This document shows positions 1-64,000 of a stretch of DNA of 64,000 nucleotides, one piece after another. Source of the stretch: Alphaproteobacteria bacterium. Lineage in GTDB: Bacteria > Pseudomonadota > Alphaproteobacteria > SP197. Position 1 is the first letter of the stretch. Each line of letters begins with the position of its first letter. The position numbers were made by a program, and so were the translations under genes. Below the pieces are notes generated by a model. That model was not told where the DNA came from. It searched no databases and was given only the letters and a program-made list of their open reading frames with translations. The stretch is from positions 448,001 to 512,000 of the forward strand of contig OZ245842.1 of the NCBI GenBank assembly GCA_965228895.1, read 5' to 3'.

Positions 1-729
1 TCGTTCAACGCGACGCCGTCGGGCATCTTTCCGATCAAGGGGCTGACCCTGCGCTGGTACGAAGAGCTTCTGGCCTCGCCGACATTCGGTCGTGCGCTGA
101 GGACAAGCATCACCATCGCCTGCATCACCGTGGTGGGCAGCCTGTTGATCGCAAGTCCGGCAGCCTTTGCGCTTGTACGCCGGCGCTTCGTGACGAAGCC
201 AGCTCTACTCGGTCTTATCATCGGCCCCATCGCGGTACCGGGCGTGGTCATCGGCGTGGCGCTGATTTCCGCAGTCGCCGTGATCGGGTTCGAGCCCGGC
301 TTGGTCATCACCTCTCTGGCGCACATCCTCTTCACGCTGCCGTTTGTCGTGCTTGTCGTACGCGCCCGTCTCAGCGATTTCGACCGTCAGATCGAGGAGG
401 CGGCGCGCGATCTCGGCGCGCGCCCGTGGAAGGTCCTGCGGACGGTCACCCTGCCGCTGATCTCGCCGACCTTGATCGGCGCGGGTATTCTGGTGTTCGC
501 GTTGTCGATCGACGAGTTCATCATCACGAACTTTGTCATCGGTGCGAACGCGACACTGCCGGTATTGATCTGGAGTCAGATGCGCACGGGCATCACGCCC
601 TCGGTGAATGCTATGTCGACGGTGATTCTTCTGACGACCCTGGGCCTGATCGCGTTGGCCGGATTGCTGCTGTGGCGCCGCCAGGCGAGTGCAGCGCGGG
701 CGGTGGGCTTGAATTCGAAGGAAGCGTGA
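1..729 (+). CDS. ABC transporter permease, PotC-like (5' truncated by window edge)
   Basis: Frame open from base 1 (SFN...TLRWY); EAA motif EEAARDLGA; ALSIDEF; hydrophobic helices. Confidence 0.9.
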   Translation, partial: SFNATPSGIFPIKGLTLRWYEELLASPTFGRALRTSITIACITVVGSLLIASPAAFALVRRRFVTKPALLGLIIGPIAVPGVVIGVALISAVAVIGFEPGLVITSLAHILFTLPFVVLVVRARLSDFDRQIEEAARDLGARPWKVLRTVTLPLISPTLIGAGILVFALSIDEFIITNFVIGANATLPVLIWSQMRTGITPSVNAMSTVILLTTLGLIALAGLLLWRRQASAARAVGLNSKEA

Positions 730-792
730 AGTCATGCCACACCGCACGACTGACTTGACTGGACCCAACGTGCGCCGCGGCGCCGGAAAGGA

Positions 793-1944
793 GTGATGAC
801 CATGGACCCGGTTGAGCTGACCCAAAAGCTGGTCCGGATACCGGGCGTGTCGGGTCAAGAAGGCAACGTTGCGGACGTGGTCGAGCAGACTATGCTGGAT
901 CTCGGTTTTCGCGAGGTGGTGCGCGACAGGTTCGGTGCAGTGATCGGACTGGCTGGACCGGAAGACGCCGTCACAAAGCTCTTGTTCGATGGCCATATGG
1001 ATGTCGTGCCGGTGGTCGGCGATTGGGCCGTGGATCCTTTCGGCGCCGAGATTGTCGACGGCAGACTCTATGGCCGCGGCTCGACCGATATGAAAGGTGG
1101 CCTGTCGGCGGCGATCTGCGGTGTCGCGGCGGCTGCCGAGACGGGAGAGCTCAAGCACCAGGTCGCGGTCTCGGCGACCGTGCTCGAAGAGGTTATCGAG
1201 GGCATCGCGCTGGGCGAGGTCATGGATCGCTTGTCGCCGGAGTCCGTCGTGATCTGCGAACCTTCGGGCCTGCAACTGAAGACGGCGCAACGCGGACGCC
1301 TGGAGATCCTGCTCAAGATCCATGGCGAACCCGCCCATGCCGCTCATCCCGAGCGCGGCATCAACGCCATCGAGTTTGCCATGCGGGCGCTCCGAGCTTT
1401 CGATGCCATGGCGCCCGTGACCGACAAGGAGCTCGGCAAGGGCATCCTGGTGGCGACCGACATCGTCTCTGACCCCTATCCGTCGATCTCCATGCTACCG
1501 TCGTCGGTGACCATTCGTTTCGACCGGCGCACCTTGGTGGGCGAAGATCGCGATGGGATACTGAATGCCATGCGCGATACCCTTGTCGCCGATAACATAT
1601 CCGACTTCGATGTCTCGGTGACGGAAAGTGAGGTGGCAACCTATACGGAACAGTCGATGACGCCGCCGCGCTGGTTGCCGGCATGGCGCCTGGACCGTGA
1701 ACATGCCCTGGTGCATGCGGGTCTGACGGCGATCGAAAAGGCGGGCGTCGAGCCGAAGCTTGGCGTGTTTGCGTTCTGCACGAACGGTTCGGAGTCGGCC
1801 GGAAATCGCGACATTCCGACCATCGGCATCGGGCCGGGCAACGAGGCCGACGCCCACATCATCGACGAATCGGTGGCGGTCGACGAGGTGCGCGCGGCAT
1901 GTGACATCTATCGCAACCTGGTCCTCGAACTTGCGGGGGACTGA
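793..1944 (+). CDS. M20 family metallohydrolase (ArgE/DapE/YgeY-like)
   Basis: DGHMD, GRGSTDMKGG, EE, ICEP and C-terminal AH metal-binding motifs; AGGAG RBS. Confidence 0.88.
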   Translation: MMTMDPVELTQKLVRIPGVSGQEGNVADVVEQTMLDLGFREVVRDRFGAVIGLAGPEDAVTKLLFDGHMDVVPVVGDWAVDPFGAEIVDGRLYGRGSTDMKGGLSAAICGVAAAAETGELKHQVAVSATVLEEVIEGIALGEVMDRLSPESVVICEPSGLQLKTAQRGRLEILLKIHGEPAHAAHPERGINAIEFAMRALRAFDAMAPVTDKELGKGILVATDIVSDPYPSISMLPSSVTIRFDRRTLVGEDRDGILNAMRDTLVADNISDFDVSVTESEVATYTEQSMTPPRWLPAWRLDREHALVHAGLTAIEKAGVEPKLGVFAFCTNGSESAGNRDIPTIGIGPGNEADAHIIDESVAVDEVRAACDIYRNLVLELAGD

Positions 1945-1945
1945 C

Positions 1946-2716
1946 GTGGCGGACCACCGACATCGTATCGAACTGGACGGGCATCGCATCATGGTGACCG
2001 GCGCCGGCGGCGGCATGGGACGCGGCATTGCCCTGGCCTTCGCATCGTGGGGTGCGCGCGTCGCGGTCAGCGATCTGACGCATGAAACCGCGGAGGCGAC
2101 CTTAGCTGCGATCAAGGAGGCCGGTGGCGACGGTGTTGCGATCGCCATGAACGTTGCCGACGAAACCAGCGTCGATGCCGGTGTCGACGCCGGTTGGCGG
2201 GCATGGGGCGGACTCGACCTCTTGGTCAACAACGCAGGGGTCCTGACGGTCTCTAACGTCGTCGACATGGCGCTCGAAGACTGGCGGTTTGTCCTGGGCG
2301 TCAATGCGACCGGCGTATTCCTGGTGTCCCGCGCCGTAGCGCAACGCATGATCGCGGCCGGCGAGCCGGCGTCGATCATCTCGACCTCGTCGATTGCTGG
2401 CAAGCATGGCGATGCCGGTCTGGCCCACTACAGCGCCTCGAAGTTTGCCGTCGTCGGATTCACCCAGGCCCTGGCGGCGGAACTGGCGCCGCACGACATC
2501 CTGGTCAACGCGATCTGTCCGGGGACCGTCGAAACGACCATGATGGTCAATCTGACGACCGGCGCCCGGACCTCCGTCGCCGAATACGTGGGGGACCAAC
2601 TCATCAAACGCCCGCAAACGCCCGACGACATGGCCTACGCGTTGGCATTCTTGCACACCTCGCGCGCGATGACCGGCCAGGCGCTCAACGTCGACGGCGG
2701 CACTGTGTTTAACTGA
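1946..2716 (+). CDS. Short-chain dehydrogenase/reductase
   Basis: GTG start right after upstream stop; TGAGGGMG, NNAG, YSASK, VNAICPG, NVDGG. Confidence 0.92.
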   Translation: MADHRHRIELDGHRIMVTGAGGGMGRGIALAFASWGARVAVSDLTHETAEATLAAIKEAGGDGVAIAMNVADETSVDAGVDAGWRAWGGLDLLVNNAGVLTVSNVVDMALEDWRFVLGVNATGVFLVSRAVAQRMIAAGEPASIISTSSIAGKHGDAGLAHYSASKFAVVGFTQALAAELAPHDILVNAICPGTVETTMMVNLTTGARTSVAEYVGDQLIKRPQTPDDMAYALAFLHTSRAMTGQALNVDGGTVFN

Positions 2717-2728
2717 CGAGGCGGGACC

Positions 2729-3193
2729 ATGGCCATCAAGGGAGTTCTTCACACCAGCTTCACTGTCGCGGACATGCAGAAGTCGCTCGATTTTTGGACC
2801 GGTCCGCTCGGGTTCCACCTGGTCGCACGGGGGCCGTGGCAAAGCGATGCCCTGGGCCGTGTCGTCGGCGTGCCAGGCGTCAAGATGGATATTGCCATCC
2901 TGGAAGGCTACGGCCACGGCGTCGAGCTGATCGCTTGTCACGCGCCCGATGCCGTCCCCCTCGATGTTCAGCCGCATCGGCCCCTCGCGTCCCATCTGGC
3001 GCTCGAGGTCGGCGACATCAAAACGACCACCGCGGCACTTCTGGATGCCGGCGCGAGCCTACAGGGCGAGATCGACTTCTTGGGCGACGATCCGTCGGAT
3101 GCCGGCTGGGCGGTCTATTTACGTGATCCCAACGGCATCATCATCGAGTTGATTCAGCCAGCCGCTTTAACTTGTCAGGACTCGAAAGCTTGA
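2729..3193 (+). CDS. VOC/glyoxalase family protein
   Basis: HTSFTV, VELI, HLALEV, YLRDPNGIIIELIQ. Confidence 0.88.
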   Translation: MAIKGVLHTSFTVADMQKSLDFWTGPLGFHLVARGPWQSDALGRVVGVPGVKMDIAILEGYGHGVELIACHAPDAVPLDVQPHRPLASHLALEVGDIKTTTAALLDAGASLQGEIDFLGDDPSDAGWAVYLRDPNGIIIELIQPAALTCQDSKA

Positions 3194-3240
3194 CAAGCGT
3201 CGTGTGGACACTCGAGCCCATGCGTCTCGTTGACGTGGTC

Positions 3241-3356
3241 ATTCCCTGATACCATCCCGAAAATTCCCTCTTCCAGTCCGGGAGCAGGCCATATTTTCCC
3301 TGTTAACAGGGAAATCGCGGCGGAGACGGGTTCGCAGCAGACTGCCCGCACCACCA
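3241..3356 (+). repeat. Boundary element copy 1 (TTCCCTG palindromes + tRNA-tail-like 34-bp core)
   Basis: Perfect palindrome TTTCCCTGTTAACAGGGAAA at 3295-3314; core GAGACGGGTTCGCAGCAGACTGCCCGCACCACCA at 3323-3356 identical to 15503-15536. Confidence 0.85.
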
Positions 3357-3383
3357 TTTTCCATAATGCAGGTTATGGGGCTC
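3356..3383 (-). other. dif-like XerC/XerD site 1
   Basis: Minus strand GAGCCCCATAA-CCTGCA-TTATGGAAAAT; 11-6-11 layout with CATAA/TTATG inner dyad as in dif. Confidence 0.7.
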
Positions 3384-3442
3384 AAACCGAGCTTGGGTGG
3401 CACCGGGAGTTCTGCCCCTCGCCTTGCTGACCCTTGCGGAGG

Positions 3443-3640
3443 TTAGTGTTCCGGCGTTTGATGGTCTGAATGCCATGGGCGGCCGTCGATCTGGACGCCT
3501 ATGGCGCCATGCCTTTTCACCAAGACCTCAAGATGAATGAGTGCCTCGTGGAGGCATGCAAATGATGTCTCGGTTTCCAGGCTGACGGCATCCACGATAT
3601 CGACACCGCGCGCAGACGCTATGACTTGGTAGCCTTTCAT
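3443..3640 (-). CDS. Small hypothetical protein (65 aa)
   Basis: ATG at 3640 with GAGG upstream; no recognisable motif. Confidence 0.4.
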   Translation of the reverse strand: MKGYQVIASARGVDIVDAVSLETETSFACLHEALIHLEVLVKRHGAIGVQIDGRPWHSDHQTPEH

Positions 3641-3671
3641 GGGGACCTCTCGCAGGACCGGTGCAGCACAC

Positions 3672-3699
3672 TTGACCGTAGAGTTTAGTTTAGTAGAGT
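3672..3699 (+). promoter_or_regulatory. Putative dhaK promoter with AGTTTAGTTTAGT operator
   Basis: TTGACC at 3672, AGTTTAGTTTAGT at 3682-3694 (same 13-mer on minus strand at 13906-13918), TAGAGT at 3694. Confidence 0.6.
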
Positions 3700-3801
3700 T
3701 GAGTTTGTTGTGCAACGACACTAGAAAACCCAGTCCGGCTGGGGTTGATTGGCGTTGCCGACTGCTGATGTGGCGTTGCACGGGAGTATGCGGGGGCGGC
3801 C

Positions 3802-4794
3802 ATGAAGAAATTCTTGAATGATGTCGATGACCTGCTTCGTCAAAGCCTGGACGGTTTTGGCGCGGCCCACAGCGGCCTCGTCCAAATTCATCACGAGCCG
3901 ACCTACGTTGTCCGCGCAGGCGGGCCCGTCGCTGGTGAGGTCGCGCTGATTTCCGGCGGCGGTTCGGGGCACGAACCGCTGCACGCCGGTTTTGTCGGCG
4001 CCGGCATGTTGGCGGCGGCCTGTCCCGGCGAGGTCTTCACGTCGCCGACGCCCGACCAGATGCTTGCCGCCGCCGAGGCCGCCGACGGCGGCGCCGGCGT
4101 CCTGTTCATCGTCAAGAACTACTCAGGCGATGTCATGAACTTCGAGATGGCCGCCGAAATGTATGGCGGCGCGTCGGCGACGGTCTTGGTCAATGACGAC
4201 GTCGCGGTCGAAGACTCCTCGTTCACAACCGGCCGTCGCGGCGTGGCGGGCACGGTTGTGGTGGAGAAGATGGTTGGGGCCGCCGCCGCCGCAGGGGCAA
4301 CATTGGAAACGTGCATGATGCTTGGCGAGCGGGTCAACGCGGCGACACGCTCGATCGGTGTGGCACTCACCAGCTGCACTGTTCCAGCAGCAGGGACGCC
4401 GACTTTCGAACTTGGCGACGATGAAGCGGAGATGGGCGTCGGCATTCACGGCGAGCCCGGGCGGCGGCGCATCAAACTGGCGTCGGCGGCGGATCTCGCT
4501 GAAGAAATGATGTCGGCCATTCTTGCAGAGACTCCGGCAGAAAAGGGTGACCCGGTTCTGCTCCTGGCGAACGGCTTCGGCGGCACGCCGCTTATGGAGC
4601 TCTACCTGATGTATCAGGAGGCCCGCCTTCGTTTGGAGGATCGTGGCATTCAGGTCGCGCGCAGCCACGTCGGCAACGTCACGACATCGCTCGAAATGCA
4701 CGGTTGTTCGTTCACGGTAACGGCGCTTGACGACGAGATGACAACTCTTTGGAATGCGCCTGTGCAGACTGCAGCGCTACGCTGGGGCTGTTAG
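3802..4794 (+). CDS. dhaK: Dihydroxyacetone kinase subunit DhaK
   Basis: SGGGSGHEP, FTSPTPDQ, VKNYSGD, GRRGVAG, GIHGEPG, TSLEM. Confidence 0.95.
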   Translation: MKKFLNDVDDLLRQSLDGFGAAHSGLVQIHHEPTYVVRAGGPVAGEVALISGGGSGHEPLHAGFVGAGMLAAACPGEVFTSPTPDQMLAAAEAADGGAGVLFIVKNYSGDVMNFEMAAEMYGGASATVLVNDDVAVEDSSFTTGRRGVAGTVVVEKMVGAAAAAGATLETCMMLGERVNAATRSIGVALTSCTVPAAGTPTFELGDDEAEMGVGIHGEPGRRRIKLASAADLAEEMMSAILAETPAEKGDPVLLLANGFGGTPLMELYLMYQEARLRLEDRGIQVARSHVGNVTTSLEMHGCSFTVTALDDEMTTLWNAPVQTAALRWGC

Positions 4795-4818
4795 GCCCGC
4801 AGACGCCAGGTTGCGGGC

Positions 4819-5274
4819 TTACTCTTTTTCTATCCGCCGCCTGGCAAGGCCGATCATGCGTTTGGCCGTCTGGCGTATGGAATCTTCGAGTTGCTGCTCG
4901 AGTTCCGGGTCACCCAAGTTGGGCAACATAATCGACATTTGACGGCCGTTGTCGCTGACGCTCCTCTTTGAAGCCGCGCTACCGCTTGCGCCCGCTTTGC
5001 GGTTGGGATGCGCTGCCTGATAGGCAGACAGAAATCGCTGTTTCTCGCTCGGCGACAGATGGCAGACCTTGGCGATAACCGAGACGTCGCCTGCCGGGAT
5101 CGGCACCGGATAGGTCGGGTTGGTGATTTGCGAGACAAAGCTCTTATGTTTGCCGAGCGCCTCGGCGATTTTCTGGCGTGTACCGGACGGTCGCAGGTCG
5201 ACGAGTTCGCGGAGCACGGTCTTGTACTCCCTGACCAGGTCTTCGCGGGACCGCACGTCAGATGTCGAGTTCAT
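4819..5274 (-). CDS. Putative HTH (XRE-like) regulator, last gene of the dha/PTS operon
   Basis: RQKIAEALGKHKSFVSQIT resembles an HTH; start overlaps the EI stop. Confidence 0.65.
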   Translation of the reverse strand: MNSTSDVRSREDLVREYKTVLRELVDLRPSGTRQKIAEALGKHKSFVSQITNPTYPVPIPAGDVSVIAKVCHLSPSEKQRFLSAYQAAHPNRKAGASGSAASKRSVSDNGRQMSIMLPNLGDPELEQQLEDSIRQTAKRMIGLARRRIEKE

Positions 5275-6874
5275 GGATAGCGGCCTTGATCGTTCCAAGC
5301 GCGGCCGGTGCGATCGAGAGCGATCGCAGCCCAAGCCCAACGAGATCTGCCAGGCATCTCGGATCCGATCCCATGTCGCCGCACAGACTTACCCCCTTGC
5401 CGTCACGGCGACCATGCTCGACGACCCGGGCGATTAACTCAAGCACGGCGGGATTGCGCGGGTCCTGAAGTGAGCTGAGGCTGGCCTCGTCGCGGCTGGC
5501 TGCCGTCGTGTACTGGATGAGGTCATTGGATCCGATCGAATAGAAATCGGCGTCAAACTCCGCGATGCGCAGGGCGGCTGCGGGCACCTCGACCATGATC
5601 CCGATCGGCGGCAGTCGGTCGGACCGTTCGCCTGACGCCATGGCGGCATGGGTCTCGGTTATCAAACGGCGTGCCTCTTCAAACTCTTCTGGCGCCGTCA
5701 CCATGGGCAGCATGATCCGCATGTCGCCATCAGCTGCGGCACGCAGCATGGCGCGGATTTGGGTTTGAAAGGTCTCGGGACGCTCCAGCGACAAGCGCAA
5801 GCCCCGCACGCCCAGAAACGGGTTCATCTCGCCACTATGGGTCAGACCGGGGATCGGTTTGTCGCCGCCGGCATCCAGTGTACGGAAGATGATCGGTTTG
5901 CCGCGCGACCATGCCATCACCCGATGATACGTGGCGGTCTGCGTGGCCTCATCTGGCAAGGTGCCGCCGTCGTCCAGCTGAAGTTCGGTTCTGACAAGGC
6001 CGCTGCCGTCGCAATGATCGATGTCAATGGCGGGCAGAAGGGCGGGGTCGTCGATGTTGACCAGAACGGCGACCGACGTGCCGCGCCGTGTCGTGGCGGG
6101 CAGCGGCAGGAGCCGGGCCTGCTCGCGCCGGCTCTTGGCCAGGCGGGTAAGACGCTGGTCAAAGTCGCGCTTTGCTTCCGCAGTGGGATCGATCACCAGA
6201 ACGCCCTGTTCGGCATCGACCAAGGCGCATCCGGCGTCTGCGATGGCGGCCTCGGCGGCATCACCAAGGCCGACCAGCATGGGCAGACCGCGCGCGCGCG
6301 CCAGGATGGCGACATGGCTGGTCGCGCTTCCGGCCCGCAAGACAAGGGCCGCCATGCCGTGGGACGCCAGGGCAAGGAAACGCGACGGTGGCATGTCGCT
6401 GGCGATGACAACGTGGCCGGAAACCTTGTCATCGATCGCCGCCGCATGGCCTTGCAAGTGGTCGAGAACACGGTCGCGAAGATCCGCAAGGTCAGCCGCG
6501 CGGGCCCGGAAGTACGCGCTGTCACCGTCTTGATAGATGGCTATCTGGCTACCGAGGGCGTTTGTCCACGCGGTGTCGGCGGCGGTGCCATCGGCGATCT
6601 CCGGATAGGCGGCGGCGGTCAGCTCGTCATCCTCAAGCATGGCGATCTGGAATTCGAGGATTTCCGATGCCAGGTCATCGGCATGCTGTCGAAGGAAATC
6701 CAAGTCACGGACGGCCGCGCCGACGGCGTCTCGCAAGGCGTCCGCCTCGGCGCCGGGCGCCAGGGCTTGCCGGGCTTGACCCTTGCCCCTGGCATCGAGC
6801 CATAGCGGGCCTTTGGCCAGGCCCGGTGAGGCGGCTTGTCCGCTCAGCACGTTAGCCGTCGACCCGCGTTTCAT
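5258..6874 (-). CDS. ptsI: PTS enzyme I (PEP-protein phosphotransferase)
   Basis: Phospho-His motif TSHVAILAR, GLVRTE, RTLDAGGDK, NPFLGVRG, MVEVP, SIGSNDL, CG. Confidence 0.93.
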   Translation of the reverse strand: MKRGSTANVLSGQAASPGLAKGPLWLDARGKGQARQALAPGAEADALRDAVGAAVRDLDFLRQHADDLASEILEFQIAMLEDDELTAAAYPEIADGTAADTAWTNALGSQIAIYQDGDSAYFRARAADLADLRDRVLDHLQGHAAAIDDKVSGHVVIASDMPPSRFLALASHGMAALVLRAGSATSHVAILARARGLPMLVGLGDAAEAAIADAGCALVDAEQGVLVIDPTAEAKRDFDQRLTRLAKSRREQARLLPLPATTRRGTSVAVLVNIDDPALLPAIDIDHCDGSGLVRTELQLDDGGTLPDEATQTATYHRVMAWSRGKPIIFRTLDAGGDKPIPGLTHSGEMNPFLGVRGLRLSLERPETFQTQIRAMLRAAADGDMRIMLPMVTAPEEFEEARRLITETHAAMASGERSDRLPPIGIMVEVPAAALRIAEFDADFYSIGSNDLIQYTTAASRDEASLSSLQDPRNPAVLELIARVVEHGRRDGKGVSLCGDMGSDPRCLADLVGLGLRSLSIAPAALGTIKAAIHELDI

Positions 6875-7151
6875 CGAAGTCTCTCAGGACGAGGCCGGTC
6901 AATGCCGCAATCGCATCGTCAGCGTCACACCCTTCCGCTCGAATGATCAGAGTTTCGCCGGCCGCGATCTTCAACGCCATGACCTTGACGATGCTCTTGG
7001 CGTCGATCCATCCGGTCTCGTCCGCCTCGGTACGCAGCCTGATGTCGGACTCGAACGTCTTGGCGAGCTTGGTCAGTTTCACCGACGGTCTGGCGTGCAG
7101 GCCGACATCGTGAGTCACACGGACGGATCCTTCGGCATGGCTCGGCGTCAC
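6852..7151 (-). CDS. ptsH: HPr phosphocarrier
   Basis: GLHARP and DAKSI motifs. Confidence 0.93.
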   Translation of the reverse strand: MTPSHAEGSVRVTHDVGLHARPSVKLTKLAKTFESDIRLRTEADETGWIDAKSIVKVMALKIAAGETLIIRAEGCDADDAIAALTGLVLRDFDETRVDG

Positions 7152-7537
7152 GGTGACAGTTCCTCCGCCGTTGCCTTGACATCCTCAAGCGTGGCGTTAC
7201 CCCAGGCTTCGGTTGCCGCCATGACAGCGCCTTCAACGATCGGTGCGTTGCAGATGACGACGCGCTCACGCCATGGTTCCGGCAACATCTCGATGGCCAT
7301 TTCCGAGTTCGTCTCGGCGCCGCCGAGGTCGACCAGAATGGCGACGCCGGCGTCGGAATAGACCGTCTCGATCGCCTGCTTGATCGCGGCGACATCCGTA
7401 CCCAGGCCGCCGTCCGAGTTACCGCCGCACCACGCGACCGGGACTTCGTCGCCGACCATCTGATGCACCATGTCGTGGGCACCGCTGGCGACGCCAGGCG
7501 AATGCGAAACAATAACGATGCCAACTCTGTTACTCAC
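7148..7537 (-). CDS. dhaM: DhaM (EIIA-Man-like phosphotransferase subunit)
   Basis: GTG start at 7537; VGIVIVSHS, GGLGT, DLGGA, APIVEGA. Confidence 0.92.
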   Translation of the reverse strand: MSNRVGIVIVSHSPGVASGAHDMVHQMVGDEVPVAWCGGNSDGGLGTDVAAIKQAIETVYSDAGVAILVDLGGAETNSEMAIEMLPEPWRERVVICNAPIVEGAVMAATEAWGNATLEDVKATAEELSP

Positions 7538-8150
7538 CAGTCTTCCCCTGCACTGCCTGACATACGGCGTGAACCAACAACTGACTTGATCGTGCGCCCG
7601 GATCGAGATGTCCAACCGAGCGCTCGGCCAGAAACGATGCTCGGCCCTTCGTCGCCTGCATGGCGCGAGTCGATTCCAAACCATCGTCGGCTGCCGTTAG
7701 CGCATGGGCCACGGCATCGGCTACGGTTTTCGACTGCTTCAGTGCATCCTCGACCGGACCAAGCACGTCCAGCATGGTTTTCTCGCCACGGTCGGACTTG
7801 CCGCGCGACTTCACGGCATCGACCCCGGCGGTAAAGGCTTGCGTGAACGCTTCGAGTGACAGGGACGAAGCGGGCATGGCCTTGCCCATGGCCATAAGAA
7901 AACTGCCGTAGAGCGGGCCGGATGCACCGCCGACCTTCATGACCAGGGTCATGCCGGCTTTCTGCAGCCCGGCGCTGGGATCCAGGTCGGCCAGGGCATC
8001 GCGTTCGGCGGCGATCGCCTCGAACCCACGCTTCATGTTGAGCCCGTGGTCGCCATCGCCGATCGCCTGGTCGAGCGCCGTCAACTCGTCCGTATGATCG
8101 AGGATGGTGGCGACGCATGCGTCAATCAGCGGTGCGGTAAGGTCAGCCAT
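7530..8150 (-). CDS. dhaL: Dihydroxyacetone kinase subunit DhaL
   Basis: LDQAIGDGDHG, GGASGPLYG, KTMLD, GRAS, DPGA. Confidence 0.95.
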   Translation of the reverse strand: MADLTAPLIDACVATILDHTDELTALDQAIGDGDHGLNMKRGFEAIAAERDALADLDPSAGLQKAGMTLVMKVGGASGPLYGSFLMAMGKAMPASSLSLEAFTQAFTAGVDAVKSRGKSDRGEKTMLDVLGPVEDALKQSKTVADAVAHALTAADDGLESTRAMQATKGRASFLAERSVGHLDPGARSSQLLVHAVCQAVQGKTGE

Positions 8151-9177
8151 GAGGGCCTCCCGCCGCCTGGCCCGCAAGCCGGGCTCCGTCCTTTGAGAAA
8201 AAGAGCGCCCCGCCCGGCCGAGCCCGCACTGTGACGGGCTGGCCCGGCCGGAACTGCCGGTCAGCCGGTGCCAGGGAGCTGATCGCCTGGTCGGCGAGAC
8301 TGAGCTGGATGACGGTTTCGGCGCCCAGATGCTCGACATGGGTCACGGTCGCCGTGTCGCCGCCGTCGTCGAGGACGACGTCTTCCGGCCGGACGCCCTG
8401 CGTCGCCGTTCCCGACGGCGCCGCGGCACCCAAGCAACCGGCCGGCAGCAGATTGATGCGGGGGGATCCCAGACGGCGCGCCACGTCGATGTTGTCGGGC
8501 TTCTGATAGACCTCCGTCGGCGTTCCGATCTGCACGAGGCGACCTTCCGACAGGACGCCAATCCGATCCGCCAAGGTCATGGCTTCCACCTGATCGTGGG
8601 TGACGTAAAGGATGGTCGCGCCAAGCGAGAGCTGAATACGTTTCAGTTCGATCCTGAGATCGTGGCGCAGCTTCGCGTCGAGCGAGGACAACGGCTCGTC
8701 CATCAGAAATATCGCGGGTTCGCGGACCAGGGCACGGCCGATGGCGACCCGTTGCATCTCACCGCCCGACAGTTTGGTTGCCTTGTTCTCCAGCTTGTTC
8801 TCGATGCGCAGCAGTCCTGCGATCTCGCGAACGCGTCGGTCGATCTCCTTATCGCCCAGACGGCGCAGGGGCGATTTGAGCGGAAACGCCATGTTCTGGT
8901 AGGCGGTGTAGTGGGGGTAGAGCGAATACTGCTGGAACACCATCGCGACGTCGCGCGCGGCGGGATCCGTCGTCGTGATGTCAACGCCTTGGATGGCAAC
9001 GCGGCCACAGTCCGGGCGTTCCAGGCCTGCGACCAAGCGCAAGGTCGTTGTCTTGCCGGCCCCTGTCGGGCCGAGCAGGACGACACATTCGCCGTCCGCA
9101 ATGGTCATCGACATGTCTGCGATGGCGACAGTTTCGTCAAACGTCTTGGTGATTTGGGAGAGCGCTACGTCAGCCAT
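8143..9177 (-). CDS. Carbohydrate ABC transporter ATP-binding protein
   Basis: Walker A GPTGAGKT, LSGGE, LMDEP, VTHDQ; MalK-type tail. Confidence 0.93.
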   Translation of the reverse strand: MADVALSQITKTFDETVAIADMSMTIADGECVVLLGPTGAGKTTTLRLVAGLERPDCGRVAIQGVDITTTDPAARDVAMVFQQYSLYPHYTAYQNMAFPLKSPLRRLGDKEIDRRVREIAGLLRIENKLENKATKLSGGEMQRVAIGRALVREPAIFLMDEPLSSLDAKLRHDLRIELKRIQLSLGATILYVTHDQVEAMTLADRIGVLSEGRLVQIGTPTEVYQKPDNIDVARRLGSPRINLLPAGCLGAAAPSGTATQGVRPEDVVLDDGGDTATVTHVEHLGAETVIQLSLADQAISSLAPADRQFRPGQPVTVRARPGGALFFSKDGARLAGQAAGGPHG

Positions 9178-10264
9178 GGCGCCCTCCCGTGTTGGTCAAG
9201 GCCAGGGCTGCTTGCGACTTGGCGTCGAACAACGAGAGCCTTGACGTCAGGAAGTCGAGACCCACGGTGTCGCCAATCCGGGCATCGACCGTGTTGGAGG
9301 CGCGTACGCGCACCCGACCAACATCGGTGTCGACGGCGACGATCTTGCGCGCGCCCGTGTACTCGACGCCGAACACCCGTCCGCGCAGCGCTGCCGAATC
9401 GCTGAGTACGATGTGTTCGGGGCGGGCGCCCAGAATGCCGCTGTCGTGATCCAGGCCGTGTTCAAGGACCGGAACGCTGACATCGGCGCCGGCGACCGAC
9501 ACCTTGTCGCTACCGGGCGCGACGGGTCCGCCAAAGGGCAGCATGTTCATCGGCGGATTGCCGATAAAGTCCGCGACGAAGACGGACGACGGCCGGTCAT
9601 AGACGTCGTTCGGTGTGCCGACCTGCAGGATCTCACCGCCGTTCATGACCGCGACATAGTCACCCATCGACATCGCCTCGACCTGGTCGTGGGTGACATA
9701 AACGGTGGTTGCGCCGATGCGGTCATGAAGCTGCCGCAGCTCCTGACACATGAGATCACGGAACTCGGTATCCAGCGTGCCCAGTGGCTCATCCATCAAA
9801 AATGCCTTGGGCCGGCGGACGATCGCGCGGCCGAGCGCGACCCGTTGACGGTCGCCGCCGGCCAGCTGGCTGGGGCGTGCCTTCAAGAGGTCTTCGATAC
9901 GCAGCAACCGCGCGACTTCCTTGATGCGCTCGGCAATCTCCCGGCGGCTGACGCCCTGCGACTTCAGCGGATAGGCAAGGTTGTTATAGACGTTGAGATG
10001 CGGATAGAGCGCAAAGAGCTGAAAGACAAACGCGATATCGCGCTGTGCGGCACGACGGAACGTTACGTCTTCATCACCCAGGACGATGCGCCCGGACGTC
10101 GGTATCTCAAGTCCGGCGATCATGCGCAGCGTTGTTGTCTTGCCGCAGCCGGACGGCCCGAGCAGCACAAAAAAGCTGCCGTCGGGAATCGTCATGGTCG
10201 AATCCTTGACCGCAACGAACGCGTCGAAGCGTTTGTGCAGGTTCTCGATGCGGATCTGGGCCAT
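9170..10264 (-). CDS. Carbohydrate ABC transporter ATP-binding protein
   Basis: Start MAQIRIE; GPSGCGKT, LAGGD, LMDEP, VTHDQ. Confidence 0.93.
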   Translation of the reverse strand: MAQIRIENLHKRFDAFVAVKDSTMTIPDGSFFVLLGPSGCGKTTTLRMIAGLEIPTSGRIVLGDEDVTFRRAAQRDIAFVFQLFALYPHLNVYNNLAYPLKSQGVSRREIAERIKEVARLLRIEDLLKARPSQLAGGDRQRVALGRAIVRRPKAFLMDEPLGTLDTEFRDLMCQELRQLHDRIGATTVYVTHDQVEAMSMGDYVAVMNGGEILQVGTPNDVYDRPSSVFVADFIGNPPMNMLPFGGPVAPGSDKVSVAGADVSVPVLEHGLDHDSGILGARPEHIVLSDSAALRGRVFGVEYTGARKIVAVDTDVGRVRVRASNTVDARIGDTVGLDFLTSRLSLFDAKSQAALALTNTGGRHG

Positions 10265-10266
10265 CG

Positions 10267-10467
10267 TCAATCCTTGAAGTGGCTGACGATGACGAAACCC
10301 AGCGTGCCGGTGAGGATGACACCGAAGGAATAGCTGTAGGCCCACATTGAGAACGGTTGCATCAGCATGATGACGCCGGCGGCGATCAATGTCGTTGCCG
10401 CGGCTTCCCATGGTCCGCGTCGGAACAGGCGCCGCGGCCGCGTCTTGTTGGCGTCGCGCCCGCTCAT
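10267..10467 (-). CDS. Small two-helix membrane protein within the ABC operon (66 aa)
   Basis: ATG overlaps permease stop; stop 2 bp before ATPase start; two hydrophobic segments. Confidence 0.75.
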   Translation of the reverse strand: MSGRDANKTRPRRLFRRGPWEAAATTLIAAGVIMLMQPFSMWAYSYSFGVILTGTLGFVIVSHFKD

Positions 10468-11420
10468 TTGCGCACCGCGCCAAAGGTAATGCCGCGCAGC
10501 AGGTGCCGGCGCATGAGGACGGTGAAGAAGACGATCGGCAGCAGGAAGAGCGTCGTGCCCGCGCCGACGGCGGGCCAATCAAGGCCGCCCTCGCCAATGA
10601 TCGTGGGAATGAAGGGCGGCGCCGTTTGCGCCTCGCCGCTGGTCAGCAGCAGCGCAAATGCATACTCGTTCCAGGCGAAGATAAGACAGAAGATCGCCGT
10701 CGCCGCGATGCCCGTCGTCGCCTGGGGCAGAACGATCTTGATAAAGGCCTGGAATCGGCTGTAGCCGTCGATCATGGCGGCTTCCTCGTATTCGGGCGGG
10801 ATCTCGTCAATGAAGCCTTTCAGGAGCCAGACCGCGAGGCTGACGTTGACGGCCGTATAGAGCAAGATCATGCCGAGATGAGTGTCGTTCAGGCCAAGCT
10901 CTCGGTACATCAAGAAGATCGGCACGGCGACGGCAATCGGCGGCATCATGCGTGTCGACAGGATGAAGAACATCAGGTCGTCCTTTAGCGGCACCCGAAA
11001 GCGCGAGAAGCCATAAGCCGCGAGCGTGCCGAGGAAGACGGCAAGGAAAGTCGAGCCAAAGCCGATGATGACGGAGTTGGTGTAACGCTCGGCGAAACGC
11101 GACGGCCCGGTGATCACCATGTTGCGGCTGCGCACCAGTTCCTCATACCAGCTCGACGGCGGCGGCAGGCTTTCCATGTACTCCGGCGTTTGGCGCGACC
11201 GTGTCGTGAAGAGGTTTACGTAGCCTTCCAGCGACGGGTTGAACGTTACTTCCGGCGGGTAGGCGATGGCGTCGGGCGGCGTCTTGAACCCCGTCATCAA
11301 GATCCAGACGAGCGGCACCAAGGCGATAAGGGCATAGGCCGCGACCAAGACACCTGCAACGGTGCGCGACAGGGGGCTGGGTTCGACGACCGAATGTGAC
11401 GTCGAGGCAAAGCGGCTCAT
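10464..11420 (-). CDS. Carbohydrate ABC permease (MalG-like)
   Basis: EEAAMIDG and FAWNEY motifs. Confidence 0.93.
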   Translation of the reverse strand: MSRFASTSHSVVEPSPLSRTVAGVLVAAYALIALVPLVWILMTGFKTPPDAIAYPPEVTFNPSLEGYVNLFTTRSRQTPEYMESLPPPSSWYEELVRSRNMVITGPSRFAERYTNSVIIGFGSTFLAVFLGTLAAYGFSRFRVPLKDDLMFFILSTRMMPPIAVAVPIFLMYRELGLNDTHLGMILLYTAVNVSLAVWLLKGFIDEIPPEYEEAAMIDGYSRFQAFIKIVLPQATTGIAATAIFCLIFAWNEYAFALLLTSGEAQTAPPFIPTIIGEGGLDWPAVGAGTTLFLLPIVFFTVLMRRHLLRGITFGAVRK

Positions 11421-12373
11421 CGCTGTTTCACCCGGTTAAGGAACTTGACGTAGAGATTGCCGGCCCCGAACACCGTGACAAACAGGATGATGGCAAAGGC
11501 CGAGCTATAGCCGGTTCGCCATTTCTCGAAGGCTTCTCGCTTCAGGTTGATCGACGCCAGTTCCGTCACCGACCCGGGCCCGCCCGACGTCAGCTCCACG
11601 ACGAGGTCGAACATCTTGAAGTTCTCAATGCCCCGGAACAAGACGGCAAGCATCAAGAAGGGCAGGACCATCGGTACGGTGATGGTCCAGAACTGACGCC
11701 AACGCGAGGCCCGGTCGACCTCAGCCGCTTCATAGATATAGTCGGGGATCGACCGCAACCCGGCCAGGCAGATCAGCATCACGTAAGGCGTCCACATCCA
11801 GGTGTCGACCAGAACGATGGCCCAGGGCGCCAGGTTGACATCGCCGATCATGGTGAAGCTGCCGGCGTCGATGAAGAAATTGACGATGTAGTTAAAGATG
11901 CCGGACTGGGGCTGGAAGATATAGGTCCAGAAAACGCCAACGACCGCAGGCGACAGCATCATCGGAAGCAGGATCAGCGTCGTCCAGGTTGCATGACCCT
12001 TGAAGCGGCGGTTGATCAACAGAGCGAGGCCGAATCCGAGGACCACCTGACAGACCATGGTCCAGGTAACGAAGTGCGCGGTCGCCTGCATGTAGCCCCA
12101 GACGTCCTCGCTGCCGAGCAGCCTTTCGTAGTTGCGAAAGCCGACCCACTCGATCTCGCGGCCCGGCTGGTTCGCCCGGTAGTTGGTGAAACTGAGGTAG
12201 ATCGCCCACAGCAGCGGAAAGATGTTGATCGCCAGAAGCAGGCCGATGGTCGGCAGAATAAAAACCCAGGCCAGGGCCCTGTCGCCCATCCCACGCACAC
12301 GGATGCCACGCCCGGGAAGCGTTGCTGTCGCTGCTGTTGTGGTCGTGCTCTGGGACATGTGGGATTGAGCCAT
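11417..12373 (-). CDS. Carbohydrate ABC permease (MalF-like)
   Basis: YEAAEVDRAS, FKMFD, TSGGPG. Confidence 0.93.
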   Translation of the reverse strand: MAQSHMSQSTTTTAATATLPGRGIRVRGMGDRALAWVFILPTIGLLLAINIFPLLWAIYLSFTNYRANQPGREIEWVGFRNYERLLGSEDVWGYMQATAHFVTWTMVCQVVLGFGLALLINRRFKGHATWTTLILLPMMLSPAVVGVFWTYIFQPQSGIFNYIVNFFIDAGSFTMIGDVNLAPWAIVLVDTWMWTPYVMLICLAGLRSIPDYIYEAAEVDRASRWRQFWTITVPMVLPFLMLAVLFRGIENFKMFDLVVELTSGGPGSVTELASINLKREAFEKWRTGYSSAFAIILFVTVFGAGNLYVKFLNRVKQR

Positions 12374-12399
12374 CTGCTGGCTTGGATACTAAAGGGATC

Positions 12400-12443
12400 A
12401 AAAAAATATGGTCGACCGGACCGGAGACGTGGTCCGGCCGACC
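12400..12443 (-). terminator. Hairpin plus U-tract after the SBP gene (attenuator or stabiliser)
   Basis: 13-bp stem 12410-12422/12431-12443 with one G-U pair, followed by ATATTTTTTT on minus strand. Confidence 0.6.
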
Positions 12444-12466
12444 AGGTTGGTTGCGACGGCGGGAGA

Positions 12467-13792
12467 CTAAATCTTACCGTCGTCTTCGAACACTTCGGTC
12501 CAGTCATCAACGAGCTTGTCGAGCGCTTCCTGGGCCGTACCTTGATCGGCCACGACATAGTCGTGAACCCGCTTCTGCATGGATTGCAGCAATTCGGCGT
12601 ATGTTGGTTCTTGCCAGAAATCCTGTACGCTACTCATGGCCACCAGGAAGTCGGAAGCGAACGGCGCGCTGCCGGCAAAGCTGGGGTCTTCGAGCACCGA
12701 CAGACGGCATGAGTAACCGCCAAGGGACCACCACTTCTGCTGCACTTCCGGCTTGGCAAACCACTTGATGTACTCAAGCGCCATGTCCTGTTTGTCGGAA
12801 TAGGCGACGACGGAGATCCCCTGTCCGCCGAGCGTTGACGCCTCGACGTTCTGGGCGGGATTGACGAAGAAACCCGACTTGTCACCGCCGACATCTTCGT
12901 CCTTGGCGATACCGGGGAAGAAAGCGAACCAATTCATCTGCATCGCCACCTGGCCGGACTTGTAGGCGTCCAGATTGGCAACCATGTAGGCGTCGGAATG
13001 CCCCGGAGGTGTGCAGCACTCATAGAGTTCCTTGTAGAACGACAGGGCTTCGACAGCGGCCGGGCCATTGACATAACCGCCCATATCATAGGGCCGCTCG
13101 GGATTGTCGTACTCCATGCCCCAGGCATACATCGCCGACGTCACGCCCATGGTAATGCCTTCGGAACCGCGTTCGGTGTAAAGACCCATGCCGTAGACGG
13201 TCTTGCCGTCGATCTCGCGGCCCTGGAAGAACTTGCCGATATCCATCAGCTGGTTCCAGTTCGCCGGCGGCGCGAGGTCATAGCCATACTCGCTCTTGAA
13301 GGCTTCCTGAAGCTCGGGCCGCTCGAACCAGTCCTTGCGGTAGACCCAGCCCAGCGCGTCGCCCATGGCCGGCAGCGCCCAATAGCTCGGCTCGCCCTTT
13401 GGCCATGTCGAATAGGCGTACACCGTGGCCGGCAGGAAGTCGTCCATCGAGATATCGTTCTCGACAAAGAAATCGGTGAGCTCGATGTAGTGACCATAGG
13501 TGGCCGAACCGCCGAGCCACTGGCTGTCACCAATCAACAGATCGCAGAGCTTACCGCCCGAGTTCAATTCGTTCAGAAAGCGATCCGCGAAGTTCGTCCA
13601 CGGAACAAACTCGAACTTCATGGCGATGCCCGACTCGGCCGTAAAGTCTTTCGACAGTTCAGCCAGCGCGTTGGCCGGATCCCAGGCCGCCCAACATAAC
13701 GTCAGTTCTTGATCCTGTGCCTGGGCCGTCGTGCCGCCCATGAGACCGGCCGCGACCGCGGCGGCAGCACAGATTTGTGCCAGTTTTCGCAT
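12467..13792 (-). CDS. Sugar/polyol ABC substrate-binding protein
   Basis: Signal peptide MRKLAQ...AQA; GGAGG RBS; CUT1-type size and motifs; first gene of operon. Confidence 0.9.
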   Translation of the reverse strand: MRKLAQICAAAAVAAGLMGGTTAQAQDQELTLCWAAWDPANALAELSKDFTAESGIAMKFEFVPWTNFADRFLNELNSGGKLCDLLIGDSQWLGGSATYGHYIELTDFFVENDISMDDFLPATVYAYSTWPKGEPSYWALPAMGDALGWVYRKDWFERPELQEAFKSEYGYDLAPPANWNQLMDIGKFFQGREIDGKTVYGMGLYTERGSEGITMGVTSAMYAWGMEYDNPERPYDMGGYVNGPAAVEALSFYKELYECCTPPGHSDAYMVANLDAYKSGQVAMQMNWFAFFPGIAKDEDVGGDKSGFFVNPAQNVEASTLGGQGISVVAYSDKQDMALEYIKWFAKPEVQQKWWSLGGYSCRLSVLEDPSFAGSAPFASDFLVAMSSVQDFWQEPTYAELLQSMQKRVHDYVVADQGTAQEALDKLVDDWTEVFEDDGKI

Positions 13793-13887
13793 TGCTTCAC
13801 CTCCCAAATTCTGAGTTCGCGTTGCGTCGATGTTGGTGCCGACCGACAGCCGGTCGGATAAGACCACCCCACGTATTCTTGCTCTTG

Positions 13888-13926
13888 GTTTAGTTTATTG
13901 TTTTGACTAAACTAAACTTCTGTCAA
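13888..13926 (-). promoter_or_regulatory. Promoter/operator of the ABC-dha operon
   Basis: TTGACA on minus strand (13921-13926); perfect inverted repeat GTTTAGTTTA-N10-TAAACTAAAC at 13888-13917. Confidence 0.65.
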
Positions 13927-14010
13927 GCGCGATCTATCTGCTGCAGCGCACCAAATCGATGTTGCAGCGCAACAAACCGAGCGAATCAAAGCAACGTGGA
14001 GGACGTCGTG

Positions 14011-15291
14011 ATGTCGGGAACATTCATTCATAACGCCAGGATCATTGATGCCAGCGGCGACGAGCCGTTCTTGGGATCGGTCCAGATCCGCGGCAACCGT
14101 ATCGCCGCGATCCACCACGGCATCGAAGGCAAAGCCGGCGCCGGCGACAAGTCAATCGACGCCGGTGGCGCCACACTGATGCCCGGCCTGATCGAGGCGC
14201 ACGCGCATATCTCGTTCTGCGATACACCGACCCTGGAAGACCTCGGCGACATCCCGCCGGAAGAGCACACGCTCGAGACCATGAAGTTCGCGCGCAAGAT
14301 GCTGGATCAGGGTTTCACTTCGTTGTTCAGCGCGGCGGCGGCCAAACCCCGCCTGGATGTCGTCATCCGCAATGCGATCGAAGCCGGTGACATTCCGGGG
14401 CCGCGCATGCGTGCGGCCAGCCCTGAGCTGACGGTCACCGGCGGGCTGGGTGATGTCAGGCGCCGTCACATTCATCGCGAGACCTTCGCGATCTGCTGCG
14501 ACGGCGTCGACGAGTTTCGCCGCACCGCGCGCGAGATGTGCCGCGAGGGCGTCGATACCTTGAAGATCAATCCGTCGGGCGACGAGTTCATCCCGTTCGC
14601 CCGGGCGCACTTGACCGTCATGAACGAAGACGAGATCGCCGCCGTGTGCGAGGTCGGCAAGTCGCGCGGCAAAATGGTCGCGGTCCACGCCCGGTCGGCG
14701 CTCAGCGTCAAGCTTTGCCTGAAGCACGGCGCCGATGTGATTTACCACGCCAGCCTCAGTGACGACGAAGCGCTCGATATGCTGGAAGCACATAAGGACG
14801 AGATCTTCGTCGCCCCAGCAATGGGCATTATGTTCGCGACGTCGCAGGGTGAGGGCGCGGCCTGGGGGCTGACCAAGGACAGCGACGTCGCCATGCATTT
14901 CGCCCGCGAACTCGAGCGCTGCGTCGAGAACATGAAAGAACTCGCCAAGCGCGGCGTGCGCATCCTGCCGGGCGGCGATTACGGCTTTGCCTGGAACCCC
15001 ATCGGCACCAATGCCCGCGATCTCGAACACTTCGTCAACCTGCTCGACTTTACACCGATGCAGGCGATCCAGTCATGCTGTGCCCATGGCGGCGCGTTGA
15101 TGGGATTGCCTGGAGAGCTGGGCCAGATTCGCGAGAGCTGGCTCGCCGATCTCGTCCTGATTGACGGCGATCCGCTGAAGGACATCCGGCTTCTACAGGA
15201 CGCCGACAAGTTCTTGGGCATCATGAAGGACGGGAAGTTCCACAAAGATCCCTCGATCGCCGCGACACGGTCCACTGAGGTCGCCGCATAG
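14011..15291 (+). CDS. Amidohydrolase superfamily protein (Xaa-Pro dipeptidase-like)
   Basis: MPGLIEAHAH, carbamylation-site K (TLKI), AVHA, IYHA, GGDYG, ADLVLIDGDP; GGAGG RBS. Confidence 0.9.
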   Translation: MSGTFIHNARIIDASGDEPFLGSVQIRGNRIAAIHHGIEGKAGAGDKSIDAGGATLMPGLIEAHAHISFCDTPTLEDLGDIPPEEHTLETMKFARKMLDQGFTSLFSAAAAKPRLDVVIRNAIEAGDIPGPRMRAASPELTVTGGLGDVRRRHIHRETFAICCDGVDEFRRTAREMCREGVDTLKINPSGDEFIPFARAHLTVMNEDEIAAVCEVGKSRGKMVAVHARSALSVKLCLKHGADVIYHASLSDDEALDMLEAHKDEIFVAPAMGIMFATSQGEGAAWGLTKDSDVAMHFARELERCVENMKELAKRGVRILPGGDYGFAWNPIGTNARDLEHFVNLLDFTPMQAIQSCCAHGGALMGLPGELGQIRESWLADLVLIDGDPLKDIRLLQDADKFLGIMKDGKFHKDPSIAATRSTEVAA

Positions 15292-15367
15292 CGTCGCACC
15301 AACGGGCAACGCCGATCGATGACTAGGCTGGGCCGTTACGCTTTCTCGAGCCAATGCGTCCGGCCCG

Positions 15368-15536
15368 TTCCCTGTTCATACGCGTAGGGAAGTTGTTTCT
15401 AAGTCACCGGTTCGGGTCAGTTATGTGGTAGCTCAGCGTGTGAAGAGTGACTGATCTGGCAGAAGTTCCCTGCATTCTCCCTGTTAACAGCGAAGTTCGG
15501 CAGAGACGGGTTCGCAGCAGACTGCCCGCACCACCA
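15368..15536 (+). repeat. Boundary element copy 2
   Basis: TTCCCTGTT...GCGTAGGGAA (15368-15391), TCCCTGTTAACAGCGAA, 34-bp core identical to copy 1. Confidence 0.85.
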
Positions 15537-15563
15537 CTTGCTAGAATGCAGATTATGACGCCG
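15536..15563 (-). other. dif-like site 2 (degenerate)
   Basis: Plus strand ACTTGCTAGAA-TGCAGA-TTATGACGCCG, same offset from CCA as site 1 and near-identical spacer. Confidence 0.5.
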
Positions 15564-15729
15564 ACAAGGCGTCTGCTTCATAGCTGGAAGCGGACATCCT
15601 GGGTTACTAGCGTTCAGATCCACTATTAACCCGAAGCGGCCATAAGTCAGGGGCCGGAACGATCGTCAAGGCGAGAGGCGCACCCATCTTCGATACGTAG
15701 AGGGAAGCAGGTTCGCTTGGCATGATCCT

Positions 15730-16266
15730 TCACTCCTCAACCCGGTTGTCGGGTGCAACTTTCGATGACGAAAATGACCAGCAGAAACTAATGACGACGC
15801 CGCAGGTAATCGCAGCATCGGCCAGATTAAAGGCTGGCCAGTGATACGTTCCAATGTAGAAATCCAAAAAGTCAGTTACGGCGCCATCCCAAATCCGATC
15901 CAACAGGTTACTGATCGCGCCGCCGAAGATGCAGGTGAGACCAAGTGCGAGCAGGGAACTCGATGTACGCCAAAGCCACGTGCCAACGAGTACGATCAGC
16001 ATTAGAGCAACCACGCCGAGGGCATAGGGCATAAGCGAGTGCTCAGTGCTCAGGAAGCCAAAACTGACGCCCCGATTGTAGTGCAGTACGAGATTGAAGA
16101 ATGTCGTGACCGCTATAGGCTGTGCAGAATCTTGTACGGTGCCTTCAGCGAACCACTTGGTGCCCAGATCGACCGCAACGATTCCAGCACTTAACGAGCC
16201 AGCCATCGTGAGACGCCGAAGCGTGCGGCGTCTTCCGAACCATGACGTGTGCACAACCGTCTTCAA
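15730..16266 (-). CDS. lspA: Lipoprotein signal peptidase II
   Basis: DLGTK, NRGVSFG, GAISNLLDR, VTDF, FNLAD; start codon uncertain. Confidence 0.92.
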   Translation of the reverse strand: MKTVVHTSWFGRRRTLRRLTMAGSLSAGIVAVDLGTKWFAEGTVQDSAQPIAVTTFFNLVLHYNRGVSFGFLSTEHSLMPYALGVVALMLIVLVGTWLWRTSSSLLALGLTCIFGGAISNLLDRIWDGAVTDFLDFYIGTYHWPAFNLADAAITCGVVISFCWSFSSSKVAPDNRVEE

Positions 16267-16275
16267 CGAAGACCG

Positions 16276-16614
16276 TTAATCACCGATCACCCGCCGCCGC
16301 TCCTCGAACTCGGCCTTGTCAATCTCACCGCGTGCATACCGCTCCTTCAGAACATCAAGGGCCGTCCTGCCCTGCGGGACATGCGGTGTGCCGCTGTGAC
16401 CAGCGCCACCGAGAAAGCGTACGATCAAGACGATCACGGCAACCGCCACGACCAAGATGATGATCATCATGAATGGACCCATGAACCATCCCGACCATCC
16501 GCCATGCCACATGTCCGGTCCATAAGGGCTGTTCTGGACCTGTTGTGACAGTGCGGGAGAGGTAACAAAGACAAAGCCAAGCACTGTGATAACCAAACGG
16601 ATTGGCGTTTTCAT
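16276..16614 (-). CDS. SHOCT-domain membrane protein
   Basis: Signal peptide, G/W/M-rich segment, TM helix, ALDVLKERYARGEIDKAEFEERR. Confidence 0.85.
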   Translation of the reverse strand: MKTPIRLVITVLGFVFVTSPALSQQVQNSPYGPDMWHGGWSGWFMGPFMMIIILVVAVAVIVLIVRFLGGAGHSGTPHVPQGRTALDVLKERYARGEIDKAEFEERRRVIGD

Positions 16615-16625
16615 TGGTGCAATCC

Positions 16626-17213
16626 TCATTGTTTCGTCGATTCACTGGGAGACCCGGCACGCATGTAGGTAACGATCGTCCAAATCTCGTCTGTGGTAAG
16701 ACCGTATTTGAACGCGGGCATGTCTGTTCCGAGCGCCTCACCACCACTAGAAATTGACCACAAGAGATACTCGTCAACAGCCATTGGCATTTGGATCATG
16801 TAGGCGAGCAGGGCCGGAGACGGGTTAAGTGAACGACCCGCTTCACCATCACCCATGCCCGATGCTCCATGACAGGAAGCGCAGTTCTCCGCATAGAGGG
16901 TGCGACCTGCATTGATCGTCATGGCATCCGGTGAAAGGGGGTTGCGGGCTTCACGATACTCAGCTGGGATGCCTTGATGCATGAAGGTCCAATGGCGCTC
17001 CATCCTCTGGTTCATGCCGGGACCCATCTGATCGGGCCCCCACATATCGCGCTGCATCCAAAAGGGGTCCCACATGTCCGAACAGCACGGGGGTGTTTGA
17101 GTGTCGGATGACTGAGCGGTGGCCTCGCTGAGATCAAATGGGGCAGCGACTGCAACAGCAAACGCAAGAACGCCGATTAAGACAAAACTAGATCTTGTTC
17201 TTCCTGCTTTCAT
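16626..17213 (-). CDS. Monoheme cytochrome c with Met/Trp-rich N-terminus
   Basis: Signal peptide, CASCH, MPAF. Confidence 0.88.
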   Translation of the reverse strand: MKAGRTRSSFVLIGVLAFAVAVAAPFDLSEATAQSSDTQTPPCCSDMWDPFWMQRDMWGPDQMGPGMNQRMERHWTFMHQGIPAEYREARNPLSPDAMTINAGRTLYAENCASCHGASGMGDGEAGRSLNPSPALLAYMIQMPMAVDEYLLWSISSGGEALGTDMPAFKYGLTTDEIWTIVTYMRAGSPSESTKQ

Positions 17214-17233
17214 GGCCTCACTCCCGTAGTCGT

Positions 17234-17866
17234 CTACTCCGCCGGAACTTCATTGGCATGGCGCAACTCAAAGCGCGCATGGCGGACGATCTGGACGGAA
17301 GACCACAGGAACAAGCTCGCCATGATGCCGGCAACTGTCAGATCCGGCCACGCGGTATTGGTTACCCACACGCCACTTGCCGCAAGAACGACGGCCACGT
17401 TGCCGATGGCGTCATTGCGACTGCAAAGCCAGACGGAGCGAACATTAGAGTCGCCGTTCCGAAACTTGAGTAAGAGCAGGACACTGGTGAGATTGGCCGC
17501 TAATGCCAGGAATCCAACAACACCCATCACCTCTGCCTTCGGAAGGTCGAGAACAGCAACGTGATAGATCGTTGAACCCAACACCCACAGGCCCATTGCG
17601 CCAAGGGTTAGTCCCTTGAAGAGCGCAGCGCGGGCACGCCACACAAGCGGCATGCCAATGACAAACAGCGTAATTGCATAGGTCGCGGTGTCGCCCAGGA
17701 AGTCGAGTGCATCGGCCTTGAGGGCCTGCGAACCCGCGAAGACGCCCGCAGCAATCTCGGCCGCAAACATCGTCCCGTTAATGGCGATGACCACCCAGAG
17801 CACACGTTTGTACGACGCTGAGAGGCCGTCAAAACCCAATTCTTCACCGCAGCCGCAACCGGCCAT
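17234..17866 (-). CDS. CDF-related cation (Cd/Zn/Co/Pb) efflux transporter lacking the C-terminal domain
   Basis: N-terminal CGC, SQALKADALDFLGD, SVWLCSRNDAIGN, WPD; six TM. Confidence 0.85.
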   Translation of the reverse strand: MAGCGCGEELGFDGLSASYKRVLWVVIAINGTMFAAEIAAGVFAGSQALKADALDFLGDTATYAITLFVIGMPLVWRARAALFKGLTLGAMGLWVLGSTIYHVAVLDLPKAEVMGVVGFLALAANLTSVLLLLKFRNGDSNVRSVWLCSRNDAIGNVAVVLAASGVWVTNTAWPDLTVAGIMASLFLWSSVQIVRHARFELRHANEVPAE

Positions 17867-17917
17867 ACTGCCAGAATCCTTCTTGCCGTTTCGGAACCTT
17901 GTGTATCCGTCGTCAGC

Positions 17918-17948
17918 AATCTACGATCTATAGTAACTAGAGATTCAA
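17918..17948 (-). promoter_or_regulatory. MerR-type promoter for the cation transporter operon
   Basis: TTGAAT-19 bp-TAGATT containing dyad ATCTCTAGT-T-ACTATAGAT. Confidence 0.8.
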
Positions 17949-17959
17949 GGCATAATTCG

Positions 17960-18412
17960 ATGGCAGCGACAGAGTTCACAATCGGCCACCTCGCCAGAGA
18001 AACTGGCTGTAAGGTCGCCACAATCCGTTACTACGAACAGATCGGTCTCATGCCAGCGCCCGGACGTTCGCCTGGCAATACACGGCTCTACGGCTCCGCT
18101 CACCTGGCCCGGCTCAACTTCGTTCAACACTGTCGGGATCTCGGGTTTTCGCAGGCCGTTATTCGAGAGCTCTTGGAGCTAACGGAACATCCAGACAGGT
18201 CCTGCGAGGCCGTCACCGAGATCGCTCAGACGCATCTCAACTCCGTGAACCAACGTATTGCCCGACTCGCGGCACTGAAAGGCGAACTTGAGCGCATGAT
18301 CAAGGCCTGCCGTGGAGGGCGAGTGGAGCATTGCCAGATCGTCGAGGCCCTGGCGGATAACTCACCGCTACGCGATCCTGCAGAAAATCAAGGAACGTCT
18401 CAGGCACACTGA
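17960..18412 (+). CDS. MerR family regulator (CadR/PbrR-like)
   Basis: TIGHLA...TIRYYEQIGL; three Cys (SCE, AC, HC); divergent from transporter. Confidence 0.9.
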   Translation: MAATEFTIGHLARETGCKVATIRYYEQIGLMPAPGRSPGNTRLYGSAHLARLNFVQHCRDLGFSQAVIRELLELTEHPDRSCEAVTEIAQTHLNSVNQRIARLAALKGELERMIKACRGGRVEHCQIVEALADNSPLRDPAENQGTSQAH

Positions 18413-18539
18413 GTCGGCTCACGGCCAAAAGCGAACATCTACGGAGCTAGGAACGACGTCGGCGTCAACGCTCAAAGCGGAAATCTCAGCGGTCGGATTT
18501 ACGACGACGCATTGTGAAAGAACACCGTAGCAATCCTGT

Positions 18540-18567
18540 GTTTCCCATAATGCAGATCACGCGACCA
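18540..18567 (-). other. dif-like site 3
   Basis: Minus strand TGGTCGCGTGA-TCTGCA-TTATGGGAAAC; spacer identical to site 2. Confidence 0.6.
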
Positions 18568-18679
18568 GATCGCACGTTTGATCCGTAGCGAAACCCACGT
18601 CCAGATGGCGAGCCGTCCAATCTTCCGTTGCTGATCGAATGTGGTTGAATCTTGATTACGCATGATTCACTTACATACC

Positions 18680-18807
18680 TAGAGCATTTTCCGATTAAGT
18701 TGCATCACCGTCCCGCTCCCCCACCCGGCCACCCATGGCAGCATCCTCGGGGTGGCCGGGTGGGGGAGCGGGCTGGCGCCGATTCCGTGCGAACGGAAAA
18801 TGCCCTA
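18680..18807. mobile_element. MITE/REP-like element (128 bp)
   Basis: Terminal IRs TAGAGCATTTTCCG / CGGAAAATGCCCTA (13/14) enclosing a perfect 23-bp stem (18712-18734/18750-18772). Confidence 0.7.
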
Positions 18808-19043
18808 CTCGGCTAGTGCGAATGCATCGGCTGATCGACTTATCAATTGCCGAGAACTCCGCCGCTCAAAGCGCCGATCCAACGTGAAGCCATCTCGACC
18901 GCACCCGACGCCGGAACGGAACGCCAACTGTCAAACGTCAAACATACACGCCAGCCATCGCTTGCCTCTCGACCTGATCGCGCGACACGTGTCTTGCAGT
19001 TACATCATTCAGGCCGAATGAGTCTCGTTTTCGTCACCACATC

Positions 19044-19238
19044 TCATTCCACCACCGGATAGCCCGCCTTTTCGATGATGGCGGCGAGCTGAGTATGGCT
19101 TGCGCTACTTTCGACGGTGACGGTGCCGGTTGTCAGGTCGGCATCGACCCGTGCCTGCGGGTCGATGCTTTGGACAGCCTTGGTCACAGTGCTCACGCAG
19201 TGGCCGCAGCTCATCTCCTCAACTTTGAACGTCTGCAT
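19044..19238 (-). CDS. copZ: Copper chaperone (HMA domain)
   Basis: MSCGHC, C-terminal AGY, 64 aa; GAGGA RBS. Confidence 0.92.
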   Translation of the reverse strand: MQTFKVEEMSCGHCVSTVTKAVQSIDPQARVDADLTTGTVTVESSASHTQLAAIIEKAGYPVVE

Positions 19239-19274
19239 CGCTTGTTTCCTCATTTGGTGGACCAAGATGAATCC

Positions 19275-19305
19275 AGTCTGCGACCTGCCTTCGCTGGAAG
19301 GTCAA
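19275..19305 (-). promoter_or_regulatory. CueR-type promoter (copZ)
   Basis: TTGACC-TTCCAGCGAAGGCAGGTCG(19)-CAGACT. Confidence 0.8.
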
Positions 19306-19355
19306 TCCCTTTTCGAACGGTAGCGCAACAATCACACGTTCGTGCTGGTAAGGCC

Positions 19356-19386
19356 TTGACCTTCCCGTAAGGGAAAGCACCACTTT
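19356..19386 (+). promoter_or_regulatory. CueR-type promoter (cueR1)
   Basis: TTGACC-TTCCCGTAAGGGAAAGCAC(19)-CACTTT. Confidence 0.78.
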
Positions 19387-19421
19387 TTGAGCAAGTGAGT
19401 TTTGATCCTGGGTGGTGATTG

Positions 19422-19853
19422 ATGCAGAGCGGACGATTTTCTATTGGCGAAGCAGCGCGGGCTGCAGGTGTGTCGGCCAAGATGGCACGTCACTACGAAA
19501 CGATAGGTCTGGTACCGCGGGCTGAGAGAACGGCTGGTGGTCTGCGCCTATTCAGTCCGGCCGCAGTTCACACGCTGCGTTTCATTGGCCGTGCGCGGTC
19601 GCTCGGTTTTCCCCTGGCAACCGTGCGCAAACTGCTGTCGCTGTGGCAGGATCCGAACCGCAGCAACACGGACACTCTTAGGCTTGCCAATCAGCACATG
19701 CAGGAACTCCTCGCTAAGGGCGTAGCTCTTTCCAGTATGGAGAAAGCATTGCAGGAGCTGATTGATGCCTGCGCGGGTGACGGGCGTCCTGAATGCCCGA
19801 TTCTGGACGACCTAGCCAGTGAGAGCCGGATGCCGAGGGACAGGACAAGCTAG
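19422..19853 (+). CDS. cueR: Cu(I)-responsive MerR regulator
   Basis: SAKMARHYETIGL; metal loop CAGDGRPECPIL. Confidence 0.9.
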   Translation: MQSGRFSIGEAARAAGVSAKMARHYETIGLVPRAERTAGGLRLFSPAAVHTLRFIGRARSLGFPLATVRKLLSLWQDPNRSNTDTLRLANQHMQELLAKGVALSSMEKALQELIDACAGDGRPECPILDDLASESRMPRDRTS

Positions 19854-19983
19854 GCACGGCGGGTCTGGATCTGCTCATACAAACTTTGCTCTTGCGCTGC
19901 CCTGTGGAAGGTCTGTCAGACGACAAAACGGCTGCCCGGATAGGAGCGGTCGGTATTTTGTCAACTCAACAAGGAGATCTGTC

Positions 19984-20382
19984 ATGGATCATGGCCTGCA
20001 AGTGCTCCAAAACCACGTGCACAGACCAAGTCAAAGCATCGAAGACTGTCTGAAAGCTTGCCTCGACTGCCTGCTGGCCTGCGCCGCTTGTACGGACGCC
20101 TGTCTGTCGGAATCCGATGCCTCGAGGCTTTCCGACTGTATCAGGTTGGATGTTGCCTGTGCCGCCGCCTGCACGGCAGCCATACCTATGCTGGTCGGCA
20201 GCGGGTCGGCCGCACTCGCAAACGTCGCAAAAGCGCAGTTGGCGGCTTGCTCGGCGGCGTGTCTGGCTTGTGAGGCGGAGTGCCGCAAACACGCCGACCA
20301 TCACAGTCATTGTGCACATTGCGCTGAGGCGTGTCAGGCATGCTATCTAGCGTGTGAGGCGGCGATCAAGACACTCAACTAG
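19984..20382 (+). CDS. Cys-rich four-helix-bundle copper storage protein (Csp3/DUF326-like)
   Basis: Repeated CxxxC/CxxC motifs, HADHHSHCAHC; no signal peptide; AGGAG RBS. Confidence 0.85.
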   Translation: MDHGLQVLQNHVHRPSQSIEDCLKACLDCLLACAACTDACLSESDASRLSDCIRLDVACAAACTAAIPMLVGSGSAALANVAKAQLAACSAACLACEAECRKHADHHSHCAHCAEACQACYLACEAAIKTLN

Positions 20383-20392
20383 CAAGAAGAGT

Positions 20393-20427
20393 GTTGGGGT
20401 CGGCGGGCGACGCCTGCCGACCCCGAC
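20393..20427 (+). terminator. Strong hairpin after the Cu-storage gene
   Basis: GTTGGGGTCGGCGGGC...GCCTGCCGACCCCGAC stem; no clear U tract. Confidence 0.5.
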
Positions 20428-20470
20428 GTCGGTCGGGATCACTTTTGTGAGACCGCGCCAAGTCCGACGC

Positions 20471-20501
20471 TTGACCTTCCCGTGAGTGGAAGCTCCATCT
20501 T
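20471..20501 (+). promoter_or_regulatory. CueR-type promoter (P1B ATPase 1)
   Basis: TTGACC-TTCCCGTGAGTGGAAGCTC(19)-CATCTT. Confidence 0.82.
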
Positions 20502-20535
20502 GGAATTCACAACGCGACAAAGATGGAGCCTCGCG

Positions 20536-23124
20536 ATGTTGAGAGAAGCGTCGTTCGGTCCGACGGGAACGCCGACTGCCACAACGGGTTCGGTCAAGGG
20601 TGAGACACTATCTCTCTCGCTCAGTATCGAGGGCATGACGTGTGCCTCGTGTGTAGCCCGCGTCGAACGAGCGATCAAAGCCGTGTCTGGCGTGACAGAT
20701 GCGTCGGTCAATCTCGCAACGGAACGCGCCGTCATAACGTTCGATCCTGAGACGCTTGATCCGGCCGCGGTATCGACTGCGATTCGCGATGCTGGATACA
20801 AGACCCGTAAGGAGACGATCATGCTGGCCGTGCGCGGCATGACTTGCGCCTCCTGTGTCGGGCGCATCGAAAAGGCATTGAACGCGGTGCCCGGTGTGCA
20901 CGCGGCACGCGTGAACCTTGCGACGGAGAGAGCGGAGATCGATGTGATCTCGCGCGCAGTCGAGGCCGGACAACTTGTCCAGGCGGTCCAAGGCGCGGGG
21001 TACGATGCCGAACCTGTTGGCGGCCTGTTGGACCACGTTGACCGGGAGCGAGAGACGCGCGAACGCGAAATCAAGACCTTGAGGCGGTGGGTGTTCCTGG
21101 CTGCGGTCCTCACCTTGCCGGTCTTCGTACTGGAGATGGGATCTCACGTCATTCCGGCCATGGATGACTGGGTCAAGGCGACGATTGGTCATCGCGAAAG
21201 CTGGCATGTGCAGTTTGTCCTGTCGACGCTTGTGCTGTTTGGGCCCGGTCTGGTGTTTTTCCGAAAGGGGATTCCGGCGCTTTTGCGCTGGGCGCCCGAC
21301 ATGAACGCTCTCGTTGCGCTCGGTACCGGCGCTGCCTGGTCCTATTCGGTCGTCGCGACATTTGTCCCCAATCTGTTGCCGGAAGGGGCCCATCATGTCT
21401 ACTACGAGGCGGCGACAGTCATTGTCACGCTGATCCTGGTGGGACGGTACCTGGAGGCACTGGCCAAGGGTCGGACGAGCGAAGCGATCCGCCACTTGAT
21501 GAGCATGCAAGCCAAGACAGCACGTGTGCTTCGTGATGGCCGGGAGATCGAGATCGACGCAGACCAGGTGATAGTGGGCGATCTTGTCCAAGTGCGCCCG
21601 GGCGAGCGCGTGCCCGTGGATGGCATGGTGGCGGGTGGACGTTCTTACGTGGACGAGTCAATGATTACCGGAGAACCGATCCCGGTTCTCAAGGAAGACG
21701 GTGCGGAGGTCGTGGGCGGCACCGTCAACAAGACAGGCGCATTCACTTTTCACGCCACCAAGATCGGCTCCGAAACGGTTCTGGCGCAAATCATACGCAT
21801 GGTCGAACAGGCGCAGGGATCGAAGTTGCCGATCCAGGCATTGGTCGATCGTGTCACCGGGGTATTCGTGCCGATCGTTATCGCCGTTGCGTTGGCCACC
21901 TTCGCCATCTGGTTCTTCCTCGGCCCTGAGCCAGCCCTGACCTTCGCGCTGGTCAACGCCGTTGCCGTGCTGATTATTGCCTGTCCGTGTGCCATGGGGC
22001 TCGCTACACCAACGTCGATCATGGTTGGCATGGGTCGCGCGGCAGAGATGGGGGTGCTGTTTCGTAAGGGAGAAGCTCTCCAAACCCTGCGCAACGTCGA
22101 AGTCATAGCATTCGACAAGACCGGCACCTTGACCCAAGGCAGACCTGAGTTAACAGATTTCGTTGTATCGACAGGTTTCGATGAAAGCGACGTCCTGCGT
22201 CTCGTAGCGTCGGTCGAGCACAGGTCTGAGCATCCGGTGGCCGAGGCAATCGTCGCGGCAGCAAGAGAGCGTGGTCTATCGCTATCCGACGCGCGAGACT
22301 TCGAAGCCGAGCCGGGGTTCGGCGTCGTTGCGATCGTCGATGGGACCCGCGTCGAGGTTGGCGCGGACCGCTACATGCAAAAACTGGGTCATAGCGTCGC
22401 GCCGTTCGAAGACGCGGCGAATCGCCTGGGCGACGATGCGAAGACGCCGCTCTACGCGGCCGTGGATGGAAAGCTCGCCGCAATTATCGCTGTCGCAGAC
22501 CCGATCAAGGAGGCAACATCGGTTGCCATTGCGGCGCTGCACGCCGAGGGGCTGCAGGTCGCGATGATCACCGGCGATAATCGACGTACGGCGGATGCAA
22601 TAGCGAAGATGCTCGGTATCGACGAGGTGTCTGCCGAGGTGCTGCCCGGCGGCAAGGTCGATTCGCTCAAAAACCTGCAACGCGGTGGGCGCAAGGTAGC
22701 CTTCGTCGGCGATGGTATCAATGATGCGCCGGCTCTGGCTCAGGCTGATGTGGGTATCGCCATCGGTACGGGGACGGACATTGCGATCGAATCTGCTGAC
22801 GTGGTGTTAATGTCGGGAGATCTGAGAAACGTTCCGAACGCTATCGCACTCAGCCGCGCGACGATGCGCAACATCAAGCAGAATCTGTTCTGGGCTTTTG
22901 CCTACAACGCCTGCCTCATTCCGGTGGCGGCGGGTGCGCTCTATCCGGCCTTTGGTCTGTTGCTGTCGCCGATTCTCGCAGCTGCAGCGATGGCCGCATC
23001 CAGCGTTTGTGTCCTGACCAATGCGCTGAGACTGAAACGTTTCCGAGCTCCGATTTCGCACAGCGGGGCGGTAAGGAACGACGCTGTGCTTGGTGCCGAC
23101 GGAGAACTTGCACGAGCGGCATAG
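20536..23124 (+). CDS. copA: Cu(I)-translocating P1B-1 ATPase
   Basis: Two GMTCASC domains, [28 protein letters not shown]. Confidence 0.96.
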
Positions 23125-23315
23125 GGGCGACAGCAGTTGCCTACCTACGGATAGCCCAAGTGTCAGGAAAAAGAGATACCCATAGTCTCGTCTTTGAGTC
23201 TTGGCCAAGTTGTACGTCGACTGTCGGTACAGCAACGGATCCTTGAACCAACCCCAGTTGCGACCGTGCGCAGATTCTAGCAGCGTTTTCGATTGCGCCG
23301 AAGCGTTGCGTCGAT

Positions 23316-24209
23316 CTAGGTGCTTGATCGACCCGAATCTCGTGCGCGATACGTGACCAACCAGACACCAAACACCGTTAGCATGATGCCGAGAATCTGC
23401 ACCCAACCCAGTGTCTCTCCGTAGAACATGATGCCCATCGTTAGGCCGAAAACTGGAATGAGAAAGCTAAACGCATTTGCCCAGTTGAGCGGCGTCGTCT
23501 CCAGGACGGAGAACCAAAGCCAATAGACGAGTGCTGTTCCGGGAAGTGCAAGGGCGATAAGGGCCCAGACGAACGTGAACGACCACCGGATGGACCCAGG
23601 TTCCTCCATGATCGCAGCGGCAAGCATGAGTGGGATGCCGCCGATCAACATCTGAAATCCCATGGTCATGAGACCATCGACGTTACCTGCCAGTCGCTTA
23701 ATCAAGACGTTGCTTGCCGTGATCCCCAGTGCGGCCAGCGTGATGTAAGCGACGCCGAGCAGATAGTCGGACTGATTGGCTGAGAAGAGTTCGGGTGACG
23801 TAATGACCAATATTCCACCGAATCCGAAAGCCATTCCAATCTTGCCACGTGCAGCAAGACGTTCGTCAAGGACCGCCACAGCGAGCGCAGCAGCCAGAAG
23901 TGGTTGAGTATTGGCGATCACTGTGGCCATGCCCGGAGAAATGAACTCCGCAGCATGGAACATGCCAAGAAAGCCCAAGCTTGTCGCACCAACACCAATG
24001 GCTGACACGATGGCCCAAGTTCGCGCTCCCCTGGGTAGAGGACGGCGATACGCAAAAGCCAGAATTGTTAGCGTCAGGCCCGCCAGAATTGCGCGCAAGG
24101 CGGCGAACGAGAGGTGAGGCGCCTCCTCGATACCGATACTGATAAGCGGAAAGCAGACCGCCCATAGCAGCATCACCAGAACAATCTTCGCAATTTTGGC
24201 CACAGTCAC
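23316..24209 (-). CDS. DMT/EamA transporter
   Basis: About 10 TM helices in two repeats; ANTQP and LIPVF motifs. Confidence 0.85.
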   Translation of the reverse strand: MTVAKIAKIVLVMLLWAVCFPLISIGIEEAPHLSFAALRAILAGLTLTILAFAYRRPLPRGARTWAIVSAIGVGATSLGFLGMFHAAEFISPGMATVIANTQPLLAAALAVAVLDERLAARGKIGMAFGFGGILVITSPELFSANQSDYLLGVAYITLAALGITASNVLIKRLAGNVDGLMTMGFQMLIGGIPLMLAAAIMEEPGSIRWSFTFVWALIALALPGTALVYWLWFSVLETTPLNWANAFSFLIPVFGLTMGIMFYGETLGWVQILGIMLTVFGVWLVTYRARDSGRSST

Positions 24210-24304
24210 TGGCGCTGTACCTCGTTCATCTGGAGCAAAACTCGAGTTTGGCGCGAGACCGGCATCGATTTCGGCAAGTCTTCGACACGTAGGGTAAAAA
24301 CAAT

Positions 24305-24332
24305 AGTAACGCGTCGCTGTTCAGACCGTCAT
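24305..24332 (+). promoter_or_regulatory. Putative ECF promoter
   Basis: AGTAAC-N16-CGTCAT upstream of the 24367 ORF. Confidence 0.55.
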
Positions 24333-24366
24333 ATGTAAGTTGTTTGGTTATCGAGGCGCCATCACC

Positions 24367-25080
24367 ATGATACCCGAAGCCTATGTTTGGCTGGTCTGGT
24401 CAAGTGTCTTCCTAGTGCCTTGGCTCTTGCTCTACATTGCATTTCCGGTCCACAGAAAGCCCATGATTTGGGCCAGTCTGTTCACCGCGCCGTTCGGCCT
24501 TACCGAGCCGTTGTTCGTACCGTCGTACTGGAATCCGCCTAGCTTGTTTGACCTGGCACGCCGAACTGGGTTCGATATCGAAAGTCTGATCTTCTGCTTC
24601 GGCATCGGTGGAATTGCTGCCGTTCTCTACAATGTTGTCACCAGCCACAGGGCTGAACCGCAAGCCGCAACGGAACGACATCAACCGCGGCATCGCTTCC
24701 ATCTTTGGGTGCTCGCTGCGCCTTTTCTGACGTTCCCCATCCTGTATGCCTTCCCTTGGAATCCCATCTATCCGGCAATTCTCGTCATGGCGCTTGGTGC
24801 CATCGCCACGCTGCTGTGCCGGCCAGACCTCATAAGAAAGACCTGGGTCGGTGGACTTTTGTTTTTGATCTACTATGCGGTTTTCCTCGTCGGGCTCGAA
24901 TGGACGGCGCCGGGCTACATCGCTCGGGTTTGGAACCTCAAGGCCTTATCAGGACTCTACGTCATTGGATTCCCGATCGAAGAACTCCTGTTTGCGCTCA
25001 CGTTCGGAGCTTACTGGTCGAGTGTGTACGAACACTTCACATGGAAGAGATCTGAATCGTCGATACGCCATACTGGGTGA
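24367..25080 (+). CDS. Lycopene-cyclase-domain-like membrane protein
   Basis: Two internally repeated membrane halves ending GFDIES and GFPIEE. Confidence 0.65.
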   Translation: MIPEAYVWLVWSSVFLVPWLLLYIAFPVHRKPMIWASLFTAPFGLTEPLFVPSYWNPPSLFDLARRTGFDIESLIFCFGIGGIAAVLYNVVTSHRAEPQAATERHQPRHRFHLWVLAAPFLTFPILYAFPWNPIYPAILVMALGAIATLLCRPDLIRKTWVGGLLFLIYYAVFLVGLEWTAPGYIARVWNLKALSGLYVIGFPIEELLFALTFGAYWSSVYEHFTWKRSESSIRHTG

Positions 25081-25200
25081 CAGGCTTGTACTCCCAAAAG
25101 AAATGACGGGCCGGTGCGCAACACGAACCGGGCTTGCCCTAAAGAACGTGTCCCGACGCCTACGTTGTTTCGAACTTCGATCGACACAAACGCAATACGT

Positions 25201-25584
25201 TTACTTGATACCGTTCGCTGCCTGCAGCTCGCGCACGTAGAGGATCAAGGCTAAGAGCTCCTCATCACCAACATCGGGCACCGGCTTCATATCACCAAAA
25301 CTCCAGTGGTGGGCCCGCGATCCCTCCCGTGCGGCCCGAACGAAGGCAGCATCGCTGTGATGATTCGGGTTGTAGAGGGGATGGATCAGCGGTGGACCAT
25401 CGGCCGTGCCTTCCGCCAAAGCGCCATGACAGGCCGCGCAGTGACGACCAAATGCGGCCTGGCCTGTGACGGCCGTCTCCGAGAGTTCAGGCACGACGAC
25501 GTCGACAATTAAGGGCTCGGCGTGCAATTGTGTTCCATAGATAGTTACTGCGATGACCAGCAGAACCAAGCTACACGCTTTCAT
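25201..25584 (-). CDS. Monoheme cytochrome c (His-cluster type), paralog 1
   Basis: CAACH, GPPLIHPLYNPNHHSD, AHHWSFGDM, YVRELQAANGI. Confidence 0.88.
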   Translation of the reverse strand: MKACSLVLLVIAVTIYGTQLHAEPLIVDVVVPELSETAVTGQAAFGRHCAACHGALAEGTADGPPLIHPLYNPNHHSDAAFVRAAREGSRAHHWSFGDMKPVPDVGDEELLALILYVRELQAANGIK

Positions 25585-25713
25585 CGCAAATCTTCGAGAA
25601 CATGACATCTTTTGTGCTCCACTCTGTCTAAGACTGTTCGTTTGACGGCACCACGGCCGGCCGATTCTCTTCCAACACGAGACCCATGATCTTCGTCTCG
25701 CCCAGCACACAGA

Positions 25714-26175
25714 CTACCCATCAGCACTGTGAACGTGCGCTTCAACATGCAGACGACTCCTGAGAAAGACGAGTTCGACGGGTATGGATTCACCTGGTGA
25801 AATGTCGCGCGTCAGGGGACCAAGTTCGATCCACAGATGCGAAGTCGTCAAGTCGAGATCATCGTTTGCTCGAACACTGATTGAATCGAAAGTCGTTGAC
25901 TGGTGATCGTCGATACGACCGACAATATGTGCGTCAGTCGCGAATGGCGTTTCAATGCCCAGCAGGTGGACGTGTTCTTGGCTGTCGTTGATGAGCCTAA
26001 GCCGCAGGACGCTATGACCACCTCGCAGCGAAGGAGTAGCCCAAACCTCCTCAATGACGATGTCGCCGTGATGATCCGGTGGTTCATCTGCCACAGCAAA
26101 ATCAGCCTTAGCAAACACGATGGAAAGTGCGGCGAGCGTGCACGGGATAACGGCGAGTCCCATTGGCTTTAACAT
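25714..26175 (-). CDS. PCuAC-like periplasmic protein (atypical ligands)
   Basis: Signal peptide; IEEVWA, L-x-N, HL, GESIPVELVF match the PCuAC pattern. Confidence 0.65.
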   Translation of the reverse strand: MLKPMGLAVIPCTLAALSIVFAKADFAVADEPPDHHGDIVIEEVWATPSLRGGHSVLRLRLINDSQEHVHLLGIETPFATDAHIVGRIDDHQSTTFDSISVRANDDLDLTTSHLWIELGPLTRDISPGESIPVELVFLRSRLHVEAHVHSADG

Positions 26176-26270
26176 GCGATCGACTCCTCTGAAGCCTTGA
26201 TCAACAGCGAGTTCATACGAATGCTTGTCTTTCGTTGTTTTCGATAGATTCTCTCCAACCGTGCCATGAG

Positions 26271-27629
26271 CTATAAGATCGGCTTCTGCGGGGCACATGG
26301 GCTGAAAGTTTTCCACCCGAGAGTGCCGACCAAGCCGTATGTGCCTGCAGGGCGCCCCGAATTGCTTGCCGCCTGAGATCGAGAATCAACTGCTGGCGCG
26401 ATGCGCTGTTGCTCGACGCGTGAAGATTTGAGCGCCTGATTCCCCGATGATGGCGCCTCGAGGAAGCGCCTAGTTTCGTCATAGCGCACCCGGACATCGG
26501 CCATTGTCTGATAGTACTTCAGGAGTTCGTTCAGTGGCGCGGAGAAGTCTTTGTGTGCAGTGAGAACGGCAACGAGTGCGCCAAACGTCAGGTTGCCATC
26601 TATAACCAGATAGCCACCAACCGTGTAGAAGAAGAAGGGTGTTAGTTGGTTGATGAAGTTGTTCAGTGACTTCATGAAGAACTTTTTTCGATAGAGTTCG
26701 AAGCGAATATCCGCAATTCGACGTAGCACTCCGGTAAACTGCTTGCGGTTATGGCCAGCTTCCGTCCAGCCCGTGCTGATCTCTCGACCTAACACGCCTC
26801 CAAGGCCGCGCATTTCGCGTGCACGTTGCCGAGAAAGCTCGTTGACCTTGCGTTGAAGCCGCGGAATGAGAGCTAACTGAACCGGGAGGAGTGTAATTGC
26901 CGCTGCGCCAAGTACTGGGTCTTGCACAAGCATGAACGCTAGAATGGTGAGGAATGTTCCGCCTTGAAACAGTGGCAACACGAACGCGTCTCCGGCGAAC
27001 CCACCAATTGGCTCGATCTCCTGCACGAGCATTGGAATGACCTCTGAGCGATCGCCCGGCGTATTGTTGCGTCGCCAGCTACGGTAGATTGTCAGACGCA
27101 GCCGTTTCAGCAGAGACTCAGCGACACGTCCCTTGTGAACGTTGATCGCGTACTTGATTGTTGCGTTTACCAGTATGACCAGCAGGTACAGGCCACAGAG
27201 CAAGAACAGGTAGCCAGCTTGTGAGAGTGATGAATCGACAACCTCGACTGGGAAGTGCCCGGAGGAGATGGCGTTGTTGATGATGAGTTTCGGTAGCTCG
27301 AGCCCGAAATAGAGAAGGGGTAGTGCAATTGCCGCTGTAACGAGAAGCAGAAACTGGCTGCGGCGGGTATGTCTTAGAACATAGCGGAAGACGTCAAGGG
27401 TGCTGGCATTGGGCGCTGAAGCCGTAGATGCCGCGTTAGCGTTTTTGCGCCGGCGGACGATTAGGCTCCGAATGACCTTAACGAGCCATACGCCGATCAA
27501 CAACAGAAGGGCGAACGGAGCGGCAATCAAGACCGCATGAAGTACGAACTCGAACCAAGGATTGGATCCCTCGAAGAGCCAGAAGCCGATCTCATGGCCG
27601 ACACCGTGTAGGCCGAGAAACTTGTCCAC
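26271..27629 (-). CDS. ABC exporter transmembrane-domain protein without NBD
   Basis: Exporter TMD features (LRLTIY, GGYLVIDGNLTFGALVA); no Walker A/B in ORF. Confidence 0.75.
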   Translation of the reverse strand: MDKFLGLHGVGHEIGFWLFEGSNPWFEFVLHAVLIAAPFALLLLIGVWLVKVIRSLIVRRRKNANAASTASAPNASTLDVFRYVLRHTRRSQFLLLVTAAIALPLLYFGLELPKLIINNAISSGHFPVEVVDSSLSQAGYLFLLCGLYLLVILVNATIKYAINVHKGRVAESLLKRLRLTIYRSWRRNNTPGDRSEVIPMLVQEIEPIGGFAGDAFVLPLFQGGTFLTILAFMLVQDPVLGAAAITLLPVQLALIPRLQRKVNELSRQRAREMRGLGGVLGREISTGWTEAGHNRKQFTGVLRRIADIRFELYRKKFFMKSLNNFINQLTPFFFYTVGGYLVIDGNLTFGALVAVLTAHKDFSAPLNELLKYYQTMADVRVRYDETRRFLEAPSSGNQALKSSRVEQQRIAPAVDSRSQAASNSGRPAGTYGLVGTLGWKTFSPCAPQKPIL

Positions 27630-27804
27630 CCTAACAGTACTCCATTCAAGCTACCGCCAACGCATCCGTGTCCCCCCTTCTTCAACAGAATCACATTGGC
27701 CTGGTTCTCAATACCGTCCTGCGTTTTCGGAACTCCAACAGGGCTGTGCGAGACCAATCGCCCTTATGCCGTGGCTCCGTTCCCGAACTGAATTGCGGCT
27801 TGCG

Positions 27805-28545
27805 TCAGAACCAGAAGCGCACACCTGCCACGACAGCGAACGTATCGACATCCTCACCCTCGGCGCGCGTCAGGTCTGCGGTTCTGCCGAGATCGCGTTC
27901 CCAGTTGACGCCGATATAGGGTGCAAACTCGCGTATGATCTCGTAGCGCAGTCTGAGGCCGAGCTCGACGTCGTTAATGCCCGAGCCGATACCGCGTTCC
28001 TCATCATCCTGAACGGCGGCGTTCATCTCGAAGGTCGGCTGAAGCACCACCTGTTGGGTCAGCAAGATGTCGTATTCGGCCTCGAACCTGCCGGAGACGT
28101 CGCCCTTGTTGCTGACGAAGGCTGCAGCATCGATCTCGAAGAAGTACGGCGCCAGGCCCTGAACGCCCAAAACGCCGAAGGTACGCTCTGGCTCCGGTGC
28201 GAAGTCGTAGCGCACGCCAATCTGCGCATCAAAGAAAGTCGAGATCTGTCGGCTGTACAGCGCCTGGACTTCTGCGTCCTCGAGCCGTCCGTCGATGGGC
28301 TGCTCGCCTTCGGTTTTCAGCCAAAGCTTTTCGACATCGCGGCCGACCCAGCCTTGAGCTTCCCAGTTGAAGCTGTCTTCGCCATCGTTGAAGCGATACT
28401 CGAACTGCTCCGCCTGGATGAAGTAGTGGAGCGGATCCGGTTCGCCGGCCTGTGCCACGTGAGCCAGAGGGGCGGTAGCGGCGACGCCCGCAACAACCAG
28501 GATTGCAAACCGCCGCCGCGGCCCAGATATGAGCAAGCCGGTCAT
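27805..28545 (-). CDS. copB: Copper resistance protein B (outer membrane)
   Basis: WLKTEG, EAEYDILLTQ, LRLRYEI, FAPYIG, C-terminal GVRFWF. Confidence 0.93.
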   Translation of the reverse strand: MTGLLISGPRRRFAILVVAGVAATAPLAHVAQAGEPDPLHYFIQAEQFEYRFNDGEDSFNWEAQGWVGRDVEKLWLKTEGEQPIDGRLEDAEVQALYSRQISTFFDAQIGVRYDFAPEPERTFGVLGVQGLAPYFFEIDAAAFVSNKGDVSGRFEAEYDILLTQQVVLQPTFEMNAAVQDDEERGIGSGINDVELGLRLRYEIIREFAPYIGVNWERDLGRTADLTRAEGEDVDTFAVVAGVRFWF

Positions 28546-30287
28546 GGTGCGCTCACGTCGTCTGCCGAAGCGACACGTTGCTCAACGACGAACCGTGTCA
28601 TCATGCCAGCCGCCATGTGATAGAGCAGGTGGCAGTGAAATGGCCATTCGCCGGGTTCGTTGGCGGTCAGAACCGCAGACACTTCGCGTCCCGGCGGCAC
28701 AACAACGACGTGCTTCAGAGGCTTCCGGTCGGTCTCACCGTTTTCAAGCTCCATGAACATGCCATGCAAGTGCATTGGATGGGCCATCATCGTCTCATTG
28801 ACGAACCGGATGCGGACCCGGTCACCGTAGTTCACGCGGATTGGATCGCCCTGATCAAACTTCTCGCCGTTCAGGGTCCAAATGTATCGTTCCATGACGC
28901 CAGTCAACCGGACCTCGATCTCGTGATTTGGCTCGCGCGGATCAGGGTTCGCGGTGTGCGCGCGCAGATCTTCGTAGCTGAGGGCTTTGGCCCCTGTCGT
29001 GGTGTCTGCGTCATGCCAGCCGACTAGCTTCGCGTCGTTATCGGCCGACATGCCGGGCATGGACATATCACCATGATCCATGCCGTCCATGTTGCTATGG
29101 TCCATCTGTGCCATATCGCTATGGTCCATGCTGGCCATACCGTCACCTTGCATGCCCGCCATATCGCCGTGATCCATGTCCCCATGAGCCATGCCCATAT
29201 CTGCCATCGACAGAATGGTTCTTGACCGCTGGTCGGGGATGGCGGCTTCGTCACCATGGCTTGTGGCGAGCGTAGCCCTCGCGTATCCCGAACGATCCAA
29301 GGGTTCAGCCATGAAAGTGAAGGGCCTGTCTTCGGTCGGACGCACGATGACGTCATAGGTTTCACCGACACCAAATCTAAACTCGTCCACCTTGACAGGC
29401 GCCACGAACTGGCCATCGGCGGCGACCACCGTCATGGATAGATCGGGAATGTGCACATCAAAGAAGCTCATAGCTGACGCATTGATGATACGAATGCGCA
29501 CGCGCTCACCCGGTTCGAACAGCCATGTGAAGTTGTCTGCCGGGCCCCGCCCGTTGACCAGGAACGTGTAGCCCGTTACGTCGGCAAGATCGGTCGGGTC
29601 CATTCGCATTTCACCCCAGTCGAGCCGATCCTGCAGGGCGGCGTCGAAACCCATGTTGTCGACATCGTCAAAGAAGTCGAACAACGTCCGCTTGCCCTTG
29701 TTGTAGTATTCAGGGTCGGCTTTGAGGTTGCGGAGGACCCGAAGCGGGTCCTCCCGGGTGTGATCGGACAAGACAGCGACATAGTCGCGGTCGTATCGGA
29801 TCGGTTCGCGCTCCACTGGATCGATGATGATCGCGCCATACATGCCTGCCTGCTCCTGCAGCGCAGAGTGACTGTGATACCAGTAGGTCCCGGACTGGCG
29901 CAGTTTGAAGCGGTAGGTGTAAGTCTCACCTGGTTCGATTGCTTCGTAGCCATTGAAGCCGGGTGCACCATCCATCACACCTTCGATCAGCAGGCCGTGC
30001 CAGTGAATGGAGGTCGGTTCGTCGAGACGGTTGGTCGCGTAAATGACGACCTCCTCGCCCTCCTGCCAGCGCAGCGTCGGTGCTGGAACCGAACCGCCGA
30101 TCGAGATCGCGTCGAAGGTATCGCCGTCGATACTTATCTGCGTACGCTCGATGGCAAGCTCAAACTCCTGGTCGGCGGAGGCGAAGCTGCGGCGGCCGCG
30201 ATAGACGGTAACGACGCCAGCAACCCCTGCTGCCACTGCCAGGCCAAGCGCGCCGCGCCTGGACACATTTAGATCTGAGTTACTCAT
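28542..30287 (-). CDS. copA: CopA/PcoA-type multicopper oxidase
   Basis: Tat SRRG, HWHG, WYHSH, HPMHLHG, HCHLLYHMAAGM, Met/His-rich linker. Confidence 0.96.
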   Translation of the reverse strand: MSNSDLNVSRRGALGLAVAAGVAGVVTVYRGRRSFASADQEFELAIERTQISIDGDTFDAISIGGSVPAPTLRWQEGEEVVIYATNRLDEPTSIHWHGLLIEGVMDGAPGFNGYEAIEPGETYTYRFKLRQSGTYWYHSHSALQEQAGMYGAIIIDPVEREPIRYDRDYVAVLSDHTREDPLRVLRNLKADPEYYNKGKRTLFDFFDDVDNMGFDAALQDRLDWGEMRMDPTDLADVTGYTFLVNGRGPADNFTWLFEPGERVRIRIINASAMSFFDVHIPDLSMTVVAADGQFVAPVKVDEFRFGVGETYDVIVRPTEDRPFTFMAEPLDRSGYARATLATSHGDEAAIPDQRSRTILSMADMGMAHGDMDHGDMAGMQGDGMASMDHSDMAQMDHSNMDGMDHGDMSMPGMSADNDAKLVGWHDADTTTGAKALSYEDLRAHTANPDPREPNHEIEVRLTGVMERYIWTLNGEKFDQGDPIRVNYGDRVRIRFVNETMMAHPMHLHGMFMELENGETDRKPLKHVVVVPPGREVSAVLTANEPGEWPFHCHLLYHMAAGMMTRFVVEQRVASADDVSAP

Positions 30288-30337
30288 GAGTTAGTCTCCG
30301 TTCATCACATTGCTCAGCCGTCACCAGCTGAAAGGCT

Positions 30338-30931
30338 CTAGCCGCCAAAATCGATATCACCCATCATCCCCGACTCGTAGTGGCCAGGAACGTTGCAGGC
30401 GAACTCCAGACCTGTCGCCTCGGTAAATTTCCAAACCAGTTCCTGCGTCGCGCCGGGCGCGACCAGAGCGCTGTTCGGATCGTCGTGGACGTGGCCAGAC
30501 ATACCCGTACCGGAGTGGTCCATCTCCATCATATCGTGGTCGATGCCGGTCGCCGTCAGCATGCCATGTTCCAGCATCGTCATCATCTCTTCCTGATGTT
30601 CCGCGTGCATGGCTGCCGTACCGATGTTGAATTCGTGAAGGAACTCGCCCTTGTTTTTGACGATGAACCGGACTGTCTCGCCTGCCTGAATTTCTAGGGA
30701 TTCAGGCTCAAAGTAGTTGTCGTACATTGCGATTTCGATCGTGCGGGTAACATCGTCCGGGTTTCCCGGCTCGCCGAATGCCAACGTATCGGCGTGACCA
30801 TGCGCATGGTCTTCGGTATGGCTCTCAGTTTCAGAGCCTTTGTGTAGGCTATCGGCAAATGCCGCGGGTGCAGCGGCGAGCGAAACGATGGCGGCGAGTG
30901 CAAGGACAGATTTGGATAACGTAACAGACAT
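30338..30931 (-). CDS. Periplasmic cupredoxin (CopI-like)
   Basis: His-rich N-terminus, HEF, Met/His-rich insert, FACNVPGHYESGM. Confidence 0.88.
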   Translation of the reverse strand: MSVTLSKSVLALAAIVSLAAAPAAFADSLHKGSETESHTEDHAHGHADTLAFGEPGNPDDVTRTIEIAMYDNYFEPESLEIQAGETVRFIVKNKGEFLHEFNIGTAAMHAEHQEEMMTMLEHGMLTATGIDHDMMEMDHSGTGMSGHVHDDPNSALVAPGATQELVWKFTEATGLEFACNVPGHYESGMMGDIDFGG

Positions 30932-31274
30932 TGTTGCTCTACTCCGTTGATCGATTTGAGGCGTATTGCCCCATTAAGTTTGGCGTCACACGGGCTTGCT
31001 GTTGTGATCACGCCGGTGAAAGTGCTGTGGTGAAGCTATAGGTCTGCTTCTAGCGAGTGGGCATTTCGCATGCGCTTAGCTCGGTCGGTCTTACGCTCGC
31101 CCGCGGCACAATGTGTGTTTGATCACGATTGCAGCGAGGTAACGAGAGAACCGTTGCGGATCGCGGAGCCGGCTAATTTCGCGTGGCTTTGTTCCGCTGA
31201 TGCCGGAGTGTGTCACTCAGCAGTCGACGTCCTAACAGGGCGCAAACCGATGTACCGAGAAACACGCTACCGCT

Positions 31275-31637
31275 TCAGGATGGGACTCGAGGTGGGGGAG
31301 GGTCCGAGCCCAGGTCATGTTGCGGATGCGATGTCGCATAGGAAGCTGCGACGGCTACCGCAACGTAACCGAGACCGGAGACCAAGTTATCGCGGACGAG
31401 GGGGTCGAGGTGGTGAAGGCAGTCACCGTGATGGTTGACTTCGGCATCCTCGCCGTGCAGCGAAGACCAGTCATCGGCGACCATGATGCAGATGGATCCT
31501 GCATGAGAGTGCCCAGATGTGCCATCTGAGTCGGCAAGCAGCGGATGCGGATTAATGGCCAGCAAAAGCACAGCAGAAAAAGCCAACAGCAGGCCGACCC
31601 TAACTGCCCATTTCCGTATTCCGTCGGTCAAACTCAT
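31275..31637 (-). CDS. Exported His/Cys protein with Pro-rich C-terminus (CutF/DUF2946/CopL-like)
   Basis: Signal peptide, HHGDCLHH, C-terminal DPPPPR; behind a CueR-type promoter. Confidence 0.65.
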   Translation of the reverse strand: MSLTDGIRKWAVRVGLLLAFSAVLLLAINPHPLLADSDGTSGHSHAGSICIMVADDWSSLHGEDAEVNHHGDCLHHLDPLVRDNLVSGLGYVAVAVAASYATSHPQHDLGSDPPPPRVPS

Positions 31638-31679
31638 TGGCGATCGACACCACAACATGAATGAATCTCACTGAGCGAA

Positions 31680-31710
31680 CAAATGGGGGTTTCCCCCGCT
31701 GGAAGGTCAA
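31680..31710 (-). promoter_or_regulatory. CueR-type promoter (leader-cupredoxin-MCO-copB direction)
   Basis: TTGACC-TTCCAGCGGGGGAAACCCC(19)-CATTTG. Confidence 0.75.
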
Positions 31711-31936
31711 GTCGAAAGTTCTGCTGTCACGCCGACGTGACCGTTGGAACCGCTCTTCTACCTTTTGGTAGCACATTGCCGGAATCTCCCCAACGGGACA
31801 ATTTGGTTACGCTTTGCCGACTCGAAAGTCGTCGGCTATGTGAGCCGCTGGCTCGCGTTCGGAGAGCAGCTGCTTAACGAAGAGGAACGCGCTGCCAACG
31901 TCGAGCAGCCTCACAGATTTTTGATGCCCTTCAACG

Positions 31937-31967
31937 TTGACCTTGCGGCTGGTGGAAGGAGCACGAT
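31937..31967 (+). promoter_or_regulatory. CueR-type promoter (32141 ORF / ECF1 direction)
   Basis: TTGACC-TTGCGGCTGGTGGAAGGAG(19)-CACGAT. Confidence 0.72.
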
Positions 31968-32140
31968 CTTGGAGGCTTGAGGGTGGTTGAGACTGGCCAG
32001 TTAGCCGGCGGTTCTCTTCGACAACCGGATATTAATCTCGGGCTCTGACCATTGGTGAGGTTACTTTGTCAGCGGACGTGAACGATGCTCGTGAGGACGA
32101 ATTTGGCCCGCTGAACCGGCCTAACCGCACAATCGGTCTG

Positions 32141-32617
32141 ATGAAGCGAGCCGGTAGCCGGGACCTGTTGTTGCGGGTTGCCGGTGGTCTGCTTGTTGGC
32201 ATGGCGAGTTTTGTGGTGCTCGGGTCGGTCGCCGCGATCTGGGAGAACCCGTTTTTCGTTCGCATGACGCCGGTCCAGGGGTTTGAGATCGCTCTTCTGG
32301 GCGCCATGTCTGCTCTGTTCGGAGTCTATGTGATCGTTCGCAGACCGACTTGCGGCTACAAGTTCAGCGGACTGGCGGGGGTTGTTGGTTTCATTGGGAT
32401 CGCCTGCCCAATCTGCAACAAGATCCTGCTTGTCGTGTTTGGAGCCGAGGCATTGATGCTCTACCTCGAACCAAGTCGCTTGTGGTTCTCACTTGCAGGC
32501 GTGGCGATGGCGGGCGGCGCGGTGGCACGCGAGCTGTGGAAACGTCGCGAACGTCCACACGGTACGATGACCAACAAGCTGGATACCGACCGAGACGAGC
32601 CAATAGGGGAGACCTGA
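32141..32617 (+). CDS. Membrane protein with CPxC motif (hypothetical)
   Basis: Four TM segments; NPFFVRMTP, PTC, IACPICNK; start uncertain (32066 or 32141). Confidence 0.75.
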   Translation: MKRAGSRDLLLRVAGGLLVGMASFVVLGSVAAIWENPFFVRMTPVQGFEIALLGAMSALFGVYVIVRRPTCGYKFSGLAGVVGFIGIACPICNKILLVVFGAEALMLYLEPSRLWFSLAGVAMAGGAVARELWKRRERPHGTMTNKLDTDRDEPIGET

Positions 32618-32716
32618 ACGGCCCCTGCGGCTGATCGGCTTGTCACAACTCTGAACACATCCGTCTTCGGTAGGGCGACAAAAATGACGAATTGCCTGTG
32701 ATTTACAACGCGCGCT

Positions 32717-33385
32717 TTGATCGCCTATGGCCGTCAGGTGCCAAATGAGACTGCGGAAGAAGTACGAACGGTGGTAGACGGCATGCACGCCAGTTTGAGC
32801 GACGACACAATTCACTCGCTCTTGATGGAGGTTCATCATGACATGATGAGCTATCTGACCCGTCGGCTCGGAAACTCTGACGAGGCGGCCGACGTTCTGC
32901 ACGACTTCTATATCAAGGCCCTCTCGCGGATCGGCGCCGTTCGGGATACGGAGAAGATCCGATCCTGGATGCATAAGGTTCTTGCGACGACGCTCGTTGA
33001 CTATTATCGGGCCCAGGGAAAGAGGCGCCAATCAGAAGCCAACTACAAGCGTTTCGAAGACGATGTGCTTTCGCACGAGGGGGCTGACGACGAGGACTTG
33101 GCCGTATGTCTTTGTCTCTACAAATTGCTTCCGACCTTAAAGCCTGATCACGCCCAAATATTATGGCGGGCTGATCTGCTCGGCGAGACGCGCGGCGACA
33201 TTGCCGCAGCGCTAGGTATCAGCGAGCCCAACCTTCGTGTCCGTCTTCATCGGGCCCGCCAAGCGCTTCGCAGCCGGTTGGAACAGACGTGCCGTACGTG
33301 CCCAATTCACGGCTATCTGGACTGCGACTGCAGCTATAGCCGCGAAATCCGCAATGCCGTTGGATCAGAAGCGGCTGGGCTGTAA
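32717..33385 (+). CDS. ECF sigma factor with CxC and C-terminal Cys-rich domain (CorE-like) 1
   Basis: EAADVLHD (sigma2), RVRLHRAR (sigma4), CLC, CRTCPIHGYLDCDC; start uncertain. Confidence 0.88.
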   Translation: MIAYGRQVPNETAEEVRTVVDGMHASLSDDTIHSLLMEVHHDMMSYLTRRLGNSDEAADVLHDFYIKALSRIGAVRDTEKIRSWMHKVLATTLVDYYRAQGKRRQSEANYKRFEDDVLSHEGADDEDLAVCLCLYKLLPTLKPDHAQILWRADLLGETRGDIAAALGISEPNLRVRLHRARQALRSRLEQTCRTCPIHGYLDCDCSYSREIRNAVGSEAAGL

Positions 33386-33408
33386 CAAACAAACGCTTTG
33401 ACCGTCTA
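33381..33408 (+). promoter_or_regulatory. Putative ECF promoter
   Basis: TGTAAC-N16-CGTCTA overlapping the sigma stop codon. Confidence 0.65.
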
Positions 33409-33559
33409 AGAGACAGTTCTGTCCGGCGTGCCATATGCTGTGCGAGTTTATGTGCGCGCCGTTCTTTGATCCCATGTGATCTTGATGACGAGCGGACGGT
33501 CAGCCTATGTCGCAACTAGACGAACCCAACGATGGCATGAATCTGGTCCAGACAAGACC

Positions 33560-33913
33560 GTGAATGCTCTGATCTATTTTCTCGTTTGGGCTCTGGCTAT
33601 CTATCTTGTCATGCGGGTTGTCTGTGGTTCACACGTCTCAGGTCGCGGCGATCGGAAAACTCAAACAAGTGACGGCAAAGCTATGGACGGATCGTCACAG
33701 GCTTCGTTGAAATGGGTTCCGCCGGCGAAGGACGTCGATCCTGTGTGTCGGAAGACTGTCAGCACGGACGAGGCGAGACCGAGCGTTCACGGTGGCGTCG
33801 TCTACTACTTCTGCTCATCCGAGTGCAGAGAGATCTTCGAAGCGGCCCCAGAGCAGTACGTCGGTCCGCGTGATGCAGTTCGTGACAATCTGTTGGAGAA
33901 TGCTGATGTCTGA
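33560..33913 (+). CDS. YHS-domain membrane-anchored protein
   Basis: N-terminal TM with CGSH; DPVC...YYFCSSECREIFEAAPEQY. Confidence 0.85.
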   Translation: MNALIYFLVWALAIYLVMRVVCGSHVSGRGDRKTQTSDGKAMDGSSQASLKWVPPAKDVDPVCRKTVSTDEARPSVHGGVVYYFCSSECREIFEAAPEQYVGPRDAVRDNLLENADV

Positions 33914-34244
33914 CGTGAATGCCCATCCGGCTACAGGTACGCCTTCGGAAGCGCCGGTGCCTCAGCAGCTTGCCGCGACCATCCCGATAGTCGCGCTCGG
34001 CATGAGTCTCGGCCTGTTTCTCGCGGTCACCTTTTCGCTTTGCGTTGCGTTCGATCTCTTGTTCCCGGGCCAGGCCATGTATCAAACGTGGCTGCGATTG
34101 CTTCCGGGCTTTACCTGGCTAACCTGGCCGAGTTTTCTGCTCGGTTTGGCCGAAAGTTTCGCATATGGCTGGTACGTCGCGCTGGTGTTCGGCCCGCTCT
34201 ACAATTTCTTCGTGGCCCGACAGGTTCGTAAAGGGCGTCTCTGA
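33906..34244 (+). CDS. DUF5676-like membrane protein
   Basis: LC, LLPGFTWL, FLLGLAESFAYGWY, LYNFF; overlaps YHS stop. Confidence 0.75.
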   Translation: MSDVNAHPATGTPSEAPVPQQLAATIPIVALGMSLGLFLAVTFSLCVAFDLLFPGQAMYQTWLRLLPGFTWLTWPSFLLGLAESFAYGWYVALVFGPLYNFFVARQVRKGRL

Positions 34245-34541
34245 GCCTGACGTCCAAGCCCGGGTTACGGTAATGCCCATTTTCAGGTTCAGTTTGCGAC
34301 GTATCTCAGTCATGGGTCCGCCGGCGGCGCACTGTCGGCGCCTCTGACGTCCGATCCTATTCGGCCAACGTTGCCGCCTTAGAGCCGTATTGGCGGAGGT
34401 ACAGTCCGCCAGTCGCCGGTTGATCCTGATCAATGCGAACATTCGCCATGACGGCGACGCTGCCTGGTGCAGTCTTCTCTGCTGCGTTCGTGTGAGCGGT
34501 GGAGTAGGATGCCGTGAGAGCAATCGAGGCCCGGCGCCGCC

Positions 34542-34952
34542 ATGAGACTTAGCCAAACCTTCGTCGTTATGCTGCAGATCCTGTTCGTCGCGGCATTTGC
34601 CTTGGTTCCTGGGACGCTGGAATCTGTCGACGGGTCCAAGTCTCAGTCATCTGTTACCTCGATCCAAGCTGCCTTGCCCTCCCTTTCTAGCGCCCAAGAG
34701 GCTAACACTCTGGCGAACCCGACCTTGGAGACCAAGGTCGAATTGCGTGGACAGTATGGTGGTGAGCATAGTTCTGAGATGGCCAGTCACTCGTGCGCCA
34801 TGCCGGGACTGCACAACTGCATGCCGATGCTGTCAGACATGATATTCGTGGCCTCAGGCGAGACAGGTTGTTCGTTTGAGGTGGGGCCCAGTGTGCTGTA
34901 CTCCGAGATTTTCCCTCCGCAGAATGGCCATCCGCCTAAGCTGATCTCCTAG
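34542..34952 (+). CDS. Exported protein with Cys/His motif and Pro-rich C-terminus (CutF/DUF2946-like)
   Basis: Signal peptide, HSCAMPGLHNC, ends PPQNGHPPKLIS. Confidence 0.6.
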   Translation: MRLSQTFVVMLQILFVAAFALVPGTLESVDGSKSQSSVTSIQAALPSLSSAQEANTLANPTLETKVELRGQYGGEHSSEMASHSCAMPGLHNCMPMLSDMIFVASGETGCSFEVGPSVLYSEIFPPQNGHPPKLIS

Positions 34953-35177
34953 ATCGGCTCATCTCGGCTGACCTCGAGTATTCGGCGACTCAACGCCGGG
35001 TTCTCGACCAAAGATCACCAAATCGCGCACCCGCTGCTCAGTAGGGTTAACGCATCAGCCTTGGATGGCTCGGTCGAGCTGTTGAAGCCCGAGGTCGACA
35101 CAGTCGGCGGGCATTCGTTTCATCGAAATTGGAGTGGGCGTGGTTTGTCTACACCACGCTCGAACAGGGAGAGCGAG

Positions 35178-35816
35178 ATGGGTGCTGAACAGCCCGAAGG
35201 TCAACATGCCATCCCCACGGGATATGTGCATCTGGAGAATGATCCCGCGATTTGCGCCAAGGATTTGCTGCGAAGAGAGCTGATGGAGGCTCTCATTGAA
35301 AACCGAAGTAACTTCCTAGGCTACCTTCAGAAGCGAATGAATGACCGCGACGAAGCCGAAGATGTCCTTCAAGACTTCTATTTGCGCGCGATCTCGAAGG
35401 TCGAGCAGATAAGGAGCGCACGGTCAATTCTCCCCTGGTCGTACAGCGTGTTGAAGTCTGTTCTCAGTGATCATTTCCGTCGGAAGATGGCTGCCAAGAG
35501 AGTGCAGCAGGAACTCTCTGACGAGCAATCGGCCGAGAATCACGTGCAGATTCAATCCGCAAATAGGGCGGATTGCCGATGCTTTTACAGCCTACTGCCT
35601 GGATTGAAGGCCGAGTACGCAACGGTTCTGGCCCGGGTGGATCTAGCGGGCGAATCTCACGAGGAGGCCGCACGCTCGCTTGGCATCACTGCCGCCAACC
35701 TGCGGGTGCGTTTGCATAGAGCGCGACAAGCTTTGAAGAAATCCCTTCGAACTTCTTGCGAAGAGTGTCGTTTGAACGAGTGTTTTGATCACGAAACATC
35801 CGGACATAGGCACTAG
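35178..35816 (+). CDS. ECF sigma factor with CxC and Cys-rich tail (CorE-like) 2
   Basis: EAEDVLQD, CRC, RVRLHRAR, CEECRLNECFDH. Confidence 0.88.
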   Translation: MGAEQPEGQHAIPTGYVHLENDPAICAKDLLRRELMEALIENRSNFLGYLQKRMNDRDEAEDVLQDFYLRAISKVEQIRSARSILPWSYSVLKSVLSDHFRRKMAAKRVQQELSDEQSAENHVQIQSANRADCRCFYSLLPGLKAEYATVLARVDLAGESHEEAARSLGITAANLRVRLHRARQALKKSLRTSCEECRLNECFDHETSGHRH

Positions 35817-35841
35817 GACGCAGCGGTAACCGACAGAAAAC

Positions 35842-35869
35842 TGTAACGGACCCGCTGGTGGTGCGTCTT
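35842..35869 (+). promoter_or_regulatory. Putative ECF promoter (P1B ATPase 2 operon)
   Basis: TGTAAC-N16-CGTCTT, 61 bp upstream of ATG. Confidence 0.7.
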
Positions 35870-35930
35870 AGTAACTGCTGGCGTTTACCTAGATGGCGAC
35901 CGGCGAGGGATCTGCCACTTTGGACTGATA

Positions 35931-38477
35931 ATGAACGCAGAGTACGCCACTGTGACTCCGATCCGGGCAGCGAGGCCAAAATCGCCAAATTTGCTCGAGC
36001 ACCTAGACATAACCATTAGCGGAATGACTTGCCGTCACTGCCCGTCACATGTCGAAGCAAAGCTAAAAGAGATGGATGGTGTCGACGGTGTGCAGGTGAA
36101 CCAGTCAAGCCATACCGCCAGCATCGACTATCGTCCAGACCGTGTCTCGGTCGGCGAGCTTATTCGGGCCATCAGATCTGCGGGTTTTGTCCCAGGCACG
36201 GCGAACGCTCACTTTCTTATCAAGAACATGCACTGCTCGTCCTGCGTGATACGCATCGAACTTGCACTTCAGGCCACACCCGGCGTTGTGTCGGCAAGGG
36301 CAAACATCGGTCCTAATGCCGTTGACATTGTGTATCAACCCGAGATCGTCGACTTTGCTGAGCTTCGCCGCGCGATAGAGTCCGCCGGGCATCAAATTGA
36401 TGAACCGACACCGGACGACATCTATACGGCGGTCGAGACGGATGTCGACCCCGCAGAGCTGGCGCGAGCTCGAGAGTACGGCGCTCTCATGCGCAAGTTC
36501 TGGTTTGCTGCCGTCGTGTCACTCCCTGTTATGGCGTTGAGTTATCCTGACTTGATCCCGGGTCTGCGCGATTGGATGCCGGCAGGCAGCGGAACACGCC
36601 AAGTTGTCTGGGGACTCCTCGGCATCTTGACTTTTCCCGTTCTGGTTTGGTCGGGATCGCAGTTTTATACCGGTATGTGGCAAGCGTTGAAACATCGCGC
36701 CGCCAACATGCATACGTTAATCGCAATCGGGATCACTGCTGCGTATCTCTACTCGGCAGTAGCCGTTGTCGTCCCGGGTTGGTTTCCGGATCAGGCTCTG
36801 GTCGAAGTGTTCTGGGATGTGTCGGCCGTCGTCGTCGCCCTTGTCGTCTTGGGGCTCGCTCTTGAACTGAAAGCGAAGGGACGGACTTCTGAGGCGATCA
36901 AGAAACTGATGGGCCTTCGGGCCAAAACGGCTCGCGTTGTCCGCACCGGCCATGAGATTGATCTTCCGGTCGAAGAAGTGGTCGTTGACGATGTCGTTGT
37001 TGTACGGCCAGGTGAGAAGGTGCCGGTTGACGGCGAGTTGATCGACGGATCGAGTGCGGTCGACGAATCGATGATTACCGGTGAGTCCATGCCGGTCGAA
37101 AAGAGCGTCGGCGATGAGGTCATTGGGAGCACGCTCAACAAGACCGGCAGTTTTCGCTTTCGTGCTACCAAGGTCGGCAAGGACACGGCGCTGGCTAACA
37201 TCATCCGGATGGTCAAGGATGCGCAGGGGTCCAAAGCGCCGATCCAGCGCGTTGTCGACAAGGTATCGGGCTACTTTGTCCCGACTGTCATGATCCTCGG
37301 TGTCCTCGCTTTCATAGCCTGGTACATCGTTGGGCCCGAGCCGCGAATTGTCTACGCGACCATCGTGCTGGTCACGACGTTGATCATAGCGTGTCCCTGT
37401 GCGCTGGGGTTGGCAACCCCTACGTCGCTGACGGTTGGCATCGGTAAAGGTGCCGAGAACGGCATTCTTATTCGCTCCGGCGATGCGTTACAGACCTCGG
37501 AGAGACTTGGTTCTCTTGTTCTCGATAAAACAGGAACCATCACACGCGGAGAGCCGGCACTGACCGACGTGATCGCTGCTGAAGGCGCGAACGAGGAAGA
37601 AGTCTTGCGCCTTGCCGCATCGCTGGAGCGCGGATCAGAACATCCGCTCGGCGAGGCGATTGTCAAAGGCGCAGAAGCTCAGGTTCTCATCCTCTCAAAG
37701 GCAGAGGGTTTTGATGCAATTCCTGGGCATGGCGTGAGCGGTCGCATCGACGAACGACAAGTTCTGCTCGGCAACGCCAAGCTGATGCGCGACCGCGGGA
37801 TCGACATTGAGGCCTTGACGGACAGCTGGGAAAGATTGGCCACAGAAGGTAAAACGCCAATGTATGTGGCAGTCGATGGCCAGGCGAGCGGTCTCGTTGC
37901 CGTCGCCGATACGGTCAAATCGGATTCGAAACAGTCCATTGATATCCTCAAGGCAATGGGCATCGAAGTCGTGATGCTCACAGGAGATAATCAGCGTACC
38001 GCCGATGCTATTGCTCGTGAGGTCGGCGTCGACCGTGTCTTTGCAGAAGTTCTGCCGGATGACAAAGCGCATGAAGTTCACAAACTTCAGCTCGAAGGCA
38101 AGCGCGTCGGCATGGTTGGCGACGGTATAAATGATGCGCCGGCATTGGCGCAGGCGGACGTCGGTTTTGCGATCGGCACCGGCACCGACGTTGCCATCGA
38201 GGCAAGCGATGTAACCCTCATAAAGGGCAGCCTTATAGGTGTTGTGACTGCGATCGAAATCAGCCGCGCAACGATGAAGAACGTTCGCCAGAACCTGATA
38301 GGAGCCTTCGGATACAACACGCTCGGAATCCCCGTGGCGATGGGTGTGTTTTATCCCTTCTTTGGTCTGCTTCTCTCGCCGCTGATTGCTGCAGCCGCCA
38401 TGGCCTTGAGCTCCGTAACCGTCGTGACAAATGCCAATCGCCTTCGTCTCTTCCAGCCCAGGAGAGTCGTACAATGA
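35931..38477 (+). CDS. copA: Cu(I)/Ag(I)-translocating P1B-1 ATPase 2
   Basis: GMTCRHC and NMHCSSC domains, TGE, CPC, DKTGT, SEHP, GDGIND, YN, MALSS. Confidence 0.95.
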
Positions 38478-38851
38478 CCCCGGATCGCTGGATCGTTCTT
38501 GCCGGCGGACTTGCACTTGTTGTCTTCATCGTGTGGTTCTTCTGGCTGAAAAGCGCCAAGGGTGTGCGAGCTGCTGAGACTAGCGGCGGTCGGCAGGAAG
38601 TGATGGTTCTGGTTAAGGGAGGCTACACACCAGACACGATCGTCGTGCGCCATGGCAAGCCCGTGCGCCTGAACTTTCGTCGGGAGGAGACCGCATCGTG
38701 CTCAGAGCGGGTCATTCTCACCGACTTCAACAAAAGTGCTGAACTACCGACGGGAGAGACGGTGCCTCTCGAATTCCTCCCAGAAGACCCAGGAGAGTAC
38801 GAGTTTACATGTGCCATGGGCATGTTTCGCGGAAAGCTAATTGTCGAGTAG
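38474..38851 (+). CDS. Membrane-anchored cupredoxin (CupA-like)
   Basis: N-terminal [20 protein letters not shown]; ATGA overlap with ATPase. Confidence 0.88.
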
Positions 38852-38860
38852 GAATCAGGA

Positions 38861-39109
38861 ATGCCAGATTTGCGGAACTCAGAGATAGTCGGCTCTTCCC
38901 GATTCAGGTTCGGCTTGGGGCTGCTCGTTTTTTTCGTCGTTGCCATGTATCTGCTTTGGGATGAGCACGAGGCGCACATCCTGGGTTACCTGCCTCTAAT
39001 TCTGATCTTGGGCCTGTGTGTTGGCATGCACTTCTTCATGCACGGCGGTCATGGCAAGCATCGTCATGACCATGACGAAGATCAAACGCCGCCCGGTCGT
39101 GGAGGCTAG
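38861..39109 (+). CDS. DUF2933-like membrane protein
   Basis: EHEAH, LCVGMHFFMHGGHG, His-rich tail. Confidence 0.8.
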   Translation: MPDLRNSEIVGSSRFRFGLGLLVFFVVAMYLLWDEHEAHILGYLPLILILGLCVGMHFFMHGGHGKHRHDHDEDQTPPGRGG

Positions 39110-39111
39110 CA

Positions 39112-39777
39112 TTGCAGTCTAACTCATACGGCTTGTGGATCCTGGTCGCCATAAACTCGGCAATTTTCATTCTGTTTGCGTTTAGTTTCTTCAAGCCGCA
39201 ATCGACTCGTGACTGGCGATCCTTAGGGGCGTTCAGCGGATTCATCGTCGCGCTCTTCACCGAGATGTACGGCTTTCCGTTGACGCTCTATTTCCTCTCG
39301 GGTTGGCTCGAAAGTAGCTATCCAAACATTGATTGGCTAGCGCATGATTCCGGCCATCTTCCCGAGATGCTCTTTGGCTGGACAACGAATCCGCACTTCG
39401 GTCCATTCCACATCCTCAGCTTTGTGTTTATCGGTGGCGGCTTCATTCTTCTGTCGTCGGCGTGGCGCGTACTGTTCAAGGCACAACGAACCGGCGGGCT
39501 TGCCAGAACGGGACCCTACGCACGCATTCGTCACCCGCAATATGTTGGTTTTGTGCTCGTCATGATCGGTTTCCTGTTTCAATGGCCGACCATCCTGACG
39601 CTTGTCATGTTTCCCATTTTGCTCGTCATGTACTGGCGCCTCGCCTTGCGCGAAGAGAGGGAGGTGGAGGCCAAGCTGGGAGAGACATACCGACGTTACG
39701 CCTATCAGGTGCCCCGATTCATCCCTCGCTTGCGTACCAGAGGTGCTGACCCGTCAATGGAACAAGAGTGGCAGTGA
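39112..39777 (+). CDS. ICMT/PEMT family membrane methyltransferase
   Basis: EMYGFPLT, TGPYARIRHPQY, EE, Y..VPRFIP. Confidence 0.85.
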   Translation: MQSNSYGLWILVAINSAIFILFAFSFFKPQSTRDWRSLGAFSGFIVALFTEMYGFPLTLYFLSGWLESSYPNIDWLAHDSGHLPEMLFGWTTNPHFGPFHILSFVFIGGGFILLSSAWRVLFKAQRTGGLARTGPYARIRHPQYVGFVLVMIGFLFQWPTILTLVMFPILLVMYWRLALREEREVEAKLGETYRRYAYQVPRFIPRLRTRGADPSMEQEWQ

Positions 39778-39925
39778 ACGGTCGAGGTGAAGTCCTTGCC
39801 AGACTGAACCTTGTGCGGCGGAGGTGGCGGCATGCTGGTGCATCGTTGCAGCCCTGGGCTCGACGAGGCGCGATGTGCCTGCCGACGGGGTCACAGAAAG
39901 TTCCGATGCATGGAGTTGAAACTCA

Positions 39926-41002
39926 ATGAGACAATTACATGGTTTAGGCCTGTTCCTATCAGTCGCTGCTGTCTTTCTCGTTGTTACCTCTATTGAAGCC
40001 GCAGCGGCCGAAAGGGTCTTCATACCGCTGGGCAGCGACGATAAAATACTGATAGTCGATGCCGAATCGGACGAAGTTGTCGGAGAGATTTCAGAGATCC
40101 CGGCGGTGCATGGATTGGCCGTTACACCAGATGGCCGTCTTCTGGTCGCTGGTAGTTATGAGGAAAACCCTCTCGACGACGCTATCGCAATCGAAGGTAG
40201 CGACATATCGATCAATGAACATCTGGAGCACCACTACGCACCGGCGGACGGCGGGGCCGATGGCGATCCCATGTTCAGCACCGTATCGATCATAAGTACG
40301 TTCGATGGCGAGACGGTCAGCAAGGTGGACGTGCCGGGTGCCGTGCATCACGTTGCTATAAGTCCGGATGGGCGCACGGCTGTTGTCACCCATCCGTATG
40401 GTGATCGAATCACCGCCATCGATCTCAAGAGCGCGGAAGTCACGGCGACAGTCGAGACCGGTTTGCTGCCCAACTACGTCGTCTTTGCTCGCGACGGCAG
40501 CTCCATCTTCGTGAGCAATGCGGGGGACGCCTCGATCAGCCAAATTGAAACATCCCAGTGGTCCATCATGCGGGAGATCCGGGTTGGCCAAGCCCCGGAG
40601 CACGTGGTTCTGTCACCGGATGGGATGCGGCTTTATGTGAACAACGTCAACGACGGCACCGTCTCGATTATCGACACCAAGGCCGGTATCGTCGTCGATA
40701 CGATCGCCGTCGGGGCAACGCCTCACGGTATCGACATTTCTGACGACGGGGCCACTTTGTTTGTGGCGGCGCTTGGCGAAGACAGTCTTGTTGCCGTCGA
40801 CCTTACGACCGGCACCCAGTGGCGCGCGAGCCTCGAGCCCCAACCGTATCATCTGGCTGTGATCAGGCGAATGGACAAGCTCTATGTATCCAGTGCCGAA
40901 TCGCCGTGGGTCTGGGTGATCGACCAATTCACGCTTTCACTTGCTGGAAGGATCGCCATCGAGGGCAAGGGCCACCAGATGGTGCAGGTCTCAACCAAGT
41001 AG
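39926..41002 (+). CDS. YncE/YVTN-type beta-propeller, exported
   Basis: Repeated PHG/PEH/VHH...SPDG...YV blades; signal peptide; HLEHH insert. Confidence 0.85.
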   Translation: MRQLHGLGLFLSVAAVFLVVTSIEAAAAERVFIPLGSDDKILIVDAESDEVVGEISEIPAVHGLAVTPDGRLLVAGSYEENPLDDAIAIEGSDISINEHLEHHYAPADGGADGDPMFSTVSIISTFDGETVSKVDVPGAVHHVAISPDGRTAVVTHPYGDRITAIDLKSAEVTATVETGLLPNYVVFARDGSSIFVSNAGDASISQIETSQWSIMREIRVGQAPEHVVLSPDGMRLYVNNVNDGTVSIIDTKAGIVVDTIAVGATPHGIDISDDGATLFVAALGEDSLVAVDLTTGTQWRASLEPQPYHLAVIRRMDKLYVSSAESPWVWVIDQFTLSLAGRIAIEGKGHQMVQVSTK

Positions 41003-41135
41003 GTGCCGCGAGATCGTCGGCGCGCAGCCCTTTCTAGCTTGCAAGGCGGGAACGAGTTGTTGAGGCAGGCTGATGGTGAGAGCAAGGATGCTCGAGTTCG
41101 TATTGCGTAACCGTGTCTGAGGGAGGGCCGCGGTC

Positions 41136-41567
41136 ATGTCGGTGAAAGTCCAGCGCCTGTTTCTGCTGTTGGCCGTTGTTGTTGTGATTGTGGCGGCAAT
41201 CGTTGGGCTGACGGTTCTGCGATCGTCTGATGAGTCCGCCGTTGTGCCCGTCGTTATCCCTATGCTCTCCACTCAGGCCATCGAGGGCCGCAGTTTGTTC
41301 GAAGCTAACTGTGCTCAGTGCCACGGCGTCAATGCAGCAGGCTCTGACAAGGGGCCGCCGCTGGTACACAACATCTATAATCCAGGTCATCATGCAGATG
41401 TCAGTTTTGTATTGGCCGCTTTGCGGGGCGTACCGCAACATCACTGGGACTTCGGAGACATGCCGCCCCAGCCCCAGGTCTCGGCTGACGAAGTCTCGCT
41501 GATTGTCGTCTACATCCGCGAATTGCAACAGGCAAACGGGATCGCTTATCAGGCCCACGAAATGTGA
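41136..41567 (+). CDS. Monoheme cytochrome c (His-cluster type), paralog 2
   Basis: CAQCH, GPPLVHNIYNPGHHAD, QHHWDFGDM, YIRELQQANGI. Confidence 0.88.
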   Translation: MSVKVQRLFLLLAVVVVIVAAIVGLTVLRSSDESAVVPVVIPMLSTQAIEGRSLFEANCAQCHGVNAAGSDKGPPLVHNIYNPGHHADVSFVLAALRGVPQHHWDFGDMPPQPQVSADEVSLIVVYIRELQQANGIAYQAHEM

Positions 41568-41637
41568 GGTGTTTCGGCCAAGACGCAGTCTCTAGTCGAC
41601 AGGCATCGGCAGTCGTCCGGACAAGGACGGTAAGCGA

Positions 41638-42384
41638 TTGTCAGTGAGGAACCGCGCAGTGCGAGATGTCATAGGATCAGACGAGGGACATGTATCCCGT
41701 AGGATTCCCTACATACGTGTTGTGTTTATCGTTGCGCTGCTCGCCGTGTTTGCCCTTTCGGCCGTCGTGTTGGATCGTGCCGATGTCGCATCAATCCTCG
41801 GTGATGCGGATAGATTGAGATACTGGATTACGTCACTTGGTCCCTTGGCGCCTGTGGTAATCGTTGTACTCATGGCGTTGGCAATTGTGATCTCGCCGTT
41901 GCCCAGCGCGCCCATCGCATTGGTCGCAGGCGCCGTCTACGGACATCTTTGGGGCACTGTGCTTGTCGTCGTTGGCGCCGAACTCGGCGCGCTGGTGGCG
42001 TTCCTGCTGGCGCGTACTTTGGGATATGAGGCTCTTAAGCGGTGGTTTGGTGATCGGCTTGACGTAGGGTTGTTCGGTTCTCAGAACGTGCTTACCGGAA
42101 TTGTATTCGTCAGCCGCCTGTTGCCGTTTCTTTCCTTCGACCTTGTGAGCTACGCGGCAGGCCTAACGCCGCTGAAGACATGGCGTTTCTTGATCGCGAC
42201 GCTTGCCGGAATTGTGCCTATGAGTTTCCTGCTTGCGCACTTCGGTGGGGAGTTTGTCAGTGTCGATGAGCGAAGGATTGTCTTGGCCGCGCTGGCACTG
42301 GGAGCAGTTACGCTTCTGCCGGTTGCAATTCATATGGTCTGGAAAAGGGTGCGCCGAATCAAAAACCAACAGGCAAGAAAGTAG
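41638..42384 (+). CDS. TVP38/TMEM64 (DedA/VTT) membrane protein
   Basis: SPLPS, AGAVYG, RLLPFLSFDLVSYAAGL; start uncertain. Confidence 0.87.
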   Translation: MSVRNRAVRDVIGSDEGHVSRRIPYIRVVFIVALLAVFALSAVVLDRADVASILGDADRLRYWITSLGPLAPVVIVVLMALAIVISPLPSAPIALVAGAVYGHLWGTVLVVVGAELGALVAFLLARTLGYEALKRWFGDRLDVGLFGSQNVLTGIVFVSRLLPFLSFDLVSYAAGLTPLKTWRFLIATLAGIVPMSFLLAHFGGEFVSVDERRIVLAALALGAVTLLPVAIHMVWKRVRRIKNQQARK

Positions 42385-42395
42385 TTGCTGCGATC

Positions 42396-42426
42396 TTGAC
42401 CTTCCAGTTGGTGGAAGCGTCATTTT
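42396..42426 (+). promoter_or_regulatory. CueR-type promoter (cueR2)
   Basis: TTGACC-TTCCAGTTGGTGGAAGCGT(19)-CATTTT. Confidence 0.8.
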
Positions 42427-42471
42427 GTCGAAGAACAACCGGAATCAACCGATGACAGGTGAGGATGGTCC

Positions 42472-42864
42472 ATGAATATCAGTGAGGCAGCAGAGCTTTC
42501 TGGTCTGTCGGCGAAGACCATCCGCTACTACGAACAGATTGGGCTGATACAGCCGGCCCAACGAGGCAGAAGCGGGTATCGTAACTACAGCAAGACTGAC
42601 GTTCACGTGCTCCGGTTTCTCAGTAGAGCGCGTGGCCTTGGGTTTAGCGTTAAAGAGTGCCGAGACCTTCTTGCGCTCTACAATGACAAACAACGCGCCA
42701 GCGCAGATGTTAAGCGCTTGGCGCAAGACCGCATTGCTGATGTCGATGAACGAATTGCCCAGCTGCAGAGGATTCGAACGACGTTGATGGATCTGGTCGA
42801 AAAGTGTCACGGCAATCATCGGCCGGACTGTCCTATTCTTGAGGAACTGGTCCAGGGTTATTGA
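42472..42864 (+). CDS. cueR: Cu(I)-responsive MerR regulator 2
   Basis: MNISEAA, KTIRYYE, RASADVK, CHGNHRPDCPIL. Confidence 0.93.
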   Translation: MNISEAAELSGLSAKTIRYYEQIGLIQPAQRGRSGYRNYSKTDVHVLRFLSRARGLGFSVKECRDLLALYNDKQRASADVKRLAQDRIADVDERIAQLQRIRTTLMDLVEKCHGNHRPDCPILEELVQGY

Positions 42865-42901
42865 CCATGAATGGCTGTGGCGGGTGCCAAGGGAAAGACT
42901 G

Positions 42902-43450
42902 GTGAGCAACAACACCTGGGTAAAAGTCGTTCTTTTGCTCCTCTTGGCTGGCGTTGTGTCGACGACCGCCTTCGCAGGCGGGCATCCGGTCGGGTTGATC
43001 GTGCACAACGATCCGGTCGCGTTAGAGGCCGTAGAGTTCGAGGATGCTGACGGTGGATCTCTCACGCTAGAGGACTTTCGAGGGCGCGTTCTCTTGATCA
43101 ACGTCTGGGCTACGTGGTGTCCGCCCTGTCGCGAAGAAATGCCGACTCTCGACAGACTGCAGGCCGAGCTCGGAGGTGACCGCTTCGAGGTCCTGGCGTT
43201 GTCGATCGATCGAGACGGTGTCGAGGCCGTGCGTCGTTTTTTCGAGAGCATCGGAATAGAGAGCCTCGCCATCTACGTTGACACGTCCGCAAGGATCTCG
43301 GAGTCGCTGCGGGTCGTTGGTCTGCCTACCACCGTTCTGGTCGATGCAGAGGGGCGCGAGGTGGCGCGCGCGATTGGCCCCTACGCGTGGGATAGCCCGG
43401 AGATTGTCGACACCCTCAAGGGATTTATCGACGAGCCGACAGGAGGATGA
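42902..43450 (+). CDS. TlpA-family thiol-disulfide reductase
   Basis: NVWATWCPPCREEMP, GLPTT; signal sequence; GTG start inferred. Confidence 0.9.
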   Translation: MSNNTWVKVVLLLLLAGVVSTTAFAGGHPVGLIVHNDPVALEAVEFEDADGGSLTLEDFRGRVLLINVWATWCPPCREEMPTLDRLQAELGGDRFEVLALSIDRDGVEAVRRFFESIGIESLAIYVDTSARISESLRVVGLPTTVLVDAEGREVARAIGPYAWDSPEIVDTLKGFIDEPTGG

Positions 43451-43583
43451 TCGAAACGCTGGTCGTCCCGGTTCGAAGCTTCGGTGCAACGAGGAAACTG
43501 TACCCCGTATGAATTGACAGATGGGCCAGCTTGTCGTGACAGGACAACAACCACGCCAGTCGAGACGTTTCTGAGCGGGCGTC

Positions 43584-44225
43584 GTGAACGACGTCTCGTC
43601 ATCGCATGGACTGTGGAGCCTCGTCGTCATCGACTCCGCGGTGACAATTCTCTTCGCTTTCAGCTTGCTGCGGCCGTCCACAAAAAGAGAAAGGTGGCCG
43701 TTCGCGCTATTCTCGCTCTGCCTTATTGCGTTCTTCTTTGAGAAATTGGGATTCCCGCTGACAGCGTACGTGATCTCGGACTTGGTCGCTTCAGCGTTTC
43801 TTGTTGGGGATCCGATCTCGTCGCCAAGCGGGTCGCTGTTAAATCTGCTCTACGGCGATTACGCCGGTATCGTACGCGTGATCGGCCTGATCCTTGCTGG
43901 CGTCGGCATCGTAGCGATGGTTTGGGCATGGCAGGCGCTTCAACGTGCGCGACGGCATCAAAAGCCCGCGACCGACAGACCGTATACCTGGGTCCGTCAT
44001 CCGCAATATGCAGGACTCATCCTGATGCTGTTCGGCGTCATCTTAATGCTTCCTACATTTCCTTCGATAGTCGTAGCTCCCGTGGTCGCCTGGCTCTATG
44101 TCAGGCTTGCAATCGATGAAGAAAAGGACTGCCTCAGGGTTTTCGGTTTCGAGTACCGTCAGTACGTCGAGAGAACTCCAGCGTTCGTTCCTCGTTTGTG
44201 GTCGCTCTCAAAAGACGGACTCTGA
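43584..44225 (+). CDS. ICMT/PEMT family methyltransferase, divergent paralog
   Basis: EKLGFPLT, PYTWVRHPQY, EE, TPAFVP. Confidence 0.8.
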   Translation: MNDVSSSHGLWSLVVIDSAVTILFAFSLLRPSTKRERWPFALFSLCLIAFFFEKLGFPLTAYVISDLVASAFLVGDPISSPSGSLLNLLYGDYAGIVRVIGLILAGVGIVAMVWAWQALQRARRHQKPATDRPYTWVRHPQYAGLILMLFGVILMLPTFPSIVVAPVVAWLYVRLAIDEEKDCLRVFGFEYRQYVERTPAFVPRLWSLSKDGL

Positions 44226-44396
44226 ATGGGCCAGATTGAATACATCGCCGATGGAGGGACGGCTGGAAGTGCACCGCTTCGTGGCATCGTGCTGTTTGTT
44301 CGGCCCGTAAGAATTCAGCATAAGGTCATTGTTCTGCCGCGACGAACTGTTGGCCGGGTCAACTCTCACACCCTGAGGATACAGGCCGCTCACACC

Positions 44397-45326
44397 TTAG
44401 GGATCATCTTGATCATGCTCGTCGTCGCCTACATGGCCAATTTCATCGCTATGACTTTCGGAACCAGTGGCACCGTCGTGGGAATGTTCCATCAGCTTGA
44501 TCGCGTCGTCGGTCAGGTCGGATTCCGAGAAGTCATGCTGAGCCTCGTCATCATGCACAAACGCGACGATGTGGCCGAGCTCTTCGCCCGAGAACAGAAT
44601 CTGTCCGCCCAGCGCGTCTTCCTGGGCGCCGATCATCAGGGGCGCCACGCGCCACATCTTGGCGGCGAAATCGAAAGGGTTCATGACCGGCATCATGGCG
44701 TGCGCGTCAAGCGCCGCCGCATCGTGGCCGCCGACGCCGTTGACGGCATGGCAGGCGACGCAACCTTTAGTGACGAACAACCCCTTGCCAAGTTCGGAGT
44801 CCATGGGCGGCATCACGAGGCGGGTGCTGCCCGGCATCATCGCCATGCCGTCGGCCATATCCATTACGTGGTCGGGGTCGTCCATCATGTCCGTCATCAT
44901 CTCCGACATCGTGTCGTGGGCGCCCATAGCGGCGTCTGCGCCAGCAGTCGCCTCGCGCAGCCAGTCGATCAGATCCTGGCGGTCATGATCGTCATCGATA
45001 CCGCGGAACGACATGCGGCTTCCGGGCAGAAACGACCGGGGGTTGGCGAGAAATGCATCGAGGGATGTATCGTCCCAGACAATGCCGGAGTCGCGCAAAA
45101 CGCCAGAGTAACGATAGCCTTCCTGTGTGCCGGCCTCGCGGCCAAACAAGTCAACCAGCGTCGGGCCCACCTTGTGTTCTCCAGGCCTCAATGTATGGCA
45201 TCTCGCGCAGGACTCAAAGAGTTCCTGGCCGATCTCCGAACCGCCGCTTGCCTGGGTGGCCGCATGAGGGTAAGCGGCAAAAGTAATGAAGATGGTGGCC
45301 AGAAACCTGATGCAGCGCGCTAACAT
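44397..45326 (-). CDS. Diheme cytochrome c (c2-like domain + Met-rich linker + second heme domain)
   Basis: CARCH..KVGP..PGSRM; Met-rich linker; CVACH; His/Asp tail. Confidence 0.85.
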   Translation of the reverse strand: MLARCIRFLATIFITFAAYPHAATQASGGSEIGQELFESCARCHTLRPGEHKVGPTLVDLFGREAGTQEGYRYSGVLRDSGIVWDDTSLDAFLANPRSFLPGSRMSFRGIDDDHDRQDLIDWLREATAGADAAMGAHDTMSEMMTDMMDDPDHVMDMADGMAMMPGSTRLVMPPMDSELGKGLFVTKGCVACHAVNGVGGHDAAALDAHAMMPVMNPFDFAAKMWRVAPLMIGAQEDALGGQILFSGEELGHIVAFVHDDEAQHDFSESDLTDDAIKLMEHSHDGATGSESHSDEIGHVGDDEHDQDDP

Positions 45327-45533
45327 CGTGAACCTCGCGGATCTGTGAATCCCCAGGCAATTCATCCCATGCAACATAGGACATATGGACTAGGTTGACC
45401 AGAATTCTGACAAGTTTCTGCTGTCGTCCATCTCCCCTGCAGCTAAGGGTTTCCGTGGGATACTACTCTTGTCGTGTGGTCACTTGGTCATTGGACCGTA
45501 AGTCACTCCGATCGGCTGCTAACTGATGATTCG

Positions 45534-46892
45534 ATGAGACCGGACCCCATAATCCCGCAAGCCGACATGCCGGCGACACTGCGTGTTGCACTGCGCGAGT
45601 CGGAGCGCCAAGGCGAAGTCGTTGCGGCGCTTTTTCGCCTGCTAATCTTCGTCACCATGCTGGCGGCGCTATGGGGTGAGCTCGGAACGGCTCACTTTGG
45701 CTCACCCCTGCTTGCGGTGATTGTCGTTTACGGGGTCGCCAGTCTGGTCGGCTTGGGTTTGGCCTATCGCAAAGTGTTCCATCCCGTTATCCCGTTCCTC
45801 TTCGTCTTCGTCGACCTGACCGTGCTCGCGCTGTCGATTGGCATGGTTGCCAGCATGCAAGGAATGAGCATGTCATCGGCGTTGACTCTGCCGATGTTTT
45901 CCCTTGCGTTCGTCCTCTTGATCCATGCGTCGCTGCGGTATCGCCCATGGCTGGTCATATTCGGCGCGGTCTTGTTTGTTGGTCTCGCATCGTCGTTGTG
46001 GCGAGTGAGTTGGCCGTCGACCGATATGGCGATGGATCGAGGGTCAACGATGTCGACTATGTCGATGATGAATTCCGAAGAATGGAGTATGGCGTCAGGA
46101 GACTATCTGATCCCGCTGCTCTTCTTCGCAGTCGGCGCGATACTCCTGTTTTACACGGTGCAACGGACGCGGAGGCTGCTTGGACGCACCCTAAAGGACA
46201 GCCAGCGTGTTGCCCAGCTTTCGCGGTTTTTCTCGCCCGAGGTGGCAACCCGGCTCGCTGTCCAGGATCATCAGACCGAGGAAGTTGGCCGCCGAGAAAA
46301 TGTCGCCGTTATGTTCGTCGATATTCGCGGATTCTCTCGAATGGCTGAAACAATGAGTCCGGAAGAGCTGACGCGGTTCTTGTCGGACTTTCGCAGTGAG
46401 GTGTGCGACACCGTCTTCCGGCACGGCGGGACGATCGACAAGTTCATCGGCGATGCGGTGTTGGCGGTTTTCGGTACGCCGGAACCCAAGAGCGACGACG
46501 CAAGACGTGCCGTCGAGGCGACCCTGTCGGTTGCGCGCGCCATGTACGTTTGGAATCGTTCGCGTGCGGGTGCTGGTGCAGCAACTGCGGGCATAGGTGT
46601 TGGCACGCACTACGGTCCGGTTTTCGCCGGCGTCATCACGTCCGGACAAATCCTCGAACACACGGTGATCGGCGACGTTGTCAATGTCGCGCAAAGACTG
46701 GAACGCTTGACCCGGTTGCGTGATGCGGACGTTGTCCTGTCGTCGGACCTCATGGAAGCTTCGGGCCTCGATGCCGCGGGCTTGGCGCTGGTGCGGGAAG
46801 ACGAGGTGGAGCTGCCGGGGCATACGGGACGGATCAATGTCTTCTATGGACCAATGGTCGAAAAAAGCGGAACCATTGACAAGCTTGATTGA
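45534..46892 (+). CDS. Membrane-bound class III adenylate cyclase
   Basis: FVDIRGFS, DKFIGDA, HTVIGDVVNVAQRLE; about six N-terminal TM; start uncertain. Confidence 0.88.
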   Translation: MRPDPIIPQADMPATLRVALRESERQGEVVAALFRLLIFVTMLAALWGELGTAHFGSPLLAVIVVYGVASLVGLGLAYRKVFHPVIPFLFVFVDLTVLALSIGMVASMQGMSMSSALTLPMFSLAFVLLIHASLRYRPWLVIFGAVLFVGLASSLWRVSWPSTDMAMDRGSTMSTMSMMNSEEWSMASGDYLIPLLFFAVGAILLFYTVQRTRRLLGRTLKDSQRVAQLSRFFSPEVATRLAVQDHQTEEVGRRENVAVMFVDIRGFSRMAETMSPEELTRFLSDFRSEVCDTVFRHGGTIDKFIGDAVLAVFGTPEPKSDDARRAVEATLSVARAMYVWNRSRAGAGAATAGIGVGTHYGPVFAGVITSGQILEHTVIGDVVNVAQRLERLTRLRDADVVLSSDLMEASGLDAAGLALVREDEVELPGHTGRINVFYGPMVEKSGTIDKLD

Positions 46893-46923
46893 TGTCGCTG
46901 CTGGCGCTTTCTGTCGTGCTTCT

Positions 46924-47139
46924 TTACGAGCCTCTCGCGGCTGCCGATCTCGCCACCTGGATAGGTGGACAGGGCACGGTACCGTACGAGCAGAAGACGC
47001 AGCAATCGCCCTTTTTGGGTCTCAGGAGTTCGCCGCAGCCCCTGCAGTCATAGAAGAATTGGCAAGCGTCGATGGGCATCGTCTCGCGCGCGCGGTGACC
47101 GCAATGCGGACACGTGATCGTCGACTGTCGGTCGGTCAT
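46924..47139 (-). CDS. GDCCVxC-domain small Cys-rich protein
   Basis: CPHC, CRGC, GDCCVFCSYG, CPP. Confidence 0.88.
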   Translation of the reverse strand: MTDRQSTITCPHCGHRARETMPIDACQFFYDCRGCGELLRPKKGDCCVFCSYGTVPCPPIQVARSAAARGS

Positions 47140-47339
47140 GCCAGTCGTCTTCTCCAGAAAGCGTAGATCGTGATGCCGATGAACAGCGCAAGCGCGGGGA
47201 AGAGGATGTAGTCGAGCCAGCCGACGATGGCTGAAAGGCCGACAGCAGTGACCAAAACGACAAGGATCGGCGTAATGCAGCAGATGGCAACAATGATGCT
47301 TCCGACGACACCGGTCCGAAGCAGGGTTTCGTTCTTCAC
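47136..47339 (-). CDS. merF: Mercury transport protein MerF
   Basis: AICCITP, GWLDYILFPAL; GTG start; ends RRRLA without C-terminal CC. Confidence 0.85.
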   Translation of the reverse strand: MKNETLLRTGVVGSIIVAICCITPILVVLVTAVGLSAIVGWLDYILFPALALFIGITIYAFWRRRLA

Positions 47340-47605
47340 GTCAACGGCTGTCCCAGGCCGGCAGCCATCAAGACCTCCAGGTCAGGGCCGCGTTGCGCGC
47401 AGCAATCTGCGATCTTGCCGTCGATTACGACCGCCGGAACCGAATGAACACCGAGCTCCTTTGCTCGCTTCGCGACGCGTGGATCGGCCATGTCGAGGAT
47501 CTCGACATCACACGATGCGCAGGCCTTTTCTTTGATCTGGTAAATCGCATCGGCACAGACCGGACACCCGGCACTGAAAATCTCGATCTTTCTCGTCTTT
47601 GCCAT
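47336..47605 (-). CDS. Thioredoxin/glutaredoxin-like protein
   Basis: AGCPVC, CASC, SVPAVVIDG, DCC; AAGGAG RBS. Confidence 0.85.
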   Translation of the reverse strand: MAKTRKIEIFSAGCPVCADAIYQIKEKACASCDVEILDMADPRVAKRAKELGVHSVPAVVIDGKIADCCAQRGPDLEVLMAAGLGQPLT

Positions 47606-47648
47606 GACAACGACTCCTTCGGTCTTGCGTTTCTAAGGTCGTGGTCAC

Positions 47649-47679
47649 AAGCTAGTTCCTGTAGTAGCTACAGGTTCAA
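47649..47679 (-). promoter_or_regulatory. MerR-type promoter for trx-merF-GDCCVxC operon
   Basis: TTGAAC-19 bp-TAGCTT containing dyad CCTGTAG-N3-CTACAGG. Confidence 0.82.
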
Positions 47680-47689
47680 GAGGAATCTC

Positions 47690-48106
47690 ATGAGCCAAGA
47701 AAATCCTTCGTTTTCCATCGGAGAACTCGCAAAACACACAGGCTGCAAGGTCGAAACAATACGATACTACGAGAAGATTGCGCTGCTACCTCCGCCACCT
47801 CGGACGGGCGGCGGCCACCGCCTCTATTCCGAGAACCACGCTAGGCGTCTCGGTTTCATACGCCGGGGCCGTGAACTCGGTTTCAAGCTGGACGAGATCC
47901 GCCTGTTGCTTCGGTTGGCCGACGGTGACGAATACAACTGTGACATGGTCAAGGAGATCACGCTCCATCACCTGCAGAACGTGAAAGAGAAGATCAGAGA
48001 CCTCAAGAAGCTCGAACGAACGCTGACAACGGTGTCGAGCGCTTGTCAGGGCGGCATCGCACCCGACTGCCCTATCATCGAGACTCTGTTCAGCATGAAC
48101 AGATAG
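47690..48106 (+). CDS. MerR family regulator (three-Cys Hg/Cd type)
   Basis: SIGELA, VETIRYYE, YNC, ACQGGIAPDCPII. Confidence 0.9.
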   Translation: MSQENPSFSIGELAKHTGCKVETIRYYEKIALLPPPPRTGGGHRLYSENHARRLGFIRRGRELGFKLDEIRLLLRLADGDEYNCDMVKEITLHHLQNVKEKIRDLKKLERTLTTVSSACQGGIAPDCPIIETLFSMNR

Positions 48107-48202
48107 GTGGTTTCTTAGATGGTGGTGATCGAACTTACTGGTATTCTAGGAATTGAGCCGTAGGCGGGATAGACCCGCCCACGGTTATCGTTGACTTAGC
48201 CT

Positions 48203-48751
48203 TCACATGCCGCCGCAGCCCATGCCGATGAGCTGATTGGCTCGCTGTTTCTGTTCGTCGGTCAATGCCGCATAGAGTTGTTCCGTCGCTGGACGTATGG
48301 CCTTCATCGAATCAACCATTGCCTCCATGCCGCTGATCCGTGCATCCATCCTGGCGATAACGTCGCCTGACTGCATGGCCTTCATCATGTCCTGGCGCAT
48401 GCCTTGCATGGTCGCGACGCGATCCTCGACGGCTGTCGCATAACTGTCCCATGCACCCATCTGGGCATCGGTGATGCTCAATTCAGTCTTGAGAAAGGCC
48501 AAGCGACCAGCAGCAACGGCATCCATGTGCACATGATCGTTCATCATGCCTTGGCCACCCATGCCCTGGTCCTGACCCATCATTCCCTTGTTCATCATTC
48601 CCTGACCGCCCATCATGCCCATCATCGGACAGTTGCCACCCATCATTCCCATGGTGCTTGGGACATCGCCCGACATGTGGGCGAGAGAAGGTGAAGGTGC
48701 GGCCATCCAGACGACCAACACCGCTGTTGCCGAGATCAATAATTTCTTCAT
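48203..48751 (-). CDS. Spy/CpxP (LTxxQ) periplasmic protein with Met/Gly-rich N-terminus
   Basis: Signal peptide, GMMG repeats, LSITDAQ, LTDEQ, C-terminal MGCGGM. Confidence 0.82.
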   Translation of the reverse strand: MKKLLISATAVLVVWMAAPSPSLAHMSGDVPSTMGMMGGNCPMMGMMGGQGMMNKGMMGQDQGMGGQGMMNDHVHMDAVAAGRLAFLKTELSITDAQMGAWDSYATAVEDRVATMQGMRQDMMKAMQSGDVIARMDARISGMEAMVDSMKAIRPATEQLYAALTDEQKQRANQLIGMGCGGM

Positions 48752-49017
48752 GACGCGTTCCATTCTCCAAAGGACTTCTGACAACTCGGATGGATAAACC
48801 CAAGCCGTCGTGAACGTCTTGATCTGCGTCAAAAAGCCGCACCGCTGCGCACAATTTCACGTGATCAGAACCGCGCAGCTGGCCCATGTCCCAAGATCCG
48901 AATGCGCTGTGCCGGCGTTACGCCATGGTCATGTGAAGGACGACAGTAGAGCTTAACCTTCCGGGAACTGGAACCGTATTGCCGAGCGGCGTCAGCACAA
49001 AAAGCGCACGTTGATGA

Positions 49018-50388
49018 TTATGGTCGGCGCGCGCTCTTTGAACTCTCGGACTTGACCTGCAAGAACAGCCTTTCGCCAAGAAACACCAGCACGAGCCCCA
49101 CCACCGATGCGTAGATTACGGTCATGTCCGTCGAGGCCTTGATGGCCAGGAGGGCCCCAAGCACGACGACGTCGAGGACAATTGCGACAATCAGGATGAA
49201 TGCGGATGCGTTGATTTCTTTTCTGAGATGACGCAGGACGCCCCATTGAACAACGATGTCCATGACGATGTAGAATATGGCGCCCAGCGACGCGATCCGG
49301 CCGAGGTCGAAGAAGACGGTGAGAATCATCGCTGCGATAACAGTATAGACGAGCGTGTGTCTCTGGATGCTGCCCGGCATGCCAAAATGGCTGTGCGGGG
49401 CGAGCCCCATTTCAGTGATCATAGCCAGCATACGTGAGACAGCGAAGACACTGGCAATTACACCAGACGTCGTTGCAATTATCGCGAACAGCACGGTGAA
49501 CCACAGGCCATAATCGCCAAACGCCGGTCGGGCAGCCTCTGCAAGCGCGTAGTCCTTCGCACTGACTATCTGGCCAAGCGTAAGATTGCTTCCGACGGCA
49601 AAGGCGACAAGCACGTAGACAACGACGCAGATCGCGATCGCGATGATGATGGCGCGACCGACATTCTTATGAGGCTGAACAATCTCACCGCCACTGTTTG
49701 TGATGGTCGTGAAACCCTTATAGGCGAGAATGGCGAGGGCTATGGCGCCGACAAAGCCCCACGGAGATGTTTCCGTCGGACCAGCCGAGACGCTGTCAAA
49801 ACTCAACCCCGTTACCCAAAGTCCGGCGATGGCGAACAATGCAATCCCGCCGATTTTGATGAAGGCCATAAAGAACGACAACGTCTGGATGAAACGATTG
49901 CTAAGGATGTTCACGAGGAAGGCGAATGAAAGAAGTCCGACACCCAGCGCCGGGACAAGCCACGTGTCCTTGCCGACGTCAAACAGCTGTAAGGTGTAGG
50001 TGCCGAACGTCCGAGCAACAAGGCTCTCGTTGATAACCATGGAAAAGTACATGAGTAGTGCGCAAGCGCCGGTCATCATGGACTTGCCGTATGCCTTCTC
50101 CAGGAACATCGCAATTCCGCCGGCGGACGGGAACGCATTCGACATTTTCACATAGGCATAGGCGCTGAACGCCGTCACCACCGCCGCTGCAAGAAAGGCA
50201 AGCGGGAAGAGTTCGCCGGCAAGCTCCGCGACCTGGCCCGTTAATGCAAAGATTCCAGCGCCGATCATGACGCCGGTCCCCATGGATATGGCACCGATCA
50301 GGGTGAGGCTATTGGCCGCATAGTGCGCGGACCGACCATGCTTTGAATGATTTGCAGTGTCGTGCTTATCGCCCACATCGAATCTCAA
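49018..50388 (-). CDS. APC family permease
   Basis: GVMIGAGIF, PSAGG, AYKGF; about 12 TM. Confidence 0.88.
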   Translation of the reverse strand: MRFDVGDKHDTANHSKHGRSAHYAANSLTLIGAISMGTGVMIGAGIFALTGQVAELAGELFPLAFLAAAVVTAFSAYAYVKMSNAFPSAGGIAMFLEKAYGKSMMTGACALLMYFSMVINESLVARTFGTYTLQLFDVGKDTWLVPALGVGLLSFAFLVNILSNRFIQTLSFFMAFIKIGGIALFAIAGLWVTGLSFDSVSAGPTETSPWGFVGAIALAILAYKGFTTITNSGGEIVQPHKNVGRAIIIAIAICVVVYVLVAFAVGSNLTLGQIVSAKDYALAEAARPAFGDYGLWFTVLFAIIATTSGVIASVFAVSRMLAMITEMGLAPHSHFGMPGSIQRHTLVYTVIAAMILTVFFDLGRIASLGAIFYIVMDIVVQWGVLRHLRKEINASAFILIVAIVLDVVVLGALLAIKASTDMTVIYASVVGLVLVFLGERLFLQVKSESSKSARRP

Positions 50389-50464
50389 TTGGCGTGTCGC
50401 ACAAAACTACACCTCACATCATTGACCGCCAATCAAAGGATAGCCGTCGGGCGAAAAGAAAAAC

Positions 50465-50492
50465 TGTAACGATCGGAGGCCTGACACGTCTT
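50465..50492 (+). promoter_or_regulatory. Putative ECF promoter (GNAT operon)
   Basis: TGTAAC-N16-CGTCTT; flanks AAACTGTAACG...CGTCTTA shared with 35842 site. Confidence 0.7.
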
Positions 50493-50522
50493 ACTCGGCA
50501 CTAGTGGAGTAGAGAGGTCACG

Positions 50523-51170
50523 GTGCTTGTCAAGACGAGACGTGCGACCGAAGACGATCTATCGTTCATCGGGTGGGCGATGTACGCGGCAGCACGCTCG
50601 CAACTCCATGAGTGTCCTTGGAACACGATCCTCGGAGAACGAAAAACGCAAACCCGGCGTTTCCTCGAGTACGTTTCGCAGTCGCGCGCCGTACACTGGT
50701 GCCACGTTTCCACGTTCTGGATCGCGGAAGTGGACGGAAAACCCGCTGCGGCGATGAGCAGCTATGCACCTGCAACAGAGGGTGCTGAAGCTCTCGCTCA
50801 GTCGATACTCGATGTCGCTGAGTCGGAGTTCGACTTTCCGAGGTCGCGGCTTCGCCAGGTGAGCGAACGTCTCCAGACCGCAACATTGGGGCTTCCCAAT
50901 GATCTACCGGAAGTTTGGGGAGTCGAAAATGTCGCAGTTGTTCCTGCGCATCGTGGCAAGGGCCTGGTCGAACGACTGTTTGACAGGGTGTTCGAGGAGG
51001 GCCGTGAGAAGGGTTTCGACCGCGCACAGATCTTGTGCCTCATTGGCAATCTGCGCGCTCAGCGAGCCTGGGAACGTAACGGCTTTGAGGTGTTCTTGCA
51101 GCAGACAAGTCCGGCGTTTGACAGGTTGTTTGGAACACCGGGCGCCAAGCTTCTTGCCAGGGATCTGTGA
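50523..51170 (+). CDS. GNAT acetyltransferase
   Basis: VAVVPAHRGKG, GNLRA..WERNGF. Confidence 0.85.
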   Translation: MLVKTRRATEDDLSFIGWAMYAAARSQLHECPWNTILGERKTQTRRFLEYVSQSRAVHWCHVSTFWIAEVDGKPAAAMSSYAPATEGAEALAQSILDVAESEFDFPRSRLRQVSERLQTATLGLPNDLPEVWGVENVAVVPAHRGKGLVERLFDRVFEEGREKGFDRAQILCLIGNLRAQRAWERNGFEVFLQQTSPAFDRLFGTPGAKLLARDL

Positions 51171-52330
51171 CGTTGTCGGTTCTCACTCTCTTTGATCAGA
51201 ACATGAGCGTTCGACGGGGATCGCAATCGTTGAGAACAACGGCAGCTGAATGCGCAAGTCGAGACGACAAGATCTTGATCATAGGCGGGTATGGCAAGGT
51301 GGGACGCCTCATCGCCGATCGACTGGCACCAGGATTTCCCGGCCGGGTTGTCCTTGCCGGACGAAACCGAGCCAAGGCTCAATCGGCCGCAGCGGCGATT
51401 GGACATGGCGTCGAAGGGCGTCACATTGACGTCCTAGACACGAAAGGCAACCACGCACTTGACGAAGTCCGTCTGGTGTTGTCCTGTCTGGATCAGGCCG
51501 ACACGAAACTCGTCGAGCAGTGCCTCGCTCGAGGCATCGACTATGTGGACATCAGCGCTAACTACGAATTTCTTTTGAATGTCGCCAAGTTTGACAGCTT
51601 GGCGAAGCAAGAGAACGCCCGTGTTCTGCTGAGTGTTGGTGTTGCGCCCGGGCTGACCAACATGTTGGCAGCGCGTCTCCGGTCGCGAATGGAGAGCGTC
51701 GACCGTATCGACATTCTGCTCGAAATCGGACTGGGTGACGACCATGGCAAGGCTGCAGTCGAGTGGATGTTCGACAGTTTCGATTCTGAGTTTCAAGTAC
51801 TGGAGGCCGGTCAGCTAAGGTCTGTTCGAAGTTTTGACGAAAGCATGTCGATTCGCCTGCCGGGACAAGCCGCGAAACGCAGCGCATATCGCTTTGGTTT
51901 TCCAGATCAGCTTGTGATTGCGCGGTCACTGGATGTGCCCACAGTCTCAACGTGGGTCCGCTTTGACAACCGCATGGTGACATGGCTGTTTGCGAAGGCC
52001 TCTCGGGCCGGTCTCGGTTGTCTGCTTCGACTTGGGCTGTTGCGAAAGCTGGCCGTTTGGCTGTTCATGAAGATCCATTGGGGTTCAGACATCTGTGGCA
52101 TTGGTGTCCGGGCGATGGGTCGGTCGAGCGGCGGTTCGCAAACTCTGATCCTCGGCGTTATCGGTCGAAGAGAGGCCGTCATGACAGCAATTGTCGCGGC
52201 CGAGTCCGTCCGACAGCTCTTGTCGGGGAGACTGGAGCCCGGCGTCTATCACAGCGACCAGGCGATAGCCCTCAATCCGGTTGTTTCGGCACTTAAGAAC
52301 GAGATCCCGGACCTCGTCGTAGTCTTGTAA
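51167..52330 (+). CDS. Saccharopine dehydrogenase-like NAD(P)-dependent oxidoreductase
   Basis: IIGGYGKVG, AGRN, YVDIS, GVAPGLTN; start uncertain. Confidence 0.82.
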   Translation: MTLSVLTLFDQNMSVRRGSQSLRTTAAECASRDDKILIIGGYGKVGRLIADRLAPGFPGRVVLAGRNRAKAQSAAAAIGHGVEGRHIDVLDTKGNHALDEVRLVLSCLDQADTKLVEQCLARGIDYVDISANYEFLLNVAKFDSLAKQENARVLLSVGVAPGLTNMLAARLRSRMESVDRIDILLEIGLGDDHGKAAVEWMFDSFDSEFQVLEAGQLRSVRSFDESMSIRLPGQAAKRSAYRFGFPDQLVIARSLDVPTVSTWVRFDNRMVTWLFAKASRAGLGCLLRLGLLRKLAVWLFMKIHWGSDICGIGVRAMGRSSGGSQTLILGVIGRREAVMTAIVAAESVRQLLSGRLEPGVYHSDQAIALNPVVSALKNEIPDLVVVL

Positions 52331-52383
52331 TGCCTCACATCGGATCGGCGAGGTCGGCGGCATGGTGAGGAGAACGATTGCTT

Positions 52384-52944
52384 ATGTCCTATACCGCTCA
52401 TAGCGCATCGCATGCTTTCAAAACTCAGGGCGTGAAGCGCCGAGATTTTCTATTTTTAGCAAGTGGCGCTGTTTTTGTGACGGGTGCTGCGGTCGCCATG
52501 TGGCCCGTAATTGACAGCATGAATCCGTCCGAGGATGTTCTTGCCCTGTCCTCGACCGAGCTTGACCTAACCTCCATCCAGCTGGGTCAGCGCGTCACCG
52601 TGAAATGGCGGGGGAGTCCGGTCTTCATCGTCCGGCGCACAACCGAGGAGATCACGCGCGCCAGGGCGGATGACGACGATCCCGATCTCATTGACCCGTC
52701 AACCGACGCCGAGCGTGTTCAGCGGCCCGAGTGGTTGGTTGTCATCGGTATCTGCACGCATCTAGGCTGCATACCGCTCGGCCAAAAAAACGGAGATCCT
52801 CTCGGTCGGTATGGAGGATGGTTCTGCCCCTGCCACGGCTCGGTCTACGACTTGTCAGGACGGGTACGGCGCGGCCCGGCGCCGCGCAATCTCGATCTTC
52901 CGCCATACATCTTCCTCGACGACATGCGTCTTCGGATCGGATAA
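52384..52944 (+). CDS. petA: Ubiquinol-cytochrome c reductase Rieske subunit (orphan)
   Basis: Tat RRDFL, SMNPS, KWRG, CTHLGC, CPCHGS, GPAPRNL. Confidence 0.92.
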
Positions 52945-52959
52945 CCAGCGGCGGCGATC

Positions 52960-53592
52960 ACCAAGTTGATCCGTTGCGAGCCGGCGTCAGGCCTGCTGAT
53001 GATCGCGGCCATCCTGCTTGCGTTGGCCGCCGCCACCTCTGCTTTTGCGCCAATCTAAGCGGCCGTCCACCACCTACCGGTTCATGTTCGTTCTGGGCCC
53101 CGGGTCATCGACGAACCACTCGTGCAATGGATCAATGAAGGGCTGATGGCGGTCTTTGTCCTGCTTGCCAGTTTCGATGACATGGGCGCTGTCGCCATTA
53201 TCGGCCTGTTCTACGGCGAAGCCCTCGCTCCTACGCCACTCCTGCTTGTCGGCCTTGCCCTTTTGAACCGGTTCGGCATCGTCCGGCCGACAGCCTATGT
53301 GACCGTTGATCTGGTACCGTGGGTCGCGATGCTGAAGTCCGGGCTTGAGGCCGCGCTCGCGGGATTCATCGTGGCGCTGGCGGAGCCTCTGCACATGTCA
53401 GGCAGACCCTGTTCATCATCGCTGCGTAAGGTGGAAAGTCGACCTCATCCCTGGTGTGCGCTCTTCATCATCCCGCTATTCGCCTTCTGTGGTTCCGGCG
53501 TCGTCATGGACGCGGCTGCGGTTGCCGGCGCACTTGTGATTCACCTGACAACGCGGCAATCTCGGTGTACAGCGAAGAGGCAGATCTCCTGA
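52960..53592 (+). pseudogene. nhaA: Na+/H+ antiporter NhaA remnant
   Basis: WINEGLMAVF, DDMGAVAIIGLFY, LKSG, HPW..IPLFAF..SGV; in-frame TAA at 53056, internal deletion, no C-terminus; start boundary approximate. Confidence 0.85.
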
Positions 53593-53710
53593 AGAGGTCT
53601 GTGTATATCGAGGTGGTTGTACCAGTCGCCAGCGGACGAATGTTACAGGCTTGGTTCAGGGCCCCTTTCGCAAGATAACCCGGAGCGGCGATTGCAGCCC
53701 GTTCGAGAAG

Positions 53711-53900
53711 TTTCCCTGATGTACGGACGGATCTCCCTGTTCCATTGCGTAGGGAACTTGCCTCTGGCTTGCTGATAAGGCTGCAAGAGATCGGCCGAAA
53801 AACTCAGAAACTGGCCAAAATCACAGATTTTCCCCGTATTCTCCCTGCTAACAGAGAAATCGCCACAGAGACGGTTCGCAGCGGGCTGCCCGCACCGCCA
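53711..53900 (+). repeat. Boundary element copy 3
   Basis: TTTCCCTGAT, TCCCTGTT...GCGTAGGGAA, TCCCTGCTAACAGAGAA; core 53868-53900 with three substitutions and one deletion vs copies 1 and 2. Confidence 0.85.
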
Positions 53901-53916
53901 GTCTCCTTGTCCGGCC

Positions 53917-53944
53917 ATTTACCATAAAGCAGATTGTGGCGCTG
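53917..53944 (-). other. dif-like site 4
   Basis: Minus strand CAGCGCCACAA-TCTGCT-TTATGGTAAAT; right arm 10/11 to E. coli XerD arm TTATGTTAAAT. Confidence 0.7.
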
Positions 53945-54087
53945 ACTTGTACGTCGAGTGTTGCAGGCCGTGTCTTTCTTGCGAAGTGAGGGTCGAGAGC
54001 TGAGACGGCTGGCTGATCGGCACGGGCCACTCTCTACACCAAGGCTGAGTGGCCCGCGCCGTCGATACGCATTTGTGACGAGGTCAG

Positions 54088-54798
54088 CTACGCAACGGCC
54101 GGCCGGTTGATCTCAGCAAGGACTTCCATCAAGACATCCGCCGTCCGCTTGGCCGACATCGGGTTTTGGCCGGTGACGAGCAAGCCGTCGCGATGCACGG
54201 TATCCGACCAGTTGCTGCCGGGGTTGACCTTGGCGCCAAGTTCCTCGAGCCGGGTCTGCAGAAGGAACGGGACGATGCCGGTGAGGCCGAGTTGTGCCTC
54301 TTCGGCATTTGAAAAGCACGTTACCGTGCGGCCGGCGATGAAGGGTTTGCCTGATGGGTCGGTGACGTTCACCAAGGCACTGGCACCGTGACAGACCGTC
54401 GCAACCGGTTTGCCGGCGGCAAGGAAGGCCTCGAGGAAGGCCTTTAGTTCGAAGGAGCGCGGGAAATCCCACATCGTACCGGTCCCACCGGATATGTAGA
54501 CCGCGTCATAATCGTCGACGCTTGCCTCACCGATCTTGGATGTCGCAACGACTTTGGCCATGGCTTCCTTGTCTTCAAGAAACCGACGGGTCTCGTCAGT
54601 CTGCCATTGGTCTTTCTTGCTTTCAGGGTCGATCGGCGCATCACCGCCGGCGGTCGACGCAACGGTCGTTTCGGCGCCCAGATCGTTCAACGAGCAATAG
54701 GGAATCGCAAGCTCCGACAACCAGAAGCCGGACGGCAGGCCGGTATCGCCCAGTTTGTCGGTCGAGGTCACGATGAAGAGGACTCTTGGGTTCGTCAT
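54088..54798 (-). CDS. DJ-1/PfpI (type 1 GATase-like, Hsp31-like) protein
   Basis: GFWLSEL, GGTG, VCHG, VTGQNP. Confidence 0.9.
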   Translation of the reverse strand: MTNPRVLFIVTSTDKLGDTGLPSGFWLSELAIPYCSLNDLGAETTVASTAGGDAPIDPESKKDQWQTDETRRFLEDKEAMAKVVATSKIGEASVDDYDAVYISGGTGTMWDFPRSFELKAFLEAFLAAGKPVATVCHGASALVNVTDPSGKPFIAGRTVTCFSNAEEAQLGLTGIVPFLLQTRLEELGAKVNPGSNWSDTVHRDGLLVTGQNPMSAKRTADVLMEVLAEINRPAVA

Positions 54799-54836
54799 GG
54801 TCGAAGTCTCCTTGAAGCGCTTATGTGGATTGAGAG

Positions 54837-55904
54837 CTAGTTCTTGAGCAGGACGGCTTTCTTGAGGTCAGCGACGATGCGCACTTGCGCACCGATCTCG
54901 ATCTCGCTGTCGGCAGGCGCGGAAACGATCAACTCGATATCGTCGTGACCCTCGGGCACGACACTGAGGCGCATATGCGTGCCGTGGAACACCAGATCGC
55001 TGACCAGGCCATTGGCGAATGCTGGTTCGGCGGCGCCGTTCATCAGCTTCAGATGCTCTGGGCGAAGCGAGACCTGCACGTCGCCGCCTTCGCGGGCGCT
55101 GTCGCCGGTCGGGCATGTCAACGTCCCGAGCGGCGTATCGACCGTCGTCTCTCCCGCCGTCACCGTCTTGACCGTGCCGGGCAGCAGATTGCTGGATCCC
55201 ATAAACGTCGCGGTGAACTCCGTAGCGGGCTGTAGGTATACCCGCTTGGGCGAGCCCTGATCCTCGACGGCGCCGTCCCGCATAACGACGACATTGTCGG
55301 CCAGACTCATGGCTTCTTCCTGGTCATGGGTGACATGGATGAAGATCGAGCCGATTTTGCGCTGTAACCGGTGCAGTTCGTCCTGCATGCGCCGGCGCAG
55401 ATGGAGGTCGAGCGCGCCGAGCGGCTCATCAAGCAACAGTATGACGGGCTCGATCACCAGGGCGCGGGCCAGGGCGATTCGCTGACGCTGGCCGCCTGAC
55501 ATCTCGTCGATCTTTCGATCGCCAAAATCGGTCAAGCCGATCAGGTCGAGCATCCGATCGACGGCATTGTTTATCTGCGCCTTTGACTTGCCATGCATAC
55601 GAAGACCGAACGCAACGTTCTTGCGCACCGTCATGTGCGGGAACAGTGCGTAGTCCTGAAATACGGTCGCGGTTGGCCGGTCGGCCGGCGCCATGTCTGT
55701 AATGTCCTGGCCATGCACGATGACGCGACCCGCACTGGGCTGGACGAAACCGCCGAGGATCGAAAGCAACGTCGTTTTCCCGCTGCCAGACGGTCCGAGC
55801 AGGACGACATACTCGCCATGCTCGATCGTAAGGCCGACCGACTTCAAAGCCTGGACGTCGCCGTAAGACTTGGAGAGGTCCTGGAGGATGACGGCACTAG
55901 ACAC
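54837..55904 (-). CDS. PotA-like ABC ATP-binding protein
   Basis: GPSGSGKT, MSGGQ, LLDEP, VTHDQEEA, TOBE tail. Confidence 0.92.
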   Translation of the reverse strand: MSSAVILQDLSKSYGDVQALKSVGLTIEHGEYVVLLGPSGSGKTTLLSILGGFVQPSAGRVIVHGQDITDMAPADRPTATVFQDYALFPHMTVRKNVAFGLRMHGKSKAQINNAVDRMLDLIGLTDFGDRKIDEMSGGQRQRIALARALVIEPVILLLDEPLGALDLHLRRRMQDELHRLQRKIGSIFIHVTHDQEEAMSLADNVVVMRDGAVEDQGSPKRVYLQPATEFTATFMGSSNLLPGTVKTVTAGETTVDTPLGTLTCPTGDSAREGGDVQVSLRPEHLKLMNGAAEPAFANGLVSDLVFHGTHMRLSVVPEGHDDIELIVSAPADSEIEIGAQVRIVADLKKAVLLKN

Positions 55905-56697
55905 GGTTTGATCCTCTTCTTGCCGCCAGGACCGAAATGGTCAGCAGGAACAACCCGAGTGAAAGGCCGAACACGATGGTGCCCGTCGCGTTGATGATCG
56001 GGTTAAGGCCGGAACGCACGGAAGTCCAAATCTCGACCGGAAGCGTCGCGTCGAACTGTGACAACAAGAACGCAATAATGAACTCGTCCCACGAGAGCGA
56101 GAAACAGAGCGCGAATGCAGCGATGAACGCGGGCAACAGTGAAGGCAGCACCACGAGCCCTAGGACCTGCCACTCTTTGGCCCCCAGGTCGCGCGCTGCG
56201 TTCTCGAGGTTGACCTGACTGGCGCCAATCTGACTGTAGAGAATGGCAAACGCGATCGGCAGGTTGATGACGATATGACCGATGATCACGGTCAGAAGCG
56301 AGCGCGGCATGTTGATCTGGCCGAAGAAAACAAGCAGTCCCATGGCGATCGTCAGATAGGAGAGCATGGCTGGTGCCAGCAGGAGCCAGGAGATTGTTTC
56401 CGCGAAACGCAGCTTGTAGCGAACCAGGCCGTAAGCCGCGAAAAATCCGAGGGTGCAGGAAGCCGTTGCCGATACCGCGCCGACGAAGACGGAATTGATC
56501 AGCGCGCTCATCTTGTTCTCATCGGCGAGCGCGGCGGCATACCATTTGAGTGTCAGGCCGTGCAGCGGCGGCATCGGCAGCGCGCCGTCCTGAAAAGAGA
56601 ACAGCACGAGGACCAGCACAGGGCTGAATATGAACAGGTAGAAGAGGCTGCCATAGATCGCGCCGCCCACCAGCAGTGACTTGTCCAGTGAGAGCAT
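55897..56697 (-). CDS. PotC-like ABC permease
   Basis: TLKWY, ENAARDLGA, LSWDEF. Confidence 0.9.
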   Translation of the reverse strand: MLSLDKSLLVGGAIYGSLFYLFIFSPVLVLVLFSFQDGALPMPPLHGLTLKWYAAALADENKMSALINSVFVGAVSATASCTLGFFAAYGLVRYKLRFAETISWLLLAPAMLSYLTIAMGLLVFFGQINMPRSLLTVIIGHIVINLPIAFAILYSQIGASQVNLENAARDLGAKEWQVLGLVVLPSLLPAFIAAFALCFSLSWDEFIIAFLLSQFDATLPVEIWTSVRSGLNPIINATGTIVFGLSLGLFLLTISVLAARRGSNRV

Positions 56698-56701
56698 GTC
56701 G

Positions 56702-57607
56702 TCAGCTCCTCGACACCTTGAGCCAACGGCTGAACAACAAAACACCAATAATCACCACGCCCATCATGATGAAGCTCAAGGCCGCAGCCTGTGGCGTGTT
56801 CGCCATACGCCCGACCTGCAGTACGATTGTTTGCGGCATTAACAATTCGTTGCTGCCACCAATGATCTGCGGCGTGACGTAGTCGCCGATGGCGAGCACG
56901 AAGGTGAGGAACACACCGACCATTACGCCCGGGATGCTCATCGGTAGAACGACTTCGAGGAACACCCGGAAGGTGCCCGCACCCAGATCACGGGCCGCGC
57001 GAATGATGTTTTTGGGGATCAGGCGCATGCTGACATAGATCGTCAGCGTCATGATCATGACGAAGTAATGAACGAAAACGATCAAGACCCCGGCGCGACT
57101 GTTCACCAGGGTCAATGGTTCGCTGATCAGGCCGATGTCGAGCAGGGCGCGGTTGAACAGGCCGCGTTCCGACAGCAGCAACAGCCAGCTATAGGTGCGC
57201 ACGACATAGGATGTCCAAAACGGCAGGACGGCGAGAACAAGGGCGGCAATCTGCCAACGTCTGGGGACGATGAAGGCAATCGTCGCGGCCAAGGCGTACG
57301 CTAAGGGAAGACTGATGACGATCGTCGCGACGGTCAGCTCGAGAGAATTGACCAGGGATCCGATCAGGTAGTCTTTTTCGAAGAACTTCTCGTAGTTCGC
57401 GATCGTCGGATCCGGCAGGATCTTGCCCGACGACCGCTTCAACAGGCTGTGCCACGTCATCAGCGCAATCGGCACGATGAAGAAAATGGCGGCAAAGATA
57501 AGCGCGGGGAGCGCATAGGCCCACCCGCGCCGCGCATCGGATGACAAGAGCGCGCGCCGACTGGCCGTGTCGGCCGCGGAAGTCGTCTCGGTCGTGGTCA
57601 TCGCCAC
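56702..57607 (-). CDS. PotB-like ABC permease
   Basis: LPFWTSYVVRTYSW, RAARDLGA, GDYVTP. Confidence 0.9.
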   Translation of the reverse strand: MAMTTTETTSAADTASRRALLSSDARRGWAYALPALIFAAIFFIVPIALMTWHSLLKRSSGKILPDPTIANYEKFFEKDYLIGSLVNSLELTVATIVISLPLAYALAATIAFIVPRRWQIAALVLAVLPFWTSYVVRTYSWLLLLSERGLFNRALLDIGLISEPLTLVNSRAGVLIVFVHYFVMIMTLTIYVSMRLIPKNIIRAARDLGAGTFRVFLEVVLPMSIPGVMVGVFLTFVLAIGDYVTPQIIGGSNELLMPQTIVLQVGRMANTPQAAALSFIMMGVVIIGVLLFSRWLKVSRS

Positions 57608-57646
57608 GCGCTCACGTCTGAGAGGCTGTCATTCCGTGACCCGATA

Positions 57647-58714
57647 CTAGTGGGCCAGGAACTCCGTCCACAGTTCGAGCATCGCCTCATCGAGCTCCGG
57701 ATCGACGGCGCCATAGTCATAGGTGTTGCTCAGGTAGGCGTCGATTTCAGCCCAACGCAAACTGCTTTTCTGTTCATCCGTCAACGCCGCCTTGGCGTTA
57801 ACCGGCATGGCGTTGTAGCAACTTGCCATGGCGACCCGGGCCTGGCCTTCGGGGCTCATCAGATACTGGGCGAACTTCAGCGCGAGGTCCTGCTTTTCGG
57901 AGTCCTTGAAGATGCCTACTGACTGGCTCCAGCGCAGGCCACCCTCAACCGGCGTTCCCCAGTCGAGATAGGGTTTCTCGCCTTGCAGCGGCGCGACGAA
58001 CTCGGCGACGCCGACCAGCACATCGACGTCGCCCGCCGCAAGCGCCGTTTGCGTCGCGACGATGTCGCCGACGAGTTTCGTGTTGTCCTTCAATGCGAAC
58101 AGATCCTCGCGGACCACATCGAGGGAGGCCATATCGAAGTCGTTGGGGTTGATGCCGTGGCGAAGGCCGAGTGTCTTGATCACCGGCAGATAATAGTCAT
58201 AGACGCCGACGCGGCCCTCCATCTCCGGATCGAGCAGGATATCGAGAGACAGCGAGCCGTCGGATCCAACGGTACGGCTGTCGAAGGCGAGCGTGTTAAA
58301 GCCGAACTTTTCCGGTACCGCCCAGAGCGTGCCACCGGACTCGTGAAGGTGCGGGGTTTCGGCGCCGTCGAAGATATCGTCGTAAGGGAAGTCTGCTTTG
58401 TTGAGAGGCTGCAACCATCCGGCTTCGCCCATGCGCAAGACATCGGCACTGTCGACGACAATGACATCCCAGTCGCCGGGCTGCGACTGCTCCAGGATCG
58501 AGATGGCCGCGCCCGTCAGCTCGTAGACCTTGACATTGACCTTGACGTCATGGGCTTCCTCGAACGGCCGAATGATGTTCGGATCGTCGTGATCGCACCA
58601 CGTCATGAAGTTCAGTTCTTCGGCGGCATTGGCGCTGCCTACAGCGAAGCTCAGGCCCGTTGCAACTGTAATGGCCGATGTGCCTTTTAGAATGTCCCGT
58701 TTCGTGAGTTTCAT
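57647..58714 (-). CDS. PotD/PotF-like substrate-binding protein (Tat-like signal)
   Basis: TKRDILK, FMTW, PFEEAH, PVEG; GGAGG RBS. Confidence 0.87.
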   Translation of the reverse strand: MKLTKRDILKGTSAITVATGLSFAVGSANAAEELNFMTWCDHDDPNIIRPFEEAHDVKVNVKVYELTGAAISILEQSQPGDWDVIVVDSADVLRMGEAGWLQPLNKADFPYDDIFDGAETPHLHESGGTLWAVPEKFGFNTLAFDSRTVGSDGSLSLDILLDPEMEGRVGVYDYYLPVIKTLGLRHGINPNDFDMASLDVVREDLFALKDNTKLVGDIVATQTALAAGDVDVLVGVAEFVAPLQGEKPYLDWGTPVEGGLRWSQSVGIFKDSEKQDLALKFAQYLMSPEGQARVAMASCYNAMPVNAKAALTDEQKSSLRWAEIDAYLSNTYDYGAVDPELDEAMLELWTEFLAH

Positions 58715-58766
58715 TGAACCCTCCCTTGTTATGGTTTCGGTTATCAGCCAGGCCGGTCTGGGCCTG

Positions 58767-59795
58767 TTACTGCAGGTAGTTCATGGCTGGATTGCCCCGC
58801 GGAAACTTTTTCAGCCAGTGCAGGTATTCGACGAATTGTTTGTCTTCCTTGATCAGGAAGCCCGGCGCGAAGTGCAGTTTGTTGAGGATGGGTAGATCCT
58901 GCGCAATGAAGCGGACCTCCATGTCCATAATCGCTTCGGCCTTGTAGCGCGCCAACTTTTCAGCTTCTGCGGTGCCGTCGCCCTTGGGCACCAGAATCTG
59001 CATGTAGAACTCCATCTCCTGGGGGCCGGGCTGACCCATCGGATTGAGCATGGTGTACCAGTACCCGTCGAGCGTGCCCTGTTGGGTATAGAAGTTCGTG
59101 CCGTGGATCTCGATGCGGTACGTCGTGGCTTCACCAAGCCAATGCTTGCCAACAAACGTGAATCCGCACCAATGGTCTTCCCAGTCGATATCGGTTTCGG
59201 GCGCATCGTCGGACGAATGAAAGTCGTGCAGGGTGGCGAAGTGCTGCCAGTCAAAAGCGTTCGCCGTAATCATTTCGGGGTCGCAGTTGATTTTGGTGAC
59301 GGGCGCTTCAATCACCATCAGTTCGTCGTCGGCGTAGTCGAGGTCCGGCAGTTCCCACGTCGCTTCTTCGCCATTGAATGCAAAGATGAGCCCCCATCGC
59401 TCGCGTGTCGGAAAGGCGAAGACCGCCGCGTTTTTCGGTGGTGCCGCGCCGATCCTGGTGCCCACACACTTGCCGTTCTCACCGTACTGCCAGCCGTGAA
59501 AGGCGCAGCGCAGGGTGTTGCCCTCGACGCATCCGCCTGACAGATCAGCCCCCATGTGAGCGCAGTACGAACTGAAGACGCGCGCCTCACCGTCTTCGCC
59601 GCGGAACACCGCGACCTGTCCGCCGAGGAACCGGCGCGCGATGACCTTGCCCGCGGCGACATCGCTCGACCGGCAAATCGGATACCAGCTTTGGCTATAC
59701 ATGCCGCCGTCGCCTTGTGCCGGAATCTTCATGATCGGCCGTGCTCTGACCGGCGCGTCCTTCGGTGCGGTTTTCTTCAGCGGGGTAACACTCAT
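58767..59795 (-). CDS. Rieske non-heme iron oxygenase, alpha subunit
   Basis: CAHMG...CAFHGW; DWQHFATLH and distal D (2-His-1-carboxylate). Confidence 0.9.
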   Translation of the reverse strand: MSVTPLKKTAPKDAPVRARPIMKIPAQGDGGMYSQSWYPICRSSDVAAGKVIARRFLGGQVAVFRGEDGEARVFSSYCAHMGADLSGGCVEGNTLRCAFHGWQYGENGKCVGTRIGAAPPKNAAVFAFPTRERWGLIFAFNGEEATWELPDLDYADDELMVIEAPVTKINCDPEMITANAFDWQHFATLHDFHSSDDAPETDIDWEDHWCGFTFVGKHWLGEATTYRIEIHGTNFYTQQGTLDGYWYTMLNPMGQPGPQEMEFYMQILVPKGDGTAEAEKLARYKAEAIMDMEVRFIAQDLPILNKLHFAPGFLIKEDKQFVEYLHWLKKFPRGNPAMNYLQ

Positions 59796-60155
59796 CGATA
59801 CGCCCTCATGGTTTGGTTTCTGGTCCAGCGACATGGTGCGGGATGCGCACGAGCCCTGGAGGCCGTTCTTCTCCAATGTCAAAACCGTAACATCGTCGCA
59901 GTTAGCGTGTTCATCTAAAGATCAAGTCCTCAGCTATACGATCACCTGGATATCTCCTAAAAACTGATGATGGACGTGGTCCATTGCGAGTCTGGCAACG
60001 CTACGGTGGTTTCTTCGAAAAAATTCCCGATACGTGGTTAGATTATTTGGCTATCATGCTGCCTGTCAGATGAACAATTGAGAAAATCGATCAAAATTTC
60101 CGATAGTCTAGATGATCATGCTATTTTAGTGATGAAGTAAAGTGATATGACCTAG

Positions 60156-61310
60156 ATGGCTCTCTCAGATGAAATCGAGATTGCGGCGCCGGAACGAGGG
60201 GCTTCCAAGCTGGCCTGGAGCGGTCTGAAGCCGTTTCGGATTGTCGGCCTTCGTGATGAAAGCGATGTGGTCAGAAGCTTTTGGCTCGCGCATGAGGACA
60301 GTGACGCGCTGCCCATGTTTTGGGCCGGTCAGTACATTCCGATCCGTTCGAAGGAGGTCGGCGGCGGCCGGCCGCTCATGCGGACCTATTCCTTGTCTGA
60401 AGCGCCGGGTAACAACCGCACGTTTCGGATTTCCATCAAGCGCGAGGAAGGTGCCCTCAACGGCATTCTGCCGCCGGGCGTGTTCTCGAATTACATGCAC
60501 AGCAGCATGACCATCGGTGACTCGCTGCTCGTGGGCGCGCCGCGCGGCAACTTCAGGCTCCAAGCGGCGGGTGACGCGCCCGTGTGCCTCTTGAGCGCGG
60601 GTGTCGGTATCACGCCGGTCTTCAGCATGCTCGCGCACCTGGTCTTGACGGACAGCCGCCGGCCGATTTGGTTCGTGCACGGCACGCGCAACGGCCGCCT
60701 TCATGCGTTCCGCGAGGAGGTGCGAGGACTGGTCTCCGACCGCCCCTGGATTCAGTCCCACATCTGCTACAGCCGACCGCTCCAGGCTGACGCACGGCAG
60801 CACTACTTCGACAGCGTCGGCCGTGTTGATCTCTCGCTCGTGCTGTCACTCGATCTGCCCGCTGAGACCCACTACTTTCTATGCGGTCCACTCGGCTTCT
60901 TGCGGGACCTGTTCCATGGTTTGCGGCGTCGCGGTGTCGACCCTTCGCGGATCCACTATGAACACTTCGGGGCAGCGATCGACTTGGCACTCGAGGCGTC
61001 GGCGTCGGACAAGACCAAGGAGCCGCCCAAGGTGCGGCCACGGCGAACCGGCGAAGAGGCGACCGTCACGTTCGCCAGGTCCGGTCTGGTGGCTCAGTGG
61101 GATGGCTCGGTTGATTCGATTCTCGAGCTGGCGGAGTCCGCGAACATCTCCGCCATGTACAGCTGCCGCTCTGGTGTCTGCCAGACCTGTTCGTGCCGCC
61201 TTCAAGAAGGCGCCGTCGAGTACTTCAACGAACCGGCGGCCGAACCCGAACCGGGCGAGGTTCTCATCTGCAGCGCCCGGCCTCGGGGCAACATCGTGAT
61301 TGATTTGTAG
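60156..61310 (+). CDS. Flavin reductase with C-terminal [2Fe-2S] domain (PDR/VanB-like)
   Basis: RTYSL, GVFS, AGVGITP, LCGP, EHF, CRSGVCQTC...C. Confidence 0.92.
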   Translation: MALSDEIEIAAPERGASKLAWSGLKPFRIVGLRDESDVVRSFWLAHEDSDALPMFWAGQYIPIRSKEVGGGRPLMRTYSLSEAPGNNRTFRISIKREEGALNGILPPGVFSNYMHSSMTIGDSLLVGAPRGNFRLQAAGDAPVCLLSAGVGITPVFSMLAHLVLTDSRRPIWFVHGTRNGRLHAFREEVRGLVSDRPWIQSHICYSRPLQADARQHYFDSVGRVDLSLVLSLDLPAETHYFLCGPLGFLRDLFHGLRRRGVDPSRIHYEHFGAAIDLALEASASDKTKEPPKVRPRRTGEEATVTFARSGLVAQWDGSVDSILELAESANISAMYSCRSGVCQTCSCRLQEGAVEYFNEPAAEPEPGEVLICSARPRGNIVIDL

Positions 61311-61325
61311 TGGAGGTAAGCCAGC

Positions 61326-61844
61326 ATGGCATTGACCGATACAAGCCCTGGATCCAGTCGCGCACGCCGAAGCCGCGATCTCGACAACAGGGATATCGTG
61401 ATCCTGCGCGAGCTGCAGGCCAACGCACGAATTTCGAATGCCGAGCTCGCGCGGCGCGTCCACTTGAGTCCGACACCTTGTCTGGAGCGCGTCAAACGCC
61501 TTGAGAACGAAGGTTTCATCGAGCGCTACACAACGCTGCTTGACCCGAAGAAGGTCAATGCCGGGCAGACGGTGTTCGTCGAAGTAACGCTCGACCGGGC
61601 GTCAGAGACCTGCTTTGCCGATTTTGCCAAAGGGATCGAGACAGTCTCGGCCGTGGCTGAATGCTTCATGGTCGCTGGTGGTTTCGACTACTTGGTGAAG
61701 ATCAGGGTCGCCGACATGGACGAGTACCGCCGCATCTTGGGCGAAGAGTTGACGACGATTCCGGGCGTCGCCCAAACCCACACCTACGTCGTCATGGAAC
61801 GTATCAAGGAATCCGTGATCATACCGTTAGGTGATCCCGCGTGA
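61326..61844 (+). CDS. Lrp/AsnC family regulator
   Basis: RISNAELARRVHLSPTPCLERVKRLE; GGFDYL; THTYVVME. Confidence 0.93.
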   Translation: MALTDTSPGSSRARRSRDLDNRDIVILRELQANARISNAELARRVHLSPTPCLERVKRLENEGFIERYTTLLDPKKVNAGQTVFVEVTLDRASETCFADFAKGIETVSAVAECFMVAGGFDYLVKIRVADMDEYRRILGEELTTIPGVAQTHTYVVMERIKESVIIPLGDPA

Positions 61845-62128
61845 TGCGGATTTGAAGTACAGTTAATCGATGGAGGAAGTGTGTGGCGACCGATGGTTCG
61901 GTACCGTTGAATTCGTCTCACGGCCTTGGGCGCTCTTCTCATTTGACGCCACGGATGCCGCAGGTTCCAAATCCTGAGTGTGAGGGCTTCCATGCAGCCG
62001 CAGCGGGGACTTGGCGGCGTTCATGGGGACACAACGTCGTACCGGTGACTGGTGATGGACGCAGGCTGCTTCATTGACGGGCCTGTCGCGTTAGTTGATC
62101 TGCCCGGCGTTGTTGGCGAAACCGCGGG

Positions 62129-63604
62129 ATGACCATGCAGACTCTACCGAACATCGTGTGGATGGTGAGCGACCATCAGCCGTTCGGCAATCGTGGTCCC
62201 GAGGCGCTGTCATTCGCCGTGCAATCCAGGTTGGCACAGGAGGGAACGCGTTTCGCTCGGGCCTACACGGTGTTGCCGGTCTGCAGCCCGGCCCGCGCCT
62301 CCATGCTGACGGGCGTCTATCCGCATCGCCACGGCCTGACCGAAAACGATGGGCGCTTTGGCGGTCGCGCCGGGCTCGACCCCGGCGACTGGCTCGTCAA
62401 CCGGTCCTTGAGCGATGCCGGTTATCGCTGTGCCTGGTTCGGCAAATGGCACCTTGATCAGCGACGCCCGGCACAAGCCTATGGTTTTGAGGGGTACTCA
62501 CTGCCGGGCTATGGCTATCCTTACGGGTCGTCCGCTTACCGGGACTATCTGAGTCGTTTGGGACTTGCTGCGCCTGTTGCCACGATCGACATGCCCGGTG
62601 AATCCGGCCGTCCGGCCGGGACCCGTATCCGACTGGCCGAGATGGACGACTGGTTCGACTACGAAGCCGGCGTCGCCCGCCTGGATGGGCCCGTCGAAGC
62701 ACACGAAGCTTACTTTATTGCGCGACTGGCATCGGACTGGATTCACGAAACCGGCGACGAGCCTTTCTTTTTGCGCGTCGATCCTTGGGGCCCTCATCCG
62801 CCTTACATGCTGTCGTCTGCCTTTTTCGGCCAATTTGACGCGAGCGATGGCCACGCGGCTCTCTCACCCAACGCGCTGGCCGCAATTGATCATCGCCCTG
62901 ACCATCATCGGGATTATCGCGACTACTGGTACAACACGCTGCAGCTGGACGGGACGGGGTGGCAGCGTATGGGTGCTGCCGCGCTCGCCCATGCCGCCCT
63001 GGTCGAAACTGCCCTGACGCATGTCTTGGACGCTATCGACGACAAAGGCATTGCCGATCGCACGCTTGTCATATTCACGGCCGATCACGGCGATGCGGTG
63101 GCGTCGAACGGCGGCGTCGCCAACAAGGGAAGCCTCATGGTTGAAGAAAGCATGCGGGTGCCCTTGTTGATCCGCGGACCGGGATTCGAACCGGGTGCCG
63201 TGTGTGACACTCTTGTCACCAATATGGATGTTGCGCCGACGATCCTGGAACTCTGTGGGTTGATCTGTGAACGAGACTTGGATGGCGAAAGCCTGGTCGG
63301 CGTGGCGCGTGGTGAGCGGACGTTCGCTCGTCGCGGTCTTATGGCAGAGCATTATGGACTGCACGAGCGCATCGTGCAGAGAGCCTACTACGACGATCAC
63401 TGGAAACTCGTGGTTCAGCAGGACGGATTTCAGGAACTGTACGATCTCGACAGCGATCCCTACGAACTGAACAATCTCGCCGACACGCGGTCGTGTGAGC
63501 CGATACTGCGAAAACTGCATGCCGGACTGGTCGCGGCAGCCGTCGCAAGCCATGACGGCGAGATCAGTCTTTTCGACGGTCTTGAAGCGGAAGGACCATC
63601 GTGA
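62129..63604 (+). CDS. Sulfatase (Cys-type, formylglycine-dependent)
   Basis: PNIV..SDH, CSPARASMLTG, GKWH, PHPP, ADHG, ELYDL..DPYE. Confidence 0.92.
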   Translation: MTMQTLPNIVWMVSDHQPFGNRGPEALSFAVQSRLAQEGTRFARAYTVLPVCSPARASMLTGVYPHRHGLTENDGRFGGRAGLDPGDWLVNRSLSDAGYRCAWFGKWHLDQRRPAQAYGFEGYSLPGYGYPYGSSAYRDYLSRLGLAAPVATIDMPGESGRPAGTRIRLAEMDDWFDYEAGVARLDGPVEAHEAYFIARLASDWIHETGDEPFFLRVDPWGPHPPYMLSSAFFGQFDASDGHAALSPNALAAIDHRPDHHRDYRDYWYNTLQLDGTGWQRMGAAALAHAALVETALTHVLDAIDDKGIADRTLVIFTADHGDAVASNGGVANKGSLMVEESMRVPLLIRGPGFEPGAVCDTLVTNMDVAPTILELCGLICERDLDGESLVGVARGERTFARRGLMAEHYGLHERIVQRAYYDDHWKLVVQQDGFQELYDLDSDPYELNNLADTRSCEPILRKLHAGLVAAAVASHDGEISLFDGLEAEGPS

Positions 63605-63750
63605 AATCTGTTGTCTTTATCGGCCTCGGCGTCATGGGGCTTCCCATGGCCAGTCATCTCCTCGCCAAGGGATTCGATGTGCTGGGCTCAGATGTCGCGA
63701 GCCCGCCGCGCGATGCGTTGGCGTCGGCGATCATGACGTCGATGCCTTGA
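63601..63750 (+). pseudogene. Truncated beta-hydroxyacid (HIBADH/6PGDH-like) dehydrogenase
   Basis: GTGA overlap with sulfatase stop; FIGLGVMGLPMASHL Rossmann start; stop after 49 aa, then AT-rich DNA. Confidence 0.75.
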
Positions 63751-64000
63751 CTTGGCCGGGTAACGCTGAATCCGTTTCAATGCATGCAGCGTACTTCTCA
63801 TTTGACCTGATGATGTATTCGCTGTCCTAATTACGTTAGTATAGATGTCCTCATATTTTAACGTCTAAATATACATACAACCCTTAGAGAAGGAATGTTG
63901 TATGTTTTTCAAATCAAGTGTGTCAGTTATTTAAATTTTGTAAATATTGTCTCCATGTGTTCAACAGTCGCACGGGCGAAGTGAATGCAAAGGTCCCGCG

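Follow-up and report, generated by a model that had tools for sequence, protein, structure and literature searches.

Dif-like candidate recombination sites between gene modules of a tRNA-adjoining island in an alphaproteobacterium

Gene modules bounded by Xer sites have so far been found mainly on Acinetobacter plasmids, or as phages and islands inserted at dif, and in these cases it is hard to explain how the modules move, since their sites are inverted and the central regions do not match. IMEXs (the CTX, VGJ and TLC phages and the gonococcal island) are integrase-less, are flanked by dif-like sites in direct orientation, each with a good arm and a poor one, and can form tandem arrays. The plasmid resolution sites cer and psi combine an Xer core and a variable XerC arm with about 200 nt of accessory DNA on the XerC side, and SCC arrays are an analogous case of tandem islands anchored at a gene end. 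For the Acinetobacter pdif (xrs) sites, PMC11705084 describes XerC arms that are usually degenerate, and a site divergent in ATAA/TTAT that XerCD recognised poorly and did not recombine. The screen for tycheposons looked for elements carrying an integrase, which is a tyrosine recombinase in 910 of 937 and a large serine recombinase (LSR) in the others (bioRxiv 10.1101/2020.12.28.424599). A literature search, with subscription journals beyond its coverage, returned no array like the one described below outside Acinetobacter and Vibrio.

We analysed a 64,000-nt stretch (the window; contig OZ245842.1, positions 448,001 to 512,000) of an alphaproteobacterial genome (G000), in which an initial annotation had noted four intergenic dif-like sites of the same orientation separating coherent gene blocks. 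All four 28-mers, at 3356, 15536, 18540 and 53917, were present exactly as listed there, on the + strand and between long ORFs. Searched at up to 2 mismatches, the family core CCATAATGCAGATTATG matched 4 times in the window, always on the + strand, against an expected 0.00 (100 dinucleotide-preserving shuffles). Pfam matches likewise upheld the division into sugar/DHA, LspA-cytochrome c-CDF-MerR and copper blocks. The features are as follows (window coordinates; P, left arm; P', right arm; x, no arm):

3240-3355, + strand: P arm of site 1, with TTCCCTG repeats, the palindrome CCCTGTTAACAGGG and a partial-tRNA-like stretch ending ...GCACCACCA
3356-3383, + strand: core of site 1, ATTTTCCATAA-TGCAGG-TTATGGGGCTC; P-core-x
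3384-15535: module 1, with Dak1, Dak2, PTS enzyme-I-like, ABC sugar transporter and amidohydrolase (Pfam)
15380-15535, + strand: P arm of site 2, 90% identical to that of site 1 over 60 nt
15536-15563, + strand: core of site 2, ACTTGCTAGAA-TGCAGA-TTATGACGCCG; P-core-x
15564-18539: module 2, with LspA, cytochrome c, CDF efflux and MerR (Pfam)
18540-18567, + strand: core of site 3, GTTTCCCATAA-TGCAGA-TCACGCGACCA; x-core-x, a core-only copy
18568-53916: module 3, a copper/metal island with mixed cargo (Pfam)
53730-53916, + strand: P arm of site 4, with a Ser-type end ...GCACCGCCA followed by GTCTCC...
53917-53944, + strand: core of site 4, ATTTACCATAA-AGCAGA-TTGTGGCGCTG; P-core-x
53945-64000: start of the next module, which extends to a site at genome 527050

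Site 1 departs from the 22-nt family consensus only in the final spacer base. Site 2 has 4 changes in the left arm, ATAA to AGAA among them; site 3, which has neither a P nor a P' arm, has TTAT changed to TCAC; and site 4 has 3 changes, with spacer AGCAGA and TTAT changed to TTGT. One half of ATAA/TTAT is broken in each of sites 2, 3 and 4. Three points had been missed by the initial annotation: sites 1, 2 and 4 each form the 3' end of a longer conserved repeat (about 110-200 nt), the family extends to 18 matches over the genome, and the window's copies are among the more degenerate of their family. Each being altered at critical positions (spacer or ATAA/TTAT), the four may be fossils or relics.

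The four belong to a family of about 18 dif-like, putative short recombination sites in a large tRNA-adjoining island. Over the whole genome the 17-mer core has 6, 13 and 18 matches at 0, 1 and 2 mismatches, respectively. All but one of the 18 fall at 345-562 kb (all +) or 4224-4252 kb (all -), and the remaining match is a full dif-like site at 2.60 Mb. These 17 sites and one weaker copy (18 aligned) are confined to two islands, anchored at tRNA-Met and tRNA-Ser, and orientation is uniform in each: 14 sites in island A, all +, and 4 in island C, all -. The genome scan, which the initial annotation had proposed as a check, thereby found equivalent matches to be rare genome-wide and restricted to islands.

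The 18-site alignment gives a conserved unit of 22 nt, ATTTTCCATAA-TGCAGA-TTATG. Conservation starts at the 11-nt arm even where the upstream DNA is unrelated, and it stops past TTATG. The non-palindromic spacer TGCAGA is found in 15 of the 18 sites, a constancy to be expected if recombination partners need a common central region (PMC11705084). Each of the eight ATAA/TTAT positions is kept in 15-17 of the 18, giving the inner ATAA-6 nt-TTAT of the 11-6-11 layout. On the XerC side only TTATG is conserved, and the outer 6 nt carry 0.2-0.6 bits, a weak R-S-R-Y-Y compared with CGACTT in dif.

The host dif, AAGTCGCATAA-TATATA-TTATGGAAAAT, is a single site at genome 2268582, near the skew maximum/terminus, and it matches Rhizobiales dif sequences in the tabulation of Carnoy and Roten (PMC2731167). 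G002, the sister species compared here, and G003 have this same sequence once each, and G005 and G038 have slightly altered versions; a class-wide sample gave exactly one match in each of 15 of 400 other genomes, and the reversed-pattern control gave 0. The array's consensus left arm, ATTTTCCATAA, is the exact reverse complement of dif's TTATGGAAAAT (11/11), whereas the spacers differ (TGCAGA versus TATATA). Thus, the dif-like character first claimed for the sites is substantiated by an arm identical to the XerD-type arm of the host dif with ATAA-6-TTAT kept, and the site alignment agrees with the claimed direct orientation and common central region. The presumptive enzymes are a 296-aa protein whose best family is TIGR02224 XerC (318 bits, cut-off 335) and a 301-aa protein matching TIGR02225 XerD (324 bits, cut-off 330) and PRK00283 (366 bits, cut-off 279). 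The window lies at 0.45-0.51 Mb and dif at 2.27 Mb, which places the array about 1.8 Mb from dif and about 0.93 Mb from the skew minimum.

New here is that 10 of the 18 sites carry, immediately left of the core, a P arm of about 200 nt with a partial tRNA, which is the right end of serine-recombinase islands. A P' arm of about 55 nt lies to the right of 3 of the 18. By class there are 9 P-core-x, 1 P-core-P', 2 x-core-P' and 4 x-core-x sites, plus 2 with weak or partial arms; two of these classes, P-core-x and x-core-P', are seen in a Hyphomicrobiales MAG, with 2 sites each. That arms are joined to the core together, singly or not at all points to crossover within the core. The P arm of site 1 has its TTCCCTG cluster at genome 451242-451307 and matches both P-arm probes with 0 errors. 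The end of the site 4 arm looks like an unrecombined serine-recombinase attP junction, comparable to the left junction of tRNA-Ser(GGA), ...CCGCCA|GTCTCC. Three cores, those of site 4 and of the 4251k and 527k sites, have beside them an LSR P-O-P' junction (...CCGCCA|GTCTCC or TTCTCC) that appears intact, which points to integration by way of the core rather than the LSR site. Repeats about 90 nt long and 80-90% identical could also sustain homologous recombination.

Three related LSR genes (48-50% identical) each lie beside a tRNA gene, for Met, Ser-CGA and Ser-GGA; each island has a single LSR, next to its tRNA, and one unrelated LSR lies at 4292693. The layout of tRNA-anchored elements, with an intact tRNA and a recombinase gene at one boundary and a partial tRNA at the other, is found here: tRNA-Met has its LSR, two tRNA-Ser genes have one each, and partial-tRNA-like P arms occur at the 10 sites mentioned. 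In G038 the P arm adjoins LSR genes and has no dif-like core. Most sites are composite: the P arm belongs to LSR islands, so a second recombination system helped to build the array.

No tyrosine or serine recombinase domain was found in the window, and its 50 scanned ORFs gave no transposase or recombinase family match. The earlier remark that no recombinase gene appears in 64 kb therefore holds for the window itself, but an LSR gene lies at the edge of the island, outside the window (genome 322271-324094). Genome-wide there are 4 PF00589 matches, two XerC-like/XerD-like and two non-Xer (1234540 and 5258486), with none within or beside the arrays. Neither the arrays nor their modules yielded LSR fragments. 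The 3 tyrosine recombinases of G002 are all encoded off the array contig, and the 8 tyrosine recombinase matches of the MAG are all on contigs other than the site-bearing ones. No serine recombinase gene was found in G002 or G001, although both have arrays.

Comparison with the sister species revealed module differences. The whole of module 1 is 84% identical to G002:C4:110393-122385, where it is flanked by the same kind of sites and has other neighbours, abutting a block that in G000 ends 52 kb away. The junction in G002 orthologous to site 1 has a different left neighbour, the ortholog of site 2 is the G002 site C4:110077, beyond which the genomes diverge, and in a three-way alignment of the module 1 junctions the partner switch falls at the core. 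The G002 array begins with a true tRNA-Met followed directly by a core, and G000 equals G002 with about 60 kb inserted exactly between tRNA-Met and the core; the P-core junction at 381.8k has a simple explanation, LSR insertion between tRNA-Met and a core that was already in place. Homology at the M_a left junction does not begin until 165-460 nt past the cores. From about window position 61940 the next module is homologous to G002:C4, and the breakpoint near 61.9k has no site in G000. The expectation that breakpoints coincide with the sites was thus borne out at sites 1 and 2; the 61.9k breakpoint goes against it, and sites 3 and 4 are without comparative support. Contigs from four public runs gave no informative joints.

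Similar to pdif modules, as portrayed in PMC11705084, the array has cargo between 28-bp XerC/XerD-type sites, no module-encoded recombinase and XerC arms far from consensus, and pdif recombination requires matching central regions. Unlike those alternating, plasmid-borne modules, it is chromosomal, tRNA-anchored and all direct with one common central region; its sites are fused to partial-tRNA arms and its modules reach 52 kb. Alternating plasmid modules were rejected as a description, since the sites lie on one strand per island and on the chromosome, and the composite site had no match among 72,556 plasmid records. The array resembles IMEXs, in the features of them outlined at the start, as integrase-less DNA flanked by directly oriented dif-like sites that pair a good with a poor arm. 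Its cargo consists of metabolic and metal-resistance genes, not phage genomes, a DUF3653/XafT-like gene is absent, and IMEX integration at the chromosomal dif was rejected on distance (about 1.8 Mb) and spacer.

As in tycheposons, the 3' end of a tRNA serves as the array's anchor and partial tRNAs mark successive element boundaries; PICI-like tycheposons carry packaging genes, represented here by TerL, and some tycheposon elements use large serine recombinases. In contrast to them, only the tRNA-proximal element has a recombinase, one LSR per island in place of an integrase in each element, and the strictly conserved repeat is the dif-like core downstream of the partial tRNA. Integron cassette arrays share same-orientation, promoter-independent cargo units, each ending in a structured recombination site, and growth from a fixed platform. 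The array differs in that most units are multi-gene with their own regulators and the site is an Xer-type duplex, not a folded attC; an integron was rejected, as no IntI, attI or attC was found and no PF00589 match lies within or beside the arrays. Cer and psi have in common with it the Xer core, the variable XerC arm and a conserved flank of about 200 nt that could bind accessory proteins; here, however, it is the XerD side that bears the long arm, within which lie a partial tRNA and an LSR-type junction.

We hold it probable, if only just, that an Xer-type site family underlies the array, with modules gained and lost through the core by host XerC/XerD, in a hybrid with an LSR platform. About 18 sites, each an 11-nt dif-like arm, TGCAGA and a degenerate XerC-side arm retaining only TTATG, would punctuate an island of about 240 kb downstream of tRNA-Met (genome 322-562 kb) and a second of about 90 kb at tRNA-Ser(GGA). 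Cargo modules of 1.2-52 kb would come and go by site-specific recombination with crossover in the core. Host XerC/XerD would be the most parsimonious catalyst because the arrays encode no tyrosine recombinase. Phage-like LSR elements would dock at the tRNA 3' end, leaving their right end, the P arm, to the left of the core. Behind this reading stand the site family, its identity to the dif arm, its orientation and arm combinations, the interspecies module differences and the lack of other recombinases in the arrays; from these we infer Xer as the enzyme and continuing activity of the sites. Weighing against it are the poorly conserved outer XerC-side arm, the P arm's membership of LSR elements, repeats long enough for homologous recombination, the core-less second copy of module 2, the 61.9k breakpoint, the late start of homology at the M_a junction and the altered spacer or ATAA/TTAT of all four window sites. 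The initial proposal that modules were acquired or excised via XerCD fits the breakpoints at sites 1 and 2 and the tyrosine recombinase inventory, and needs amending in that the LSR system contributed.

LSRs alone might have accreted such islands in the manner of tycheposons or SCC, by successive integration at the tRNA 3' end that pushed older elements inward. The core would then be the conserved first 22 nt of the element's left end (for example a dimer-resolution site) with no role in module gain or loss, and integrase-less modules would be decayed elements or would have moved in trans. The three related LSRs beside tRNAs, the position of the P arm and its partial tRNA at the island's far end, the G038 P arm, which converges on an LSR gene as in an attP or tandem junction, and the insertion of about 60 kb between tRNA-Met and the core all accord with this, as do the tandem tRNA-anchored arrays with partial tRNAs that tycheposons show (bioRxiv 10.1101/2020.12.28.424599). 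We nevertheless think it unlikely. It predicts P-core-(P') at every internal junction, and 6 of the 18 cores of G000 and 2 of the MAG's 4 have no P arm. Anything from 0 to 17 nt separates the putative LSR crossover (..CCA) from the core, no core is present where the three resident LSR elements have their left junctions, the arrays contain no LSR fragments, those of G002 and G001 exist with no serine recombinase gene, and the 11/11 identity to the dif arm would have to be coincidence.

A further reading, which we rate as quite improbable, takes P arm and core as relic repeats with no present site-specific reaction, the modules being rearranged by RecA-dependent recombination between repeats of about 100 nt, by deletions and by IS activity. 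P arms with up to 28 identical bases in common, the degeneracy of all four window sites at critical positions, the breakpoint that lacks a site, and a second copy of module 2 that has no cores and lies beside an IS3-family element are what it would lead one to expect. Core-only sites, however, have only about 22 nt in common with their partners (for example the G002 tRNA-Met junction and G000 383040), the spacer is constant over most of the 18 sites and in three genomes, and six copies match the 17-mer core exactly. Such conservation, set in intergenic DNA that cannot otherwise be aligned, speaks for selection on the site. Very unlikely, in our judgement, is another recombinase acting in trans, whether a tyrosine integrase (genome 1234540 or 5258486) or an unrecognised enzyme, with the TTCCCTG repeats and P' as arm-type or accessory sites. 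Arms of about 200 and 55 nt around a short core do resemble the attP of arm-binding tyrosine integrases, and the genome has two non-Xer tyrosine recombinases. Both, however, are at least 0.7 Mb from the arrays, the one at 5258486 lies about 0.8 kb from tRNA-Thr (5259763) like an ordinary island integrase, the only extra tyrosine recombinase of G002 is on another contig, and the core matches dif, a known Xer substrate.

About 18 same-orientation sites with one central region, chromosomal and far from dif, present the geometry in which simple Xer excision and integration are expected. If host XerC/XerD do act here, the array would offer an uncomplicated natural setting in which to study how enzymes of dimer resolution are turned to gene capture, and would illustrate how a 240-kb adaptive island with copper/metal resistance, sugar and other catabolic modules can arise in marine or soil Alphaproteobacteria from two systems, a serine recombinase at a tRNA and a dif-like core. 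More doubtfully, we speculate that it is an Xer-driven, integron-like capture platform, in which host XerC/XerD insert circular P-core-P' modules into the tRNA-anchored array and excise them from it, TGCAGA insulates the array from dif, the arms recruit accessory proteins that free the reaction from the terminus/FtsK context, and LSR satellites dock and could move sets of modules between hosts.

The cargo itself is varied. The second copy of module 2 (MerR-CDF-LspA), 95.5% identical, lies at genome 4267987-4270916 and abuts the IS3-family IS; flanking cores were sought there and none was found. Module 3 has Pfam matches to four MerR proteins, two CopA-type ATPases, CopB, a multicopper oxidase, a cupredoxin, ECF sigma factors, an adenylate cyclase and a permease, and a truncated NhaA fragment lies inside it at 53122-53592. 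The module from 53945 encodes DJ-1/PfpI, an ABC transporter, a Rieske oxygenase with its reductase, AsnC and a sulfatase (Pfam). The array also includes a single-gene unit, pdxJ.

The four dif-like 28-mers reported in the initial annotation were recovered on the + strand of the window. Searching for the family core, CCATAATGCAGATTATG, with up to 2 mismatches returned exactly these four, against 0.00 expected from 100 dinucleotide-preserving shuffles. As had been claimed, sites 1–4 all lie between long ORFs, the gene content of the three blocks they separate agrees with their description as coherent modules, and no tyrosine or serine recombinase domain was found in the 64 kb; the 50 window ORFs scanned gave 0 matches to any transposase or recombinase family.

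Window sites (window positions) and the blocks between them
Site 1: 3356, + strand, dif-like 28-mer
Block 1 (sites 1–2): Dak1/Dak2, PTS enzyme-I-like protein, ABC sugar system
Site 2: 15536, + strand, dif-like 28-mer
Block 2 (sites 2–3): LspA, cytochrome c, CDF, MerR
Site 3: 18540, + strand, dif-like 28-mer
Block 3 (sites 3–4): 35 kb, four MerR, two CopA-type ATPases, CopB, multicopper oxidase, mixed cargo
Site 4: 53917, + strand, dif-like 28-mer

Each of sites 1–4 deviates in its central region or its ATAA/TTAT motif; in contrast, six other copies of the family match the 17-mer core exactly. An A. baumannii site diverging in the ATAA/TTAT motif was poorly recognized by XerCD and did not recombine (PMC11705084). 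Sites 1–4 may be fossils. We considered and rejected other identities for these sequences. At sites 1, 2 and 4 both long flanking ORFs point towards the site, which argues against a promoter or regulatory site; an RNA family was dismissed, with no Rfam match at gathering scores and, by E-value, only Hairpin-ribozyme at E = 0.1 (601 nt, window 15100–15700); and ARAGORN, run on the window, detected no tRNA. The repeat CTTGACCTTCCC..GGAAGC occurs three times (window 19355–19382, 20470–20497 and 42395–42422), next to MerR-family genes and a CopA ATPase; the copies may together represent MerR/CueR-type promoter-operator boxes.

The genome scan proposed in the initial annotation found such sites to be rare elsewhere. 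The window occupies positions 448001–512000 of a single-contig genome of 5.53 Mb. Across this genome the core matched 6, 13 and 18 times at 0, 1 and 2 mismatches, and 17 of the 18 matches fell inside two array regions, 345–562 kb (all +) or 4224–4252 kb (all −), the other, at 2.60 Mb, being a complete dif-like site. Alignment of 18 array sites revealed a sharply bounded 22-nt unit, ATTTTCCATAA-TGCAGA-TTATG, in which conservation sets in with the 11-nt arm, even where the DNA upstream is unrelated, and ends after TTATG. In 15 of 400 other genomes sampled across the class the core pattern matched exactly once, and in no genome did it match more often; a reversed control pattern gave 0 matches in the same sample. 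Within the order, only this genome (14 matches) and its congener G002 (6) carried the core in multiple copies. The exact 18-mer occurred in 35 stretches across 185,579 species genomes, mostly as single matches in unrelated taxa. Among its carriers was a Hyphomicrobiales MAG with several copies, while an Aquamicrobium MAG, Chelativorans and a Hyphomicrobiaceae MAG had single sites in which a dif-type TTATGCGA arm accompanies the TGCAGA spacer. A plasmid origin and a viral source were both rejected: the composite site gave 0 blastn matches in PLSDB, and viral contigs one AT-rich chance match only.

Cumulative GC skew is lowest near 5.05 Mb and peaks broadly at 2.31–2.40 Mb; therefore, the window lies ~0.93 Mb from the origin and, on the comparison suggested at annotation, far from the terminus. 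The arrays, at genome 345–562 kb (+) and 4224–4311 kb (−), lie ~0.82–1.04 Mb and ~0.74–0.83 Mb either side of the skew minimum, and their mirror orientation and similar distances would fit an inversion symmetric about the origin, or islands that arose independently on each replichore. An exact CATAA-N6-TTATG is present at only 11 genomic positions, 8 of them array sites. Another of the 11, AAGTCGCATAA-TATATA-TTATGGAAAAT at 2,268,582, is ~40–130 kb off the skew plateau. It occurs exactly once in G002 and exactly once in a further comparison genome, G003, has one or two changes in two others (G005 and G038), and fits the Rhizobiales dif table of Carnoy and Roten (PMC2731167); we take it as the chromosomal dif. 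In reverse complement, the conserved array arm is identical to the XerD-side arm of this dif, whereas the central regions differ (TGCAGA in the arrays, TATATA in dif); the XerC-side arm of the array sites is degenerate. A second complete dif-like site, AAGTCGCATAA-GCTACA-TTATGGAAAAT, lies outside the window at genome 2598520–2598547; it is oriented like dif, which is 330 kb away, and coincides with no local skew extremum. Both its arms are identical to those of dif and the spacer is different; it could be an IMEX-type junction, or what remains of a replicon that once integrated.

The host carries a single XerC-like gene and a single XerD-like gene, which account for 2 of the 4 PF00589 matches in the genome; the others lie at 1.23 and 5.26 Mb. 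In G002 we found three tyrosine recombinases, none on the array contig, and no serine recombinase, and all 8 tyrosine recombinase matches in the Hyphomicrobiales MAG lie on contigs other than those bearing sites. A search for a XafT-like activator found no DUF3653.

Sites 1, 2 and 4 each form the 3′ end of a conserved ~110–200-nt element, the P arm, which contains several TTCCCTG motifs, a palindrome (CCCTGTTAACAGGG) and a stretch, ...GGGTTCGCAGCAGACTGCCCGCACC(A/G)CCA, resembling a tRNA 3′ half. Every P arm combines several direct TTCCCTG repeats with one perfect 18-bp palindrome, TTCCCTGTTAACAGGGAA, as do those of G038, a genome from another family; the combination looks like a protein-binding array. 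A two-ended transposon was rejected: all 7 clusters of at least three TTCCCTG lie at one-sided arms only, and inverted partner ends are lacking. A truncated NhaA-like antiporter gene (window 53122–53592) stops immediately short of site 4's P arm; its 156-aa ORF covers only positions 145–282 of the 374-position NhaA profile. Right of some cores lies a second conserved element of ~55 nt, P′. It was rejected as a gene start: no conserved long ORF begins there, and no gene is common downstream.

P arms with TTCCCTG repeats and palindrome
Window 3240–3355
Window 15380–15535
Window 53730–53916
Genome 381.6k
Genome 399.6k
Genome 526.8k
Genome 4237.6k
Genome 4251.7k

Arm classes of the 18 sites (x, no conserved arm on that side)
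P-core-x: 9 sites, including window sites 1, 2 and 4
P-core-P′: 1 site, 4237.5k
x-core-P′: 2 sites, 345.4k and 427.15k
x-core-x: 4 sites, including window site 3
Weak or partial arms: 2 sites, 366.7k and 4224.4k

In the MAG, two sites are P-core-x and two are x-core-P′ (arm classes for the MAG and G002 were read from flanking sequence). Reciprocal exchange within the core yields this kind of mixture, in which an unchanging core bears both arms, one or none.

The P arm forms the right-hand end of islands with a large serine recombinase (LSR). Three LSR genes, 48–50% identical to one another, adjoin tRNA genes in phage-like islands.

Phage-like LSR islands (genome coordinates)
Island A: 321892–345000, at tRNA-Met
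Island B: 875546–934800, at tRNA-Ser(CGA)
Island C: 4292000–4310838, at tRNA-Ser(GGA)

The end of island B, 59 kb from its tRNA, is a P arm without a core, and P arms in G038 adjoin LSR genes with no dif-like core after them. Beside the LSR, islands A and C both encode a terminase large subunit and a ParB-methylase; in the LSR elements, the TTCCCTG array has a gene for a ParB-domain methyltransferase no more than a few kb away. Island A also has a PtuA-like ATPase and a UvrD-like helicase, defence-like by look. G002 retains both tRNA-Met and the left-hand chromosomal flank, and in that genome a core directly follows the real tRNA; no core follows tRNA-Met in the other genera compared. Relative to G002, ~60 kb is inserted in our genome exactly between the tRNA's CCA and a core. 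For the resulting P-core junction, at 381.8k, the LSR suffices. LSR action alone does not explain the remaining features: some cores have no P arm, the distance from LSR-type junction to core varies (0–17 nt), and the Ser-type copies (site 4, 4251k and 527k) keep an apparently unrecombined ...CCGCCA|GTCTCC junction beside the core.

Modules of G002, in order
M_a: equals our 383.5–399.8 kb, first module after tRNA-Met
M_b: equals our 451.3–463.3 kb, the sugar/DHA block, 84% identical, after M_a
Four G002-only modules: between M_b and M_c
M_c: equals our 510.1–526.8 kb, after the four G002-only modules

The initial annotation expected synteny breakpoints at the sites, and this held in part. The M_a/M_b junction of G002 corresponds on its left flank to our 399.8k site and on its right flank to site 1, switching at the core; between those two sites our genome has 52 kb with two further sites. 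Past the equivalent of site 2 the two genomes diverge. The left breakpoint of M_c did not conform, having a degenerate site in G002 and none in ours; at the left junction of M_a homology starts only 165–460 nt past the cores. For modules 2 and 3, sister genomes gave only a partial match in G001 (71%, module 2) and, for window 44–64 kb, hits to scattered paralogs, so the breakpoint comparison covers sites 1 and 2. Module 2 has a second copy in the genome (4267987–4270916 versus window 15570–18499, 95.5% identical), which lacks dif-like cores, abuts an IS3-family IS at one end and has an adjacent ScsC/DsbA-like gene. Depth over module 2 in public-run contigs (Logan), ~2x, fits two genomic copies; these contigs are broken at repeats and hold no informative joints across sites, and so give evidence neither way.

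Homologous recombination between the ~90-nt arms could produce the same large-scale differences. We lean towards regarding the cores as present or former Xer-type recombination sites through which modules were gained and lost. The proposal of a Xer-assembled cassette array is partly supported, by the dif-like arm, the core switch relative to G002 and the lack of a tyrosine recombinase in the arrays; the degenerate XerC arm and the involvement of a second, LSR system tell against it.

In the way it works, the closest likeness is to the Xer-site-bounded modules of Acinetobacter, jointly with IMEX arrays. However, the Acinetobacter modules alternate and sit on plasmids, which this array does not, and IMEX lie at dif, whereas this array is away from it. 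Like tycheposon-type arrays, it is anchored at a tRNA and has partial tRNAs at its boundaries, but its modules carry no integrase. Nor is it an integron. We class it as a variant of the Xer-site-bounded modular island, one that forms a hybrid with a serine-recombinase tRNA island. At 1.2 kb (genome 381803–383040), the smallest module lies between two cores and holds one gene, pdxJ; as a single-gene unit it resembles an integron cassette.
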